A stretch of DNA of 64,000 bases from a virus: IMG/VR virus record IMGVR_UViG_3300046001_006396, positions 17,928 through 81,927 of that record. One strand, given 5' to 3'. Made by a program: the position numbers and the translations under genes. Shown here piece after piece: positions 1-64,000 of this stretch (within the stretch, counting starts at the first letter, position 1; each line of letters begins with the position of its first letter). The notes below the pieces were generated by a model. The model worked only from the letters and a program-made list of their open reading frames with translations. It had not been told where the DNA came from and ran no database searches.

Positions 1-241
1 CATTTGTTACAAAAATGGAAGATGTAAAATCTATCCATTTATTACCTGATACGTCATATATAGAATAATTTTTTGCCGAATCCCAAACTATCGGTAGTTG
101 GTCGTTCATCGAATCAGGTTCATTTTTTATACAATCCATCAAAACACCTATAGTTTCAGGAGATGGTATATCTGTTAAAATTACCCTATTTTTTGTTTTT
201 ATTTTTGGACAATTTACGGGGTTTATGGAAAACTTAAACAT
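1..241 (-). CDS. Class III PLP-dependent aminotransferase, N-terminal part (runs off the window start)
   Basis: Not in the ORF track. Hand translation from the ATG at 241 gives MFKFSINPVNCPKIKTKNRVILTDIPSPET...LPIVWDSAKNYSIYDVSGNKWIDFTSSIFVTN, which matches the class III aminotransferase N-terminal pattern (D-x-x-G-N-x-W/Y-I-D-F-x-S). Confidence 0.75.
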   Translation of the reverse strand, partial: MFKFSINPVNCPKIKTKNRVILTDIPSPETIGVLMDCIKNEPDSMNDQLPIVWDSAKNYSIYDVSGNKWIDFTSSIFVTN

Positions 242-905
242 TTTTTTTATATTTTATTATGTATTCAATATAATCAAAATCATCCATTGTGTCAATTTCT
301 GGAGTGGATTTAGTTTCAAAGGCAAAAATTTTATCTCCATAAAAACTGTCTTGATTCATAAAAATATTTGGATTAACAATGTCAACATATCCATTTGGTA
401 TATATGTTTTAGGGTATGATTGTCTTGGTTTATTAGTATCTACACCATTCACTAATGGTTTCCATATATTGTCATCTTTTATAAAGAATTTATATGCGGA
501 CTCAGACATTTGATGTGCAGATCTAAGACTTGTCACTGTATTAATATTTATGTTAAATATTTTTATAGCATCGTCAATTATATTTGGGTCTATTAAAGGT
601 GTCGTAGCTCTCAAATGAACTATAGGTGATGTGTAATTTAATAAATTACAAAAATGTCTAAAAGAATCTACGTCTAAAGAATTATCTTGTGAAATCTCTA
701 AAGGCCTATCAATAACAATAACGTCTAACTTTTTTAATACTTCTTTTATTTCTTCACAATCCGTTGATACGTAAATATTTTTTATTTTTTTAGATTTTTT
801 TGCGGATTCAATTACATAACTTATTAAAGGTTTGTTGTTAAGAAGTTTTATGTTTTTTTTAGGTACACCTTTACTACCCCCTCTAGCCAAAATTAATGCG
901 TCCAT
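234..905 (-). CDS. neuA: Acylneuraminate (CMP-nonulosonate) cytidylyltransferase
   Basis: ILARGGSKGVPKKNIKLLNNKPLI, VSTD, LRATTPL, NGYVDI and EIDTMDDF motifs. The true start is probably MDALILAR at 905 rather than 971. Confidence 0.9.
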   Translation of the reverse strand: MDALILARGGSKGVPKKNIKLLNNKPLISYVIESAKKSKKIKNIYVSTDCEEIKEVLKKLDVIVIDRPLEISQDNSLDVDSFRHFCNLLNYTSPIVHLRATTPLIDPNIIDDAIKIFNININTVTSLRSAHQMSESAYKFFIKDDNIWKPLVNGVDTNKPRQSYPKTYIPNGYVDIVNPNIFMNQDSFYGDKIFAFETKSTPEIDTMDDFDYIEYIIKYKKNV

Positions 906-906
906 A

Positions 907-1707
907 TTATTTAGTTGCAACAACAATAAATTCAGATTTATCATTAATAAATTTATTACCAAACCAGTCATTATAAAATTTAATTTTTTTGAATCCGACT
1001 TTTAATAATAAATCCTTTATTGTTTTTTTTGTGTATAATTTTAAAACTATTTCACTAAAATCCGTCTTACTTAGGTCTTTAGAAATGTAAGTTTTTTTCC
1101 ATTTTAAAAAATTATTATTTTTTTTATAATCACATTCCCACAAAGAATACCTCCAAGGGTCGTCCCCCCCAAACTCTTCCCATATTTTTGTTGTTGTTTT
1201 AATGTTTTGGATTATTTTATTACATCCGTCAAGTTCTAAAACTATTTTTCCTCCATTTTTTAATGACTGATATATTAATTCTAAAATTTTAATTTCTGAT
1301 TTATAATTAATGGGTTCTGCAAACTGAAATGCCAAATCAACTAAAAAGCATACATCAATATTTTTTATATCGTAATTTTTTAAATTTAAAAAATCGTCAT
1401 TTATATTAATTACATTTTCCACCATTAAATCCTTTTTCCATTTCTGTGCAAAATTAAAACGACTTTCACTAATCTCAATTCCGTAACCAATATTTAATAG
1501 ATTATTATTTAATAAATTAAAAATTAATTTTGAATTGCCCGAACCAAGTTCTAAAAAATTAATATTATTTTTATTATAAATTTTTTTAATAAAATTAATA
1601 TGTTGGTCACAACCTTTTAATTTTTCTATGCGATACTTTATTTCCGATTGATAATCATCAAAAATTTCAAAATTATCATACGCGATTAAATTTTTATGAC
1701 TCGTCAT
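907..1707 (-). CDS. Class I SAM-dependent methyltransferase
   Basis: FLELGSGNSK motif I, GIEISE motif II, LKNGGKIVLE. Confidence 0.75.
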   Translation of the reverse strand: MTSHKNLIAYDNFEIFDDYQSEIKYRIEKLKGCDQHINFIKKIYNKNNINFLELGSGNSKLIFNLLNNNLLNIGYGIEISESRFNFAQKWKKDLMVENVININDDFLNLKNYDIKNIDVCFLVDLAFQFAEPINYKSEIKILELIYQSLKNGGKIVLELDGCNKIIQNIKTTTKIWEEFGGDDPWRYSLWECDYKKNNNFLKWKKTYISKDLSKTDFSEIVLKLYTKKTIKDLLLKVGFKKIKFYNDWFGNKFINDKSEFIVVATK

Positions 1708-1708
1708 T

Positions 1709-2254
1709 TTAAATATAACAAATTAAACACCCATTATGATCCTGAATAATCTCAAATTTATAATTTTTATTTATACTCAATATTAAATTTTTTATTGTGT
1801 CTAAATTAATATTATAACCTTTTGACCAACCAAAATCAGAAACAATCATCATAATATCATCAATAATAATTGTGTGTTCTTTTACTTGGTGATTTGATAT
1901 TATATTTAGTTCTTTGATGATTGGGCACTCATTTTCTTTATCATATAAATGAGTTTCTATACCTTCATATTCTAAATCGTGGGCATCTAAAAAAATGGTT
2001 GATTTTTCATTAATTGTATCTAACACTTTAGGTAAAATGTCTGTTGATAGACCTTGCATTATTGTTACTTTACCGGTATTAACTTCATTTTCAAATCTTT
2101 TCAGGTTTTCTGTAACAAATTTTTCATTTATATCAATTGCATATATCTTATCAAAACCTGATTGGATGGCTTTTGATATGCTTTCCCCATATAATATTCC
2201 TGTTTCTATATAACAAGAGGAGATGTAATTTTTTAAATCAAAAAGTATTGGCAT
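1709..2254 (-). CDS. Putative SAM-dependent methyltransferase-like protein
   Basis: YIETGILYGESI, YAIDIN, GLSTDIL, IFLDAH and IIIDD are typical of small glycan-cluster methyltransferase-like proteins. Confidence 0.6.
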   Translation of the reverse strand: MPILFDLKNYISSCYIETGILYGESISKAIQSGFDKIYAIDINEKFVTENLKRFENEVNTGKVTIMQGLSTDILPKVLDTINEKSTIFLDAHDLEYEGIETHLYDKENECPIIKELNIISNHQVKEHTIIIDDIMMIVSDFGWSKGYNINLDTIKNLILSINKNYKFEIIQDHNGCLICYI

Positions 2255-2256
2255 AA

Positions 2257-3177
2257 TTAATTTTTTAAATATTGATATTCATAAGTTTTTTTATTATTAA
2301 AAAATCCTATGTTAGTGTTTGGAAATCTTCTACATACTGATTCTATTATTTCGTCAGTTAATGTTGTTAAATAATTATACCCCCAAAGTTTATAAAATTG
2401 CATTTCAACATAATGTTGATTTTGTAATTCACTTGTGACTCTCATATTTCCTCTTATGGGGTGGTCGTAAAATACTTGAGGAACCCATACTGTCCACATA
2501 TTATTAATTAAAGTTTTGAGGGACCAATGCTCATCTATTAATAATGTATAATTACCCCAATTAGGACAAAGCCCTATTTTTTCTAAATTAGTTGTTTTAA
2601 TTAAATTAAAATGTGAAAATATGCCGGAAACTATACATGATCTACTTGGCATATCTAACAAGGATTCATCGTATTTATCTGTAACATTATGTAATTCGTA
2701 AGTTTTAGGCCAATTAAATCTGTCTTGACAAAACATTTCTCTTGCCGACTGACATACAGGATTACCACCAAGTCTGTAATATGCGTCGGAAGTATATCCT
2801 ATCCACCCAATTTCATCTTCTTTACCTTCAATTTCTGACATTGTAATATTAAAAAAATCAAAAGTGCGAACTATTAAATCATCGTGAGAGGACAAAATAT
2901 AATCAGTATGGTTTTTATATTTATTAAAAAAATTGTTAAAAGTATTTGCCCAAGAATCTTTTTTAACGTCAATTTCTAAAATGTAATTATTTAAATTATT
3001 TTTTTCTGCAATTTTTTCTATCATTAATTTTCTGTCGTCAGTATCCGTACAAATATAAAATGCAAAATTAGTATTAATGTTATTTTTTATTGAGACCATG
3101 GTATCTTGGATATTCTCAGGTATAACATTTATTCCGGCAGAATTTATAAAGCATATTACATTATATTTTTTTATCAT
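2257..3177 (-). CDS. Putative GT-A fold glycosyltransferase
   Basis: DYILSSHDDLIV (DxD-like), a late D-E-H-W-S segment and FYDHP; lies inside the glycan cluster. Confidence 0.55.
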   Translation of the reverse strand: MIKKYNVICFINSAGINVIPENIQDTMVSIKNNINTNFAFYICTDTDDRKLMIEKIAEKNNLNNYILEIDVKKDSWANTFNNFFNKYKNHTDYILSSHDDLIVRTFDFFNITMSEIEGKEDEIGWIGYTSDAYYRLGGNPVCQSAREMFCQDRFNWPKTYELHNVTDKYDESLLDMPSRSCIVSGIFSHFNLIKTTNLEKIGLCPNWGNYTLLIDEHWSLKTLINNMWTVWVPQVFYDHPIRGNMRVTSELQNQHYVEMQFYKLWGYNYLTTLTDEIIESVCRRFPNTNIGFFNNKKTYEYQYLKN

Positions 3178-3899
3178 AAAGTATTAAGTGTTTTAATAAT
3201 ATTTTTTAATGGTGAGGTTTCACTCATATTATATACATTAACCCCTATTTTTTTAGCACTATTTACGATAATATCAAAATCGTCTAATATAAAACTTAAA
3301 TAAGGATTAAAACTGTCGTAATTCTGAGTCTTATCATCAACATAACCTAAAGAATAGTCTAAGTCAACACCAAAAAGGTATATATCTTTACACCCCATGA
3401 TAATACTTAGTGCTAAAACGTGTAGAGCGACCGTTTCTCCTGTTCCGTATCTTTTATTGTACCCTGTATAGTCTTGTAATACTTCTTGTATTGTTTTTCT
3501 ATTTGGTATTAAATTACTACATCCATTAGGGCATTCATTACATTTTTTACCATTAAAATGCCTTTGGTCATAACCAACAAATGGGTACTTTAAATTAGAT
3601 AAAACCCAATCTCTATGTGTTGGGTCGACAGAATCGGCATAGACTAATGTGGTATCTGGTAAACTATTTATGATGTCTTTCATTTTTATTGTGGTATTCA
3701 TAGAATTCGCAAAAACCCAATAATTGGGTTTTAAGTTAGTCATTGTGTGAAAATCACTACAGGTTACCACAACATTATTATTTTTATTTTCCTCAACAGT
3801 ATTTAAATATTTTTTAAATGACGGACCCATAGCGCAAGCGTACGCGGTTTTACCAATATGTACATCAATTAAATTTGTTATATCAACGTATTCACTCAT
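3174..3899 (-). CDS. Maf/DUF115 (MAF_flag10, MptE-like) family protein, putative nonulosonate transferase
   Basis: GKTAYACAMGPSF, PNYWVFANS and TVALHVLALSIIMGCKDIYLFGVDLDY match the DUF115/Maf/CstII-like pattern. Confidence 0.7.
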   Translation of the reverse strand: MSEYVDITNLIDVHIGKTAYACAMGPSFKKYLNTVEENKNNNVVVTCSDFHTMTNLKPNYWVFANSMNTTIKMKDIINSLPDTTLVYADSVDPTHRDWVLSNLKYPFVGYDQRHFNGKKCNECPNGCSNLIPNRKTIQEVLQDYTGYNKRYGTGETVALHVLALSIIMGCKDIYLFGVDLDYSLGYVDDKTQNYDSFNPYLSFILDDFDIIVNSAKKIGVNVYNMSETSPLKNIIKTLNTL

Positions 3900-4701
3900 A
3901 ACGACTTACAATTTTTTCTATTTTATCACAGACTCTAGTATGTAAAAATAAAAATTCTTTACATTTATTAAAATTTTCTTCTATTGACTCAACATTATTT
4001 TTATAAAACGAATCATCTAAATTATTACATATTTCAATAATATCGTTAATAGTATTTGCCGTTAATATTGTCTTCGTATTAAACCAATTATCAATATTTG
4101 GGCACCCCCAATATATTGGTATTGTTTTGGTGTATAGTGAGTCTATTAATTTTTCTGAGAAATATCCCTTTTCTTTACAATTTTCAATACATATATGAAA
4201 TTGCGAATTAAATAGTGGTTCTTTTTTATCTGATATTTTTTTAAATTCTAAATTAGTATTATATGGGAAATTAGTACTATTAAAAAAATTTTTAGGTATT
4301 GTAATATTATTTTGATTTTCCCATAAAGAATGTCTTAATTTGTGACCTTCGGTCATAGATTTACCCCCAACTAAAAAAGAAACCTCAAATTTTTTTTCTT
4401 TTACGGATTCTGTGTCGGTTATCCAGCAAGAACCAAATTCAAACATCTCCGCATTTTCGCATTTGTCAAGAATTTCTTGATTATGTGTTAAAATAACATC
4501 ATATTTATTTTTATTTTCAATAATATGATTTTTAATATTTGTAATGCTTTGAGGCTCACAAATAAATGCTATGTTTATACCATTATTTAATGGGTTCATA
4601 ATATTATCAACATAAAGGTTTACAGGTAAATTAAATTTTCTATCAACCCGTATCCAAGAACCATTTTGGTTTAAATCATATTTATTTATATTTTTATCCA
4701 T
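3892..4701 (-). CDS. GT10-like (alpha-1,3-fucosyltransferase family) glycosyltransferase
   Basis: FHICIENCKEKGYFSEKLIDSLYTKTIPIYWG is the GT10 signature. Confidence 0.8.
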   Translation of the reverse strand: MDKNINKYDLNQNGSWIRVDRKFNLPVNLYVDNIMNPLNNGINIAFICEPQSITNIKNHIIENKNKYDVILTHNQEILDKCENAEMFEFGSCWITDTESVKEKKFEVSFLVGGKSMTEGHKLRHSLWENQNNITIPKNFFNSTNFPYNTNLEFKKISDKKEPLFNSQFHICIENCKEKGYFSEKLIDSLYTKTIPIYWGCPNIDNWFNTKTILTANTINDIIEICNNLDDSFYKNNVESIEENFNKCKEFLFLHTRVCDKIEKIVSRYE

Positions 4702-5471
4702 AATTCGCAGAACAAATCCTTTGTGTTTAAATGTTTATTTGACGGACCAAACCATTCTTTAGGGTAAACTACTTTTTTATTTTTATTTTTGTTTAACCAA
4801 GCCCCCCACCAACTAAATGAAGAATTGGCAATAATATTATCATCACATAATGACATTAAATACATGTCCTCATAATCTTTGTTATTAGATATAAAAGTTT
4901 TATTTTTTATAAAATTAAAATTTTCAATGCACCAATTAATGTCATCGGAAAATATAAGATAATTTTTATCTTCGCCTATATATTTTACTGCGTTTTCATA
5001 ATAAGATAATTGTAATGACGTGTGATAATTTTGTAAAGATAAATAATCACCTCTTCTTACGTGTATTGAACATGTGTTTCCGTTAAGTTCTTTTTTGAAT
5101 TTAATTTTTAATTTATTTTTTAACTCATCATTTAAATCAAAAATATCTAATATTTCTTTTCTATAGTCTTTAAAGTACTTATCACTTTGAAAATACCCTA
5201 TAAGTTTTAAATTACCTCCTTGGTATGGTATTTCCTTGTACTCAAATAAGGGTTCATTATAAACCCAATAATCATTTTCTAATTCTTTAAATTTTATTTT
5301 TTTAAAAAAATTATTAATATATGTTTTATATGAATTATGTCCTGTATGTATATCAACAATATCAAAAAATAAATCTTTATTATACTTAATTGATAAGGCG
5401 TATGCTGCCGATATTTGAAATAGATAGTTACCTAAACCACCCATTAACTTTGATGAGAAGTAATTATTCAT
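4686..5471 (-). CDS. GT11 alpha-1,2-fucosyltransferase family protein
   Basis: GGLGNYLFQ, GYFQS, SIHVRRGDY, FSDD and NSSFSWWGAWL motifs. Confidence 0.9.
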   Translation of the reverse strand: MNNYFSSKLMGGLGNYLFQISAAYALSIKYNKDLFFDIVDIHTGHNSYKTYINNFFKKIKFKELENDYWVYNEPLFEYKEIPYQGGNLKLIGYFQSDKYFKDYRKEILDIFDLNDELKNKLKIKFKKELNGNTCSIHVRRGDYLSLQNYHTSLQLSYYENAVKYIGEDKNYLIFSDDINWCIENFNFIKNKTFISNNKDYEDMYLMSLCDDNIIANSSFSWWGAWLNKNKNKKVVYPKEWFGPSNKHLNTKDLFCELWIKI

Positions 5472-6108
5472 TTTTTATAAGTATTTTAGATGGTACACCT
5501 ATATAGGTTTCTTCATAATCGTTTTTTATTGATTTAACAACCGCACTCTGTGCACCAAAAGTTTTATTACTACCAACTATTAATCTGTCTCTAACTATAC
5601 ATCCAGTTCCAAATTCATTCATATTACCAATCAAACATTGTCCTGAAATATGTACACCTGGATTTGTTGTACAAAAATCACCAATAATTGTATCGTGACC
5701 AACGGTTGTGTTAAGATTTAAGGTTACATAATCACCAATTTTAACGTTTGTTGTGACAACACAACCAGGAGAAATTATGCCCCCATAACCTAAACTATCC
5801 CTTTCAATTAAAACTATTGCCGATGGGTCTACAATAGTTTTTGAAGGTTGCAATCCAGATTTTAGAGCTTTGCCGACCAAGTATTTCTTAATTTTAGGAT
5901 TTCCAACCGCAACAATAAAATTATATTTCTCTTTAAAAGTCCAATTTTTTTCAACAGGATAAGATTTATTATCTATAACTAACTCTTTTTGTCCATCATT
6001 TAAATCATTTACAAAAATGAAATTTTTAATGTTTGGGCTTGATCTTTTTATATAGAAAAAAAATTCTTTGGCTAGTCCAGCAGATCCTAAAATTATAATA
6101 CCTTCCAT
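5464..6108 (-). CDS. NeuD/PglD-type sugar acetyltransferase (hexapeptide repeat)
   Basis: N-terminal IILGSAGLAKE, VAVGNP, and left-handed beta-helix repeats with TVGHD; C-terminal GVPSK. Confidence 0.85.
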   Translation of the reverse strand: MEGIIILGSAGLAKEFFFYIKRSSPNIKNFIFVNDLNDGQKELVIDNKSYPVEKNWTFKEKYNFIVAVGNPKIKKYLVGKALKSGLQPSKTIVDPSAIVLIERDSLGYGGIISPGCVVTTNVKIGDYVTLNLNTTVGHDTIIGDFCTTNPGVHISGQCLIGNMNEFGTGCIVRDRLIVGSNKTFGAQSAVVKSIKNDYEETYIGVPSKILIKNE

Positions 6109-6109
6109 C

Positions 6110-7264
6110 TTAATTAATCATTTTATTTATTTTTATAACATTTTCAATAATGTAATTTACATCATCATTTGTTAAATTCATATGTAGAGGTAACGATATT
6201 AATTTTTCTGATATAAGATAAGAATAAGGACAAGTCCCTCTATATTTTTCATACATTTTATAATTAGTATTATCTCTATAATGTACACCAGGAAAAATAC
6301 CACAAGAATTTAATAAATCCATAAATTTATTTCTTTGTTCTACAGAAATTTGAAATAGGTGCCTTGACGATTTAACACAATCCTCGTGAGTTTTTATTGT
6401 CATTATACCATTTTCTGAAAGTTTTTTTTCATACATTTCACATATTTCCCTTCTCCTATTATTATCAGATTCCAAATATTTTAAACCAACAATACCCATT
6501 GATGCCATAATAGAATTACCATGATATTTATACCCAACATCAACTAACTCGTATTCCCATTTATACGTACCTTTATCGTTTGTTCTTTGATAGGTGTCTT
6601 TATCTATCCCTAACCAAGATAGTTTTCTTGCGAGACCGTCATAATCATCATTTTCAAAACATATCATACCGGAATCGGCGGTAGGTAAATTTTTAACTGA
6701 CTGAAAACTAAAAACAGACACATCCACATTTTTACCCACGTGAAATATTTTTCCATTTATATCTTTCATAAATGTTCCAGCCATATGGGCAGCATCTAAT
6801 ATTATCTTTAATTTATTTTTTTTACATATATCAATTATTTTATTTAATTGACCCGTATTACCGCCAATACCAACAAATAAAACCGCCTTAGTTTTTTTAG
6901 TTATTAGTCTCTCAACAGATATCGGATCTAAACAAAGGTACTCATCAATATCGGCAAAAACAGGATTTAAATTTTCATATTTAATTGCGTGGTTTGTTGA
7001 TACAAATGTCATTGGTGTTGTTATAATTTCATCCCCATCGTTCCATTTATTGGTGTCTTTTAATATTTTTAAGGCTAAATGTAATCCAGACGTGTTTGAA
7101 TTAATAAAATGTGCGTTCGGTAATCCGGTATACTCCTTCCATTTTTTTTCAATTTCTAAAGTTTTATATCCTAATCCTGTCCACCCAAGATCTAAACATT
7201 CTGAAATGTGTTCTAATATTTCTTCTTTTCTAAATTTAGGCACAAATAAATTTATATTTTTCAT
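6110..7264 (-). CDS. DegT/DnrJ/EryC1/StrS family sugar aminotransferase
   Basis: NSNTSGLHLAL, GDEIITTPMTFVST, DAAH, FSFQSVKNLPTADSG (PLP lysine), SLPLH. Confidence 0.93.
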   Translation of the reverse strand: MKNINLFVPKFRKEEILEHISECLDLGWTGLGYKTLEIEKKWKEYTGLPNAHFINSNTSGLHLALKILKDTNKWNDGDEIITTPMTFVSTNHAIKYENLNPVFADIDEYLCLDPISVERLITKKTKAVLFVGIGGNTGQLNKIIDICKKNKLKIILDAAHMAGTFMKDINGKIFHVGKNVDVSVFSFQSVKNLPTADSGMICFENDDYDGLARKLSWLGIDKDTYQRTNDKGTYKWEYELVDVGYKYHGNSIMASMGIVGLKYLESDNNRRREICEMYEKKLSENGIMTIKTHEDCVKSSRHLFQISVEQRNKFMDLLNSCGIFPGVHYRDNTNYKMYEKYRGTCPYSYLISEKLISLPLHMNLTNDDVNYIIENVIKINKMIN

Positions 7265-7965
7265 AATTTATACTTTTTATAACAATAAATTTTATCTTTT
7301 TTAATCATTTCTTTACTTACATCAATTAACTGAGACGTTAAATTATGATTTCCAGTCACTATAACAATATTTGAGTCATCCACGATTTCAGGATAACCAT
7401 ATTTTTTAAATAAGTGATACCATAATTCACAGTCTATCATATATTCAACGTTGGTATCAAAAAAATTATCTTTAGGGAACATACCAACGCTTGGACATCC
7501 AATAGTGTTTATTCCATTTAATAAATGTTTACCATCGCCCTCTATTTTTGGAGTCATCCTATTGTAGTAATTTTTACTTTCCGTATCGTAATGAATAAAC
7601 CCGGAAAGAACCCAATTATTATTATTAATCTTATTAACCATTTTAGTTAAAGTATCTCCATTATAAAAGTAATCATCTTGATTCATTATTTTTATATAGT
7701 CCCCTAATGAAAGTCTTATTGCGTTATTGGTATTGTAAGCGGGTAAACCAATATTTTCATAATATCTATAATATTTAATTTTATCTGTATTTAATTTTTT
7801 AATAAGATCCTTAACAAAATTTGTAGGTGAATGGTCAGAAACTATTATTTCATAGTTACCATAATCTTGAAATAAACAGGATAAAATGCATTTTTCAATT
7901 AAGTTAATATTATTACCCATATTATCGTAAGTCGGTATACATATAGATATTTTATAATTTTTCAT
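7261..7965 (-). CDS. Glycosyltransferase family 2
   Basis: ISICIPTY, EIIVSDHS, GDYIKIMNQDD, IGCPS, IDCELW. Confidence 0.85.
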   Translation of the reverse strand: MKNYKISICIPTYDNMGNNINLIEKCILSCLFQDYGNYEIIVSDHSPTNFVKDLIKKLNTDKIKYYRYYENIGLPAYNTNNAIRLSLGDYIKIMNQDDYFYNGDTLTKMVNKINNNNWVLSGFIHYDTESKNYYNRMTPKIEGDGKHLLNGINTIGCPSVGMFPKDNFFDTNVEYMIDCELWYHLFKKYGYPEIVDDSNIVIVTGNHNLTSQLIDVSKEMIKKDKIYCYKKYKL

Positions 7966-8671
7966 ATGGCTTATACTGTCTTAACAAGTTATTTACTTCA
8001 TCAACTCTCCTTAAATTTACTTTATGGTCATTAATTGGATTACTTTCATTATATATGTAATTTATTGTATCCATAAATTTATAATGATTTTTTCCGGACA
8101 TTTCAACCATAGGATACATAAACGCCAAATCTCCAGCAACATCCCAATATCTCCCATTTGAATCTTTTAAATCCTCAATTTTTATTTTTCTCCATAAAAA
8201 TGCTCTCCAAGTCCTAATGTGTGATAAAGTAAATGTTTGATTTCTTATGTTTTCAAAACTTGAAGGAGGGTTAGCAAATCCCATTCTCCCGTCGTGATAT
8301 TTAAAAGATCCATTGGCCAACCAAACATCATCATTTAAATATATGTCGTTTATTCTTTCAAAAACTTTTGAATCGGACAACCAGTCATCACCGTCAACCT
8401 CAACACATACGTCATCATCTTTTATATCGTATTCTCCTCTAATTACTTGGTCATAATTTCCTGGCTGATACAGTTTATGTTTATTTTCAATTAAAATAAA
8501 TCTATCATCACCAGATATAAAATTTTTTATTTTATTCACTGTTTGGTCTGTTGATACGTCATCAGTTATAAAACACCTAAAATTTTTATAGGTTTGGGTC
8601 ATTATGGTGGATAAACACTTTTCAATATAATTTTGACAATTATATGTTGTTGTTAAAATAACTAAGCTCAT
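7952..8671 (-). CDS. Glycosyltransferase family 2
   Basis: LTTTYNCQNYIEKCL, ITDDVSTD, VDGDDWL. Confidence 0.85.
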   Translation of the reverse strand: MSLVILTTTYNCQNYIEKCLSTIMTQTYKNFRCFITDDVSTDQTVNKIKNFISGDDRFILIENKHKLYQPGNYDQVIRGEYDIKDDDVCVEVDGDDWLSDSKVFERINDIYLNDDVWLANGSFKYHDGRMGFANPPSSFENIRNQTFTLSHIRTWRAFLWRKIKIEDLKDSNGRYWDVAGDLAFMYPMVEMSGKNHYKFMDTINYIYNESNPINDHKVNLRRVDEVNNLLRQYKPYEKL

Positions 8672-10309
8672 TTAATTTAAAATTTTTATATATTCTTCTT
8701 TTATTTTTTTTGCCACCTCATTAGAATTAAATTTACTAATGTCATCCGGAATGTCAAACCTTCTTTTATTTAAAATATTCCCTGAATCATCAATATTGTA
8801 AATCCAACCAGGTTTACCGCACAACCAACCTTCTATTGTTGTTCTTCCTAAAAGTATTCCTGAGGTTTCTGAACAGTTTTTAACGTAAGATTCTACTTTA
8901 TTTGTTGCTGGATAATATTTAACATGAGTATTAATTAATAACTCATCTAAATAGTTTGATTTATTTTCTCCCACTAACCATAACTCTTTTACTATTGATT
9001 TTGAGTACTCAACAAGGTCTTTAATTGTATTTTCTCTTAAGTAATCAATAGTACCAACAAAAAGAACATAACCATCATCTTTTATGTTTTTTGTGTTAAA
9101 TCTATTCGTATCTATTGGGTTATAAATGACTTCAGTATTATTTAACTCAATATTGAAGTTATTAATGATGTGAGATTGAATTTCAGGACGAATACAAATA
9201 TATTTTTTAATTGATTCGTTTATCACTGGATTTTCTAATTCAATAACTTCAGAATGTATTGTTGATATTTTATCAATGTTTGGGTACATTTGACACATTT
9301 GGTTAGTTACTGGAGTGTGCTGTGTATGGATAATGTCGTAATCAACTTCACCCATTTTATACATAACATTTGGTTGTGATGGTTGTACTCCTTGTGGGGT
9401 GTTAAATCCCCATTTACCATCACCCATTTTATATCCAGGAGAATTTGCAAATGATATAGTTTTAATACCTTGTTGTTGTGCTAATTTAGATAATGGTCCA
9501 TTAATATCTGAAAGCACTGTTACGTCACAATTTAATTTTTTAAGTCCTCTTGCCAACTCATAAACATACATTTCTGAACCTGTAAAGGTCTTAAAAAATA
9601 AACAGGAAAGTAGCACTTTAATTGGGGACTCTATTGTTAAATTACGTTTAACTTTAACCGGTAATACCTCTTTATACTTTTCTGCAAATACTTCTCTATT
9701 TTTTTCCCATTGTTCGTTTGTTTCACCAATGGATTTGTGTGTAACTCTAACGTCATATATCACACCAATTTTAACATCTTTAATAAAGTTTCTAAATGAG
9801 AAATCAACATCGTAAAAATGAAATCCACCAATTTCCTCGTTAAAGTTTTCTTTAATATTATTTTTTTTAATTACAATAAAAAGACCATCAACTAAAACAA
9901 CGTCGTCTATCTCATTACCTTTACTTGTTGAATATTTTGATTCCCATTTTTTTCCTTCATGTTCGTGATTAACAATCCCTTTCATTTTTGAAAAATCTTC
10001 CCACCACTTTGCGGATTTTGGCATACTGGTTGTTCCGGCTAATCCTAAAATACCATATTCAGATTTTCTTTTAAAATGATTTAATATTTTTTGACCCCAA
10101 TTTTTTGAGTCAAAATAGATATCATCGTGACATAAAACTACAACATCGTTTGACGATTGGTTTAAAATTTTATTGTATACCTCAGTTAACGAGTATTCCC
10201 CATTATTCTCAAAAGGAATAACCTCAGGATTAGGTATCCCTGAGGTTTTCTTTAACATTTCAACAAAACTGTTATCAATCTTTCTTGTAGAAAATCCAAT
10301 TGTTATCAT
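8672..10309 (-). CDS. Two-domain glycosyltransferase (GT-A/GT2-like N-terminus plus GT-B/GT4-like C-terminus)
   Basis: N-half: LCHDDI, VDGLF, FHFYDVDFS, VTHKSIG. C-half: TGSEMYVYELARGL, YNPIDTNRF, GRTTIEGWLCGKP. Confidence 0.8.
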   Translation of the reverse strand: MITIGFSTRKIDNSFVEMLKKTSGIPNPEVIPFENNGEYSLTEVYNKILNQSSNDVVVLCHDDIYFDSKNWGQKILNHFKRKSEYGILGLAGTTSMPKSAKWWEDFSKMKGIVNHEHEGKKWESKYSTSKGNEIDDVVLVDGLFIVIKKNNIKENFNEEIGGFHFYDVDFSFRNFIKDVKIGVIYDVRVTHKSIGETNEQWEKNREVFAEKYKEVLPVKVKRNLTIESPIKVLLSCLFFKTFTGSEMYVYELARGLKKLNCDVTVLSDINGPLSKLAQQQGIKTISFANSPGYKMGDGKWGFNTPQGVQPSQPNVMYKMGEVDYDIIHTQHTPVTNQMCQMYPNIDKISTIHSEVIELENPVINESIKKYICIRPEIQSHIINNFNIELNNTEVIYNPIDTNRFNTKNIKDDGYVLFVGTIDYLRENTIKDLVEYSKSIVKELWLVGENKSNYLDELLINTHVKYYPATNKVESYVKNCSETSGILLGRTTIEGWLCGKPGWIYNIDDSGNILNKRRFDIPDDISKFNSNEVAKKIKEEYIKILN

Positions 10310-10908
10310 AGACCAGTGCTTCCAAAACCTTTATCGTTACGGTCCTTTTCTGCAATTTCATTTACCTTAACTAAATTTACCCACTTACCATTAACAACAG
10401 GACAAAGTACTGCTTGTGCAATCTTTTGACCTTTTTCTATTTTAATCCTTTCGTTTGTAGTATTAAAAATAATAACTTTCACTTCCCCTTGATATCCGCT
10501 ATCCACAGTTCCAGGCGAGTTTAAAACCATTAATCCTTGATTTAGTGCTAATCCACTTTTAGACCTAACTTGTATCTCATATCCATCAGGGATATCAAAT
10601 CGTAACCCTGTAGGGATTAATTTTCTACTATTTGCTTGAACCCACAACTCCTCACTTGATCTTAAATCAAATCCAGAATCAGATTCATATGCATATTCAG
10701 GATTTATACTTTCTGACTCGTTAGTAAAATTTAAGGTTACCTTTTTTGCTTTCATAGCGTCCCCAAACATTTGTTCAAGTTGTTCTTCATTTACACCCAT
10801 TGATTCCATCATTGATTTTGGGTCCGACATATCAAAGTCATTCATTTTAGACTGAAGGTCTTTAATCATCTCCAATCCCTTTTTCATCTCTTTTATTTCT
10901 TTAAACAT
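10306..10908 (-). CDS. dut: dUTP diphosphatase (trimeric) with N-terminal extension
   Basis: SGFDLRS, IPTGL, QVRSKSGLA, GTVDSGYQGE, RNDKGFGSTG: all five dUTPase motifs. Confidence 0.95.
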   Translation of the reverse strand: MFKEIKEMKKGLEMIKDLQSKMNDFDMSDPKSMMESMGVNEEQLEQMFGDAMKAKKVTLNFTNESESINPEYAYESDSGFDLRSSEELWVQANSRKLIPTGLRFDIPDGYEIQVRSKSGLALNQGLMVLNSPGTVDSGYQGEVKVIIFNTTNERIKIEKGQKIAQAVLCPVVNGKWVNLVKVNEIAEKDRNDKGFGSTGL

Positions 10909-11639
10909 TATTTCAATTCTTTTAATTTTTTTATAAATTCAACCAATACGTCAACATCTTTTTCACAATACTCAGCAATTTGAGGTAATTTTTGTTCTAC
11001 CCAATATGTATGATGTACCTTATCGCCTGTCACTTCACCATCTTTTGGTGTTGGTATTCCCATTGTTGAACAAACAAGGTCCAACGAACCAATAGATGTG
11101 TAAGCACCATATTGCCAAACTTCTTTTGTGTCAATCGCCTTTACCTCCCAAGGTTTTGTATCGTAAGATGGTAATAACTTAGACGGTAAAATTCCGTTTA
11201 TTATCATTCTTTTTGACATCATAGGAATATCAAAGTTTTTAAGATTATGACCACAAAGATAAAAATCCAACTTATGACATCTATCAAGAAGGTTTCTTAC
11301 TTGTAATAACAACTCTTTTTCATCATCACCTGAGAACGTTTGTTTTTTAACTTCACCAGTTTCCATAACAAACGCCATAGAGACACAAATAATTTTTGCA
11401 AACTCAGGAACAAGTGCGGTTCTTTTTTTAAAGACCTCACCCATTCTTATTTCATAATCTTTTTTAGTTTTAGGTGACTCAATTTGGTCTTCAGGAAATC
11501 TTTTTTTAAACCAATCGTAATATTTCTTAAATTGTTCTGCAATTTCAGGACTAAATCTTTCACAAGATTCTAAGTCAGGACATCCACCAACAGTTTCAAT
11601 GTCCAAGAATAAAATTTTTGTAATAGGTATGTTTATCAT
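10908..11639 (-). CDS. Stand-alone DnaQ-like 3'-5' exonuclease (PolB-exonuclease-like)
   Basis: FLDIET (ExoI), GHNLKNFDIP (ExoII), YCEKDV (ExoIII). Confidence 0.85.
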   Translation of the reverse strand: MINIPITKILFLDIETVGGCPDLESCERFSPEIAEQFKKYYDWFKKRFPEDQIESPKTKKDYEIRMGEVFKKRTALVPEFAKIICVSMAFVMETGEVKKQTFSGDDEKELLLQVRNLLDRCHKLDFYLCGHNLKNFDIPMMSKRMIINGILPSKLLPSYDTKPWEVKAIDTKEVWQYGAYTSIGSLDLVCSTMGIPTPKDGEVTGDKVHHTYWVEQKLPQIAEYCEKDVDVLVEFIKKLKELK

Positions 11640-12850
11640 TTTACTAAGTTTTTATAAATTTCTGCTCTATCTTTTGTCACTTTATTTAAGTCGTATGTGT
11701 CTTTAACCGTCTCATAAAGTCTCTGACCTAAGTCATATGCAAAATTAGGGTTGTCAATTAATTTTTTCATATATTTAGACCAATCACTATGATTTCTTGC
11801 TTCGTCAACTAAAAGAGCATTTCCATCAACAAAGTTACCATCTTTTAATGAGTGTTTCAAGTCAATTGTGTAGGGACCAATGTTTGATGCGATAATTGCC
11901 TTTTTATAAAATCCAGCCTCAATTACTTTTAATTGTGATTTAACTCTATTAAATATGTGATTTTTAATTGGGGCTAATGATACATCAAACCATCTATAGT
12001 TAGACGCATAAGTTGTGACAGGTTTAGTCCAAACACGATTATAAAAAGGTAGTATATCTGAAACGTATTCCTCCTCTTTAAATTTCAATAAAAACTCTTT
12101 GTGTTTTGGGTCAACCATTGAATATTTGTCTGTAAATATTTCTTCATACCTTGCCCATACGGTTTCTTCAGGTCTAATGTCCCTTTGTTTTTGTTCTCCC
12201 GTTTGTTGGTTGATTTCAGTAACGGTACCTCTTGTATCAAATCCACAAAGATACATACTAAATTTATCTTTTAGTGGTTTTAATTTATTAATTGTACCAT
12301 CCAACAATTTTAAATCATGCAAGTGGGATGACCCACCTAACCACCCAAACCTTAATTTGTCTGAAGGTAATGTTTCTGATTTAAATTGTGGCTCATTTGG
12401 GTTAATTGCGTTTGGTAGAATAAAAACGTTCTTATTAAACTTTGATATTTCTGACGCAAAAACACTTGTTGTTGTTGTAACATATCCCGCAACTTTTAAA
12501 TTTTCAATAATTTTTTTATGTAAATTATTTTGAATAACTAATTGATGTACAGGGTGTTCTTTTGTTGGTAGCCAATAATCATCTAAATCCATAATTGTAA
12601 TTAACCCTAAACCGTTTAGTCTTTGAATTAAATTCACAGAATTATCATATTCGTGACCAATAGTTCTATGAAAGTGTACGATGTCATATTGTTTCCAATA
12701 ATTTAAATCATTTACTCTTGGTTCGTAATCAATATCTACGTGGAACTCATCAGGATGATTATTTTGTAATGCCACGTGAGGGTCAATACTTCTAAATTTA
12801 CCAACACCTGTCTTATCTGAAGGTAATACTAATACTCTTATTTTACTCAT
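11636..12850 (-). CDS. GT-B fold glycosyltransferase (GT4-like)
   Basis: MDLDDYW, LPNAI, FGWLGGSSHLHDL, DVSLAPIKNHIFNRVKSQLKVIEAG, IASNIGPY. Confidence 0.8.
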   Translation of the reverse strand: MSKIRVLVLPSDKTGVGKFRSIDPHVALQNNHPDEFHVDIDYEPRVNDLNYWKQYDIVHFHRTIGHEYDNSVNLIQRLNGLGLITIMDLDDYWLPTKEHPVHQLVIQNNLHKKIIENLKVAGYVTTTTSVFASEISKFNKNVFILPNAINPNEPQFKSETLPSDKLRFGWLGGSSHLHDLKLLDGTINKLKPLKDKFSMYLCGFDTRGTVTEINQQTGEQKQRDIRPEETVWARYEEIFTDKYSMVDPKHKEFLLKFKEEEYVSDILPFYNRVWTKPVTTYASNYRWFDVSLAPIKNHIFNRVKSQLKVIEAGFYKKAIIASNIGPYTIDLKHSLKDGNFVDGNALLVDEARNHSDWSKYMKKLIDNPNFAYDLGQRLYETVKDTYDLNKVTKDRAEIYKNLVK

Positions 12851-12885
12851 ATAAAAAATTATTTAAGTAAAAGATAAGTTAAATA

Positions 12886-12915
12886 AAATAAAAAATCCAC
12901 CCTTTTGAGGTGGAT
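12886..12915 (-). terminator. Rho-independent terminator
   Basis: On the minus strand, ATCCACC-loop-GGTGGAT followed by a T-rich tract, just downstream of the 12937-13560 gene. Confidence 0.7.
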
Positions 12916-12936
12916 ACTTTATGTAATATAGATATA

Positions 12937-13560
12937 TTATTTTTCTAATTTTTTAACTTTATTTACTTTACCAATAAATAAATGTTGCCCCACTTTAAAT
13001 TGTATTGTTTCGTTTGAGTTAGTCGTTGACTCAACTAACATCCCCGCTTGTTTTAATTCTTCTCTTACTACGTCTCTAACAGTATCTCTTACTACGTCTC
13101 TAATCATTGACTTCATTTCTGACATATTAATGTTATTACTTGCTCTTTGTTCTGATTCAGAAACCATTTGTTTTTTAGGTTGCTCGTTTGTTTTTGGTGT
13201 GCCTATATTCATTAATCTTTGAGCTCCTTGAATAACTTCTTCAGAAATTGTTGTGGACCCCATCATTGAACTTGGTTGGACGATTGGTTGCTCAATCATT
13301 AGTCTTTTAATTTCATCTGGTAATTTTGAATTGGCAATGCGACTTTCATCTAATGGTTTTGATGGGTCGTGTTGTGGTGGTGTGTATGTTTGTTCTTGAA
13401 TAAATTCTTGTGGTAAATTATAAGTCGCCTGTGGAACATTAAAGTCTTCTACCATTGGCATATTTATATTTCTAACAGAACCAGGTTTAATTGATTCTGT
13501 TTTTTCCATTATTTTTTTTGAGACTGCTAATCTCTGCATTAAATCTTCTGCTGCTCCCAT
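12937..13560 (-). CDS. Hypothetical phage protein
   Basis: 207-aa ORF abutting the upstream gene; repeated IRDVVRDTVRDVVREEL helix. Confidence 0.6.
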   Translation of the reverse strand: MGAAEDLMQRLAVSKKIMEKTESIKPGSVRNINMPMVEDFNVPQATYNLPQEFIQEQTYTPPQHDPSKPLDESRIANSKLPDEIKRLMIEQPIVQPSSMMGSTTISEEVIQGAQRLMNIGTPKTNEQPKKQMVSESEQRASNNINMSEMKSMIRDVVRDTVRDVVREELKQAGMLVESTTNSNETIQFKVGQHLFIGKVNKVKKLEK

Positions 13561-13561
13561 A

Positions 13562-13963
13562 TTATGCTATATTATCTTGGTTATCAAATTTGGCGTTTAC
13601 AATAACTCTAGTCATAGATTTATCCCCATTTTTATTGTAATTTGGCCTTTCTACATAAAAATTATCTCTAGTTGGTTTATAAGTAAAGATTTTATCTAAT
13701 CTAAAAAATCTCCACCCTGGTAAATAATTACCCTCATTTCTATCTGAAAACGACGAACCTTCAGTTTCCCAAGCTCTTAAAACTAAATTACCCTTTTTAC
13801 TAACACCTAAACAAACAGGTTCAATGGTTCTATACCCTTTACCCCCATTATCTTTTCCGTCATAATAAATTATAACCAATTTTTTTTGCTTGATGCTATT
13901 TTGAACACTATCAATTGATGCTGCTTCGGTAATTAAATTAGAAAGACTATTAATTAGTTTCAT
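13562..13963 (-). CDS. Stand-alone WYL-domain protein
   Basis: IYYDG...RTIEPVCLG...LRAW...GWRFFRLDKI is the WYL pattern; no HTH domain. Confidence 0.8.
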   Translation of the reverse strand: MKLINSLSNLITEAASIDSVQNSIKQKKLVIIYYDGKDNGGKGYRTIEPVCLGVSKKGNLVLRAWETEGSSFSDRNEGNYLPGWRFFRLDKIFTYKPTRDNFYVERPNYNKNGDKSMTRVIVNAKFDNQDNIA

Positions 13964-14253
13964 TTAACTGAGTAGTAAGGGTTATTTGTTGAGTATTTAT
14001 TAATTTTTAAATCTTCTTTTCTATCCATTCTGTCAGAACTTGTTCCTGCATTTTGATTATATATATCTAAATCTCCACCAGTTCCTCTACCAATTTTATC
14101 CCCATCGGCAAGTGCGTCAGGATGGACTGAAGAATATTGGTCAGAAGGGTTAAAATCATTTCTAGGAAATAATCTTTTTCTTTGTTCTTCGGCGATTCTT
14201 GATAATTCATTATTAGGTTGTGAAAAATCAAGTTTATCTGATTGTATTGCCAT
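13960..14253 (-). CDS. Hypothetical phage protein
   Basis: 97-aa ORF translationally coupled to its neighbours; YSSVHPDALADGDKIGRGTG. Confidence 0.6.
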   Translation of the reverse strand: MAIQSDKLDFSQPNNELSRIAEEQRKRLFPRNDFNPSDQYSSVHPDALADGDKIGRGTGGDLDIYNQNAGTSSDRMDRKEDLKINKYSTNNPYYSVK

Positions 14254-14705
14254 TATCCTATATTTTTAATTAGTTTATTTATTCTTACTATACTTTCTTT
14301 TATTTTTAAATCGTCAGTAGTTGTTGTGTGTTTATCATTTAAATTAAAACTATTTTTTTGATGACCGTCTAAATATTGGTTTTGCATTCCAGAATCCGAT
14401 TTTATTTTTTTACTTGACCCGTCATCATCTCTCCAAACCCTTAATACTTCATCACACCATGTTTTCATTCTTTCAGAACCATTTAATACGAAAGGGGCGT
14501 CTTCCTTATTTCCACTATACCCATCAAACCAATTTTTTATTCTTTTGATTTGTTGGTATGTTGCAACACCACTATTAACCAATTCTTGATTTCTATTATA
14601 TCCTTCCGTGTTTGAATTTCCGTTAACAGAATTAAAACAATCCTTTAAATGTTTAATTAAAGAATCGGGTAGTTTAGCCTTTCTATCGTATAAGTTACTG
14701 TTCAT
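14253..14705 (-). CDS. Hypothetical phage protein
   Basis: 150-aa ORF in the operon, overlapping stop/start. Confidence 0.6.
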   Translation of the reverse strand: MNSNLYDRKAKLPDSLIKHLKDCFNSVNGNSNTEGYNRNQELVNSGVATYQQIKRIKNWFDGYSGNKEDAPFVLNGSERMKTWCDEVLRVWRDDDGSSKKIKSDSGMQNQYLDGHQKNSFNLNDKHTTTTDDLKIKESIVRINKLIKNIG

Positions 14706-15417
14706 CTTTAATTAATCTTATTAATTTTTCAATATTAATACCATTTTTTAATGCCATATTTTTTAAAGAACGAATATTCTTTTTAAGTAGGTTATTAGTT
14801 TTTATTTCTTTTTCTTTGTCAATAATAATATCCTCCTCAACCTCATCAGATTCTTTTTCTTTTATTATTTCTCTATCTATAAATCCTTTCTTTTTTCTAA
14901 TATGTAAAGGTGCCCTTTTAGTTCTTTTTCCTGACGGGTCTTTACCAAATTGCATTGTTCTTTCTTTTGCCTCATCTTCATCGTCTAACTTTTTTTCAAA
15001 ATATTTTAAAGTTTCTTCAGCATCTAAATTTTTTGTTTTTTCATAACCAAATGCCTTAGACATATCAATCTCTTTAACATGACTTTCACCGAAGTACCGA
15101 CCTCTTAAAAATATATCTCTTGCGTTTCTTGTTGCTGGAACAATTTTATCTGTTGTTGTTGATCCTTGTATTGTTGATGCCGGATCAAGTATTGGCATGC
15201 TTGAACTTAACCAAGTACCATCAGCATCAACCAATTCGGTTACCTCTTCTTCTGACCCCGATTTTTTAGATTCCAACTTTGACTTAAAAATTTTATGAGA
15301 TTTACAAGGCATATATATTTTTTTATCACCATCTTCGTGAGTATGATATCCAGTACACCCTATAGTCCTTGAAACTCTTTGGGCCCTTTCTTTTGTTGAA
15401 TATTTATATGATTTCAT
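14695..15417 (-). CDS. Hypothetical protein with N-terminal Cys/His motif
   Basis: GCTGYHTH...YMPCKSH; preceded by a TATTTATA motif on its own strand. Confidence 0.6.
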   Translation of the reverse strand: MKSYKYSTKERAQRVSRTIGCTGYHTHEDGDKKIYMPCKSHKIFKSKLESKKSGSEEEVTELVDADGTWLSSSMPILDPASTIQGSTTTDKIVPATRNARDIFLRGRYFGESHVKEIDMSKAFGYEKTKNLDAEETLKYFEKKLDDEDEAKERTMQFGKDPSGKRTKRAPLHIRKKKGFIDREIIKEKESDEVEEDIIIDKEKEIKTNNLLKKNIRSLKNMALKNGINIEKLIRLIKDEQ

Positions 15418-15430
15418 ATATGCTTTTACC

Positions 15431-15457
15431 TATAAATACTACGATTAAAGTATTTAT
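15431..15457. promoter_or_regulatory. Back-to-back TATTTAT motifs (putative divergent late promoters)
   Basis: tataaata at 15431-15438 (TATTTATA on the minus strand) and tatttat at 15451-15457, in the 52-bp gap between divergent genes. Confidence 0.55.
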
Positions 15458-15469
15458 CTTAAAAAAAGG

Positions 15470-17344
15470 ATGCCGACCCAAAACATTAATAATTACTTTA
15501 AGACTAAATATCATTCAAAATTAGATAATAATCATTATTTTGATTTGACTTTAGCTTCGGACGAAAGAGACTACGATGAAGAAGTGGTCTTCTCTACCGA
15601 CATTATTGCATATAATGACGGAGACAGGCTACCAATATTAATTGATTTAAGTGATAGTAATACATCAATACAACCACTAATATCGTATGGTCAATATATT
15701 TCTGGAAACACTTTAGTTTCAAAAAATTATTATAACCCAAACAATTTAGATTTAACTTGTTTGTCGGCATTTACAGAAACTTGTGATATTGGTTTGGTTG
15801 GTACCGATAATGGTTTGTTCAGGACTATGTCAGGACAAACGTTATACTACACAATGGGTATTAGAAATGACTATAAATTTAATCCACATTATAGAGATAG
15901 AAGATTTAAAATGCATCCTGTAACAGGATACACCCAATCACCAAATGTTGTTTTTTCAGGTAGACCAAAAAACGTTTTATATAATATTGTTTCAGGAACT
16001 TCTGCGAACGTGACTTACTATCAGGAATTATACGGAGGGTTTTATCAAGGGTTTTATAAATTAAATGGGTATGATTACGAAGTTTTCCCTGAAAGGGTTA
16101 ACAAAGGATGGTCTGTTGAAATGATGCTTAGGCCAAGACGTGTTGATTTATATAGTTATAACCCACTAAGTCAACAATATTTAAATGATATCTACCCTGA
16201 AAATGAGGGAACATTTTTTTATTTTGGTACAAGATCGGAAAACAAATATTTTCATTATCCCGACGGAACAAATGACGGAGATAGTGGATACACAAGAGTA
16301 ACTTCAGGATTTACTTGTTTTGAAAGTTGTAAATGTTCAAATAGTGCGGTAACAAATGCTGACTGTGTTAGTGTTTATCCTGTTTCAGGAACAACTACAG
16401 AACATAATATTGGGTGTAATTGTGGTTGTGCGTCAACATACCAAGTTTCATTACCTGAAACTGATCCTAAATTTGACGTACTATCAAACGCTCTATCATT
16501 TAGATTTGATGGGTGTTCGGTTAATCCTAGTATCGCCGTTAAATATATAAAAATAACAGGAGATTGTGTAACAACAGGAACGTGTAGTACGACAGGAGTC
16601 ACATTCCAAACAGGATATACAATAAATGAAATTATCTCGCCACCAATATATAATATTTGTTCATATAACTGTAACGACGTTGTTGATGATAGATGGGTTA
16701 TGATAAGTGCGGTTTTTGAAAGATATGAATACTTAGAAGATTGTGATTTATTAAATAAAGGTGGAGTTAACGATTTATTGACTGTTACATACCAATCTTC
16801 AATTGATAAACAAAGTTATAAATTAATTTCACCTCCTGAAACACATTCAGGATCAACAATGGAACCAAAAATTTATAAAATAGATTTTAATAGAAAATGG
16901 TTTGATGAAATCAAATATAGGTTAGGAAAATTAAAAATTTATGTTAATGGATATCTATTAATGATTATTGAGGATTTTGAGGAAATAATACCTAGACAAT
17001 TAAATACGGAAAAAGAAAAACAAGTTGGTGTTCCTTTTAATATATCATTTGGGGGCGGGACTCAAGGTCTGCATGACCATCTAATATTTTCAGGTTGTTC
17101 ATTACCTAACGGACCATATGTACAGGACCCTGAATTATTTCCTACTGATATTTTATCTGCTACAACTTTAAGTGGTTTGAGTAGTGATATATTAATAGAA
17201 CAAAACTTTGGGGGGTCTTTTATGGGGGCAATTTCACAATTTAGAATGTATGTTGAACCTTTAAGTTCCCCACAAGTACAACATAATTTTAGAATATTAA
17301 AAGACAAATATAATCTATTAGATTATTGGTGTCCTGATTGTTAA
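15470..17344 (+). CDS. Putative virion structural protein (LamG/concanavalin-like beta-sandwich elements, Cys-rich)
   Basis: GWSVEMML, RWVMISAVF, KLKIYVNG and SFMGAISQFRMYVEPLS resemble LamG strands; rich in Ser/Thr/Gly and Cys. Confidence 0.55.
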   Translation: MPTQNINNYFKTKYHSKLDNNHYFDLTLASDERDYDEEVVFSTDIIAYNDGDRLPILIDLSDSNTSIQPLISYGQYISGNTLVSKNYYNPNNLDLTCLSAFTETCDIGLVGTDNGLFRTMSGQTLYYTMGIRNDYKFNPHYRDRRFKMHPVTGYTQSPNVVFSGRPKNVLYNIVSGTSANVTYYQELYGGFYQGFYKLNGYDYEVFPERVNKGWSVEMMLRPRRVDLYSYNPLSQQYLNDIYPENEGTFFYFGTRSENKYFHYPDGTNDGDSGYTRVTSGFTCFESCKCSNSAVTNADCVSVYPVSGTTTEHNIGCNCGCASTYQVSLPETDPKFDVLSNALSFRFDGCSVNPSIAVKYIKITGDCVTTGTCSTTGVTFQTGYTINEIISPPIYNICSYNCNDVVDDRWVMISAVFERYEYLEDCDLLNKGGVNDLLTVTYQSSIDKQSYKLISPPETHSGSTMEPKIYKIDFNRKWFDEIKYRLGKLKIYVNGYLLMIIEDFEEIIPRQLNTEKEKQVGVPFNISFGGGTQGLHDHLIFSGCSLPNGPYVQDPELFPTDILSATTLSGLSSDILIEQNFGGSFMGAISQFRMYVEPLSSPQVQHNFRILKDKYNLLDYWCPDC

Positions 17345-17354
17345 TACATTTAAT

Positions 17355-17708
17355 ATGGAATTTTTTATACAACAAAACTCAAGTTTACCAATCCTTAAAA
17401 TGGATGTGGTTAAAGACGGAAGAACAGATTCTACAATTAACCTATATGAAATATTGGATAATAGTAACATTAGATTTTCTATGAAAAATATTGATAATGG
17501 TACTCAAAAAATATTTATGCAACCAGCTTATCTAACGGAAAAAACTGGAATAAGTGATTACTCACCAAAAGAATATTACATTTATTATAAATGGGCACCA
17601 AAAGACACGAATAAAAAAGGGAGGTATGTAGGTGAATTTTTACTTGTATTGGAAAATGGAGAACTAATAACCCCAATACGAGAAAATTTATACATCAATA
17701 TTATTTGA
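17355..17708 (+). CDS. BppU-like virion/baseplate adaptor protein
   Basis: FFIQQNSSLPILKM...YKWAPKDTNKKGRYVGEF...PIRENLYINI resembles BppU N-terminal domains. Confidence 0.5.
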   Translation: MEFFIQQNSSLPILKMDVVKDGRTDSTINLYEILDNSNIRFSMKNIDNGTQKIFMQPAYLTEKTGISDYSPKEYYIYYKWAPKDTNKKGRYVGEFLLVLENGELITPIRENLYINII

Positions 17709-17795
17709 CATTTTAGGGTTTAAATCGTATTTATTAGGTAAGGGAAATCACATCTTAGTTGTGAGTATAATAACCCAAACTTAAAAAATATAATT

Positions 17796-20696
17796 ATGGT
17801 TCCACAAGAAGAAATTGAACGTTTTCTATTAGGAGAAGACGATGAAAAATATATCGTATCGTTAGAATACGATTACAAATCCTCAAAAATTTATAAAGTT
17901 ATTCAAGACCCCGTTAAAGGTAAACTTTTACGTATGGACACATTTATTCCATTTGCTTGGGTTGGTGACCTTAAAAGTAAAAACTTTTATAAGGGTAATA
18001 AAGACCTTCAAAAAAAGGCAATGTCTGAAAACGGCATCATCATAGAAAAATTAGAGGACAAGGGAGATGAAAGATTAAAGAGTGGTTTGACTTTTATGGT
18101 TAAATCTACCAAGTCGTATTCAAACCTTGTAAACTTTTTTAAAATGGGTGGACTTGACCCTTGGGGTAGGGATAATTCAGATGTGATTACAATTTTATCT
18201 CCTGTTGAACAATACCTAATCCAAAAAAGTAAAAGGTTATTTAAAGGGTTTGACGAATACGATGAGATTCACAGATTTGTATTTGATATTGAGACCACGG
18301 GTTTAGACCCAAAAACAAGTAAAATGTTTTTGATTGGGATGAAAGACAACCGTGGTTTTATAAAATTATTATCTGCACAAAACGAAGATGAGGAAAGACA
18401 AATGATTGTTGAGTTTTTTAGAACAATTGATGAATTAAAGCCGTCACTCATTGGTGGGTACAACTCGGCATTCTTTGACTTCCCATACATTTTAAAAAGA
18501 GCGGAAATATTAAAACTAAACATTAAAAAGATATCAAAAACTTTACATCCTGATTATTCTTTAAAACAAAAGGATGGAATTTTAAAGTTGGCAAATGAGA
18601 TGGAACCTTATGTTCAAACTCAAATGTGGGGATATAATATTGTTGATATTGCACACGCAGTTCGTAGAGCTCAAGCAATCAACTCAGATATTAAAAGTTG
18701 GTCCTTGAAGTATATAACCAAATTTATTGAAGCAGAAAAAGAAAATCGTGTCTATGTTGACGGTGATAAGATTGGTAAAATCTATTTTGATAATGAGGAT
18801 TATTGGATGAATAAAGAAAATGGTAATTATAAAAAGGTTGGTATTAATGAAAAAATAGATAGTATTTGTTCAAGAAGAGATGATGTCTATTTTAAAACTA
18901 ACGGTTCAAAAATTATTGAGGATTATCTTGACGATGACTTATATGAAACAATGGTTGTTGACGAACAGTTCAATCAAGCAAACTTTTTACTTTCTAAACT
19001 TGTACCAACAACATATGAAAGGCTATCAACAATGGGTACCGCCACATTATGGAAAATGATTATGTGTGCGTGGTCATATAAACATAATTTAGCAATTCCA
19101 AAGAAAAAAGAAAAACGAAAATTTACAGGAGGTCTTTCTCGTTTGGTTCAGGTTGGTTACTCAAGAAACGTATTGAAACTTGACTACTCGTCACTATATC
19201 CATCTATTCAGTTGGTTCACGATGTGTTTCCTTCTTGTGACGTTACGGGAGCGATGAAGAGTATGTTAAAGTATTTCCGTGATACTCGTATTAAATACAA
19301 GAACTTGGCTGGTGAATATAAATCAATAGACTTAAAGGCGTCAATTTCATATGATAGAAAACAGTTACCAATTAAAATCTTTATTAACGCATTCTTTGGT
19401 TCGTTATCCGCCCCTCACGTATTTCCTTGGGGTGATATTGATATGGGTGAACAGATTACTTGTACGGGTAGACAGTATCTTCGTCAGATGATTATGTACT
19501 TTATGAAACGAGGTTACGTTCCTTTGGTAATGGATACGGATGGTGTTAACTTTGAAACTCCTAAAGATAGGGAGACCTACACATATGTCGGTAAAGGATT
19601 AAACGGTTTGGTTAAACAGGGTAAAGAATATGTAGGTGCAGAAGCAGATGTTGCAGAATACAATGACTTATTTATGAGAAATGAAATGGGTCTTGATATT
19701 GATGGTGTATGGCCAGCAACTATTAACGTTGCCCGTAAAAACTACGCATTACTTACAGATAAAGGTAAAGTTAAACTTACAGGTAACTCAATTAAATCTA
19801 AAAAACTTCAAACATATGTTGCAGAGTTTTTGGATAAAGGATTAAGAATGTTACTTGATGGTAAAGGTGGAGAGTTTTTAGATTTCTATTATGAATATGT
19901 AAGTAAAATTTATAATAGAGAAATACCACTTGCAAAGATTGCAAATAAGGCCCGTGTTAAACAATCAATTGATGACTATAAAGTTCATGTCACAAAAACA
20001 ACCAAATCAGGAAGTTTAATGTCACGTCAAGCGCATATGGAACTTTTAATTAATAACGGTAAAAACCCAGGATTGGGTGATACTATCTTCTATGTTAATA
20101 ATGGTGAAAAGAAATCTCACGGGGACGTTCAAAAGAAAACAACCAAGATGACTAAAAAACAAATTGAGGATTACACAAATATTCACGGAGCGGTTCCACC
20201 TGAAATGTTATCAAAAAGTGAGGTTATTTTGAATTGTTATATGATTGATGAAAAAGAGATTGAAAACAATCCTGACTTGTTGGGTGAATATAATGTACCA
20301 AGATATTTGGCATCATTTAACAAAAGAATTGAACCCCTACTTGTTGTGTATAGTCCTGACATTAGACAAGACATTTTAATTGAGGACCCCAAAGACCAAC
20401 CAATATTTACTAAATCCCAAACAGAATTAGGAAGAGGGTTTCCGATGAAAGAAAAGGACCAAGATAACTTAGATGAGGTTTTGACTTTATCTGATATGGA
20501 AATTAACTTTTGGCAATCTGTTGGTATTGACCCGTATTATATGTACATAGACGATACCATTAATTTAGTGGATATAGATAGAGTTAATCACAATAATAAA
20601 TTAATGATTGAAACTAAAAGAGTTGAGAAGGTTGACGAGGACGATATCTTTGAATATGATGTAGATGGGGATTTAATGACCCACATTTTTGATTAA
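17796..20696 (+). CDS. Family B DNA polymerase
   Basis: FDIETTG, GYNSAFFDFPYI (exonuclease); LDYSSLYPSI (motif A), KIFINAFFG (motif B), MDTDG (motif C), RKNYA. Confidence 0.95.
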   Translation: MVPQEEIERFLLGEDDEKYIVSLEYDYKSSKIYKVIQDPVKGKLLRMDTFIPFAWVGDLKSKNFYKGNKDLQKKAMSENGIIIEKLEDKGDERLKSGLTFMVKSTKSYSNLVNFFKMGGLDPWGRDNSDVITILSPVEQYLIQKSKRLFKGFDEYDEIHRFVFDIETTGLDPKTSKMFLIGMKDNRGFIKLLSAQNEDEERQMIVEFFRTIDELKPSLIGGYNSAFFDFPYILKRAEILKLNIKKISKTLHPDYSLKQKDGILKLANEMEPYVQTQMWGYNIVDIAHAVRRAQAINSDIKSWSLKYITKFIEAEKENRVYVDGDKIGKIYFDNEDYWMNKENGNYKKVGINEKIDSICSRRDDVYFKTNGSKIIEDYLDDDLYETMVVDEQFNQANFLLSKLVPTTYERLSTMGTATLWKMIMCAWSYKHNLAIPKKKEKRKFTGGLSRLVQVGYSRNVLKLDYSSLYPSIQLVHDVFPSCDVTGAMKSMLKYFRDTRIKYKNLAGEYKSIDLKASISYDRKQLPIKIFINAFFGSLSAPHVFPWGDIDMGEQITCTGRQYLRQMIMYFMKRGYVPLVMDTDGVNFETPKDRETYTYVGKGLNGLVKQGKEYVGAEADVAEYNDLFMRNEMGLDIDGVWPATINVARKNYALLTDKGKVKLTGNSIKSKKLQTYVAEFLDKGLRMLLDGKGGEFLDFYYEYVSKIYNREIPLAKIANKARVKQSIDDYKVHVTKTTKSGSLMSRQAHMELLINNGKNPGLGDTIFYVNNGEKKSHGDVQKKTTKMTKKQIEDYTNIHGAVPPEMLSKSEVILNCYMIDEKEIENNPDLLGEYNVPRYLASFNKRIEPLLVVYSPDIRQDILIEDPKDQPIFTKSQTELGRGFPMKEKDQDNLDEVLTLSDMEINFWQSVGIDPYYMYIDDTINLVDIDRVNHNNKLMIETKRVEKVDEDDIFEYDVDGDLMTHIFD

Positions 20697-21025
20697 GAAT
20701 TTTTTAGACCGTCGGAGGATAGAATATACCAATATTCTCCGACTTTTTTAAACTCCACACAAGAACCTTTATCTAACTCAACCTCATTAAATTCCTCGTC
20801 TATTTTTTTATCACTACTAACAATAACATGAGTTAATGATTTAACGACAACGTGGTCTGTTGTATTTGAATCTAAAAATAAATTACAAGAATCAACACCT
20901 TTTACTATTATTGTATATTCACCATTTGTTGAGTAATCTCCGTTTGATAAAATAATAGAATCTGATGTTTTAATCTCATAACCATTAATGATTCTTAAAG
21001 ATGGTTGAGATCTAAAAATAGCCAT
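20693..21025 (-). CDS. Hypothetical protein (beta-rich, possibly virion-associated)
   Basis: 110-aa ORF directly downstream of the neck gene; WYILSSDG C-terminus. Confidence 0.55.
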   Translation of the reverse strand: MAIFRSQPSLRIINGYEIKTSDSIILSNGDYSTNGEYTIIVKGVDSCNLFLDSNTTDHVVVKSLTHVIVSSDKKIDEEFNEVELDKGSCVEFKKVGEYWYILSSDGLKNS

Positions 21026-21031
21026 AATAAA

Positions 21032-22150
21032 TTATATGATATTATACGGGCTAGTAAATGCTCTATATTTTAATGCCTTATTCATATTTTCGGCCTGTAA
21101 ACCCTTTATTTCCCATTGTTTTTCAGGTCTTAATCTCTCAAGTCTTAGTTTTAATTCTTCCCACAATAAGTTTTTTTCATCTTTTGCTTCGGTCTGTAAA
21201 GACGTGTATTCTAAAGTTAATTCAGAATCCGGTGTTTTTAAATTACCACTATACTTACCTCTAACTCTTGCCAAAGTTTCTTTACAATATGCGGTAAACC
21301 ATCGTCTAACCCAAGTTTGTGCGGGCGAATTTAAATCAGTCCAAGACATTTCATCAATAGGAACATCTGAAGGTAATCTTACAACGTCAGGATTTTTTGC
21401 TAAACAATCTTCACGATCAAAAGTATCATAATACCAATACCAAACTCTGTAGTCGTGTCTTTTCATATTACCAAAATCAAATTTTCCACCAGGTACATTC
21501 ATTAGATGAATTGCCTTTTTACCTTCAGGAAGTGCAGTCACTCTGTAAGTTAATTCTCCTGTGATAATTCTTCTTTTCATACTAATGTCAGACATCCTTA
21601 AAAGAATATCAAATGCCGGCGTAACAAAATAGTTACCTGTTGTACCCATTTGTGAAAACCCTGCACCACCACCAAGTCCGATACCACCAAATCCACCAAA
21701 TCCACCCATAAATGGATCAAAATATGCCGCGTCTAATTCTGACCTTGAGAACCATAATAGTTCATTTAATTCTCTACCTGCGGGTATTTCATATATTTGT
21801 TGGTGGGGTATCAAATCTATATAATCTTTTTTCAAAACGTAGTCCCCTCCGGCTTGTAGTCCCACAATTTTAGAATACGAGTAAGTGTATTGAGTTTCCC
21901 AATCTAAACTTCTTGTTGTAAATGCCCTTGTAACTGACTGCTCATCCAAGTTTAATCCGTATAATGATGACCATTGGCTTTCAATTAACCAATCATTTAC
22001 GTGTTGTGCATAATCTTGTATTGATAACTCAAGTAATGAGTCCATCATCTCATCTTCTAACTCAACGGAACGTAAGGGTGCTCCCAAAAGATTTTTAATT
22101 CTTTTATACAACTTACTTCTTTCAGGTTCTGCTATGATATTTGTTGACAT
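21032..22150 (-). CDS. Neck/head-tail adaptor protein (T4 gp13-like)
   Basis: LGAPLRSVELEDEMMD...QDY and WVRRWFTAYCKETLARVRGKY resemble gp13-type neck proteins. Confidence 0.7.
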   Translation of the reverse strand: MSTNIIAEPERSKLYKRIKNLLGAPLRSVELEDEMMDSLLELSIQDYAQHVNDWLIESQWSSLYGLNLDEQSVTRAFTTRSLDWETQYTYSYSKIVGLQAGGDYVLKKDYIDLIPHQQIYEIPAGRELNELLWFSRSELDAAYFDPFMGGFGGFGGIGLGGGAGFSQMGTTGNYFVTPAFDILLRMSDISMKRRIITGELTYRVTALPEGKKAIHLMNVPGGKFDFGNMKRHDYRVWYWYYDTFDREDCLAKNPDVVRLPSDVPIDEMSWTDLNSPAQTWVRRWFTAYCKETLARVRGKYSGNLKTPDSELTLEYTSLQTEAKDEKNLLWEELKLRLERLRPEKQWEIKGLQAENMNKALKYRAFTSPYNII

Positions 22151-22159
22151 AAGACTTTT

Positions 22160-23278
22160 TTATATAAATATCTTTTTGGTTAAAATACTTTCATTCAATT
22201 TCTTTTTTGTTTGTGATAAGTATTGGTCTGAAACAAAATTCCAATTAACTACTTTCCAAAAATTATGAATATATTTGTCCCTTTCGTTTTTATATTTTAG
22301 ATAATATGCATGTTCCCACAAATCTAAACCAAGTAAAGGGTACCCCCCATTTTTTTCAGTATCCATTAACGGATTGTCTTGGTTAGGTGTTGTGACAATT
22401 TTTAAGTTATTAGTTTTATTAATAATTAACCATACCCACCCAGAACCAAATCTTGTCTTTGCAATTTCCTCAAACTTTTCTTTAAACTCTTCTAAAGACC
22501 CAAAAGTTTTTTCAATTTTAAATAATAGTGGGTTTTTTAATTCCGTTCTTTTAGGTGTTAACATTTTCCAAAATAATGCATGATTAAATGCGCCACCACC
22601 ATTATTTTTAACTTTTTTATTAAACTTTGATATTTTTTTTACGATATCAATTAAATCAAGGTCCTTTCCCGACATTTTTTCTAATTCTAAATTTAATTTC
22701 TCAACATACCCTTTATAATGTTTATTATAGTGAGTTTTCATAGTTTCATCATCAATAAACGACGATAAAGAATCAAACTCATAAGGTAGTTTTTCAATGG
22801 TAATTTTTTTTATTTCCGTAATGATGTTGGTTTTAGAAACCGAATCTTCGTTGATTAGTTTCTCTAATTCTTTAATTCTTTCATTAAACAATGAATAAAT
22901 GTTTTTTTCATCCTTTTTGTGTCTACGTTCAAATCTTTTTACCAATTCACCCGACCTTTCATTAGCCTTATTTTCGTTTTTACCCCCGATATCCGGACCC
23001 TTATCCATGTTTTCAATGGTTCTTTGGTACTCGTGAGCCCATTCGTGTGCTATAGTTCTAAGAATGTCTCTATTCATTCTATCTTTAACTAATATTTTTA
23101 TAATGTGTTTATTAGTTCTTGAACCCGTAGACATTTTACCATAACGAGATTTTAAAAATTCAATTGTAATATCTTTTTTTAATGGTAATTTTCTTTTTAA
23201 GAAACTGATAAAATTGTCTAATAATTGTTCGTCATCTGAATCAACGTTAAACCCAACAAATTTTTTATTTACTCTCAT
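22160..23278 (-). CDS. Fe/Mn superoxide dismutase fused to an N-terminal HExxH metallopeptidase-like domain
   Basis: C-terminal: LPY...HYNKHYKGY, NNGGGAFNHALFW, FGSGWVWL, NQDNP, DLWEHAYY. N-terminal: LRTIAHEWAHEYQ...ENKAN. Confidence 0.9.
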   Translation of the reverse strand: MRVNKKFVGFNVDSDDEQLLDNFISFLKRKLPLKKDITIEFLKSRYGKMSTGSRTNKHIIKILVKDRMNRDILRTIAHEWAHEYQRTIENMDKGPDIGGKNENKANERSGELVKRFERRHKKDEKNIYSLFNERIKELEKLINEDSVSKTNIITEIKKITIEKLPYEFDSLSSFIDDETMKTHYNKHYKGYVEKLNLELEKMSGKDLDLIDIVKKISKFNKKVKNNGGGAFNHALFWKMLTPKRTELKNPLLFKIEKTFGSLEEFKEKFEEIAKTRFGSGWVWLIINKTNNLKIVTTPNQDNPLMDTEKNGGYPLLGLDLWEHAYYLKYKNERDKYIHNFWKVVNWNFVSDQYLSQTKKKLNESILTKKIFI

Positions 23279-23290
23279 AATAAATAAATA

Positions 23291-25054
23291 TCACCTACCA
23301 CTATAAATCATATTTAACATTTCTTCTATTGATGACGCGTCATCCATCATATCATCCCCCATAACAGTAGATATTATTTTTTTCTTTCTATTTAAGATGT
23401 CATAAATCACACCCTCAATTGAGTTTTCAAATAGGGGGTAATAAACTGATGTTGATTTTTTTTGTCCAATTCTATGTGAACGGTCTTCTGCTTGTGCGTG
23501 TTCTGCAGGAACAAACGATAGATCATTCATAATAACCGCTTCAGCTGAAGTTAAAGTGATACCAACACCCGCAGCTTTTAAATTTCCAACAAAAACTCTT
23601 ATTTTATCGTTTTCTTGAAAATCGTCTACCGCCTTTTGGCGATGCGGTTTTGAACAAGACCCGTCTAAATAAACTGCCTGTTTTCCAAAATGTTCATAAA
23701 TAGTTCGTAACGTATCGGTAAAGTTTGTAAATATAATAACTTTTTTTCCTTGATCAATAATATTTTCTGCTAACTCAATAGTGTTTTTAACTTTTTCTTC
23801 TGCAATCACTTTTCTAACTTTCATTAATTTTCCAAATTGAATTGTGAGTGACGAAGACTCTTCTGAATTGTTGTCGTACCAATTAAAATATTCACCCATT
23901 AATTCTTCGTAATCTTTAGATTTTAATCTTAAATAAACAGGTGTAATAATTTTATCAGGTAAATCTAAAACATCTTCTTTTAATCTTCTAAGAATATGTG
24001 ACTGAGTTCGTTCCCTTAATTCGTCTAAGTTTGATGCCCCCGTAACATTCCATACTTTTCTTTTCCCAACACTAAATTGAAATCCGTTACAATATCTTCT
24101 TGCATAAGCCATCCAATTGGCGGCAACAGGACTTTCAACTAAACTTAAAAGATTAAAGTAGTTCATTGGTCTTGATGTCATTGGAGTTCCTGTTAATAAC
24201 CAAACCCTATCAAGTTTATCACAAATGTCGTTTACAATTTTTGTTCTTTGTGCTTGTGGGTTTGATATCATATGTGCCTCATCCATAATCAACAAATCAA
24301 ATTTTGTTTTTAAAATTATTGATTCTTCCTTCTTTTTTGGGTCATGGAAGTTTTTTAAAATATCATAATTAACAATTACAAAATCGTGTTGGTCTGAAAA
24401 CTTTTTGCCTTCTGAAATATAAACTGACCTATCAGAATAATTTTCAATCTCTCTTTGCCAATTTATCTTTAAAGATGCGGGACAAACAATTAATATTTTT
24501 TTTGCTCCCGATTCAAGTGCCGATATAATTGTTGAGGTTGTTTTTCCAAGACCCATGTCGTCCGCCAAAATAAACTTTTTGTTACCTACTAATTTATGAA
24601 TGGCTTCTTTTTGGTGTTCCATCGGAAGTCGGTGGTTGTACTTCTTATAATCAATAACAAAATCTTTTACTTCGTTATCTTTTATAAGTGCTGATTTTGG
24701 CATCCAAAAATCGTGTAATGTTTCACCACTAAATACTTTCCCCCAAATATGATACGACTTATCTTTTTCAACCAAAAGTTTTTCAACATAAATTTCTGTT
24801 GGTTCTTTTGTGTACATTTTATCCTCCATCATTTTTTTACCAAAATATGAATCAAGTTTGACCCATTTTTTTGCGACCTTTGGGGTTCTTCCGTGAAAGT
24901 TAATTACATATTCCGATTGAGATCTTGTAGGGGTAAAGGACTTACTATTTTGTTTTTTATGTTTTAAATTTAGGATATAGTTATTTGATCCATCATAATC
25001 ATCAATTAGTTGAAGGGCTCTTGTTTCAGGAGTTTTTGAAATAAATTCTTCCAT
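23291..25054 (-). CDS. SNF2-family DNA helicase/translocase (HARP/SMARCAL1-like)
   Basis: LADDMGLGKT, VCPASLKINW, DEAH, LTGTP, GVGITLT, QAEDRSHRIGQ. Confidence 0.92.
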   Translation of the reverse strand: MEEFISKTPETRALQLIDDYDGSNNYILNLKHKKQNSKSFTPTRSQSEYVINFHGRTPKVAKKWVKLDSYFGKKMMEDKMYTKEPTEIYVEKLLVEKDKSYHIWGKVFSGETLHDFWMPKSALIKDNEVKDFVIDYKKYNHRLPMEHQKEAIHKLVGNKKFILADDMGLGKTTSTIISALESGAKKILIVCPASLKINWQREIENYSDRSVYISEGKKFSDQHDFVIVNYDILKNFHDPKKKEESIILKTKFDLLIMDEAHMISNPQAQRTKIVNDICDKLDRVWLLTGTPMTSRPMNYFNLLSLVESPVAANWMAYARRYCNGFQFSVGKRKVWNVTGASNLDELRERTQSHILRRLKEDVLDLPDKIITPVYLRLKSKDYEELMGEYFNWYDNNSEESSSLTIQFGKLMKVRKVIAEEKVKNTIELAENIIDQGKKVIIFTNFTDTLRTIYEHFGKQAVYLDGSCSKPHRQKAVDDFQENDKIRVFVGNLKAAGVGITLTSAEAVIMNDLSFVPAEHAQAEDRSHRIGQKKSTSVYYPLFENSIEGVIYDILNRKKKIISTVMGDDMMDDASSIEEMLNMIYSGR

Positions 25055-25111
25055 TGTATTTAAATAAAAATAGTAAATAATAATAAATAATCAATCAAAG
25101 TATTTATTTAT

Positions 25112-25627
25112 ATGACACAAAATAGAGTTCCAATTACAAGACTTAATAAATTCTTCTCGGAAGAGGATTTCAATTTGGATATTGAAATGGGTGGTGAATG
25201 GTTACACGGCGATATGAATTTTACTTTAATACTTTATAGGGTTGATAGGCAAAGAACTGACAATGACGATGTATATGGTGAGACAACAGAAAACGGAATT
25301 CAGTATTTACCTCCAGTAGAATTTAAAGGTTTGGTTAAAATTGAGGCCTCATCAAACTCCGATTTAGGGGCATCAAAACTATATCAGTCAGAACCTGGCA
25401 ATTTAACTGTAAGTGTGTACCAACATTATTTAGAGGATTTAGGAATAGAAATAAATTTAGGAGATTATGTTGGGTATTATGAAACTGAAGATTTTGTTAG
25501 ATATTATTCTGTAGTAAACGACGGTAGGGTTTTCGGTGATAATAAACACACATACGCTGGATATAAAAGATTTTATAGAACAATAACTGCAGTTCCTGCA
25601 ACCAACAATGAATTTAACGGAATTTAA
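25112..25627 (+). CDS. Putative head-closure/neck protein (gp14-like)
   Basis: LYRVD...DDVYGE...GDYVGY pattern; sits directly before the tail terminator-like gene. Confidence 0.55.
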   Translation: MTQNRVPITRLNKFFSEEDFNLDIEMGGEWLHGDMNFTLILYRVDRQRTDNDDVYGETTENGIQYLPPVEFKGLVKIEASSNSDLGASKLYQSEPGNLTVSVYQHYLEDLGIEINLGDYVGYYETEDFVRYYSVVNDGRVFGDNKHTYAGYKRFYRTITAVPATNNEFNGI

Positions 25628-25629
25628 AT

Positions 25630-26859
25630 ATGGCGTTACCAAAACAAATAAAAAATAAATTATCCTTAATTCCACAAAAGTTTGGTGTTGAGAGAAGGCA
25701 AGAACTTTTAGAAGACGTTACAGATAAAGGTACTTATTTACCTAAAGGGGTTTTACATGCCGACCTTGACAAGGGAATGTTAGATTTTGTTAAAGACACT
25801 TTAGAGTTAGTTGTTGACAGTAAAAAAGTACCAACTATTGATAGAATCATAACAAACCAAAGTTGGGGCCAGTTTACTCAAACTTGGGATTTTCAAGATT
25901 TAGATAAAAATATTACATTACCTTTTATTGCAACATTAAGGGCGCCAGAAGTAAAATACGGAACAAATAATGCAGGAAGAGCTAATATTCCTGAAAGAAA
26001 ACAATTTTTTTATTATACGGTACCAACTTGGGACGGACAAAGAAAAGGTGCCGATGTTTATAAAATACCACAACCAATACCTGTAGATTTAACATTTACT
26101 ATAAAATTGTTCTGTAATAGAATGAGAGAAGTAAATGAGTTTAATAAAATTATGATGCAAAAATTTACATCAAAACAGGCGTATACACAAATAAAAGGAC
26201 ATTATATACCTATGACTCTTGAATCGGTTGATGACGAGTCGGTTAAAGATCTTGAAAAAAGAAAGTATTATATTTCAAGTTATAAAATTAATATGATGGG
26301 ATTACTGATTGATGAGGACGAGTTTGAGGTGAGTCCTGCAATAACAAGACAAGTATCTTTGTTTGAATTTGAAACATCTAAAAAAAGTAAAAAAGTTAAA
26401 ATAGAACCCTCTAACCCTACAGACTTTTTACTTGATTTTAAATTTGTTTCAGGAAACACCCAATTAATTGAAGTGTTTAGATACACTGCAAATATAGTTG
26501 TTAACGGAATTGAAAATATAATTAATTGTTTCTCGTCAGAATATTCATCAACAACAGTAAACACATTAAATTATATTAATTGTAGTGGAACTTCAACAAC
26601 AATTTCTACATCAATAGGAAGTAGTGGTACCGTATGTGTTAAATCAGGAACCGTACCGTATTTTACAAATTCAACAGGAGGAACTATTAACTCAACAACT
26701 TCCTGCGCTGATGGGTATTCTGTTTTTATTAATAACAATTATGTTGGTGATAATGTTGATGTGATTCAAATAAATTCCGGAGACACTTTAAAAATAATTG
26801 TTTATAAAGATAATGTTAATTTAGAATCAATTATTAAGACAAAAGTAATATTGGTTTAA
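25630..26859 (+). CDS. Putative tail terminator/sheath stabiliser (gp15-like) with C-terminal extension
   Basis: IPQPIPVDLTFTIKLF...EVNEF pattern; located between neck and sheath genes. Confidence 0.55.
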   Translation: MALPKQIKNKLSLIPQKFGVERRQELLEDVTDKGTYLPKGVLHADLDKGMLDFVKDTLELVVDSKKVPTIDRIITNQSWGQFTQTWDFQDLDKNITLPFIATLRAPEVKYGTNNAGRANIPERKQFFYYTVPTWDGQRKGADVYKIPQPIPVDLTFTIKLFCNRMREVNEFNKIMMQKFTSKQAYTQIKGHYIPMTLESVDDESVKDLEKRKYYISSYKINMMGLLIDEDEFEVSPAITRQVSLFEFETSKKSKKVKIEPSNPTDFLLDFKFVSGNTQLIEVFRYTANIVVNGIENIINCFSSEYSSTTVNTLNYINCSGTSTTISTSIGSSGTVCVKSGTVPYFTNSTGGTINSTTSCADGYSVFINNNYVGDNVDVIQINSGDTLKIIVYKDNVNLESIIKTKVILV

Positions 26860-27009
26860 CTACTCCCCATATACGTCTTTTTCTTTTACGCAGGTTTTTT
26901 TAATTAAAGTTTCTAAGAATTTATAAATCTTTAATCCCTTTGACTCACAGTACTTTTTTAGTATATCGTGACTTTCTTCTGAAATCTTTATATTTTTTAT
27001 TTTTTTCAT
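26860..27009 (-). CDS. Small ribbon-helix-helix-like DNA-binding protein (49 aa)
   Basis: Not in the ORF track. Hand translation: MKKIKNIKISEESHDILKKYCESKGLKIYKFLETLIKKTCVKEKDVYGE*, a beta strand (KNIKIS) plus helix-G-helix; TATTTAT motif at 27014-27020. Confidence 0.65.
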   Translation of the reverse strand: MKKIKNIKISEESHDILKKYCESKGLKIYKFLETLIKKTCVKEKDVYGE

Positions 27010-27147
27010 ATTAATAAATATTTTATAAGGTAGAAAAAAGGTAGAATTTTTTCATACTGTTAATTTATTAATATAATTAGACTAAGTTTTTTGCCCATTT
27101 TGGACATATTTATATAAGAAAATAAATCATAATATAAAAACAAAAAA

Positions 27148-30100
27148 ATGGCATCTACTAACAAAGTATTCGTTTCACCTGGAGTCTACACTTCAGAAAG
27201 AGATTTGACTTTTGTTGCTCAAAGTGTAGGGGTAACAACATTAGGTTTGGTTGGGGAGACACTACAAGGTCCTGCGTTTGAACCAATCTTTATAACAAGT
27301 TTTGATGAGTATCAAGTATACTTCGGGGGGACAAGTCCTGAAAAATTTGTAAATACACAAATACCAAAATATGAAACATCGTATATTGCTAAAGCATATC
27401 TACAACAATCAAATCAGTTGTTTGTTACTAGAATATTAGGGTTATCGGGATACGATGCGGGACCATCTTGGTCAATTACAACTATAGGTAATGTTAATCC
27501 TAGTACTGTTTCGGCAACAGGAAATACAGGACCTGTTTATGTGTTCTTTACAGGTACAACAGGAGCAAGTTCAAACGTAACAATAACAAACATACCATCT
27601 CAATTAACGACATTTAATAATACATATTTACAATTTAATGGTAATACTTCAAGTATTTCTACAAATTTTAAAACGTTTATTGCGAATGAAATAAATAAAT
27701 ATACAACATCAGGACTTCAATCAGGTACAGGAACAACTGCTCAGTTTTGGGGAACTTTAAGTGCGGGTACACTTTCTTTAGTGACGGGGACATCTATTAA
27801 CCCTGGAGGTATTACGGCAACTTCTGAAACATTTGGTGTAAGTAACGTTAATCTTTCTTTAGCGAATTTATCGGCATCAACTAACGACCCTTGGTACTAC
27901 GCATTATTTAATTATAGTAAACCTGCAAGTGTTGGTTCATATTACGGTTATGGATTTGGTACTCGTTTAAATACTTTAACGAGTATTGGTGGTGGAGTAT
28001 ATTCTGGATCATGTGCGGTTTATTTAACAAACTATTCGGGTTCACCATACAGTGATTTTGATGATTTGGTAATAGCAACTCTTAGATCAAGAGGAGTCAC
28101 TAACTATTCCTCAACACAACACGGACCATCTTATCAAGTTACAGGAACATCCGACGTTACTTTAATTACAACAGGAACTTACTCAGGAATTTCTTCTGAC
28201 CCGTATAATACTTTTGCTGTTAGTGGCATCACTAAAGATGGTGACACATTTACATTTGAAACTTCAATGACAAGTTCAGACACTCAATATCTTTCTAAAG
28301 TTTTAGGTAGATCTAATTTCTCTAAAGATAGAACTGAAGTTCCTATTTTTGTCGAGGAGATTTATCCAAGTCTTTTACTAAGCGGATATAGAGCAGGAAA
28401 AGTTAGAGGATTATATTCTAATTTAGTTGCCCTTGATAGTGCGGAATCTTTAGACACTAATTCATTAGGTTTTTATTTGGAGCAATATCAAACACCTGAA
28501 ACTCCTTACGTCGTTTCAGAATTAAGAGGTAACAAAGTCTATAAATTATTTAAATTTAAACTTATTTCTGACGGTAATGCGGCAAATAGATTAGTTAAAA
28601 TTTCAATTGGTAATATCTCATTTAATACTAGAACGTTTGATGTATTCATTAGAGATTTCTATGATAATGACCAAAATGTTAGAGTTATTGAAAGTTTTAC
28701 TAACTGTTCATTAGACCCTAATTTGAATAATTACGTTGCAAATAAAATAGGTACAGCAAACGGAGAATACAATCTTAACTCAAAATATGTTATGGTTGAA
28801 ATGAACGATGAAGCACCTGAAGATGCACTTCCTTGTGGTTTTGATGGGTACGTTATACGTTCTTATGATACGGCAACCCCACCTTACTTGGTTTATAAAA
28901 CTAAATATTTAACACCTGGAGAAACAATTTACAATCCTCCTTTTGGGTCAACAAGTGGGGCGGATAATCCTGTAATTTCTAACGGTGAAAATCCTCGTAA
29001 GGCTTACTTAGGTATTTCAAATATCACTGGAGTTGACTACGATTTCTTTGACTATAAAGGTAAAGTGTTACCAGCTAACCTTGAAACGGATACAACAGGT
29101 CTTGATTGGAATTATATTACTAAAGGGTTCCACATGGATAGTGGGGCAACTGTTGTAACAATTATGGGTTCAGGTGCGACCGCAGGTCAACCGGCATTTG
29201 AAGTTGGTGTTGGGTCATTTAATTCTGAACCAACAAGTACTGATAGTCCTTATTACAAATTAAACACTCGTAAATTTACTTTATATGCTTATGGAGGTTT
29301 TGATGGTTGGGATATCTATAGAGAATATAGAACTAATGGTGACACCTACGCACTTGGTCAAACAGGGTTTAAATTTGGAGCGGCACCATCATCTACATAC
29401 CCAACAGCAACAGGATGGGGAGCATTTAAACAAATCTCAGGACCTAACCAAGAGGTTTGGGCAAATACTGACTATTACGCATACAAGTGGGGTCAAGGAA
29501 CTTTTGCAAATCCTGAAGCAACAAACATTAATATTTTTGTAACACCAGGAATTGATTACGTAAATAACTCAAATCTTGTTGAAGATGCGATTGATATGGT
29601 TGAATCTGATAGAGCCGACTCAATCTATATTTGTACAACACCTGACTTTAATCTATTCTTACCAACATTTAGTGATGTCACAGAAGGGTTAATCTACCCA
29701 CAAGAGGCAGTTGACAACCTAGAAGAAACGGGTATTGATTCAAATTATACCGCATCTTATTACCCTTGGGTATTAACAAGAGATAGTGTAAACAATACAC
29801 AGATTTATCTTCCACCAACTGCTGAGGTTACTAAAAACTTAGCGTTAACCGATAACATCGCATTCCCTTGGTTTGCATCTGCAGGATACACAAGAGGTTT
29901 GGTTAATTCAGTTAAAGCTCGTAAGAAGTTAACACAAGAAGATAGAGACACACTTTACAAAGGTAGAATTAACCCAATTGCAACGTTCTCTGATGTAGGT
30001 ACTGTAATTTGGGGTAACAAAACAATGCAAATTAGAGAATCTGCACTTGACAGAATTAACGTAAGAAGACTGTTGTTACAGGCTCGTAAATTAATTTCAG

Positions 30101-30360
30101 CGGTAGCGATTAGATTATTGTTTGAACAAAACGACGACAAAGTAAGACAAGATTTCTTAGATTCCGTTAATCCAATTTTGGATTCAATTAGAAGAGATAG
30201 AGGTTTGATTGACTTCCGAGTTACAGTTTCAAACACACCTGAAGATTTAGACTCAAACACATTGACAGGTAAAATCTTCTTGAAACCGACAAGAGCGTTG
30301 GAGTACATTGACATAGAGTTTGTTATTACACCAACAGGAGCATCTTTTGATGACGTATAA
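27148..30360 (+). CDS. Contractile tail sheath protein
   Basis: SPGVYTSERD N-terminus; PWFASAGYTRG, RINPIATF, WGNKT, RINVRRLL, KPTRALEYIDIEF C-terminus. Confidence 0.95.
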   Translation: MASTNKVFVSPGVYTSERDLTFVAQSVGVTTLGLVGETLQGPAFEPIFITSFDEYQVYFGGTSPEKFVNTQIPKYETSYIAKAYLQQSNQLFVTRILGLSGYDAGPSWSITTIGNVNPSTVSATGNTGPVYVFFTGTTGASSNVTITNIPSQLTTFNNTYLQFNGNTSSISTNFKTFIANEINKYTTSGLQSGTGTTAQFWGTLSAGTLSLVTGTSINPGGITATSETFGVSNVNLSLANLSASTNDPWYYALFNYSKPASVGSYYGYGFGTRLNTLTSIGGGVYSGSCAVYLTNYSGSPYSDFDDLVIATLRSRGVTNYSSTQHGPSYQVTGTSDVTLITTGTYSGISSDPYNTFAVSGITKDGDTFTFETSMTSSDTQYLSKVLGRSNFSKDRTEVPIFVEEIYPSLLLSGYRAGKVRGLYSNLVALDSAESLDTNSLGFYLEQYQTPETPYVVSELRGNKVYKLFKFKLISDGNAANRLVKISIGNISFNTRTFDVFIRDFYDNDQNVRVIESFTNCSLDPNLNNYVANKIGTANGEYNLNSKYVMVEMNDEAPEDALPCGFDGYVIRSYDTATPPYLVYKTKYLTPGETIYNPPFGSTSGADNPVISNGENPRKAYLGISNITGVDYDFFDYKGKVLPANLETDTTGLDWNYITKGFHMDSGATVVTIMGSGATAGQPAFEVGVGSFNSEPTSTDSPYYKLNTRKFTLYAYGGFDGWDIYREYRTNGDTYALGQTGFKFGAAPSSTYPTATGWGAFKQISGPNQEVWANTDYYAYKWGQGTFANPEATNINIFVTPGIDYVNNSNLVEDAIDMVESDRADSIYICTTPDFNLFLPTFSDVTEGLIYPQEAVDNLEETGIDSNYTASYYPWVLTRDSVNNTQIYLPPTAEVTKNLALTDNIAFPWFASAGYTRGLVNSVKARKKLTQEDRDTLYKGRINPIATFSDVGTVIWGNKTMQIRESALDRINVRRLLLQARKLISAVAIRLLFEQNDDKVRQDFLDSVNPILDSIRRDRGLIDFRVTVSNTPEDLDSNTLTGKIFLKPTRALEYIDIEFVITPTGASFDDV

Positions 30361-30372
30361 TAAAAAATAAAG

Positions 30373-30394
30373 TGGGGGGTAGAAATACTCCCCA
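30373..30394 (+). terminator. Hairpin after the sheath gene (possible terminator or stabiliser)
   Basis: TGGGGGGTA-GAAA-TACTCCCCA; weak U tract. Confidence 0.45.
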
Positions 30395-30418
30395 TTATAT
30401 ATTTATAGTAAAAAGATT

Positions 30419-30556
30419 ATGAAAATAGAAAAAAAATTAATCAAAGAGGCTTTAGGTGACACACAAAAAGAACCTAAAACATTCTCTCAAAAAAAACAAA
30501 ATATAATCATAACTGAAAGTCAGTTGGAAAAACTTTTAAAATCACTTAAAAAATAA
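30419..30556 (+). CDS. Small hypothetical protein (45 aa) with IIITESQL motif
   Basis: Not in the ORF track. Hand translation: MKIEKKLIKEALGDTQKEPKTFSQKKQNIIITESQLEKLLKSLKK*. TATTTATA at 30400; the stop overlaps the next ATG (TAATG). Confidence 0.65.
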   Translation: MKIEKKLIKEALGDTQKEPKTFSQKKQNIIITESQLEKLLKSLKK

Positions 30557-31437
30557 TGAACGTAAAAAAACACGTATATAATTTTTTAAAACGTAAAAAT
30601 ATTAATGAGGGGTTTACCGATGATGGGGAACACGATATAAAATATTATGCGTTTGATTGGGACGATAATATTATGTTCATGCCAACAAAAATTATTGTAC
30701 TATCTGAAAATGATGATGAGGTTGAAATGTCCACTGAAGATTTTGCGGAACATAGACATCAAATAGGTGTAGAACCATTTTCATTTAAAGGGACTACCGT
30801 TGTTGGTTATGCGCCTGACCCATTTAGATATTTTGGTGTTGAGGGGGATAAAAGATTTATAATTGATTGTATGGTTGCCCCATTAGGACCATCATGGAAT
30901 GACTTTGTTGAGTGTTTAAATGGTGGGTCAATTTTTGCAATTATAACCGCTAGAGGACACACACCAAGTGTTTTAAGAGAAGGGGTTATGAACTTAATTA
31001 TGGGAAACAAAAACGGAATTAATAGTAAGACCGTAATAGAAAACTTAAAAAGATACGAGGATATATTAAAAGAAGTCAAGGGGGAGCCCATAGATTTAGA
31101 AAGTGAATATGACGGTAAAGACCTTATTAATCGTTATTTAGATAGATGTATGTTTGCCCCAGTTTCTTATGGGGAAGGTAGTGCGTCAAGTCCTGAAGAG
31201 GGAAAAATAAACGCAATGAGAGAATTTATATCACATTGCAAGGTTGTTGCAAACGAAATTAGAAGAAATGGTAAATTTAAAAATGATGTTGCAAACGAAG
31301 AGATAATTCCATTTATTGGTTTTTCAGATGATGACCCAAGAAATATTGATAAAATGAATCAATTCCTAGAAAAAGAATATGAAGAAAAACCAGTAAGAAC
31401 ATATTTAACAAAAGGAGGATATAAAACTGAAGTATAA
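30556..31437 (+). CDS. HAD-superfamily phosphatase-like protein
   Basis: FDWDDNI (DxD motif I), IITARG (motif II), GK (motif III), GFSDDD (motif IV). Confidence 0.7.
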   Translation: MNVKKHVYNFLKRKNINEGFTDDGEHDIKYYAFDWDDNIMFMPTKIIVLSENDDEVEMSTEDFAEHRHQIGVEPFSFKGTTVVGYAPDPFRYFGVEGDKRFIIDCMVAPLGPSWNDFVECLNGGSIFAIITARGHTPSVLREGVMNLIMGNKNGINSKTVIENLKRYEDILKEVKGEPIDLESEYDGKDLINRYLDRCMFAPVSYGEGSASSPEEGKINAMREFISHCKVVANEIRRNGKFKNDVANEEIIPFIGFSDDDPRNIDKMNQFLEKEYEEKPVRTYLTKGGYKTEV

Positions 31438-31549
31438 TAATTAAGTAATGTTCTAGTAGAAGAATATTTGAATTAAAAACAAAAGTAAATAGAAAAAAAT
31501 AAACTAAACAATATTTATATAAAAAATAAAACAACTAAAAAATTAAACA

Positions 31550-32038
31550 ATGGCTGATTTGTTAATGAAAATGCCCTTTCAGTATGAACCTAAAAGAGCA
31601 AACCGATTTATATTAACGTTCCCAACTTCTTTGGGTATTAACTCTTGGTACGTTGAAAGTACTTCAAGACCTAGTATAAAAATTGAATCAAAAGATATTG
31701 CATTCTTAAATACTAAAACGTATGTTGCTAGTAGTTTTGAATGGGAAGAAATTAGTGTAAAATTTAGAGACCCTATTGGTCCGTCTGCGTCACAAGCATT
31801 GATGGAATGGGTTCGTCTACACGCAGAATCAGTGACAGGTCGTATGGGTTATGCTGCTGGTTATAAAAAAGACATTGACCTTGAACTTTTGGACCCGACA
31901 GGTGTGGCTGTTGAAAAATGGATTTTACAAGGATGTTTTATTACTTCGGCTAAATTTGGCGATGTAGGATATGACAAGACGGATATTATGACTGTTGACG
32001 TAAGTTTACGTCCTGATAGATGTATTCTTGTTTACTAA
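31550..32038 (+). CDS. Tail tube protein (gp19-like)
   Basis: EPKRANRF, WEEISVKFRD, YKKDIDLELLDPTG...W.LQGCF; follows the sheath gene. Confidence 0.88.
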   Translation: MADLLMKMPFQYEPKRANRFILTFPTSLGINSWYVESTSRPSIKIESKDIAFLNTKTYVASSFEWEEISVKFRDPIGPSASQALMEWVRLHAESVTGRMGYAAGYKKDIDLELLDPTGVAVEKWILQGCFITSAKFGDVGYDKTDIMTVDVSLRPDRCILVY

Positions 32039-32065
32039 TATAATAATTTTTTTCATATTTTTTTT

Positions 32066-32093
32066 AAACCCATCTATGTTAGGTGGGTTTTTT
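32066..32093 (+). terminator. Rho-independent terminator
   Basis: AAACCCA...TGGGTTT followed by a T run, after the tube gene. Confidence 0.7.
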
Positions 32094-32136
32094 ATTTACT
32101 AAAAAATAGTTATAAACTATATTTAAAATAAAAACT

Positions 32137-32886
32137 ATGGACCAAGCTTCACAATACGGACAACAAAACTTTAATTTACCACACGATGTAGTAAAACTAC
32201 CGTCTAAGGGAATCTTTTATAAACCAAAAAAAGAATCGGTTAAAGTGGGGTATTTAACTGCTCAGGACGAGAATATTTTAATGTCAAGTAATAATAATGA
32301 GAGTATTATCACGACATTACTTAGAAATAAAATTTATGAACCGGGATTTGACATTAACCAACTAATTAATGTTGATGTTCAAGCAATATTAATATTTTTA
32401 AGAAACACTTCTTTTGGTTCAGATTATAATATCTCAATTAAGGACCCAGCAACAGGTAAGTTTTTTGATACCACTTTATTAATTGAAGAGATAAATGTTG
32501 ACAAACCAAAACATTCTCCTGACGAAGAAGGATTATTTACATTTTTATTACCAAAAAGTAATAAAACAGTTAAAGTTAAAATATTAAATTTATCTGAAGA
32601 AAGAGAACTTGAAAAAATTTCTGAATCCTACCCACAAGGTATGGTTGCTCCTACTGTCACAAAAAAACTTGAAAAACATATCATTGAATTAGACGGAGAA
32701 AGGGATAAAGGAAAAATTGCATCATTTATACCGCAAATGCCAATCATGGACTCAAAAGAATTAAAAAAGTTCATATTAGAATGTGAACCAAAGTTAGACT
32801 TATCAAGAACAATTATAGCCCCGTCAGGTGAAAAGGTAACAGTTAGTCTGTCCTTTGGGGCTGAATTTTTTCGCCCTTTCTTCTAA
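32137..32886 (+). CDS. Tail assembly chaperone / baseplate hub assembly protein (gp26-like)
   Basis: VKLPSKG.FY, LTAQDENIL, D..AILIFLRNTSFG, LPKS, FF.PFF C-terminus; lies between tube and tape measure genes. Confidence 0.7.
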   Translation: MDQASQYGQQNFNLPHDVVKLPSKGIFYKPKKESVKVGYLTAQDENILMSSNNNESIITTLLRNKIYEPGFDINQLINVDVQAILIFLRNTSFGSDYNISIKDPATGKFFDTTLLIEEINVDKPKHSPDEEGLFTFLLPKSNKTVKVKILNLSEERELEKISESYPQGMVAPTVTKKLEKHIIELDGERDKGKIASFIPQMPIMDSKELKKFILECEPKLDLSRTIIAPSGEKVTVSLSFGAEFFRPFF

Positions 32887-33025
32887 CGGAAAACAAAACC
32901 TTTTAGATGAGATATATTATTTATCAAAATATGTAAATTTTTCATACTCTGATATTTTAATTATGCCTACATATGAAAGAAAATACTTCATTGATAAGTT
33001 AGTCTTAGACTTCCAAAAAAACTAA
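32870..33025 (+). CDS. +1-frame extension of the tail chaperone (gp51-like / GT-like segment)
   Basis: The +1 frame reads FALSSNGKQNLLDEIYYLSKYVNFSYSDILIMPTYERKYFIDKLVLDFQKN*. There is no upstream ATG in frame; a TTG lies at 32855 and a stop at 32837. Confidence 0.6.
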   Translation, partial: FALSSNGKQNLLDEIYYLSKYVNFSYSDILIMPTYERKYFIDKLVLDFQKN

Positions 33026-33056
33026 AATACCCCCTATTTATATATAAAAATAATAT

Positions 33057-35015
33057 ATGTTTTTATTTACTGCTGATCCTGATGTTAATGAGTTTGACCA
33101 AAAAGGTCAAAATTTAATTGATGTTATGACTAAATTGGCGGCGTCAGTTGATGCTGCCGTGGACCCAAGGAATGTTATAAAAAATATAACAGCCATGGAC
33201 AATGAAGCCAAAAAACTTCAAAGAACCATATCAGGAGGATTAACTATAGGTGCCGAAGCATTTAGAGAAAAAATGTTTAGGGTATATAATGAGTCTGTAA
33301 AATTTGGTGCAAGTTTTCAATCGGTGTTAGATTATACAGGAGACCTTAGTGTTATAATGGAAAAAATGGTTTATCCTATTGAAAGTGCCGCGATTGATGC
33401 TTTGGCTTTAGGGCGTAATGTCGGAATGGCAGAAAAAGAAACAGGTAAAATGGTCGGTACATTTACCACATTTAGTATGTCACAAAGAACGTCCGTTCAA
33501 CAAATGTCAAAAATCGCAAAAGTTGCAAGAGAAACAGGACTACAGGCAAGCGTATTATTAAAAACTATGGAAGGTAGTTTAAGTAAGTTAGTGCAGTTTA
33601 ATTTTAAAGATGGTATTGATGGATTAACTAAAATGACCGCACAAGCACAACGTCTTGGAACAACAAGTGAAAAATTAAAAATTTTTACTGCTGCCGAAAC
33701 TTTATTTGACCCTGAAAAGGCAATTGAAATGTCGGCAAATCTTAGTATGTTAGGTGGGTCGGTAGAAGGGCTTACTAATCCATTTATGGCTATGAATGAT
33801 GCTGCAAATAATGTTGACCGTTTACAGGAAAACATAATAAATATGGGTAAGTCGGCATTTAGTTTTGATGAGGTTACAGGTAAAATAAAAACAAATTTTG
33901 TTGCTCAACAACAATTAAGGGCACAGGCCGAGGCCACTGGCGTTGCTTACGATGAATTGGCAAACGCAGCTCAAAGAGCGGTTAAAGAAGAGGCCGTTCA
34001 AAATAAGTTATTAAAAGAAGGTATTGATATTTCGCAATTTAGTGAAGAACAACAAAATATGATAAAGTCTTTGGCTGAAATTGGACCTGGAGGTAAAATT
34101 GATTTTAACATCCCTGGACTTGAATCCGAAGATTTGGTAAAAACAATATCAGATAATCCTAATGCGTTAAAGACGGCATTAGAAGAATACCAAAGGGCTG
34201 CAGATATGTCAGATAGACAAATTGCGGAAAAGGGATTGAATACCCAAGAACAACTACAACGAGATGTTAGAATAATTAGGGATACGTACATTAGAAGTAT
34301 TAGTGCTGGAGAAAGGACTGATATTGTTAGTAAAGTTGATTCTGGGATTGATATTTTAACTGAAGCGAATAAAAAAGTCGCAAACGCAGGTATTGCAGTC
34401 GTACAGGCGGGGGTAAACGCTCTTGATAACCAAATTCAAACTGCTAAAAATAGTGCAAACAGAGCCTCTAATGATCCTAACGCCACTGCAGTAAAACAGG
34501 CTGAGGTATTGAGAGACAGTAAAAGAAAATTTGTATATGACCCAAATACTAAAACCTATAAAACCGAAACTGTACCAGATGCGGTAATACCTGAAAATAG
34601 TAGTGGATTAGTGAAATTTGGTAAAAATGAAATTTTTAATTTTATAAAAGAGGACCAAGCAATAATAGCTCCCGATGCGATAGAAAAAGTAAATTTTTTA
34701 AAGGACGTTTATGTGAAGTTTATGGATATGCAAAACTCAATACCAAACGAGGTAAAATTAGCATCACCAAAAGAGATACCAAACAAAACACAAAACCTAT
34801 CAAATCCGTTTGACTTAATGAATAGAGGGGAAAAAACAGAAACAAATAGTACCCAAACTATTAATGTTAATATTACAGTTGATGGTAAAAATGTCTCTAC
34901 TATGACTAATCTTGACCCAAATATACATAGAGATATTGAAAAGAAGATTAAAGACACTATACAAAATGTAAGTTTTTGGGACAAATCAAAATCAAGAGTC
35001 TCAACAAAACGATAA
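33057..35015 (+). CDS. Tape measure protein
   Basis: Ala/Gln/Met-rich helical protein of 652 aa directly after the tube and chaperone genes. Confidence 0.7.
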   Translation: MFLFTADPDVNEFDQKGQNLIDVMTKLAASVDAAVDPRNVIKNITAMDNEAKKLQRTISGGLTIGAEAFREKMFRVYNESVKFGASFQSVLDYTGDLSVIMEKMVYPIESAAIDALALGRNVGMAEKETGKMVGTFTTFSMSQRTSVQQMSKIAKVARETGLQASVLLKTMEGSLSKLVQFNFKDGIDGLTKMTAQAQRLGTTSEKLKIFTAAETLFDPEKAIEMSANLSMLGGSVEGLTNPFMAMNDAANNVDRLQENIINMGKSAFSFDEVTGKIKTNFVAQQQLRAQAEATGVAYDELANAAQRAVKEEAVQNKLLKEGIDISQFSEEQQNMIKSLAEIGPGGKIDFNIPGLESEDLVKTISDNPNALKTALEEYQRAADMSDRQIAEKGLNTQEQLQRDVRIIRDTYIRSISAGERTDIVSKVDSGIDILTEANKKVANAGIAVVQAGVNALDNQIQTAKNSANRASNDPNATAVKQAEVLRDSKRKFVYDPNTKTYKTETVPDAVIPENSSGLVKFGKNEIFNFIKEDQAIIAPDAIEKVNFLKDVYVKFMDMQNSIPNEVKLASPKEIPNKTQNLSNPFDLMNRGEKTETNSTQTINVNITVDGKNVSTMTNLDPNIHRDIEKKIKDTIQNVSFWDKSKSRVSTKR

Positions 35016-35044
35016 TAAATCTATTTATTATAAAAGATTTATAA

Positions 35045-38000
35045 ATGGAAAGCCCATTATCATTTGACTCAACAGAGAACTTCAGAAAGAAACTCTTATT
35101 AAGAAATTTAAAACCATATACGGTTGATGGAATTTTTAGTGCACCTAAGTTAGAAAACAAAACAGAAATCACTCTTGTTGATTATTCTGTATCTGATTCA
35201 CCTAATATTGAAAAAGAACAAAAATTACAAGAAAAAAAATTAATAGGACAAAATAAATATACTCCTAATGATGGTTTTGGGAATACCATATCTATTAATT
35301 TAAATAAAAATAGTGAAACAAATTTTGGAAATTACACAATTAATAACACCAACAACTCAAAATTAGAACTTATTGGTAATAATAATGAAAAATTATTATA
35401 CGTACAAAACATATATGGTCCTGTTGATTTTTCGTCTTCGTATGGTAAAACCATAGACGTAAATAAAAATTTAAACACAAAAACAAATTTTGGGTTATAT
35501 GGATTCAGTAAAACTTTTGGTAGTTACTTAGAAACATTTGGAATCCAAAAAGAAATTGAACTAGTAGTCCAAAATCAATATGGTGCTGACCAAAACTCAC
35601 CATTAAAAAGCGTTGACCCAAACATTAATAAACAAACAAAACCAAATAGTGGAACATATGGTTATGCTGACACATTACAAAGTAGTCTACAAAATAATGG
35701 ATTCACATTAAAAAATACCCTACTCGGCAAAAACCAATACGGACCTCAGTACTTTCAAAGTACTCAGACAGTTAATCCTAATGTTAATTTACAATCAAAG
35801 GCGAATGAGGGTAACTATGGATACGATGATAGTATTGGTAGTGAATTAGAATTAAACGGTAATAATAAAGAAAAAGATTTAATTGTTTTAAACAAGTATT
35901 CACCCACCAACTCTCAAAATGGGTTTGGTAGTTCTATTTCATTTCCTTTATTAAGTAATGGTTCGGGGTTTGGTCTATATGAAGACCAATCAGACGCTAA
36001 CGGAAGTGGTTTAGAGTTATTTGCAAGAAATAGAGAAGATGTAAATTATACAAGAAATAAATACGGACCACAAGGTTTGGGTACATCATACGGTTTAGAA
36101 GTTTTTATTAACAAATATTTACAATTAAGCGCTAACGTTGGAGAATATGACCCTGACTCAACATCAGGGGATGGTAGCGAACTTGAAATTCTTGGGGAAA
36201 AAAAGATTAAATTAAATTTAATTAAAAACGAGTATCAACCGTTAAATACACCAACAATAGTTAACCCAAACGCCGACGCACAACAAGACGCTAATAAGGG
36301 TGAATATAATTATACGGCATCAAGACCACCATTAACTACCGAACAGTCACAGTCATTTGTTTATCAAAAAAATAAATATAATAGTGGCGATGGAGCTTAT
36401 GATGTATTAGATATTGTTGAGTTATTCCCTGGAACTAAAAACTCACCATATTGGAATAGTAGTCAGAGTTTTATATTCCAACCGTCATTTTATACCCCTA
36501 TTAATATTTTATTAAACGATAACCCTTCAGGGTCTGATGGTAGTTTAAGTCAAGATTCTGACTTGGCAAAAATTGGGGCAAAACAATTACAAAAAGAATA
36601 TAAGGCGAGAATTGCTTTAGAATTAATACAACAAACATTAGGTAGATCAACCCTTTCAAATAATAGTGCGACAAACATATCAGGTGAAATAAGTCAAAAA
36701 CCTTCATTTGATCCATTTGATGCTTTAGGTGTTGTAACTAATAAACTACCAATACTACAAAAAGATTATAAAATAACATCACCTGGTAATTTAGTCAGTG
36801 ATGCTCTTAGTTTTACTGCAAGACTAAGTGGTTTATATTCTCCATATTCTATAATACCAGGGGAAGTTTTTGATTATCCACAAAAAAACTTTTTAAGTCA
36901 ACTAAGAACTAATCCTGTTGGTGCGGTTGGAAATATTGTCGGAGGACTCATTAATCAGATAACTTCAATGGCCATTGATTCATCATCTGAATTATTATTA
37001 AATAATACAGGAGCACCAACAAAGGCAATATTATACGACCAATTATTTTATAACCAATATAGACCAAAATATAGATTAGATTCTTTACAAAGTCCTAATT
37101 TAAGTGCACCAAAAGAAAATTTTTATGTTGGTAAAAATAAAAATTTCATACGTGATGCGGTTAGCCCAAGAAATGAAGTGGCTGACGGTAAATTTGGTAA
37201 TATAAATTTTGGGCCTGTTTTTGACTATGGGGTTATTGGCCAAGAATATGAAGGTAATGAAGTACAAAAAAGATTATTTGGTCTTAAATCTTACCCTTAT
37301 TATGATGCCAATGGAGGTGTACAGGGTGGGTTTACTTGGGCACCAAAAGCAAAATCGGTAAACAAACCAGGACAACCTGTTGGGCCAAATAATAAAGTTT
37401 ACGACTCAACGGCGACTGTTGTTGACCCTACATTACAAAAACAAATTAATGATACTGATTCATCAGTATTAAAATTTACAGACGGGTCACTATTAGACAT
37501 TACCCAAAAATTAGTTGAAGCCGCGTCTAAATCATCAAAACCGTTAAGCCATGTAGGTAACGCCATTAATCAAATTAGTAAAGTATTTAATGACGGGTAT
37601 ATTGAAATGACAAAGGGATCTAGAGTCAGAAGATATCTAACACCAAACGCAGTTCAAGGAAGTACAAAAGTATCTGATATTGTTGGATATGAATATGGTA
37701 GATTATTTTCTAAAGATATTCCATTTACCACTTACAAACAATTACAAAAAACAAGAGGTAATATAAGAAAATCAACATACTCAATACTTGATAATACTTA
37801 CAATCTTAATATTGCACCAATGAAAGGGGGTAGTGGTGTTGATTCAACAAACATCACTAGAGACGGTAAAGTAAAAAAATATATGTTCTCATTAGAAAAT
37901 TTGGCTTGGAGAACATCTAATAGACCTGGATTTACTGTTGATGATTTACCTGCTTGTGAAAAGGGACCAAATGGGGGTAGAATTATGTGGTTTCCACCAT

Positions 38001-41000
38001 ACGACTTATCAATAGACGATAATACAAGGACCGCTTGGAACAGCAACACTTTTTTAGGTAGAACAGAACCAATATACACATTTCAAAATAGTGAAAGAAG
38101 TGCAAGTTTAAAGTTTAAAATTATTGTTGACCACCCATCAATATTAAATGTAATTGTCAATAAAGAACTAGAAAAAGCAGATGCGTCTGTTGCGTCACAA
38201 GTTGTTGACTCGTTTATGGCTGGATGTTTAAATTATGACATTTATGATTTATTAGCGAAATATAAACAATTTAGTTTAAGTGATGTATATGATGTTTTAT
38301 CAACACTTAATCCAGAACAATTAAGTGAATTAACAAAAGAAGTCCCAAATGCAACTATAGTTGGTGAAACAACACTTAATAATAATACTAATTTAGCCCA
38401 AACGGAAAGTGGTGCGGGACAAGAATCCACTTTTACAGAAAACTTTGATAAGGACAAATTCCAACAATTACAATTATTGTTTGATGAGACAAGTAGTGGT
38501 AATTATAGTGATGACTATACTACATTTATAGAGAACGGACAAAGTAATGTTTTAACAAACGCCACCGATAAAGTTTATAAATATAGTGATGGTGTTGAGT
38601 ATCTTAATCCACCTGCAAGTTTAAGTTTAGGTGAATATTTAGATGCTAGAAAATCATCAATACAACAAGTTTTTAGTTTTGCCACTACAGAATATAACAC
38701 ATTTAAAGAGTTACTTCCATTAACTTTAAAAAACTTAGATGGAGGAGCAACAATGACAATATCAATTGAGGGGTCAACCTACTCTGGATTAAATGGTGGA
38801 GAACAATCACGAGCCGATTCGGTATCAAAAATGATTTCAGAATATTCTGAAGGGGAATTAAAAATGCAAAATTTTATTGATAGTAAAAAACTTACAATAA
38901 AAACAAGTTCTATAGGTACACCAAAAGTTAATGATGGTAGTTTTAGAGACATTGATTGCTCAAAAACATTTACAAATACAATATATCGTTATTCGGTACA
39001 AGGAATGATGTGTAGAGCAGCTAAACTTAGCGTGACGGAATATACTCCAGCATCAAACACAACACCCACACAACAAACACAAACACCTTCAGGACCTGAA
39101 TCTGAATTACCTAACGCAACGGCAGCCGATTTAAATAATCCAAACAACACACAACCACAATCAGAATCAAGTCAGGCGGTTAAAAACAATAGAAAAAAAG
39201 ATAAAGGAAATAATATTGGTGATGGTTTAACTAAAAAATTGCTAAGAAAACTATTAAGTGAATGTGATTATTTTGAAATGATAGCAGAACAAAACCCGTT
39301 GGTTTATGACGGTATTAAAAGTAGATTTAAAAATTTTAATCCCGCTTTTCACTCAATAACACCTGAAGGGTTAAATTCAAGACTTACATTTTTAAATCAA
39401 TGTATGAGACCTGGAGACACAATACCAACTGCAGTTGAAACAGGGCAAGGAATTACTTTACAATATAACGACGTAATAAATAGTGCATTTGGATCACCAC
39501 CAATTTGTGTTTTAAGAGTCGGTGACTTTTTCCATAGTAAAATACTTATTGACAGTTTAGATATAACATTTGATGATGGGCAATTTGATTTAAATCCTGA
39601 AGGGATTGGAGTTCAACCCATGATAGCAGATGTTACTTTAAGTATTAAATTTATAGGGGGTAGTGGACTTAAAGAACCTGTTAGTTCATTACAAAACGCA
39701 CTTTCATTTAACTATTATGCAAATACTGAAATGTATGATGAAAGAGCGGAAGAGACTGATGATTTTACAAGTAAGAATGATGAATTATTAGTTGAAGATA
39801 TTAAAAATGAGGTTGGAATTATTGATAATCAACAAAGACCTTTAGTGAATGATGGAGGAACCACAATAGGTACCATTCAGACAAACACCGTTGATTTACA
39901 AACAAGTGCAATTACAGGAACTATTACCTATAAAGATGTGATGGATAATATGTTATCTAAAACCCAATCATATATAAATTGTGTTAACAAAATATTAATA
40001 CAATTAAAGGACGACCTATTATGGGGTGGATTAATAACATACACTAAAGATAGAATATATAGTACTGGATACTTTGATTATTTAGGAGGAAATACATCTA
40101 ATGAAGTGAATATATTTGGAAAACCACAAGGATATCAAGAAAGAATTGATAATATTTTTAATAGTGCTAAAGACGATGTTGATAATGACACCTCACCAAT
40201 TTTAGGGGGGATAAATGAACAAGGGTTTTCTAATTCTGAAGTAAGAAAAATTAAAAGAAAGTTAACTAAAATGATTGATGAAAGAAAGACTCCTTTCATT
40301 GAATCGGTAGAAAAGGGAACAACAGATTTAATTAAAAATGAACTTAGCTTTATTGGAGTATCTGACCAAGTAAATTTTATTTTAAGTAATGTTGACGGTT
40401 ATAAAAATAAACAAGGGGGTGCTGTGATATATGACATATCAGGGACTACCGGTGTTGACCCACAAACAACTAACGCCGCTGACACGTACGTTGAATTACA
40501 AAACGACGTATTACAAATAAGAACAGGACTTAATCAGTTAGATACTAATCTTAAAAGTTATCAAATAATAACTAATGGTGAAAAAGAATATAACAATAAT
40601 TTAACTTTTAAAATATTAGACAACACATCATCACAAGAAAATGCGTTTTTTATAATATTTGGAAAAGAAATACTATTAGAAAACGGATATAAAACTTTTG
40701 TTGATTCATTATTATCTGAGGTTTCCGACAGTCAATTATTAAATAATTGGGCATCTTTTTTATACACAAATATTGGATTTAATGTTGGGGGAGATAACCA
40801 ACCAGCAACACGAATTAATGACGGTAGATATATAAAATACGAAAACTCAAAAAAGACATTAGATGATAATTTTAGTAGTTTTAAAAATAATTATTTTGAT
40901 ATTGCATTACCAAACGAACAATATTTACCATTTAAAAAAGGAAAAGAGAGGTTGTTTGACTACACAAAACAAAATACGGTAACACCACCAAACGATACTA

Positions 41001-41071
41001 ATTTATTTAATCTATGGTCAACAGTTGATTCTATAGATGATAAGTTTAACCTTAAAAAGAAAATGAATTAA
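35045..41071 (+). CDS. Large baseplate/tail-tube initiator multidomain protein (2008 aa)
   Basis: N-terminal repeats; two tube-initiator-like segments (WFPPYDL...FLGRTEPIYTF...ERSASLKFKI; PPICVLRVGDFFHSKILIDSLDI); between tape measure and baseplate genes. Confidence 0.6.
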   Translation: MESPLSFDSTENFRKKLLLRNLKPYTVDGIFSAPKLENKTEITLVDYSVSDSPNIEKEQKLQEKKLIGQNKYTPNDGFGNTISINLNKNSETNFGNYTINNTNNSKLELIGNNNEKLLYVQNIYGPVDFSSSYGKTIDVNKNLNTKTNFGLYGFSKTFGSYLETFGIQKEIELVVQNQYGADQNSPLKSVDPNINKQTKPNSGTYGYADTLQSSLQNNGFTLKNTLLGKNQYGPQYFQSTQTVNPNVNLQSKANEGNYGYDDSIGSELELNGNNKEKDLIVLNKYSPTNSQNGFGSSISFPLLSNGSGFGLYEDQSDANGSGLELFARNREDVNYTRNKYGPQGLGTSYGLEVFINKYLQLSANVGEYDPDSTSGDGSELEILGEKKIKLNLIKNEYQPLNTPTIVNPNADAQQDANKGEYNYTASRPPLTTEQSQSFVYQKNKYNSGDGAYDVLDIVELFPGTKNSPYWNSSQSFIFQPSFYTPINILLNDNPSGSDGSLSQDSDLAKIGAKQLQKEYKARIALELIQQTLGRSTLSNNSATNISGEISQKPSFDPFDALGVVTNKLPILQKDYKITSPGNLVSDALSFTARLSGLYSPYSIIPGEVFDYPQKNFLSQLRTNPVGAVGNIVGGLINQITSMAIDSSSELLLNNTGAPTKAILYDQLFYNQYRPKYRLDSLQSPNLSAPKENFYVGKNKNFIRDAVSPRNEVADGKFGNINFGPVFDYGVIGQEYEGNEVQKRLFGLKSYPYYDANGGVQGGFTWAPKAKSVNKPGQPVGPNNKVYDSTATVVDPTLQKQINDTDSSVLKFTDGSLLDITQKLVEAASKSSKPLSHVGNAINQISKVFNDGYIEMTKGSRVRRYLTPNAVQGSTKVSDIVGYEYGRLFSKDIPFTTYKQLQKTRGNIRKSTYSILDNTYNLNIAPMKGGSGVDSTNITRDGKVKKYMFSLENLAWRTSNRPGFTVDDLPACEKGPNGGRIMWFPPYDLSIDDNTRTAWNSNTFLGRTEPIYTFQNSERSASLKFKIIVDHPSILNVIVNKELEKADASVASQVVDSFMAGCLNYDIYDLLAKYKQFSLSDVYDVLSTLNPEQLSELTKEVPNATIVGETTLNNNTNLAQTESGAGQESTFTENFDKDKFQQLQLLFDETSSGNYSDDYTTFIENGQSNVLTNATDKVYKYSDGVEYLNPPASLSLGEYLDARKSSIQQVFSFATTEYNTFKELLPLTLKNLDGGATMTISIEGSTYSGLNGGEQSRADSVSKMISEYSEGELKMQNFIDSKKLTIKTSSIGTPKVNDGSFRDIDCSKTFTNTIYRYSVQGMMCRAAKLSVTEYTPASNTTPTQQTQTPSGPESELPNATAADLNNPNNTQPQSESSQAVKNNRKKDKGNNIGDGLTKKLLRKLLSECDYFEMIAEQNPLVYDGIKSRFKNFNPAFHSITPEGLNSRLTFLNQCMRPGDTIPTAVETGQGITLQYNDVINSAFGSPPICVLRVGDFFHSKILIDSLDITFDDGQFDLNPEGIGVQPMIADVTLSIKFIGGSGLKEPVSSLQNALSFNYYANTEMYDERAEETDDFTSKNDELLVEDIKNEVGIIDNQQRPLVNDGGTTIGTIQTNTVDLQTSAITGTITYKDVMDNMLSKTQSYINCVNKILIQLKDDLLWGGLITYTKDRIYSTGYFDYLGGNTSNEVNIFGKPQGYQERIDNIFNSAKDDVDNDTSPILGGINEQGFSNSEVRKIKRKLTKMIDERKTPFIESVEKGTTDLIKNELSFIGVSDQVNFILSNVDGYKNKQGGAVIYDISGTTGVDPQTTNAADTYVELQNDVLQIRTGLNQLDTNLKSYQIITNGEKEYNNNLTFKILDNTSSQENAFFIIFGKEILLENGYKTFVDSLLSEVSDSQLLNNWASFLYTNIGFNVGGDNQPATRINDGRYIKYENSKKTLDDNFSSFKNNYFDIALPNEQYLPFKKGKERLFDYTKQNTVTPPNDTNLFNLWSTVDSIDDKFNLKKKMN

Positions 41072-41072
41072 C

Positions 41073-41390
41073 ATGGAATATTTTAATAGATACCAAAACT
41101 TTCTAATAAATGGAAATCAAACCGTAGTCCCGTTTGTGACCCTGCCTAATAGAACAACGGACCAAAAATATTTATATAGAGCCAACCAAAGTAGATTAGA
41201 CAAAATAAGTTACGATAAATACGGTACACCATATTTTGGGTGGTTAATACTAATTGCAAACCCAAATTTTGGAGGTCTTGAAACAAATATACCGGATGGA
41301 TCAATATTAAATATACCGTTTCCATTAAAGGGGGCATTATTAGACTACAAAAATGCGATAGATACACATATTTTTTATTATGGCAGATGA
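41073..41390 (+). CDS. Baseplate wedge protein, LysM/gp53-like
   Basis: SRLDKISYDKYGTPYFGWLILIANP...IPDGSILNIP. Confidence 0.7.
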   Translation: MEYFNRYQNFLINGNQTVVPFVTLPNRTTDQKYLYRANQSRLDKISYDKYGTPYFGWLILIANPNFGGLETNIPDGSILNIPFPLKGALLDYKNAIDTHIFYYGR

Positions 41391-44300
41391 TTTAACAAAA
41401 AAACCAATCTATATTGAAACCGATTATGACAATGTTGTTTTAATTGACCCAAATAAGATTGTTGTAAATAACGAAATTAAAGATAGATTAGTTGATCACG
41501 AAGATTTAGTTTTTTATGCTAATTTAGAAACAAGAGTAATACCAAGAAGTAAACTTGCCTTTGGGGAGAGTTTTGACAGCCCGGTATTTAATACGACAGT
41601 TGCAAGTGTAAAGGGTAAAGTGTCTGACCCATCAACGGTGATTAATTTTTTACAACCATTAGATAGGAGTAGATTTGACACTTCATGGTCTGACCAAATA
41701 ACAGGAAAGGGGTCAACCTCAGCAAACGGAGCAAATCAAATATCAGAAAAAGTTAGTAATGTTAATGGTAATTTTAGATTTGAAAGAAATGTTAATAATT
41801 ATTCTGACACACAACTATTAGGGATTAAATCAATTGACGTATCAGTACAAGGGGGTAAGGGATCAACAATTTTTGTACCTACAGTTGAGATTACATTGGT
41901 AGACGTTCAAGGAAGAACGTTATTTGAGCAGGGCGAAAAATCAATATATTCCGTATTTTTTAATATGCCGTACCCATTATTTTATTTAACATTAAAAGGT
42001 TATTATGGTAAAGCGATAAGATATGAATTAAATCTAACAAAATTTAATGCAAAATTTGACCAACAAAGTGGTAATTATGATATACAACTTTCGTTGATGG
42101 GTAAATTAACGGGATTATTGTCCGACACGTTATTGGATTATGCGAAGACTGCACCAAAAATGTTTCCAACAACAATACAAACCATAGAGTCTGCGCCCGC
42201 AGGAACAAACCAAGCGGTAACATCAACAAATTCATCAGTTGGTATACAAAAATTAAATGAGGTATATAAGATATATGAATCAAAAGGACTAATACAAAAA
42301 AACTTCCCAAGACTTACAATTGAAGAGTTTGTTATGAGATGCGATAATTTTAACACCGCAATGCAAGAAAATATTAAAAAAGGAGATTTTGCGGTTTTAA
42401 ATGATGTACAATCATATAGAGATATTGTTGAAGAATTAAAAAAAACAGTTTATACCGATATACTACCAAAATATTTAGACACCAGTAATTATATCATTTA
42501 TAATGGTGAAATTTATTATTCATTTAAAAATAATTTAGATTTTGACACGAGAGAGAGGGTAAAAACTGATATTGATGTTGAGATAAAAGGGGCTGTTGAA
42601 AATTTAAAAAAAAATGCATCGTTTGGTGAGAATGGAGAATACTACATAGGGTCTGAAAAATTTGAAAACCAATATATTGATGTTAAGTTATCTAGTTCTA
42701 TGATACTAACTGAATTTTTATACACAAACCTGTCAAATGATGATTACTCAAAAACGTTAGCCGCTAAAATAAACAGACCACCAACAGAAGACGAATTAAT
42801 TTTATATAAAACACAAATCACTAAAGACTTTGAATTAACATCACAAAGATTAAACGTAAATACTAACGCTTTAGAAGATACTACACCAATATTGTTTAAA
42901 TACGGAGAAACACAAATAGGGTCAACAACATACATCACCGATAGTTTTTTGTGGTCAATTGAGAATATATTATCAACATTAAAATCAAAAGAAGAAGAGA
43001 TTAATCAAACTTTTTCTGAACAATTAGCAATACAATTAATAGAGGATAACGCCGGTTTAGGGTTTGTTCCGACCATTAGAAATGTAATGGCAATTATATT
43101 TGCCGGAGTTGATACGTTTTATAGGTTAATGGAAAAAACACACACGGAGGCTTGGAATAAAAAAAACGACCCAAAAAGAATAACATCAATAGTCCCGCCA
43201 GATAAAAATTTTGGAATTGATTCTAAAAATGTTGTAAACTATAGTGGACAATTAAATAATAACAATTTAGTCTATCCTTGGCCAACTTACTTTACTTTAG
43301 AAAAACAAACCGACGGAAGACAACTTTATACTGTACAATATTTAGCAGACCCTAAATTTGCAAAAGCCACAAACGCATTTAACTATAGTATTTGGCCTGA
43401 AATATTTTTTACTGAAGAATACTTGGATGCTGCTGTTAGAAAAACACCACTAACAAATAGAAACGGATACACCAACCCAACAGAGTTAAATAACTATGCG
43501 TCTTGTAATACCATGGAATTCCCATTCACAACAATACCATATGAAAACCCATCTGAAATATCTTTTTTTTATGAGTGGTATGAAAGATTATATTTAACAA
43601 GTCATTATACTAATTTATTTATTGGTGATTATAAAACAAAACAAGTTGATAAATTTATTGCAGATTTAGAAGCGAGGAATATTTCTAGAGGGTTAATAGA
43701 TAATCCTACACTAAAAGAAAAATTTAAAATTAATAAATTTAATTTTACAACATTAACTGATTATTTAAGAACTATATCAAGTAATGGTGCTGGAGAAAGT
43801 TGGGTTAAATTAGAAAGAGATTTATATGTGACGGATTACATTGATGGGTTAGTTGAAAAAGATTATGGATTATATAGTTTAGATACGATTGATGGTAAAT
43901 CTATTAGTTTAGATACTGCAGTTCCTTTAATTGAAAATTTTAAATCTTATTTAGAAAGTACTGAAACAACTAAAAAGACTTATTTAGATTTATTACCATT
44001 TGTGGCTGAAATCACATTTAACATTAATAATGATACAACAAGGGCGATGATATTTTTAGATGATAAAAAAAGCATTGCAAGATTAAATGAAACATCTGAC
44101 GGAACAAAATTAACATTTTATGGATTTTATGAAAAATACACATATAAAAACGCAAATAATAATATTTTTGTAACTCCAGAGACAAACGTACCGATAGTGG
44201 ATAGAAGTACCCTTAAAAAATATTTTGAAGAAACAACTAATAGTGATAAGGGAAAAAGACTAACACAAAATAGCATATATTACTCAAATTATTCTGGAAA

Positions 44301-47300
44301 CGTTACGGACTCTCAATATACAACATTATTAAATACACCACTTTTTATTAATTCTTTATTAAATGGTATACAAAAAGAAAAAGATGGGAATATAAACCCA
44401 TATGTATCTTTAGGATATGTTTATTTAAGTTCATTTATACAAAATAGTTTATCGGGTGATATTACCGATTATAATGAAAATAGTATTATAGGTGTTTATG
44501 GGTCGTTATCTAAATTTTCCGCAATAAATCAAATACCTTATAATTGGATGTTATATATTGGTAGTATTTGGCATAGATATAAAAATTGGATAGATAATGG
44601 GGTTGATATTTTAGATGATGCTTGGACGGATTTTAACTATAAAAAATACTATGATCCAATCACCGAGAACCTATCAAAGAATTACGACATTAAAAACTAT
44701 ACTGGTGGGTCAACACAATTTAGTGCATACATAACAAACACAATACCTAACACTACCACAACACTTGATATATTTAATATTGGGTTTTATCCTAAAGTTA
44801 TTAATGATATACATTGGTATTTAACAAAAAATGATTTGTTTACAAATTATGATGAAACCGAGTTTTCAAATGCCTATAATACAGGAAAACTTAAAATAGG
44901 ACAAGGAACTGGATCATCAGGTAATTTAAAAAAAGGTTTAGATAAGGTTATTGTTAATTCATACTTTCAATACCTAACATTTGATAAAGACCCATTAGTC
45001 GATAAAGGTAATAAAGTTTATGTCCCAATACCATCTTTAGGTGCATTACCTGTAAACCAATCTGTACTTGAATGTGCAAACGCAACTAATAATTTAACAC
45101 AACAAATAAAAGATAACCCATCTGTTTATAATGGTTCCGCAAGGTCATTATGGGGTCTTAGTAATTTTGGTTATTTTGATTTACAAAAATTTAAAAAACC
45201 AAGACCTGAACAATATATTGGTGGTTATTTATTTAGCAGTGATGCTTACGACCAAATAGATAAAATTTTTGCAATATTTAAACCTGATATACTTAATGAG
45301 TTTGAAAACGCATTTTTAGGTTTTTGTGACCCTAACGCAACATCCTCAGAACTTTTAATTTTACAAGGAGAAAGGACTAGTCCAAATTATGTTGATACCA
45401 ATAAAATTAAAAATATAGATAAAAGACGATTAAAAGACCAAATATTAAATATTTTTAAAGTTAGAGCAGACGGAGTAACAATTAACGATAAAGAAGACCA
45501 AGATTCAAAAAGTATCGCGCAATCCCAAATATCAAACTTTTCTAAAAAGGGACAAGAGTTTTTAAAATTTGATTGTTTAATTAAAATAGGCAACCCAAAA
45601 AACTTTAATAGGAAAATATTTAATAGTTTTTCAAACGACCCATTATACCAACCAGTTGATAAATTAAATTTTGACCCATACGTTCCCAATTCATTACCAT
45701 CTTCAGCACTAACTACACCATTAATTATTAGTAAAGTTAATTACCCTGAAGAGTGGAAAACATTAGAAAAATATGTTGGATACTCAAGACTTAAAAAAGT
45801 TTCATATACCGATTCTGGATCAACTATTACTGATTTTTTTATTGATATGGATGTTGCATTCACCGTTGATAACATTAAAACGTTATACCAAATAATTAAA
45901 ATTTACTCTAAAGAAAAGTATTTGGCGTTAACTAATGGGACAGCATGGTCAAAAGAGGTTTTTTACACAGGATTTAATTCATTTTTAGCATCACAGAACG
46001 CAATATTTTCGGATATGATATTAGAAGTTTCATCATATTTAAATAAAAACTTACCAAGCGTTTCAGTGACAGTTGATCCAACTAAATCAAAAATAGAAGG
46101 TAATATTACAAAATTATCAACATATAATACATTCCAAGCATTTAATGATAGATGGATTGCTGGTAGTGATTTAACAACAAAAACATTATTTGAGGACTTC
46201 TTATTTCAAGACTCATCTAATAGTGATATTGGGGATATATTACAAGTGGACGTAATGGAAGTAGCAAACTCATTAAAACTTCAAAACAACATATCTATTT
46301 TAGATTTAGTTGGAGAAGTTATGAGAATATGTGGAGACACGTTATTTTTTGCAATGCCGGCATATATTAATTTTTATGGTAATAATTCACCACTTAAAGG
46401 AGGAGAACCTAAAAATTTAGACATACCAAACTCATTGTTTGGGACATATACTGAAGTTAATTACTTAGACTCAAAACCAAAATTTTTAATTATATATGTT
46501 GGTAAACCATCTGAACACCCACAACAAAAAGATAATGCCTTTGTCTTGTACGGGGATGATAGTTATGATTTAAGAAACCCATCAACAAATCCTGTTAGGG
46601 TATCAACAGCTTCACCATATAATTTTTCATTGTCAAATAAATTAGTTGCGTTCAACGTTGATTTTGGTATTAGAAATCAAAATATGTTTAAAAGTGTTTC
46701 TGTTGGTATGGATGATAAAAAAGTAACGGCAGCAACCTTTGTCACTAGAGACCAAATGGCTAATGGGGTAAATGGAAATCAAGTTGCTCAACAAACAACA
46801 TCAATGTATTCTTTATATCAGTCAATGTCGTATAGTTGTTCCGTAACGTCCTTAGGTAATGTTATGTTACAACCAATGATGTATTTTAATTTAAGACACG
46901 TACCATTATTTTATGGACCATACTTAATTGATAAAGTAAAGCATAGTATAACTGCCGATAACTTTGAAACAACAATTGAAGGTACAAGAATGCCAAAATA
47001 CGCATTGGCGATGCCGGATAAATTAGCATCATATGTTAAAATAAATTATTTAGAAAAATATAAACAAGATATATTGGCAACAAAAAACCCCGCAACCACA
47101 GTAACCGATGTTAATACAAGTTTAGATCCAGGAGCTAATAACGGAACAACACAGGCACCAGAAGACGTGTGTTTGGGACTCACCAACGTAAAATATCAAA
47201 CATTACCGTTTGTTGGTTTAGTAAGAACCCCTGTAACATATTCAGAATTTGCGGATACCATAAAGGGTATACCATCCCTTGATGTGAATATTGCCATTAC

Positions 47301-47793
47301 ATTATTTACCTTGGCATTAACAAGAACATCAAACGGTTTTGAAGGGGAAATATTTCAAACAGTTAATAATAATATTTTTGAAGTTGCGGCCTATAATGAG
47401 TATCCTGATTATGTCGGTTTTACTTCTTTGGTTTGTGCGACGGTCACTGATTACAACGTACCTTTATTTGCGTTTAATAGTGTTACGGATGCAGTGATAC
47501 CCGTTTTAAACATATATGTTACTTTTATTAATTTTATAAATGAACTTAAAAATCTTAATGATGGGAACACCGACCAAGAAAAATACGAAAAAGCAATAGC
47601 CCAAGTTTTAATAACAACATGGGATACCACTGTAGCCTATGGTGATTCATCCGCAAATCCCCCAATACCACCATACACAGCACAACAAGCAAAAGATTTT
47701 GTTTTAACAAATGTTCAAAATAATAACATTTTAAGTGCGACATATGATAGTTACATAAACGCATGTAAAATAGCATTTACATATTTTCAATAA
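41380..47793 (+). CDS. Large baseplate hub-like virion protein (2137 aa)
   Basis: LGIKSIDV...ITLVDVQGRTL N-terminus and YSCSVTSLGNVMLQPMMYF...GPYLIDKVKHSI...FETTIEGTR (gp27/late control D-like); follows the LysM gene. Confidence 0.6.
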   Translation: MADDLTKKPIYIETDYDNVVLIDPNKIVVNNEIKDRLVDHEDLVFYANLETRVIPRSKLAFGESFDSPVFNTTVASVKGKVSDPSTVINFLQPLDRSRFDTSWSDQITGKGSTSANGANQISEKVSNVNGNFRFERNVNNYSDTQLLGIKSIDVSVQGGKGSTIFVPTVEITLVDVQGRTLFEQGEKSIYSVFFNMPYPLFYLTLKGYYGKAIRYELNLTKFNAKFDQQSGNYDIQLSLMGKLTGLLSDTLLDYAKTAPKMFPTTIQTIESAPAGTNQAVTSTNSSVGIQKLNEVYKIYESKGLIQKNFPRLTIEEFVMRCDNFNTAMQENIKKGDFAVLNDVQSYRDIVEELKKTVYTDILPKYLDTSNYIIYNGEIYYSFKNNLDFDTRERVKTDIDVEIKGAVENLKKNASFGENGEYYIGSEKFENQYIDVKLSSSMILTEFLYTNLSNDDYSKTLAAKINRPPTEDELILYKTQITKDFELTSQRLNVNTNALEDTTPILFKYGETQIGSTTYITDSFLWSIENILSTLKSKEEEINQTFSEQLAIQLIEDNAGLGFVPTIRNVMAIIFAGVDTFYRLMEKTHTEAWNKKNDPKRITSIVPPDKNFGIDSKNVVNYSGQLNNNNLVYPWPTYFTLEKQTDGRQLYTVQYLADPKFAKATNAFNYSIWPEIFFTEEYLDAAVRKTPLTNRNGYTNPTELNNYASCNTMEFPFTTIPYENPSEISFFYEWYERLYLTSHYTNLFIGDYKTKQVDKFIADLEARNISRGLIDNPTLKEKFKINKFNFTTLTDYLRTISSNGAGESWVKLERDLYVTDYIDGLVEKDYGLYSLDTIDGKSISLDTAVPLIENFKSYLESTETTKKTYLDLLPFVAEITFNINNDTTRAMIFLDDKKSIARLNETSDGTKLTFYGFYEKYTYKNANNNIFVTPETNVPIVDRSTLKKYFEETTNSDKGKRLTQNSIYYSNYSGNVTDSQYTTLLNTPLFINSLLNGIQKEKDGNINPYVSLGYVYLSSFIQNSLSGDITDYNENSIIGVYGSLSKFSAINQIPYNWMLYIGSIWHRYKNWIDNGVDILDDAWTDFNYKKYYDPITENLSKNYDIKNYTGGSTQFSAYITNTIPNTTTTLDIFNIGFYPKVINDIHWYLTKNDLFTNYDETEFSNAYNTGKLKIGQGTGSSGNLKKGLDKVIVNSYFQYLTFDKDPLVDKGNKVYVPIPSLGALPVNQSVLECANATNNLTQQIKDNPSVYNGSARSLWGLSNFGYFDLQKFKKPRPEQYIGGYLFSSDAYDQIDKIFAIFKPDILNEFENAFLGFCDPNATSSELLILQGERTSPNYVDTNKIKNIDKRRLKDQILNIFKVRADGVTINDKEDQDSKSIAQSQISNFSKKGQEFLKFDCLIKIGNPKNFNRKIFNSFSNDPLYQPVDKLNFDPYVPNSLPSSALTTPLIISKVNYPEEWKTLEKYVGYSRLKKVSYTDSGSTITDFFIDMDVAFTVDNIKTLYQIIKIYSKEKYLALTNGTAWSKEVFYTGFNSFLASQNAIFSDMILEVSSYLNKNLPSVSVTVDPTKSKIEGNITKLSTYNTFQAFNDRWIAGSDLTTKTLFEDFLFQDSSNSDIGDILQVDVMEVANSLKLQNNISILDLVGEVMRICGDTLFFAMPAYINFYGNNSPLKGGEPKNLDIPNSLFGTYTEVNYLDSKPKFLIIYVGKPSEHPQQKDNAFVLYGDDSYDLRNPSTNPVRVSTASPYNFSLSNKLVAFNVDFGIRNQNMFKSVSVGMDDKKVTAATFVTRDQMANGVNGNQVAQQTTSMYSLYQSMSYSCSVTSLGNVMLQPMMYFNLRHVPLFYGPYLIDKVKHSITADNFETTIEGTRMPKYALAMPDKLASYVKINYLEKYKQDILATKNPATTVTDVNTSLDPGANNGTTQAPEDVCLGLTNVKYQTLPFVGLVRTPVTYSEFADTIKGIPSLDVNIAITLFTLALTRTSNGFEGEIFQTVNNNIFEVAAYNEYPDYVGFTSLVCATVTDYNVPLFAFNSVTDAVIPVLNIYVTFINFINELKNLNDGNTDQEKYEKAIAQVLITTWDTTVAYGDSSANPPIPPYTAQQAKDFVLTNVQNNNILSATYDSYINACKIAFTYFQ

Positions 47794-47835
47794 TTTTATT
47801 GAATAACGATATATTTATATATAAATAAAAAAGTT

Positions 47836-48060
47836 ATGAGTACTAAAAAACTATTAGATGATTACTTGAAAAAAGATACAAGAATCACAGAAAAACAAGT
47901 TGACAACGGTTATAAAGAAGTTTGTGATTTAGATACGGGAGATTGTTATACTATAAGAATGAAAGATGGTCTTATTGAAAGATATGATAATACTGTTAAA
48001 ACAAACAGAACATTAAAAGTTGAAACACCTACAGGTGTTAAAACACTACTTAACGGGTAA
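47836..48060 (+). CDS. Hypothetical protein
   Basis: 74 aa, EVCDLDTGDCYTIR; TATTTATA at 47812. Confidence 0.6.
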   Translation: MSTKKLLDDYLKKDTRITEKQVDNGYKEVCDLDTGDCYTIRMKDGLIERYDNTVKTNRTLKVETPTGVKTLLNG

Positions 48061-48075
48061 AAATATATTTTAAAA

Positions 48076-48777
48076 ATGAACGTGGAAAAAAAAATACTTG
48101 AAGAATTAAGAAGGTTTAATGAAATCAATAGATATATTATAAAGGAACAAGAATTAGGGGGGGATGTACCACCTCCACCACCTACTGGAGACGAGGCCGG
48201 ATTGGGCACACCACCTCCACCACCTGCCGATGCTGCTGGAGGGGAAATGGCACCACCTGCCGATGCTGCCGGAGGGGCTCCCGAAGAAATTGCTGAACCA
48301 ACACCTGTTGATGTACAAAATGACCCCGACGTTGAAGAAGTCGGTGGAGAAGAAGAAGGTGAAATGGGAGGTGAGGACACTGAAGAAATTGATATCACAG
48401 ATTTAGTTACCACACAAAAAGAAATCCAAACAAAACAAGACGAATTTATGGATGGAATATTTTCTAAATTAGATGAATTGGAGGGTAAATTACAACAAAT
48501 GGATAACATAATGAATAAGATTAATTCATTAGAAAATAAATTTGACAAATATAGAGAAAAAACACCTGAAGAAAAATTAATGTTAAGGTCTTTAGACTCC
48601 TACCCCTATAATCAAAAATTAACAGATTTTTTTGATGACAAAAAAGGAGAAATGGAAGAAACGGGCAAAAATGAATACGTTTTAACATCTGATGAGGTTG
48701 AGAATTTCTCACCAAACGAAGTTAAAAAAACATTCAATACTTACGGGATTGAAAATGAAGAAGGGATGAGATACTAA
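48076..48777 (+). CDS. Acidic, Pro-rich coiled-coil protein (possible head/scaffold-associated)
   Basis: PPPP/DAAGG low-complexity region, coiled coil, SLDSYPYNQKLTDFF. Confidence 0.6.
   Translation: MNVEKKILEELRRFNEINRYIIKEQELGGDVPPPPPTGDEAGLGTPPPPPADAAGGEMAPPADAAGGAPEEIAEPTPVDVQNDPDVEEVGGEEEGEMGGEDTEEIDITDLVTTQKEIQTKQDEFMDGIFSKLDELEGKLQQMDNIMNKINSLENKFDKYREKTPEEKLMLRSLDSYPYNQKLTDFFDDKKGEMEETGKNEYVLTSDEVENFSPNEVKKTFNTYGIENEEGMRY
48218..48277 (+). repeat. 27-bp imperfect direct repeat (33-bp period) encoding PPADAAGG twice
   Basis: caccacctgccgatgctgc(t/c)ggagggg at 48218 and 48251. Confidence 0.8.
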
Positions 48778-48786
48778 AACAAATGA

Positions 48787-48810
48787 GGGAGGTTAACACT
48801 TCCCTTTTTT
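48787..48810 (+). terminator. Rho-independent terminator
   Basis: AGGGAGG...CTTCCCT followed by a T run. Confidence 0.7.
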
Positions 48811-48821
48811 GTTTCCTAATA

Positions 48822-48852
48822 TTTGACATTTTACAAAAATCACTTATAATTG
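48822..48852 (+). promoter_or_regulatory. Host-RNA-polymerase-type promoter upstream of the SSB/recombination genes
   Basis: TTGACA (48823)-16 nt-TATAAT (48845). Also reads as TTTG-19 nt-TATAATTG, close to the Bacteroidota -33/-7 consensus. Confidence 0.65.
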
Positions 48853-48888
48853 TTATAGATAAAAGAGTATAAATTAAAAACAAAATCT

Positions 48889-49743
48889 ATGACAAATTCA
48901 ATTGACGCAGTACTTGCACAGTACGAAAAAAACTCGGCACCGAGTTCACAAAAACAAAAAATTTCACAAGAAGACAGATTGAAAAGATACTTTTCAGCAA
49001 TTCTTCAAAAGAATGAAAAATCGGGACAACGTAGAGTTCGTATCCTACCAACAAAAGACGGTTCATCACCATTTGTAGAAGTTTGGTACCATGAAATGCA
49101 AATTAATGGAGACTGGGTTAAGTTGTATGACCCTGAAAAAAATGACAACGAGCGTTCCCCACTTACAGAAGTTTATAATGAACTTATGTCTACAGGGAAA
49201 AAAGAAGATAAAGATTTGGCTTCTCAATACCGTTCACGTTTATTCTACATCGTAAAAGTGGTTGACCGCGATAATGAACAAGACGGAGTTAAGTTTTGGA
49301 GATTCAAACATAACTACAAACAAGAAGGTGTATTGGATAAAATCCTACCTATTTGGAAGGCAAAGGGTGACCTTACAGATTCTGAAAAAGGACGTGATTT
49401 AATTATTGAACTAATCAAAGCAAAAACACCACAAGGAAAAGAATACACAGTAGTTCAAACTATTATGTATGATGACCCAGCACCATTACATGAAGACAAA
49501 GGAATTATGGAAGGTTGGTTGGAAGACGAACTTACTTGGAATGATGTTTACGCTAAAAAACCTGTAGAATATTTGGAAGCAGTAGCGGTAGGAGAAACAC
49601 CAATGTGGAGTTCTGAACTTAAAAAATTTGTTTATGGTGAAGAGGCTGAGATTTCTCTTGGTGGTGGAACCGAAACAAAAGTAGAAACTACAATTGTTGA
49701 TCCGCAGGCAAACGCTGAAGCTGACGAGGATTTACCATTCTAA
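48889..49743 (+). CDS. Single-stranded DNA-binding protein (T4 gp32-like)
   Basis: VRILP...PFVEVWYH, VKVVDRD, GRDLII, acidic tail ending DEDLPF. Confidence 0.8.
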   Translation: MTNSIDAVLAQYEKNSAPSSQKQKISQEDRLKRYFSAILQKNEKSGQRRVRILPTKDGSSPFVEVWYHEMQINGDWVKLYDPEKNDNERSPLTEVYNELMSTGKKEDKDLASQYRSRLFYIVKVVDRDNEQDGVKFWRFKHNYKQEGVLDKILPIWKAKGDLTDSEKGRDLIIELIKAKTPQGKEYTVVQTIMYDDPAPLHEDKGIMEGWLEDELTWNDVYAKKPVEYLEAVAVGETPMWSSELKKFVYGEEAEISLGGGTETKVETTIVDPQANAEADEDLPF

Positions 49744-49761
49744 TAAAATCCTATAAAAGAT

Positions 49762-49794
49762 AGGTAGTGATTGACAAAGTCACTACCTTTTTTT
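49762..49794 (+). terminator. Rho-independent terminator
   Basis: AGGTAGTGA-loop-TCACTACCT followed by a T run. Confidence 0.7.
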
Positions 49795-49818
49795 AATTTT
49801 TAAAAAACAAACAAATAT

Positions 49819-50826
49819 ATGGCAATTAAAAAGAATGACTTTGGGTCATTAAAAAAGAAATTTTCTACGTCAGCAAAATATAAACCACAAAGATTTTTTG
49901 ATCTTGGTGCACCATTTTTAGACGCAGTTGGATTACCAGGTCCGGCGATGGGACATATTAATATGTTCTTGGGACATTCTGATACTGGTAAGACAACTGC
50001 CTTAGTTAAAACTGCGGTAGATGCGCAAAAGAAAGGAATACTTCCTGTGTTCATTATTACAGAACAAAAATGGAGTTTTGATCATGCTAAACTAATGGGG
50101 TTTGAATGTAATGAAGTCGTTGACACGGAAACGGGAGAGTTAGAGTGGGATGGTTTTTACATCTTTAATAATAACTTTGACTACATTGAACAAATCACAG
50201 ATTACATTAACGAATTGTTAGATGCTCAAGAAAAGGGTGATTTAGATTATTCACTATGTATCATGTGGGATTCTGTAGGTTCCGTTCCTTGTAAAATGAC
50301 ATATGAAGGTAAAGGGGGTAAACAACACAACGCAAGTGTTTTGGCCGACAAAATTGGTATGGGAATCAATCAACGTATTTCAGGTTCACGTAAATCCGAT
50401 TCTAAATATGAGAACACACTAATCATCGTTAACCAACCTTGGGTAGAATTACCTGACAATCCTTTTGGGCAACCAAAAATTAAAGCAAAAGGTGGTGAAG
50501 CAATTTGGTTGAACTCGTCGTTGGTATTCTTATTTGGAAACCAAAAAGGTGCAGGAACAACTAAAATCACAGCAACAAAAGACAAACGAACAGTTAAGTT
50601 TGCATCAAGAACAAAGGTATCGGTTATGAAAAACCACATCAATGGACTTGGATTTGAAGATGGTAAAATCATTGTAACACCACACGGATTTTTACCAGGA
50701 AAAGAATCATCAGAAGAGAAAGCTTCAATTGAACAATACAAAAAAGAATATGCTGAGTATTGGAAAGAAATAATCGGAGTTGATGGTGACTTTGATTTGA
50801 AAGCAGAAAAAGAAGAAGTTGAGTAA
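49819..50826 (+). CDS. uvsX: RecA/UvsX-family recombinase
   Basis: Walker A GHSDTGKTT, Walker B IMWDSVG, IIVNQ, KGGEA, MKNH. Confidence 0.85.
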   Translation: MAIKKNDFGSLKKKFSTSAKYKPQRFFDLGAPFLDAVGLPGPAMGHINMFLGHSDTGKTTALVKTAVDAQKKGILPVFIITEQKWSFDHAKLMGFECNEVVDTETGELEWDGFYIFNNNFDYIEQITDYINELLDAQEKGDLDYSLCIMWDSVGSVPCKMTYEGKGGKQHNASVLADKIGMGINQRISGSRKSDSKYENTLIIVNQPWVELPDNPFGQPKIKAKGGEAIWLNSSLVFLFGNQKGAGTTKITATKDKRTVKFASRTKVSVMKNHINGLGFEDGKIIVTPHGFLPGKESSEEKASIEQYKKEYAEYWKEIIGVDGDFDLKAEKEEVE

Positions 50827-50847
50827 GAACCCTGTAATAATACAGAA

Positions 50848-51855
50848 ATGACAAAGACGTTATTGGTTGACGGAAACAACCTATTAAAAATTGGATTTCA
50901 CGGTGTTAAAGATTACTTTAACAAAGGTGAACACATTGGAGGTCTTTGGCACTTCCTAAACACATTACGAAGGTTTATAGACGAAGAAAACTTCAACAAG
51001 GTTGTTGTATTTTGGGATGGTGAAACAAGTACTTCACAAAGAAGGTTAATCTACCCAAAATACAAACTTAACCGAAAGGCTCCCGAAAACGAGTTAAAAG
51101 AAGAATCATTTAACAAACAAAAACATAGAGTTAAGGAATACCTTGAAGAAATGTTTGTTAGACAAGTTGAGTTCCCAAACTCAGAAGCTGATGATTTAAT
51201 TGCATATTATTGTCAAATCTCTAAAGGAGAAGATAAAACTATTTTTAGTGGAGATAGGGACCTTACACAACTTATTTCTGATGATGTGACTATCTATTCA
51301 CCCAACACAAAGAAGTATCATAAGAAGGGAGATAATATTAAATTACACGATATTGAGATTCCTCACTATAATGTAAAAACATTTAAAATATTATCTGGCG
51401 ATAAATCAGATAACATTGATGGTATCTATTATTTGGGTGAGAAAACTTTCGTTAAATTATTTCCTGAGCTACTTGAAAAAGAAGTTTCTTTTACCGATAT
51501 TTTAACAAGAGGTGAAGAACTACTAAAAGAACAAAAAGACAATACTGTTTTAAAGAATCTTTTAACGGGGAAAACCAAGGAGGGTATTTTTGGGGATGAG
51601 TTTTTTGAAATCAATAAAAAAATTGTTGATTTATCTGAACCATTAATATCTGACGAAGGAAAAGAATTAGTTGAGTCGTATTACTCTGAGTCATTGGATC
51701 CTGACGGAAGAGGATATAAGAATCTAATTAGAATGATGATGGAGGACGGCATCTTTAAATACCTTCCAAAAAACGATGAAGCTTGGGTTTATTTTTTAAA
51801 ACCATTTTTAAAACTAACAAGAAAAGAAAAAACAAAATTTAAAACAAAAAAGTAA
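50848..51855 (+). CDS. 5'-3' exonuclease / flap endonuclease (T4 RNase H-like)
   Basis: LLVDGNN, VVFWDG, YKLNR, EADDLIA, SGDRDLTQL, GDKSDNIDG. Confidence 0.92.
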   Translation: MTKTLLVDGNNLLKIGFHGVKDYFNKGEHIGGLWHFLNTLRRFIDEENFNKVVVFWDGETSTSQRRLIYPKYKLNRKAPENELKEESFNKQKHRVKEYLEEMFVRQVEFPNSEADDLIAYYCQISKGEDKTIFSGDRDLTQLISDDVTIYSPNTKKYHKKGDNIKLHDIEIPHYNVKTFKILSGDKSDNIDGIYYLGEKTFVKLFPELLEKEVSFTDILTRGEELLKEQKDNTVLKNLLTGKTKEGIFGDEFFEINKKIVDLSEPLISDEGKELVESYYSESLDPDGRGYKNLIRMMMEDGIFKYLPKNDEAWVYFLKPFLKLTRKEKTKFKTKK

Positions 51856-51859
51856 AATT

Positions 51860-52312
51860 ATGAAAGAACAAAACGACATAACGAAAGTTGAATTTCTAAT
51901 GACACTTAATAACAATTTTGTGATTCAGAGATTCTTTAACGTAAAAGGATACAACGGAAACGCTAAGAATAGTGTTGAGTTATATCATTATATTAAAGGA
52001 CTATCATCTGAACTACAAACAAAGTTAAGAAATAAGTGTGTTGTTTATATGTTGGAAAACAGATTTGAAATTGAAGAGGACGCAAAAGTCCTTGACACAT
52101 CAAATACCGAGGGACCTGAAACATTTAACATTATTTTAAAGGTTGGAAATGAGACAATTTGTCATAGAGTGTTTGATGCAAAATTGTACCCACCAAAGGT
52201 AAGATATACGCTGGATGTACGACCAACCATAAAATCAGTATTGAAAGATTTAACTGACATTTTATCAGATGAAAATTTATCTTATGAATATGCGAATTAT
52301 TCATTTGTATAA
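51860..52312 (+). CDS. Hypothetical phage protein
   Basis: 150-aa ORF in the replication operon. Confidence 0.6.
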   Translation: MKEQNDITKVEFLMTLNNNFVIQRFFNVKGYNGNAKNSVELYHYIKGLSSELQTKLRNKCVVYMLENRFEIEEDAKVLDTSNTEGPETFNIILKVGNETICHRVFDAKLYPPKVRYTLDVRPTIKSVLKDLTDILSDENLSYEYANYSFV

Positions 52313-52350
52313 TAGTATTTATTAAAACACAGAACAAAATCTTATAAAAT

Positions 52351-53733
52351 ATGTCAGACAAAAAGAACTTCGGGTACTTAGGAAATACTTTTCAAATACA
52401 ACTTTTAAACAATATAGTAACATACAAAGATTTTGCTAATTCCATCATAGAAGTTATTGACCCCCACTATTTTGATAACCAATATTTTAGAATCATTTGT
52501 CAAATGATTAGAGAGTATTATACAAAATATGAACATACTCCGACATTTGATACTCTTGAACAATTAACAAAATCAGAAATCAGTTCACCTATGGCTCAAA
52601 AGAGTATTTTAGATACATTAGAACAGGTTAAAAATGTGGCTGACGAAGGTTCCGTATTTGTGCAAGAAAAGTCCTTAAAATTCTGTAAACAACAGGAACT
52701 CCAAAAAGTAATGGTAAAAACTCAGTCAATCATTGATAAAGGTGATTTTGAGAGTTACGATAAGTTAGAAGAAATGGTTAGGGGAGCTCTCCAAGTTGGT
52801 GAAGTAGATAAGGGGACCACAGATGTGTTCTTTAACCTTGACGAGGTATTAAATGATGATTACAGACACCCAATTCCTATTGGGGTCCCCGGTATAGATA
52901 ATTTATTAAAAGGAGGATTAGCCAAAGGAGAAATTGGCGTTATTTTAGCCCCTACCGGAGTTGGTAAATCAACATTTACTACCAAAATCGCAAACCACGC
53001 GTTTAACTTAGGTTACAACGTACTTCAAATATTTTTTGAAGACAACCCCAAAATTATCCAAAGAAAACACATAACACTTTGGACTGGAATTCATCCTGAC
53101 GACTTAACTGAAAGAAAAGAAGACGTTATAGAAAAAGTTAAACATATTCAGTCAACAAGAAAAAATAAGTTGATTATGAAAAAGTTGGCTTCAGATACTG
53201 TAACTATGAATCAGATTAAGAACCAAGTTAGAAAAATGATTGCCGAAGGAACAAAAATTGATATGATTATTTTAGATTATATTGATTGTGTTGTACCCGA
53301 CAAGAACTTAGGTGACGAATGGAAAAGTGAAGGTTCAGTTATGAGAGGGTTTGAGGCTATGTGTCACGAATTGGATATCGCAGGATGGACAGCAACGCAG
53401 GGGAATAGAAACTCAATATCATCAGAGGTAGTAACAACAGACCAAATGGGTGGGTCAATTAAGAAGGCACAAGTTGGTCACGTAATTATTACGGTGGCTA
53501 AGAGTCTACAACAAAAAGAGATGAATTTAGCAACAATTGCAATTACCAAATCAAGAATTGGTAAAGATGGGGTTATCTTTGAAAATTGTAAATTTGATAA
53601 CGGTATGTTAGATATTGACACAGAACAAAGTGTTACATTCCTTGGACACGAGGAACAAAAAGAAGAAAGAAATCGTAGCCGAATCAAAGAACTTTTAGAA
53701 AAGAAAAAACAAAAAGAACAACAAGAATCTTAA
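52351..53733 (+). CDS. dnaB: Replicative DnaB-family helicase (gp41-like)
   Basis: GGLAKGE, APTGVGKST, LDYID, WTATQGNR, KSRIG. Confidence 0.9.
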   Translation: MSDKKNFGYLGNTFQIQLLNNIVTYKDFANSIIEVIDPHYFDNQYFRIICQMIREYYTKYEHTPTFDTLEQLTKSEISSPMAQKSILDTLEQVKNVADEGSVFVQEKSLKFCKQQELQKVMVKTQSIIDKGDFESYDKLEEMVRGALQVGEVDKGTTDVFFNLDEVLNDDYRHPIPIGVPGIDNLLKGGLAKGEIGVILAPTGVGKSTFTTKIANHAFNLGYNVLQIFFEDNPKIIQRKHITLWTGIHPDDLTERKEDVIEKVKHIQSTRKNKLIMKKLASDTVTMNQIKNQVRKMIAEGTKIDMIILDYIDCVVPDKNLGDEWKSEGSVMRGFEAMCHELDIAGWTATQGNRNSISSEVVTTDQMGGSIKKAQVGHVIITVAKSLQQKEMNLATIAITKSRIGKDGVIFENCKFDNGMLDIDTEQSVTFLGHEEQKEERNRSRIKELLEKKKQKEQQES

Positions 53734-53759
53734 ATAAAATTATTAAAATTGAATTAAAA

Positions 53760-55619
53760 ATGGATATTTCGCAAAAAATATTAAGTGACATTACTGTCTT
53801 TATGAAATACGCAAAGTTTCAACCGGAAAAGAACCGTAGAGAGACTTGGGAAGAGTTGGTAACCCGTAACAAAGAAATGCACCAACGTAAATACCCTCAC
53901 ATCAAAGATGAGATTGAAGAGGTATATAAAATGGTATACGACAAGAAAGTATTACCATCAATGAGATCATTACAATTTGGTGGTAAACCAATTGAGATTT
54001 CACCAAACAGAGTTTACAACTGTGCATATATGCCAATTGACCACGTTGACTCGTTTTCTGAAACAATGTTTTTACTTTTAGGTGGAACAGGAGTTGGTTA
54101 CTCAGTTCAAAAACACCACGTTGAAAAATTACCAGATATTAAAAAGCCAAACCCTGAAAGAACAAGACGTTACCTTATTGGTGACTCTATTGAGGGATGG
54201 GCAGATGCCATTAAAGTATTAATGGAATCATATTTAGGTTACAAATCATCAACACCTATATTTGATTTTTCAGATATTAGACATAAGGGTGCGATGCTTG
54301 TAACATCAGGAGGAAAGGCTCCAGGGCCTCAACCATTAAAAGATTGTATTCATCACATAACAAAAGTGTTGGATAACAAAAAAGACGGTGAAAAACTAAC
54401 ACCAATTGAAACTCACGATATCGTGTGTCATATTGCCGACGCTGTACTTGCAGGTGGTATTAGAAGAGCGGCACTTATCTCATTATTCTCGGCTGATGAT
54501 GAAGAAATGATTTCTTGTAAGTCAGGTAGTTGGTGGGAACAAAACGCACAAAGAGGTAGAGCGAATAACTCGGCAGTACTTCTTCGTCACAAAATCACAA
54601 AAGAATTCTTTATGGATTTATGGAAACGTATTGAGTTATCAGGAGCGGGAGAACCAGGAATTTATCTATCAAATGATAAAGATTGGGGAACAAACCCTTG
54701 TTGTGAGATAGGACTTCGTCCATTCCAATTCTGTAACCTATGTGAAGTAAATGCGTCTGATATTCAATCGCAAGAGGACTTTGATAAAAGAGTTAGAGCG
54801 GCAACATTCATTGGTACACTACAAGCGGGATATACAGATTTCCATTATCTAAGAGACATTTGGAAAAGAACAACTGAAAAAGACGCTCTTATTGGTGTTG
54901 GAATGACAGGTATTGGTTCAGGTGTTGTTTTGGGTTACGATATGAAAAAAGCAGCTAAAGCGGTTAAAGAAGAAAATGAAAGAGTAGCAACACTTATTGG
55001 GATTAATAAGTCGGCAAGAACAACGACTGTTAAACCATCAGGTACCTCATCATTGGTATTGGGAACATCATCAGGAATCCACGCTTGGCATAATGACTTC
55101 TATTTAAGAAGAATCCGTGTAGGTAAAAATGAATCAATCTATTCTTACTTGGCAATTAATCACCCTGAGTTGATTGAAGATGAGTTTTTCCGTCCTCACG
55201 ATACTGCAGTAATTACTATCCCACAAAAGGCACCTGAAGGGTCTATCATAAGACACGAATCAGTATTCCAAATGTTGGAAAGAGTTAAGAAAGTTTCTCA
55301 AGAATGGATTAAACCTGGACATAGAAACGGACAGAATAGTCACAACGTATCAGCAACAGTTTCAATTAAAGAAGATGAGTGGGATTTAGTTGGTGATTGG
55401 ATGTGGAATAATAGAGAGTACTATAACGGATTATCTGTATTACCTTACAACGGAGGTACATATACCCAGGCACCTTTCTCCGATTGTACAAAAGAAGAAT
55501 ATGAAAGTTTAGTAAAAACACTAACCAACATAGACTTAACCCAAGTAATTGAACTACAAGACAATACAGATTTACGAGGGGAAGCTGCTTGCGCTGGTGG
55601 AGCTTGTGAAATTGTTTAA
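53760..55619 (+). CDS. nrdJ: Class II (adenosylcobalamin-dependent) ribonucleotide reductase
   Basis: PSMRSLQFGG, YNCAY, GGIRRAA, TNPCCEI, TTVKPSGT and C-terminal CAGGACE; no adjacent NrdB. Confidence 0.88.
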   Translation: MDISQKILSDITVFMKYAKFQPEKNRRETWEELVTRNKEMHQRKYPHIKDEIEEVYKMVYDKKVLPSMRSLQFGGKPIEISPNRVYNCAYMPIDHVDSFSETMFLLLGGTGVGYSVQKHHVEKLPDIKKPNPERTRRYLIGDSIEGWADAIKVLMESYLGYKSSTPIFDFSDIRHKGAMLVTSGGKAPGPQPLKDCIHHITKVLDNKKDGEKLTPIETHDIVCHIADAVLAGGIRRAALISLFSADDEEMISCKSGSWWEQNAQRGRANNSAVLLRHKITKEFFMDLWKRIELSGAGEPGIYLSNDKDWGTNPCCEIGLRPFQFCNLCEVNASDIQSQEDFDKRVRAATFIGTLQAGYTDFHYLRDIWKRTTEKDALIGVGMTGIGSGVVLGYDMKKAAKAVKEENERVATLIGINKSARTTTVKPSGTSSLVLGTSSGIHAWHNDFYLRRIRVGKNESIYSYLAINHPELIEDEFFRPHDTAVITIPQKAPEGSIIRHESVFQMLERVKKVSQEWIKPGHRNGQNSHNVSATVSIKEDEWDLVGDWMWNNREYYNGLSVLPYNGGTYTQAPFSDCTKEEYESLVKTLTNIDLTQVIELQDNTDLRGEAACAGGACEIV

Positions 55620-55648
55620 ATCATGAAAGTACAATGGGGAAATAATAC

Positions 55649-55680
55649 AACGCTAACATACCAAGTTTTGTTAGCGTTTT
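55649..55680 (+). terminator. Hairpin/terminator after the RNR gene
   Basis: AACGCTAACA-10 nt-TGTTAGCGTT followed by TT. Confidence 0.55.
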
Positions 55681-55704
55681 ATAATCTTAGAAAAATAAAT
55701 TAAA

Positions 55705-55932
55705 ATGAATGTAGGAGCATCTAAAGATTGGGTACAACAATTATATGTTAGAGAGTTTGGTCCAAAATTACAACCAAACGAATTTTACTATGACACTCAA
55801 GGTAGGATGGTAATGACAGAAGAGTACCATAAACGTAGAGGTAGTTGTTGTGGGAGTGGATGTTTACATTGTTGTTATTCGCCACCTTTTGAAAAGGGTA
55901 ATACAACACTAAAAGAAAAAACTAACGAATAG
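55705..55932 (+). CDS. Small Cys-rich protein (DUF5522-like)
   Basis: YYD..GRMVMTEEYHKRRGSCCGSGCLHCCY. Confidence 0.7.
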   Translation: MNVGASKDWVQQLYVREFGPKLQPNEFYYDTQGRMVMTEEYHKRRGSCCGSGCLHCCYSPPFEKGNTTLKEKTNE

Positions 55933-55940
55933 TAAATTTT

Positions 55941-55988
55941 TATGTTATGGTAGATATTTATAGATAAATAATAAACTACCATAACATA
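55941..55988 (+). promoter_or_regulatory. 13-bp inverted repeat enclosing a TATTTATA motif upstream of the HNH gene
   Basis: TATGTTATGGTAG (55941-55953) and CTACCATAACATA (55976-55988); motif at 55955; ATG at 55995. Confidence 0.7.
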
Positions 55989-55994
55989 TAATTT

Positions 55995-56543
55995 ATGCAT
56001 CATAATACTAAAAACTTAATTGGTAAGACTTTTAATAGGTTAACTGTTGTAAGAATAGTGGAAAGAGATGAACACACCCCAACTAAAAGGAGAGGGACTT
56101 TTTGGTTATGTAAATGTGAATGTGGTAATGAAAGAATAGTAATGTCTACTGAATTAACTAGAGGTGACACAAAGTCGTGTGGGTGTGGTAATAAATTTGA
56201 AAAATCACATAATTATAGGGGTGTTGGAAAATTATCACAATCTAAATTTTCACATATAAAATGGGGAGCAAAAAAAAGAGGATTAGAATTTTCAATAACT
56301 AAAGAATATGTTTGGGAATTATATCAAAATCAAGAAGGTAGATGCTTTTATACTCAATTACCAATTGAATTGAACACTAAAAATAATGGTATGACGGCAT
56401 CTATTGATAGAATTGATTCTAAAAAAGGTTACATTGAGGGTAATGTTGTTTGGGTACATAAAGATATTAATATTATGAAAAATGTTTTTTCTAAACAACA
56501 TTTTTTAATGTTGTGTAAAAAAGTAGTTGAAAACCACAAATAA
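55995..56543 (+). mobile_element. Free-standing HNH-type homing endonuclease gene
   Basis: GKTFNRLTV...WLCKCECGNE...GDTKSCGC N-terminal module; QEGRCFYT...SIDRIDSKKGYIEGNVVWVHKDINIMK nuclease core. Confidence 0.8.
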
Positions 56544-56552
56544 TAAACTTAA

Positions 56553-56603
56553 CTCACAAAACACGAAAAAGGTAATGAGAACCTACAAGAATCCCAACGA
56601 TAA
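56553..56603 (+). pseudogene. Displaced 3' remnant of the DUF5522-like gene
   Basis: Reads LTKHEKGNENLQESQR*. 20 of 27 nt match 55891-55917 (EKGNTTLKE). Confidence 0.55.
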
Positions 56604-56617
56604 GTTGGGATTTTTTT
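56590..56617 (+). terminator. Rho-independent terminator
   Basis: ATCCCAAC-GATAA-GTTGGGAT followed by a T run. Confidence 0.75.
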
Positions 56618-56665
56618 ATTTTATATCTATTTATTAGAAAATTCGCAAGATTATATTTATTAGAT

Positions 56666-57127
56666 ATGGCAAATGGAATAACATACGGTATAAATTTCCC
56701 CTTTAGAGAAAGTTTAGACGGAAAGTATTTATCACTTTCACAAACAACTGATGAAGAAATAAGGACCGATTTAATACATCTATTACTCACAAGAAAAGGT
56801 AGTAGATATTATTTACCCGATTTTGGTACAAGATTGTATGAGTTTATTTTTGAACCATTAGACGGGGATACGTTTGATTCAATGAGAACTGAAATACAGG
56901 ATTCTGTAACTAAATATATACCTAATCTAACGATTCAAAATATTAGTATTGAACCTTACGATTCGTCAGAAATTTCTAAAGGAGAGTTAAATCCGGCACA
57001 GTTTGATTTACCAACATATGCGGTTCCGGGTGCCAATACTGAAGAATACACGGCAAAAATAAAGATTGAGTACATTAACGGAAATAATGCGTTTGGTACT
57101 AGAGAATTTGTAATAATCAATTTATAA
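56666..57127 (+). CDS. Baseplate wedge / sheath initiator (gp25/GPW-like)
   Basis: GINFPF, LIHLLLTRKGSRYYLPDFGTRLYEFIFEP. Confidence 0.88.
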   Translation: MANGITYGINFPFRESLDGKYLSLSQTTDEEIRTDLIHLLLTRKGSRYYLPDFGTRLYEFIFEPLDGDTFDSMRTEIQDSVTKYIPNLTIQNISIEPYDSSEISKGELNPAQFDLPTYAVPGANTEEYTAKIKIEYINGNNAFGTREFVIINL

Positions 57128-57129
57128 TT

Positions 57130-58971
57130 ATGGCTAATAGAAAAATATCATATACTGAAAGAGATTTTGAAGGTCTGAGAAACGACTTAATAAATTATAC
57201 ACAACAATATTATCCAGAATTAATTCAAAACTTTAATGATGCTTCGGTTTTTTCTGTATTGATGGATTTAAATGCTGCGATAGGTGATAATTTAAATTTT
57301 AATATTGATAGAAGTATACAAGAAACAGTTTTACAGTATGCGCAACAAAGATCATCAATATTTAATATTGCAAGAACTTATGGATTAAAAGTTCCTGGAT
57401 ATAGACCATCTGTCGCAATAGTTGACATATCAATAACTGTACCCGCATTAGGGGACTCTGAAGATATTAGATATTTGGGTATTTTAAGAACAGGAACACA
57501 ATTTAATGGAGGAGGCACGACTTTTGAAACCGTTTATGATATTGATTTTTCTTCACAATATAACAGAGAAGGATTTATAAATAGAACAAAAATTCCAATT
57601 TTTAGTGATAATAATAACTCACCATCACAATACGTTATAACAAAACGAGAGGTTGTGGTTAACGGAACAACACAAGTATTTAAAAAAGTTGTAACACCAG
57701 GAGAAGTGATACCATTTTATAATTTCTTTTTACCTGATAAAAATATATTAGGAGTAACATCGGTAATACAAAAAGAAGGGACGACCTATCAAGCAACACC
57801 ATCCTTTTCTGAATTTGCGAGTTCAACAAATAGATGGTATGAAGTTGATGCGTTGGTTGAGGATACAGTATTTATTGAAGACCCAACAAAACCTGTTGAC
57901 AATGCAGGAGTAAAAGTTGGTAAGTATTTAAAAACGGATAATCGTTTCATTACCGAATATACGCCTGAAGGGTTTTTAAAAATTCAATTTGGTGCCGGTA
58001 CGGTTACTCCTGATGAACAACTAAGACAATTCACGACGACAGGAATACCTTTAAAATTACAAAATTTTCAAAACAACATTGGATTAGGTTTAACTGTAAA
58101 ACCAAACACTACTCTGTTTGTCCAATATAGAACAGGTGGAGGACTCTCAAGTAATGTTGGTGTTGGGGCAATTAATCAAGTGGGTTTAGTTGATTTCACA
58201 GTTAACGGACCTTCAGAGACAACTAATAATAATGTTATACAATCATTGAAAGTCAATAACGTAACTGCAGCAATTGGTGGAGCAAATCAACCTACAGTTG
58301 AAGAAGTTAGAAATATGGTTACATATAACTTTTCGGCACAAAAAAGGGCAGTAACAATTAATGACTACAAATCGTTAATTGATACAATGCCGGGTAATTT
58401 TGGGGCACCAGCAAAAGTGTCAATAACTGAAAATAATAATAAAATTGCAATCAAAATATTATCATACGATAGTACGGGAGTTCTAACTCAAACTATTTCA
58501 AATAACTTAAAAACAAATTTGGCAACATACCTTTCAAAATTTAGAATGATAAACGATTATATTTCTATTGAAGTTGCAAAAGTGATTGATTTAGAGTTTG
58601 AATTTTACATTGTCTTAGATTCTAGTGGGTCACAAGGTGACGTTATTTCCCAAGTTATAAATTCTGTAAGTACCTATATGTCCCCTGCAAATAGAGAGTT
58701 AGGTCAAAATGTTAATGTTTCAGAAATAAACACACTAATTCAAAATATTGCAGGGGTTAATGTACTATCTGAAGTTAGGATATATAATAAGATAGGTGGA
58801 CAATATTCGTCATCTGAAACTTCACAAAGGTACGTTGATAAAAATAACAAACAAATTGAATTAATTGACAATACTATCTTTGCTGAACCTGACCAAATAT
58901 ATCAAATTAGATTCTCAAACAAAGACATTAAGGTTAGGATTAAAAACCTCACATCAGTAGACTTTTCATAA
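57130..58971 (+). CDS. Baseplate wedge protein (gp6 / baseplate J-like)
   Basis: YTERDFEGLRNDLI, ARTYG, IQFGAG, GGLSSNVG, AAIGGAN, QKRAVTINDY. Confidence 0.85.
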   Translation: MANRKISYTERDFEGLRNDLINYTQQYYPELIQNFNDASVFSVLMDLNAAIGDNLNFNIDRSIQETVLQYAQQRSSIFNIARTYGLKVPGYRPSVAIVDISITVPALGDSEDIRYLGILRTGTQFNGGGTTFETVYDIDFSSQYNREGFINRTKIPIFSDNNNSPSQYVITKREVVVNGTTQVFKKVVTPGEVIPFYNFFLPDKNILGVTSVIQKEGTTYQATPSFSEFASSTNRWYEVDALVEDTVFIEDPTKPVDNAGVKVGKYLKTDNRFITEYTPEGFLKIQFGAGTVTPDEQLRQFTTTGIPLKLQNFQNNIGLGLTVKPNTTLFVQYRTGGGLSSNVGVGAINQVGLVDFTVNGPSETTNNNVIQSLKVNNVTAAIGGANQPTVEEVRNMVTYNFSAQKRAVTINDYKSLIDTMPGNFGAPAKVSITENNNKIAIKILSYDSTGVLTQTISNNLKTNLATYLSKFRMINDYISIEVAKVIDLEFEFYIVLDSSGSQGDVISQVINSVSTYMSPANRELGQNVNVSEINTLIQNIAGVNVLSEVRIYNKIGGQYSSSETSQRYVDKNNKQIELIDNTIFAEPDQIYQIRFSNKDIKVRIKNLTSVDFS

Positions 58972-59043
58972 GATTCTTTATTTTGGTTAATTAGATATTA
59001 CTTTTAAAAGTAATAACATAACTATTTATCAACAAAGACAAAA

Positions 59044-62000
59044 ATGACCAAGAGTTACAGAATAAAGGCTAATCCGGGTTCCGACAAAAATATAAGAGTA
59101 CAGATTGATCAAGATTTTGATTTAATTGAAATATTATCATTAAAATTAAAACAAGATGAGGTTTATACAAGATTTTGTTCGGATTATGGTGTAATTGCTG
59201 GACGAGTAATTGCGAATGGAGGGTATGGGGTACCTAATGTCTCTATATCGGTTTTTGTACCCTTATCTGTAGAAGATGAAAATGACGAAGTAATATCAAC
59301 CCTTTATCCGTATAAAACTCTTTCAGATAAAAATGAAGACGGATATAGGTATAATTTATTACCATATGTTCAAGAATATGGTGGACACACACCAACAGGA
59401 ACTTTTCCCGATAGAGAAGATTTGTTATCTCGTACCGAAGTGTTAGAGGTATATGAAAAATATTATAAGTTTACCGTAAGAACAAATGAGAGTGGTGACT
59501 TTATGATTGTTGGTGTTCCATTAGGACAACAAAAAGTCGTAATGGATATGGACCTATCTAATATTGGTTGTTTTTCACAAAGACCTTCCGATTTAATAAG
59601 GATGGGTTTAGGTGTTGAAGGACAATTCAATGGATCACAATTTAGGTCAAACACTAACTTGGCAATGTTACCACAAATCATTAATGTTAATAAAGAAGTT
59701 GAGGTTGATGCTTTTTGGGGAGACACTAATTCATGTACTGTTGGAATAACAAGAGTTGATTTTGATTTGAGAGAATCGGGAATTGAAATAAGTCCACAGG
59801 GTATTTTTATGGGTTCCATATTCAGTAATTCGGATGAAGATGAATTAAAATTGAGTTGTAAACCTAGTTTAAATACAGGTGCACTTTGTGATATGGTAGC
59901 CCAAGCCGGATCAATAATAGCAATAAGACAAACAATTTTCAGTGACGTTAACGGGTTTCCCGTTTTAGAAGAACACAAATTTGAAGACGGAGGTAATATT
60001 ATTGACGATAACGGAACTTGGTTAGTTGAAGTACCAATGAACCTTGATTATGTTAGTACAAATGAATTTGGTGAACAGGTATTATCTAACGACCCAAATA
60101 TCGGAATACCGACAAAAGGAAGATATAGATTTAGAGTAAGGTATCAAGTTGAAGACCCAACAGGAAATGACGTTATTAGGGCAGATTATTTAGTACCAAA
60201 CATCAAAGAGTATGGTTGGTCATCCCAAAGCCAAAACGAACCCGATGATTTAATACTACAGGAAAAATCATACGCATTTAGTTTGGATTGGGCCGACTAC
60301 GGAGACCCAACAACTCTATTAGGTAGACAAATCATACAAGAGGCAATAGACTGTAAGGATAAGTTTTTTGAACTTAATTATAATCGTGTTTATACTGTAT
60401 CAGGACATATTGATAGATGGAAATGGGGATACCTTCCTGGTAGAGTTTTAGGTATTAAAGAAATAACAGAAAGGGCTTGTACGGCAACCACAAATAGATT
60501 TCCTACAAACGACGCTCAATTTAGGTTTGATTTGATATTTTTTGTAGTTTATTTTGTTATTTCTATATTTTACCCACTAATTTATGTTTTCATAGTTACT
60601 CTACACGTTTTAGCTTGGTTGTATGACATTGTTGTTAAATATTGGAATAAACTTGCCAACTTTTGGAATGATAGGATTGTTTCTCTTTGTTATAAATTAA
60701 ATGATACGAATTTATTTGATATTAATTGTGATGGGTGGTTATTACCATTAATGGACCCAAAAAATCCATTTGCTAGGTATAGCCTACCTATGATATCATA
60801 TCCTGACTGTGAAAGTTGTTCTTGCGAAGTTGTACAAGTACCCGACGATTTAGTTGAAATTTATAGAGATAATGGTAATTTTAGCCCATTGATTAATAGT
60901 AACTCATTAAGTAATTATGAGGGGTATGATGAATCTTTTGTTGCAAATCAAATTAGAAATTCCGACCCTAACTCTAACACTGATTCTAATTATGATTTTA
61001 CAGACCTATCTTTAAATAGTGCTGTAAGACAAGGACTTGCAGGATACAATGGGGATTTTAGTGGAGAAAAGTATAAATTTTTTAAATCACCAATATTAAC
61101 TTGGCCAACACAATCAAGTGCCTCGGCGTCAGTTATGTTTACTGCTCATTGGTCACAGGCATTAAATAGGTTAAATAGTAGACAAGGGTATTACGAATTT
61201 AATAAAATAACAACAACAATAAAAAATATAAACCCATCAACAAATGTTGAGGTACCATCACAACCATTCAAAGACCAACCATTAATTTTGGTTTGTGACG
61301 AAGGCACACTTTCAAGTATGGGATCACCAGGTCAACTATTGACCTTTACGGATATTAATACCATACAGGACCCAAATTTAACGGGATTCACACTTAATTC
61401 TTTTGGTACAAATTCCATAACAGGAAACACCGCATACAATTTAAATGGATTGGTTACTAGAAGTGTTAACTTTTATGAGCCTTGGTACGGGTATCAAAAC
61501 GCTCAAGTATACCTTAAATTAACAAAAGATAAAATTGCTTATAAATTTAAAACGGGATTGGAATACTTTCAGTTTGTTACTGGAGGAACTATGGAACAAC
61601 TTGAACAGTATATTAACTTTAATAACTACGGACCACTACAACAAAACGTATATAACTACGGGATGAAAGGTAGATGGGGTAAAGGTATCAGAACAACAAC
61701 AAATGTTTCTTGGGGATTTTTTCCAAACGCAGTTGTTCGTACTATTGATGAGGATTCATTAGGTAATGTTTATTTAGGTGGAGATTTTACATCATATGGG
61801 ACAAACACATCAAATAGAATAGTTAGAATATTACCATCAGGTTTAATTGACCCTTCGTTTTCTATTGGTACTGGATTTAATGGTTCTGTAAGAAGTATTA
61901 AAGTGCAATCAAATGATAAAGTTGTTGTTGTTGGGGATTTTACTTCTTATAATGGAACATCATCTATCGGTAGAATAGTTAGACTTAATAGTGACGGTTC

Positions 62001-64000
62001 TATAGACCCAACCTTTAACGTCGCTTCTAATGATTTTAATGATAGTTGTAGAACAGTAACTATACAATCTGATGGTAAAATTTTAGTTGGTGGAGAATTT
62101 ACTAATTTTGGTGCACAATCGGCAAACCGAATTATTCGTTTAAGTTCTCTTGGTGTCTATGATGCCACTTTTAATACTTATATTGGGGCAAATAAAGGAT
62201 TTAACGCACCAGTTAATGACATATCATTACAGAGTGACGGTAATATACTAGTCGCGGGAGAGTTTACATTATATAATAATAACCAAAGTGCTAGATACGC
62301 TTGTAGACTACAAACAAATGGTTTACAAGACACAGGGTTTTATATATGTTCACCATCACCAAACGCTAATGATATAAACTACTATGCAAATGTAATTAGA
62401 GAATCTTTAGATGGGTTTAATAACGTTTATATTGGGGGAGGATTTACATCATATCAAGGAACACAAGTTGGTAGACTAATAAAAGTAAACTCATCAGGAG
62501 GATTAATACCAGGGTTTAACCACTATTCTTTAGGACAACCAATTACTTCAAACTTTAACGAGGAGGTATTTGGTTTGGATCTTTATTTAGATGGTGCATT
62601 AAATGAAAAAATTATAGTTGGAGGGGTATTTAGTTCATTTATTAATCAAAATTCGCAAACTGTAAATAGTGGACAAATTATTAGATTAAATTCTAATGGT
62701 GACGTAGACACTAATCAGATAGTATGGTTGGCGTATTCTACTAACGACGCAATTCTTACGGTAAAAAGATTACAAAATACCAATTTTATGGTTGGTGGTA
62801 GTTTTAGTTTGCCGTCTCAGGGTCTTGGAGCAACACAAGCAGCATCAACAAACGTAAAAAGATTCTTAGATAACGGACAAGGGTTATCCGTACAAGGTTC
62901 TGTTTTAGTTTCACCTGAACCTGCGGTTTATAATAGTTGGAAAGTAATTTCTAGACCTAATTATGGTGCTCTTCCTAAATTTTATGTTAGTAATTTTAAA
63001 AATAAAGAAATCATAATTTTAACTAGAGGGGTTGACCCATATACGGAAAAACAAAGAATTGAATACGATTTATCTGAGTTATTTGGACAAAGTTTGGGAA
63101 CAATAAAGGTTTTAGGTGACTATTATTTAAATATTCCTTCACAAAATAATATGGGTAACCTCACAAACACACAACCTTGGCAAGGTCCTGGAGTGACTAA
63201 TTCGCAATGGTGGAACGACTCTAGTACTCCTGAAAGTCATAATGTAATAAATAATAGAAATCCAAAATTATTTTTTAGACCTTATTGTAGTCCTGGACCT
63301 TCAGGAAACTTAGCCATATTCCCACAAGCGTCTTGGAGTGCGTTTACAAACAATTCAATAAAATATTATAATTCAACAGATAAATCACAAGCAAATCACG
63401 TTGCGTATAATAATGATGCTAGAAATATCGCATCATTTACATCCCCTGTTGGTGTATATTCACCACTATCGTACAATTGGTCACAAAATACAAATACCGT
63501 AGGGTTTAATTGGTACGTTGCTGACCCACCAGCAACAATCACACCAACAGGATTCGCGACCTCTGTTTTACCACAAAGTAATATTGAAGGTTCTTCTTTT
63601 GTTGGATCAAGTATAACTACAGGAATTAATGTGGATATTAACAATACTTCTAATTTTATTAGAGTTTATTCACCGGCATACCATTTAGATAACACACCTA
63701 ACATATCAATTGATAATAGTTCTAGATTAGTTTTTAGGTCAGACAGGTTACCTACCTCAACAGCAACTCAGGTATCAGGAAATACATCATTTTCTTTATT
63801 TTTAAATGATAACTTTAAAATGTATAAGGTGTCTGAGACAGGACTATCAACAGAACTAACATTCACCCCATTTACTCCTTTAAATATTGGTGTAAGCGCA
63901 GACTTTTTGGATAAACCCACAGGAAGTACTGTGTCTGATTTAGTAATTAATAGTTTATCTTGTGAGGGTTTGGTACCACTTGCATGTTATTCAGGTATTT
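59044..64000 (+). CDS. Very large virion/tail-associated protein (>1650 aa, truncated by the window end) with a hydrophobic segment and delta-60/DUF5122-type beta-propeller repeats
   Basis: Not in the ORF track. Starts MTKSYRIKANPG...YGVIAGRVIANGGYGVPNVSISVF...RTNESGDFMIVGVP. The frame was spot-checked open at several points through to the end. QSDGKILVGGEFTNF-type repeats lie at about 61730-62810. TATTTAT at 59023. Confidence 0.75.
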   Translation, partial: MTKSYRIKANPGSDKNIRVQIDQDFDLIEILSLKLKQDEVYTRFCSDYGVIAGRVIANGGYGVPNVSISVFVPLSVEDENDEVISTLYPYKTLSDKNEDGYRYNLLPYVQEYGGHTPTGTFPDREDLLSRTEVLEVYEKYYKFTVRTNESGDFMIVGVPLGQQKVVMDMDLSNIGCFSQRPSDLIRMGLGVEGQFNGSQFRSNTNLAMLPQIINVNKEVEVDAFWGDTNSCTVGITRVDFDLRESGIEISPQGIFMGSIFSNSDEDELKLSCKPSLNTGALCDMVAQAGSIIAIRQTIFSDVNGFPVLEEHKFEDGGNIIDDNGTWLVEVPMNLDYVSTNEFGEQVLSNDPNIGIPTKGRYRFRVRYQVEDPTGNDVIRADYLVPNIKEYGWSSQSQNEPDDLILQEKSYAFSLDWADYGDPTTLLGRQIIQEAIDCKDKFFELNYNRVYTVSGHIDRWKWGYLPGRVLGIKEITERACTATTNRFPTNDAQFRFDLIFFVVYFVISIFYPLIYVFIVTLHVLAWLYDIVVKYWNKLANFWNDRIVSLCYKLNDTNLFDINCDGWLLPLMDPKNPFARYSLPMISYPDCESCSCEVVQVPDDLVEIYRDNGNFSPLINSNSLSNYEGYDESFVANQIRNSDPNSNTDSNYDFTDLSLNSAVRQGLAGYNGDFSGEKYKFFKSPILTWPTQSSASASVMFTAHWSQALNRLNSRQGYYEFNKITTTIKNINPSTNVEVPSQPFKDQPLILVCDEGTLSSMGSPGQLLTFTDINTIQDPNLTGFTLNSFGTNSITGNTAYNLNGLVTRSVNFYEPWYGYQNAQVYLKLTKDKIAYKFKTGLEYFQFVTGGTMEQLEQYINFNNYGPLQQNVYNYGMKGRWGKGIRTTTNVSWGFFPNAVVRTIDEDSLGNVYLGGDFTSYGTNTSNRIVRILPSGLIDPSFSIGTGFNGSVRSIKVQSNDKVVVVGDFTSYNGTSSIGRIVRLNSDGSIDPTFNVASNDFNDSCRTVTIQSDGKILVGGEFTNFGAQSANRIIRLSSLGVYDATFNTYIGANKGFNAPVNDISLQSDGNILVAGEFTLYNNNQSARYACRLQTNGLQDTGFYICSPSPNANDINYYANVIRESLDGFNNVYIGGGFTSYQGTQVGRLIKVNSSGGLIPGFNHYSLGQPITSNFNEEVFGLDLYLDGALNEKIIVGGVFSSFINQNSQTVNSGQIIRLNSNGDVDTNQIVWLAYSTNDAILTVKRLQNTNFMVGGSFSLPSQGLGATQAASTNVKRFLDNGQGLSVQGSVLVSPEPAVYNSWKVISRPNYGALPKFYVSNFKNKEIIILTRGVDPYTEKQRIEYDLSELFGQSLGTIKVLGDYYLNIPSQNNMGNLTNTQPWQGPGVTNSQWWNDSSTPESHNVINNRNPKLFFRPYCSPGPSGNLAIFPQASWSAFTNNSIKYYNSTDKSQANHVAYNNDARNIASFTSPVGVYSPLSYNWSQNTNTVGFNWYVADPPATITPTGFATSVLPQSNIEGSSFVGSSITTGINVDINNTSNFIRVYSPAYHLDNTPNISIDNSSRLVFRSDRLPTSTATQVSGNTSFSLFLNDNFKMYKVSETGLSTELTFTPFTPLNIGVSADFLDKPTGSTVSDLVINSLSCEGLVPLACYSGI

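What the first reader, a model, noticed from the sequence alone, without database searches (positions are those of the whole stretch)
15470..30360. Recurrent [S/T]-[G/A]-x-T motif in virion proteins: candidate phage O-glycosylation sequon
Seen: the structural ORFs repeat one short motif. 15470 ORF: SGNT, SAFT, SGQT, TGYT, SGYT, SGFT, SGTT, TGVT, SGST, SATT. Tail terminator: SGNT, TGGT, SGDT. Sheath: TGNT, TGTT, SGIT, SGAT twice. It also occurs in the 2008-aa protein (SGTT), the 2137-aa protein (SGST) and the 59044 ORF (TGFT, TGNT, TGGT, SAFT, SGNT). By eye it is scarce in PolB, the helicases and RNR. It is not a tandem repeat and is spread over unrelated folds. Inference: it is an acceptor sequon for the phage's own glycosyltransferases, different from the Bacteroidota host sequon D-[S/T]-[A/I/L/V/M/T]. 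This would make a writer-plus-sequon virion glycan shield.
Basis: partly seen in the sequence, partly recalled or inferred. Interest (0 to 1): 0.85.

Follow-up and report, generated by a model that had tools for sequence, protein, structure and literature searches.

The report
Threonine motif on jumbo-phage virion proteins
A short serine/threonine motif really is written far too often into a few outward-facing proteins of this large uncultured phage and its relatives, next to conserved sugar-adding enzymes, so it may be a sugar-attachment signal, but no chemistry has tested that.

Summary
In the window it is strongly enriched only in the 624-aa ORF 15470-17344: 12 sites against 0.7-0.95 in 5000 shuffles, and 12 forward against 2 for the reversed motif. 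ORF 59044 is moderately enriched (7 vs 2.2). The sheath and ORF 25630 are marginal. The 2008-aa and 2137-aa proteins, tube, hub and baseplate J show nothing.

The signal holds across the lineage. An unbiased scan of a-b-x-c patterns over the tail/fibre module of a 292-kb relative ranks SG.T, SA.T and TG.T directly behind PT-linker patterns, while 209 other ORFs fall below expectation. T4 and a Flavobacterium myophage show no such excess.

The motif acts at protein level (diverse codons). Its hydroxyl residues are kept more often than other Ser/Thr. Sites are gained and lost. Position 1 lies in coil in 11 of 12 sites. A full-length homolog has no sites at all.

A GT2_5-GT4 fusion and a probable GT-B gene lie upstream in every relative with enough flank, so co-occurrence cannot discriminate.

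I rate an O-glycosylation acceptor motif the best single reading (about 0.4). A loop-to-strand structural motif is the main rival. Earlier notes of this scan report similar G-x-T motifs on other phage DNA.

The parts
15470..17344 (+). 624-aa LamG/ConA-like jelly-roll protein and main carrier of the motif. It has 12 [ST][GA]xT sites starting at residues 78, 99, 121, 152, 272, 279, 292, 306, 375, 381, 460 and 563. The DNA starts are 15701, 15764, 15830, 15923, 16283, 16304, 16343, 16385, 16592, 16610, 16847 and 17156.
   Evidence: Counts and shuffles. Family conservation. AF2 model with pLDDT 84. Fold neighbours. Atlas neighbours.
15451..15457 (+). TATTTAT element 13 nt upstream of the ORF 15470 start. 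The same element lies 1-60 nt upstream of the neck, sheath, tube, 33057, 35045 and 59044 genes. It is a candidate late-promoter element (inference).
   Evidence: 14 of 47 genes carry it, against about 1.3 hits expected if uniform. Upstream sequences were read.
59044..63999 (+). Protein of at least 1652 aa, open at the window end, directly after baseplate J. It has DUF5122 beta-propeller repeats and 7 motif sites.
   Evidence: 7 sites vs 2.2 expected, p 0.007-0.009. 7 forward v 1 reverse. Pfam DUF5122, E 1.6e-44.
27148..30360 (+). Tail sheath, 1070 aa, with 8 motif sites. All lie at residues 124-678, outside the conserved C-terminal core. The enrichment is marginal.
   Evidence: PHROG tail sheath hits on residues 790-1067. 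8 sites vs 3.5 / 4.25 expected, p 0.025 / 0.056. 8 forward v 3 reverse. Orthologs: 10 v 5 and 9 v 2.
25630..26859 (+). It has 3 motif sites; the enrichment is marginal.
   Evidence: 3 sites vs 0.5 / 1.05 expected, p 0.014 / 0.075. No PHROG or NCBIfam hit. The G001 ortholog gives 5 forward v 1 reverse.
8672..10309 (-). 545-aa fusion of Glyco_tranf_2_5 and GT4 domains. It is the lineage-conserved glycosyltransferase at the inner edge of the sugar cassette and a candidate initiating 'writer' (inference).
   Evidence: Pfam E 8.4e-29 and 4.7e-11. A tblastn hit in 61 of 80 loci, and the 19 without a hit have at most 5,478 nt of upstream sequence. Found in 21 of 21 further loci with at least 6.8 kb upstream.
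11636..12850 (-). 404-aa probable GT-B glycosyltransferase, conserved 2.6 kb upstream of ORF 15470. It is a second candidate writer (inference).
   Evidence: No Pfam hit in the window copy. Weak NCBIfam HpsO hit, E 0.003. The G001 ortholog hits Glyco_trans_1_4 at E 3.5e-4. Present in 72 of 80 loci.
234..8671 (-). Variable part of the sugar cassette: cytidylyltransferase, methyltransferase, 241-aa MptE-like protein, GT10, GT11, hexapeptide acetyltransferase, DegT aminotransferase and two short GT2 genes.
   Evidence: Pfam results. Content varies among relatives: tblastn hits for MptE-like in 2, GT10 in 6, GT11 in 17, DegT in 9 and GT2b in 24 of 80 loci (flanks are limited to 10 kb).

Best explanation
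[S/T]-[G/A]-x-T, preferentially with a hydrophobic residue before it and at x, is a protein-level motif kept by selection. It marks a subset of late, probably outward-facing virion proteins of a widespread aquatic T4-like jumbo-phage lineage. The carriers are the LamG-like ORF 15470 above all, the DUF5122 baseplate-distal protein, fibre-like proteins of relatives, and weakly the sheath insertion.

Most likely it is the acceptor motif of a phage-encoded cytoplasmic O-glycosylation. A lineage-conserved transferase would put the first sugar on an exposed Ser/Thr of the folded or folding protein. The candidates are the GT2_5-GT4 fusion at 8672-10309 and the GT-B-like gene at 11636-12850. The small residue at +1 and the Thr at +3 would serve as recognition determinants. 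The variable cassette (fucosyltransferase families, CMP-sugar synthetase, aminotransferase, acetyl- and methyltransferases) would extend the glycan.

Shown here: the enrichment, its direction-specificity, its restriction to certain proteins and to this lineage, conservation and turnover of sites, coil location of position 1, and synteny with the transferase genes.

Inferred: that the proteins are virion-surface proteins, that the motif is read by a transferase, and which residue is modified.
For: Statistics:
- ORF 15470 has 12 sites against 0.70 / 0.95 expected; 0 of 5000 shuffles reach 12.
- In that protein [ST]G.[^ST] is 3 observed vs 6.2 expected and [^ST]G.T is 1 vs 3.0, so the three fixed positions are tightly coupled.
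- Forward v reverse is 12 v 2.

Family:
- 248 homologs carry 2831 sites against 365 expected.
- The 12 sites are kept in 50-120 of 120 homologs, with S/T and G/A swaps and a free x.
- Motif Ser/Thr are retained at 0.81 and motif Thr at 0.74, against 0.56 and 0.43 for other Ser/Thr (p 0.009 and 0.002).
- Extra lineage-specific sites arise at other positions.

Other proteins of the lineage:
- In the 292-kb relative G001 the ORF 15470 homolog leads the ranking. The other top-enriched ORFs are mutually unrelated fibre-module proteins (17 vs 2.0, 25 vs 5.6, 8 vs 0.86 and so on).
- Their orthologs in G002 are enriched again at 47-62% identity.
- An unbiased enumeration over 41 tail-module ORFs ranks SG.T, SA.T and TG.T third to fifth, behind TP.P and PT.T. 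In 209 other ORFs the four patterns total 21 observed vs 35.6 expected.

Controls:
- 35 T4 proteins show no excess.
- 25 structural proteins of a Flavobacterium myophage give 57 forward v 58 reverse.
- N-x-[ST] and D-[ST]-[AILVMT] are at expectation.
- 15 distinct codon pairs occur among 30 sites.

Not needed for the fold, and exposed:
- Homolog P0147 (43% identical, full length) has 0 sites, with TGVT replaced by TETF and TGYT by ENYV.
- When the motif is lost, position 1 becomes mostly E, D, P or N and position 2 mostly S, N, E, T or D.
- Position 1 is in coil in 11 of 12 sites of the pLDDT-84 model.

Writers: conserved transferase genes lie 2.6-5.2 kb upstream in all relatives with enough flank.

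Precedent: Thr in Gly-Pro-Thr triplets is the acceptor of SgtA (abstract and sections 3.2-3.3 of PMC7157674).
Against: - There is no chemical evidence of any glycan on any protein.
- Co-occurrence is non-discriminating. No relative lacking the transferases could be found, and the genomic context of the motif-free homologs P0147 and P0166 could not be retrieved.
- The variable C-terminal extensions of ORF 15470 homologs, presumably the most exposed parts, are not enriched: 63 observed vs 57.8 expected over 10,423 aa.
- In 5 of 12 sites a beta strand starts within or right after the motif. Thr at +3 is replaced by S, I or V when lost. These are features of a structural loop-to-strand element.
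- Some sites lie in repeats where the motif is part of a fold consensus: TGGT hairpin repeats and SprB repeats.
- No SgtA-like GT2-TPR enzyme was found. The MptE-like protein is only 241 aa, far shorter than a Maf.
- The capsid protein of relatives has only 3-5 sites. At one of them T4 has N-G-S-T, so G-x-T there is older than the lineage.
- The cassette could serve another target.
Confidence: 0.4

Rival explanations
1. The motif is a structural loop-to-strand element, an ST-turn-like cap with a small residue followed by a beta-branched Thr that opens a strand. This lineage's beta-rich virion proteins favour it. It is unrelated to the sugar genes, which serve another purpose.
For: - In the pLDDT-84 model a strand begins within or right after the motif at 5 of 12 sites (78, 99, 121, 306, 375). 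One further site lies inside a long hairpin strand.
- Position 1 is replaced by D, N and P, which are classic turn residues. Position 4 is replaced by S, I and V, which are strand residues.
- Part of the excess in relatives comes from TGGT hairpin repeats and SprB repeats.
- At one capsid site T4 already has N-G-S-T.
- Extension domains are not enriched, as expected if the motif belongs to particular folds.
Against: - A generic structural preference should also appear in T4 and Flavobacterium-phage structural proteins, and it does not.
- It occurs in proteins without detectable similarity to each other.
- A full-length homolog folds, by sequence conservation, without a single site.
- Gly/Ala at position 2 is replaced by E, N or D in homologs, so a small residue is not demanded by packing.
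- E is the commonest replacement at position 1 (50 cases), and it is not a typical turn cap.
Confidence: 0.3
2. The motif is read by something other than a glycosyltransferase. This could be another modification of Ser/Thr (phosphorylation, for example) or recognition by an assembly chaperone. Alternatively the motif itself could be a binding element of lectin-like proteins.
For: - Selection acts at motif level, with turnover of sites.
- The motif is restricted to late or virion-type proteins.
- ORF 15470 has a lectin-like jelly-roll fold.
Against: - No kinase or other candidate writer was seen in the annotated window.
- The only conserved enzymes next to the main carrier are glycosyltransferases, dUTPase and an exonuclease.
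- The sites are dispersed over the whole protein rather than clustered in one pocket.
Confidence: 0.12
3. The pattern is a chance or composition artefact of Ser/Thr/Gly-rich proteins, picked post hoc by eye.
For: - For the sheath and ORF 25630 the excess is not significant under local shuffles (p 0.056 and 0.075).
- The pooled tail/neck ORFs without ORF 15470 give 23 forward v 15 reverse (p 0.13).
- The two giant proteins are at expectation.
Against: - ORF 15470: 0 of 5000 shuffles reach the observed count.
- The reversed motif, with the same composition, is not enriched.
- Unbiased enumeration recovers the same patterns in ORFs that were not chosen by the motif.
- The result is replicated in a second genome.
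Confidence: 0.03

Closest known systems
SgtA-BclA3 of Clostridioides difficile: a GT-A plus TPR transferase that puts beta-O-GlcNAc on Thr of Gly-Pro-Thr triplets (PMC7157674; abstract, sections 3.2-3.3 and passages read)
   Same: A soluble transferase modifies Thr two residues after a Gly in a surface structural protein. [GA]-x-T is contained in the motif found here. The transferase gene lies next to the substrate gene.
   Different: - The motif here needs Ser/Thr before the Gly/Ala.
- It is dispersed in globular and beta-rich proteins, not in collagen-like triplet arrays.
- No GT2-TPR enzyme was found: the GT2 frames are 232-291 aa, and Pfam found no TPR in those scanned.
- This is a phage, not a spore.
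Maf-type flagellin O-glycosylation with nonulosonic acids (PMC11339370, passages read)
   Same: - Cytoplasmic O-glycosylation of surface-exposed Ser/Thr of a structural protein.
- The window has an MptE-like (DUF115) protein and a CMP-sugar cytidylyltransferase.
- Maf sites lie near hydrophobic residues. Here hydrophobic residues are enriched at -1 and at x.
   Different: - That paper states that no conserved sequon is known for Maf.
- The window protein is only the 241-aa central domain.
- It is part of the variable cassette, with a tblastn hit in 2 of 80 loci, so it is unlikely to be the conserved writer.
Mycobacteriophage virion glycosylation (Freeman et al. 2023). I know it only from the summary in PMC12619734 (passage); the paper itself is not held.
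   Same: Phage-encoded glycosyltransferases are thought to decorate the phage's own virion proteins.
   Different: - In that system the glycans sit at the C-termini of capsid and tail-tube subunits.
- Here the tube has no site, and the candidate sites are internal and dispersed in other proteins.
- That system is shown chemically; this one is not.
Bacteroidota general O-glycosylation sequon D-[S/T]-[A/I/L/V/M/T]
   Same: A three- to four-residue O-glycosylation motif with a methyl-bearing or small residue after the acceptor.
   Different: - It is a different motif. D-[ST]-[AILVMT] is at expectation in these proteins.
- By recall, the host system works outside the cytoplasm.
LamG / concanavalin A-like jelly-roll proteins of phages (BFVD models, including two 'virion structural protein' entries of Synechococcus phage S-PM2)
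   Same: The fold of the C-terminal half of ORF 15470. Foldseek E values are 3e-5 to 1e-3 against BFVD. The PDB hits are lectin-like receptor-binding modules and CBMs at E about 2e-3. A LamG_3 cluster is among the Atlas neighbours.
   Different: - TM-scores are low (0.13-0.23 on the query).
- There is no Pfam hit.
- The N-terminal 400 residues and the Cys-rich insert have no match.

Membership tests
SgtA-type protein O-GlcNAc transferase system (GT2 + TPR, Gly-x-Thr acceptor) | GT-A (GT2) catalytic domain fused to C-terminal TPR repeats (358 aa in SgtA) | tested here: not met
   The PF00535 frames in G000, G001 and G002 are 232-291 aa, plus the 490-622-aa GT2_5 fusions. Pfam found no TPR in the window GT2 proteins or in the G001 269-aa GT2. 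TPR families were not searched genome-wide.
SgtA-type protein O-GlcNAc transferase system (GT2 + TPR, Gly-x-Thr acceptor) | Acceptor Thr in Gly-x-Thr triplets of a collagen-like region | tested here: inconclusive
   The motif contains [GA]-x-T but is dispersed and needs Ser/Thr at -1: [^ST]G.T is 1 observed vs 3.0 expected. The collagen-like protein of G001 has G-T-S / G-T-N triplets, not G-x-T.
SgtA-type protein O-GlcNAc transferase system (GT2 + TPR, Gly-x-Thr acceptor) | Sugar demonstrated on the Thr | not testable with these tools
   This needs mass spectrometry or in-vitro transfer.
Maf flagellin nonulosonic-acid glycosyltransferase system | MptE-like / DUF115 central domain | tested here: met
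   PF01973, E 6.4e-12, residues 15-183 of the 241-aa protein at 3174-3899.
Maf flagellin nonulosonic-acid glycosyltransferase system | Three-domain enzyme with N-terminal Rossmann-like and C-terminal helical domains (described in PMC11339370) | tested here: not met
   The protein is 241 aa, and the MptE-like match fills residues 15-183. It has no match to PDB sequences.
Maf flagellin nonulosonic-acid glycosyltransferase system | CMP-activated nonulosonate donor pathway | tested here: inconclusive
   A CTP_transf_3 cytidylyltransferase is present (E 4.5e-23). The synthase lies upstream of the window and I know it only from earlier unchecked notes.
Bacteroidota general O-glycosylation | Sequon D-[S/T]-[A/I/L/V/M/T] enriched or used in the target proteins | tested here: not met
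   Forward and reverse counts are similar in all window ORFs of at least 400 aa. For example, ORF 15470 gives 0 v 2 and ORF 59044 gives 1 v 2.
Mycobacteriophage-type virion glycosylation | Glycans on the C-termini of the major capsid and tail-tube subunits | tested here: inconclusive
   The tube (31550-32038) has no motif site. The capsid gene is outside the record. Relatives' capsid proteins have 3-5 internal sites. Glycans as such cannot be tested.
LamG / ConA-like jelly-roll proteins (fold of ORF 15470) | Jelly-roll beta sandwich recognisable by profile or fold | tested here: inconclusive
   There is no Pfam, PHROG or NCBIfam hit. Foldseek hits to ConA-like and LamG-like models reach E down to 3e-5, but TM is 0.23 or less on the query. 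An Atlas neighbour cluster has LamG_3 in 36% of its members.

The most novel reading that the evidence does not exclude
A defined four-residue O-glycosylation sequon, hydrophobic-[S/T]-[G/A]-x-T, is written into exposed loops of adhesin- and fibre-like virion proteins of a globally distributed aquatic jumbo-phage lineage. A conserved cytoplasmic initiating transferase reads it (the GT2_5-GT4 fusion or its GT-B neighbour). A hypervariable sugar cassette extends the glycan. Each phage strain would then display its own glycan on a conserved set of sites. This would be the first sequence-defined protein O-glycosylation code of a bacteriophage.
Probability: 0.35. Interest if true: 0.85.

Novelty: new variant of a known kind. 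Interest (0 to 1): 0.6.

Why it matters
Phage-encoded glycosylation of the phage's own particle has been shown chemically only for a few systems, and without a sequence rule. If this motif is an acceptor signal, glycosylated sites of uncultured phages could be predicted from sequence.

It would also explain why large aquatic phages carry big, fast-changing sugar-gene islands without export genes. And it would offer a soluble transferase with a short tag for glyco-engineering.

The test is direct: co-express the 624-aa protein with one or two neighbouring genes and weigh it.

If the motif is instead structural, it is a lineage-specific loop-to-strand signature of little wider consequence.

Tried and rejected
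- **Tandem or long internal repeats as the source in ORF 15470.** The 12 contexts share nothing beyond the motif. Rejected.
- **DNA-level oligomer bias.** Eight codons occur at position 1 (both Ser codon families), seven at position 2, and 15 distinct hexamers among 30 sites. Rejected.
- **A generic property of phage tail or fibre proteins.** T4 (35 proteins) and a Flavobacterium myophage (25 proteins) show none. Rejected.
- **Other sequons.** N-x-[ST] and D-[ST]-[AILVMT] are at expectation.
- **Co-occurrence of motif and transferases.** All 61 of 61 IMG/VR loci with at least 5.5 kb upstream, 10 of 10 further IMG/VR loci with upstream flank (the 11th, L126, has none) and 21 of 21 metagenome loci with at least 6.8 kb upstream have the GT2_5-GT4 gene, and all have motif-rich homologs. 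The test has no power.
- **Context of the motif-free homologs P0147 and P0166.** Nothing closer than 46% (IMG/VR) or 54% (metagenomes) identity was found for P0147, and nothing for P0166.
- **First AF2 model (42 sequences).** It had pLDDT 55 and was too poor to place the sites. A 75-sequence alignment gave pLDDT 84.
- **Solvent accessibility.** It could not be computed, because model coordinates are not returned.
- **Sequence searches.** PDB searches with the GT-B-like and MptE-like proteins gave no hit. ORF 15470 has no tblastn match in 50,697 deposited phage records, and the 14.9-kb region has no megablast match.
- **Literature.** Five full-text searches listed no paper describing an [ST]-[GA]-x-T glycosylation motif or a sequence-defined O-glycosylation motif in a phage. 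I read only listings and the passages cited. Supplements were not asked for. Kuenenia S-layer work proposes G-[T/S]-X (PMC5088730, passage), which is a different register.

Full report
**What the window is.**
The window is bases 17928-81927 of an 81.9-kb uncultured virus record, with 26-35% G+C. It runs as follows:
- Minus-strand sugar cassette at 234-10309: cytidylyltransferase, methyltransferase, a 241-aa MptE-like protein, GT10, GT11, hexapeptide acetyltransferase, DegT aminotransferase, two short GT2 genes and a GT2_5-GT4 fusion.
- dUTPase, an exonuclease, a probable GT-B gene (11636-12850) and four small unknown genes.
- The divergent 624-aa ORF 15470-17344, then PolB, a helicase, a neck protein, a SOD fusion, the sheath, the tube and a baseplate hub.
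- Two giant proteins, then replication genes (DnaB-like helicase, class II RNR), gp25, baseplate J and an ORF of at least 1652 aa with DUF5122 repeats.

The sheath is T4-like and below 60% identical to anything in 50,697 deposited phages. A relative of 291,867 bp is rated 99% complete. The lineage is therefore a jumbo myovirus of about 290 kb, and the 13% completeness given for this record looks too low.

**The observation in the window.**
Against 5000 composition-preserving shuffles, global and within 40-residue blocks:
- ORF 15470: 12 sites vs 0.70 / 0.95; no shuffle reaches 12.
- ORF 59044: 7 vs 2.2 / 2.3 (p 0.007 / 0.009).
- Sheath: 8 vs 3.5 / 4.25 (p 0.025 / 0.056).
- ORF 25630: 3 vs 0.5 / 1.05 (p 0.014 / 0.075).
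- 2008-aa and 2137-aa proteins: 2 vs 2.9 and 3 vs 2.85.

The reversed motif T.[GA][ST] has the same composition. It gives 2, 1, 3, 1, 6 and 4 in the same proteins. The tube, hub, ORF 33057, gp25 and baseplate J have no site. All non-tail ORFs together give 7 forward and 7 reverse.

Inside the window, then, the claim holds firmly for one protein, fairly for a second, and not for 'virion proteins' at large.

**How specific the motif is.**
I enumerated all residue triples a-b-x-c in ORF 15470. SA.T, SG.T and TG.T came out among the top four.
- Of 15 [ST]G dipeptides, 9 have Thr and 3 have Ser at +3.
- [ST]G.[^ST] is 3 observed vs 6.2 expected.
- [^ST]G.T is 1 vs 3.0.
- [ST]S.T is 0 vs 0.64.

The sites use 8, 7 and 4 different codons at the three fixed positions. 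The constraint therefore acts on the protein, not the DNA.

**The family of ORF 15470.**
The protein has no Pfam, PHROG or NCBIfam hit and no match in deposited phages. It has more than 1249 metagenomic homologs at E 1e-3 or better among 8000 scored candidates. In a 50%-clustered library it matches 721 representatives.
- 248 homologs of at least 300 aa carry 2831 sites against 365 expected.
- The 12 sites are kept in 50 to 120 of 120 close homologs. Ser/Thr and Gly/Ala swap, and x is free.
- In a 75-sequence alignment, motif Ser/Thr are retained at 0.81 and motif Thr at 0.74. Non-motif Ser/Thr and Thr are retained at 0.56 and 0.43 (p 0.009 and 0.002). Gly/Ala are no better kept than elsewhere.
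- Among 61 distinct cores, further sites appear at places where the window protein has none: query residues 63, 118, 163, 177, 232, 402, 541 and 568. Cores carry 7 to 20 sites.
- Against this, the variable C-terminal extensions of 79 of 80 loci examined are not enriched: 63 vs 57.8 over 10,423 aa. One locus lacked the anchor peptide.
- The motif is dispensable. P0147 (607 aa, 43% identical over the full length) has no site, with TGVT replaced by TETF and TGYT by ENYV. P0166 has one site.
- When sites are lost in 91 aligned homologs, position 1 becomes E (50), D (29), P (29) or N (18). Position 2 becomes S, N, E, T or D. Position 4 becomes S (88), I (33) or V (27).

**Structure.**
A first model was poor (pLDDT 55). 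A deeper alignment gave pLDDT 84 and pTM 0.85.
- Position 1 is in coil in 11 of 12 sites, while 59% of the model is coil.
- At 5 sites a strand begins within or just after the motif.
- One site lies in a long hairpin strand.
- Four sites lie in loops of lower confidence.
- Fold searches give only weak matches to lectin-like jelly rolls. These include phage LamG-like proteins and two S-PM2 entries named virion structural protein. The Atlas agrees.
- Longer homologs add LRR or LamG_3 modules.

A TATTTAT word lies 13 nt before the start codon. The same word lies 1-60 nt upstream of 14 of 47 genes, among them neck, sheath, tube, 33057, 35045 and 59044, against about 1.3 hits expected if uniform. 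I read this as a late, probably virion-surface, binding-type protein. That reading is inference.

**The lineage beyond the window.**
I scanned all 301 ORFs of the 292-kb relative G001.
- The ORF 15470 homolog is the top hit (14 vs 1.15).
- Next come fibre-module proteins at 54-72 kb: 17 vs 2.0, 25 vs 5.6, 21 vs 5.4, 8 vs 0.86, 14 vs 3.7 and 11 vs 2.9.
- The gene just downstream of the homolog has 7 vs 1.5, the sheath 10 vs 3.45 and the capsid protein 5 vs 1.14.
- BLAST finds almost no similarity among these proteins. Two have SprB repeats and some have TGGT hairpin repeats.
- I excluded one 2919-aa collagen-like protein. The proteome then has 233 forward and 116 reverse sites, and the 281 ORFs with fewer than 5 sites have 45 and 58.
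- An enumeration over the 41 ORFs starting at 50-115 kb, chosen by position rather than by motif, ranks SG.T, SA.T and TG.T third to fifth, behind the linker patterns TP.P and PT.T. In 209 remaining ORFs the four motif patterns total 21 against 35.6 expected.
- In G002 (270 kb) the orthologs are enriched again at 47-62% identity: 15 v 1, 11 v 1, 7 v 0 and 9 v 2.

The controls differ. Among 35 T4 proteins, including all tail and fibre proteins, no structural or fibre protein shows an excess that matters. For example, gp34 has 1 vs 4.15, gp37 has 7 vs 3.3, and the lowest p among them is 0.03 for gp24. The 25 structural-module proteins of a Flavobacterium myophage give 57 forward, 58 reverse and 39.6 expected. 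N-x-[ST] and D-[ST]-[AILVMT] are at expectation in the window. In 87 sites of non-repetitive proteins, hydrophobic residues are raised at -1 (56% vs 35%) and at x (52% vs 35%).

**Writers.**
Gene order around ORF 15470 is fixed in the lineage.
- The GT2_5-GT4 fusion gives a hit in 61 of 80 IMG/VR loci. The 19 without a hit all have at most 5,478 nt of upstream sequence.
- It is also present in 21 of 21 metagenome loci with at least 6.8 kb upstream.
- The GT-B-like gene is in 72 of 80 loci.
- The outer cassette genes vary: MptE-like in 2, GT10 in 6, GT11 in 17 of 80.

This fits a conserved initiating enzyme plus variable extension. The context of the motif-free homologs could not be obtained. 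No GT2-TPR enzyme of the SgtA type and no full-length Maf is present.

**Weighing the readings.**
Chance is excluded for ORF 15470 and for the lineage's tail module. Two readings remain.

The sequon reading explains four things. The same short motif is selected in unrelated proteins of one lineage only. It can be lost entirely without loss of the protein. A small residue is demanded at a position where homologs tolerate Glu. Transferase genes are fixed neighbours.

The structural reading explains three things. Many sites sit at loop-to-strand junctions. Thr at +3 alternates with Ile or Val. Extension domains are not enriched.

I put the sequon at 0.4, the structural motif at 0.3, another motif-reading process at 0.12 and artefact at 0.03. 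The rest is unassigned.

**Relation to known systems and to this scan.**
Thr two residues after Gly is the proven acceptor of C. difficile SgtA on BclA3 (PMC7157674). Maf enzymes modify exposed Ser/Thr near hydrophobic residues without a known sequon (PMC11339370). Mycobacteriophage virions carry glycans on capsid and tube C-termini (as summarised in PMC12619734). The present case shares the logic of these systems but meets the defining features of none.

Earlier unchecked notes of this scan report G-x-T-type motifs in virion proteins of other uncultured T4-like phages. They gave me the SgtA lead, and I do not count them as evidence. Five literature searches listed no paper on this motif.

Noticed in passing
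window 17345-17795, and the same slot in loci L002-L081: The distance from the ORF 15470 homolog's start to the next conserved gene (unk17355, before PolB) varies from about 1.9 kb to 11 kb among relatives. The homolog gains C-terminal extensions (LRR, LamG_3), or extra genes are inserted. One such gene is a 241-aa protein with TGGT hairpin repeats in G001. This is a hypervariable slot typical of receptor-binding genes.
   Followed up: partly
window-wide; e.g. 15451-15457, and upstream of 27148, 31550, 33057, 35045, 59044 and 22150(-): TATTTAT lies 1-60 nt upstream of 14 of 47 genes, mostly tail and neck genes. PolB has a TATAAT-like word and 49819 a TTGACA-like word upstream (I did not look at 48889 for these). 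TATTTAT is a candidate late-promoter element.
   Followed up: partly
G001 181308-190067 (loci L096-L097): A 2919-aa protein made almost entirely of Gly-Thr-Ser / Gly-Thr-Asn collagen-like triplets, with a TGGT-repeat head. It gives 612 hits to the reversed motif and had to be excluded from the totals.
   Followed up: no
proteins P0147 and P0166 (homologs of ORF 15470): These are full-length or near full-length homologs with 0 and 1 motif sites. Acidic residues stand where the motif stands elsewhere, and in P0147 the Cys-rich insert (query residues about 265-330) is deleted. Their genomes could not be retrieved.
   Followed up: partly
window 15470-17344, residues 287-397 and 621-624: The protein is rich in invariant cysteines (C287, C289, C299, C318, C366, C372, C397, C425) and ends in C-P-D-C. 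The stretch C-V-T-T-G-T-C (366-372) is invariant or nearly so. HY.D occurs three times (HYFD, HYRD, HYPD) and is the top-scoring triple in the protein. This suggests disulfides or metal sites; it was not examined.
   Followed up: no
G001 142564-143373 and G002 about 102846-103196: A short GT2 glycosyltransferase (269 aa in G001; a 291-aa open frame in G002) sits within about 10 kb of the major capsid protein gene, away from the sugar cassette. It is another candidate for a protein-directed transferase.
   Followed up: partly
window 22160-23278 (-): Pfam confirms a complete Fe/Mn superoxide dismutase (residues 160-351) behind a 155-residue N-terminal extension, beside the neck gene.
   Followed up: partly
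whole record G000: CheckV-type completeness is given as 13% for 81.9 kb. A syntenic relative of 291.9 kb is rated 99% complete. The record is more likely about 28% of a genome of about 290 kb.
   Followed up: no
G001 60282-61907 and 169964-170812: Long Pro-Thr linkers ((PT)n and PTGTT repeats) occur in fibre-module proteins and in one other protein. TP.P and PT.T are the top patterns in the tail module. Such linkers are classic O-glycosylation targets in other organisms (recalled).
   Followed up: no
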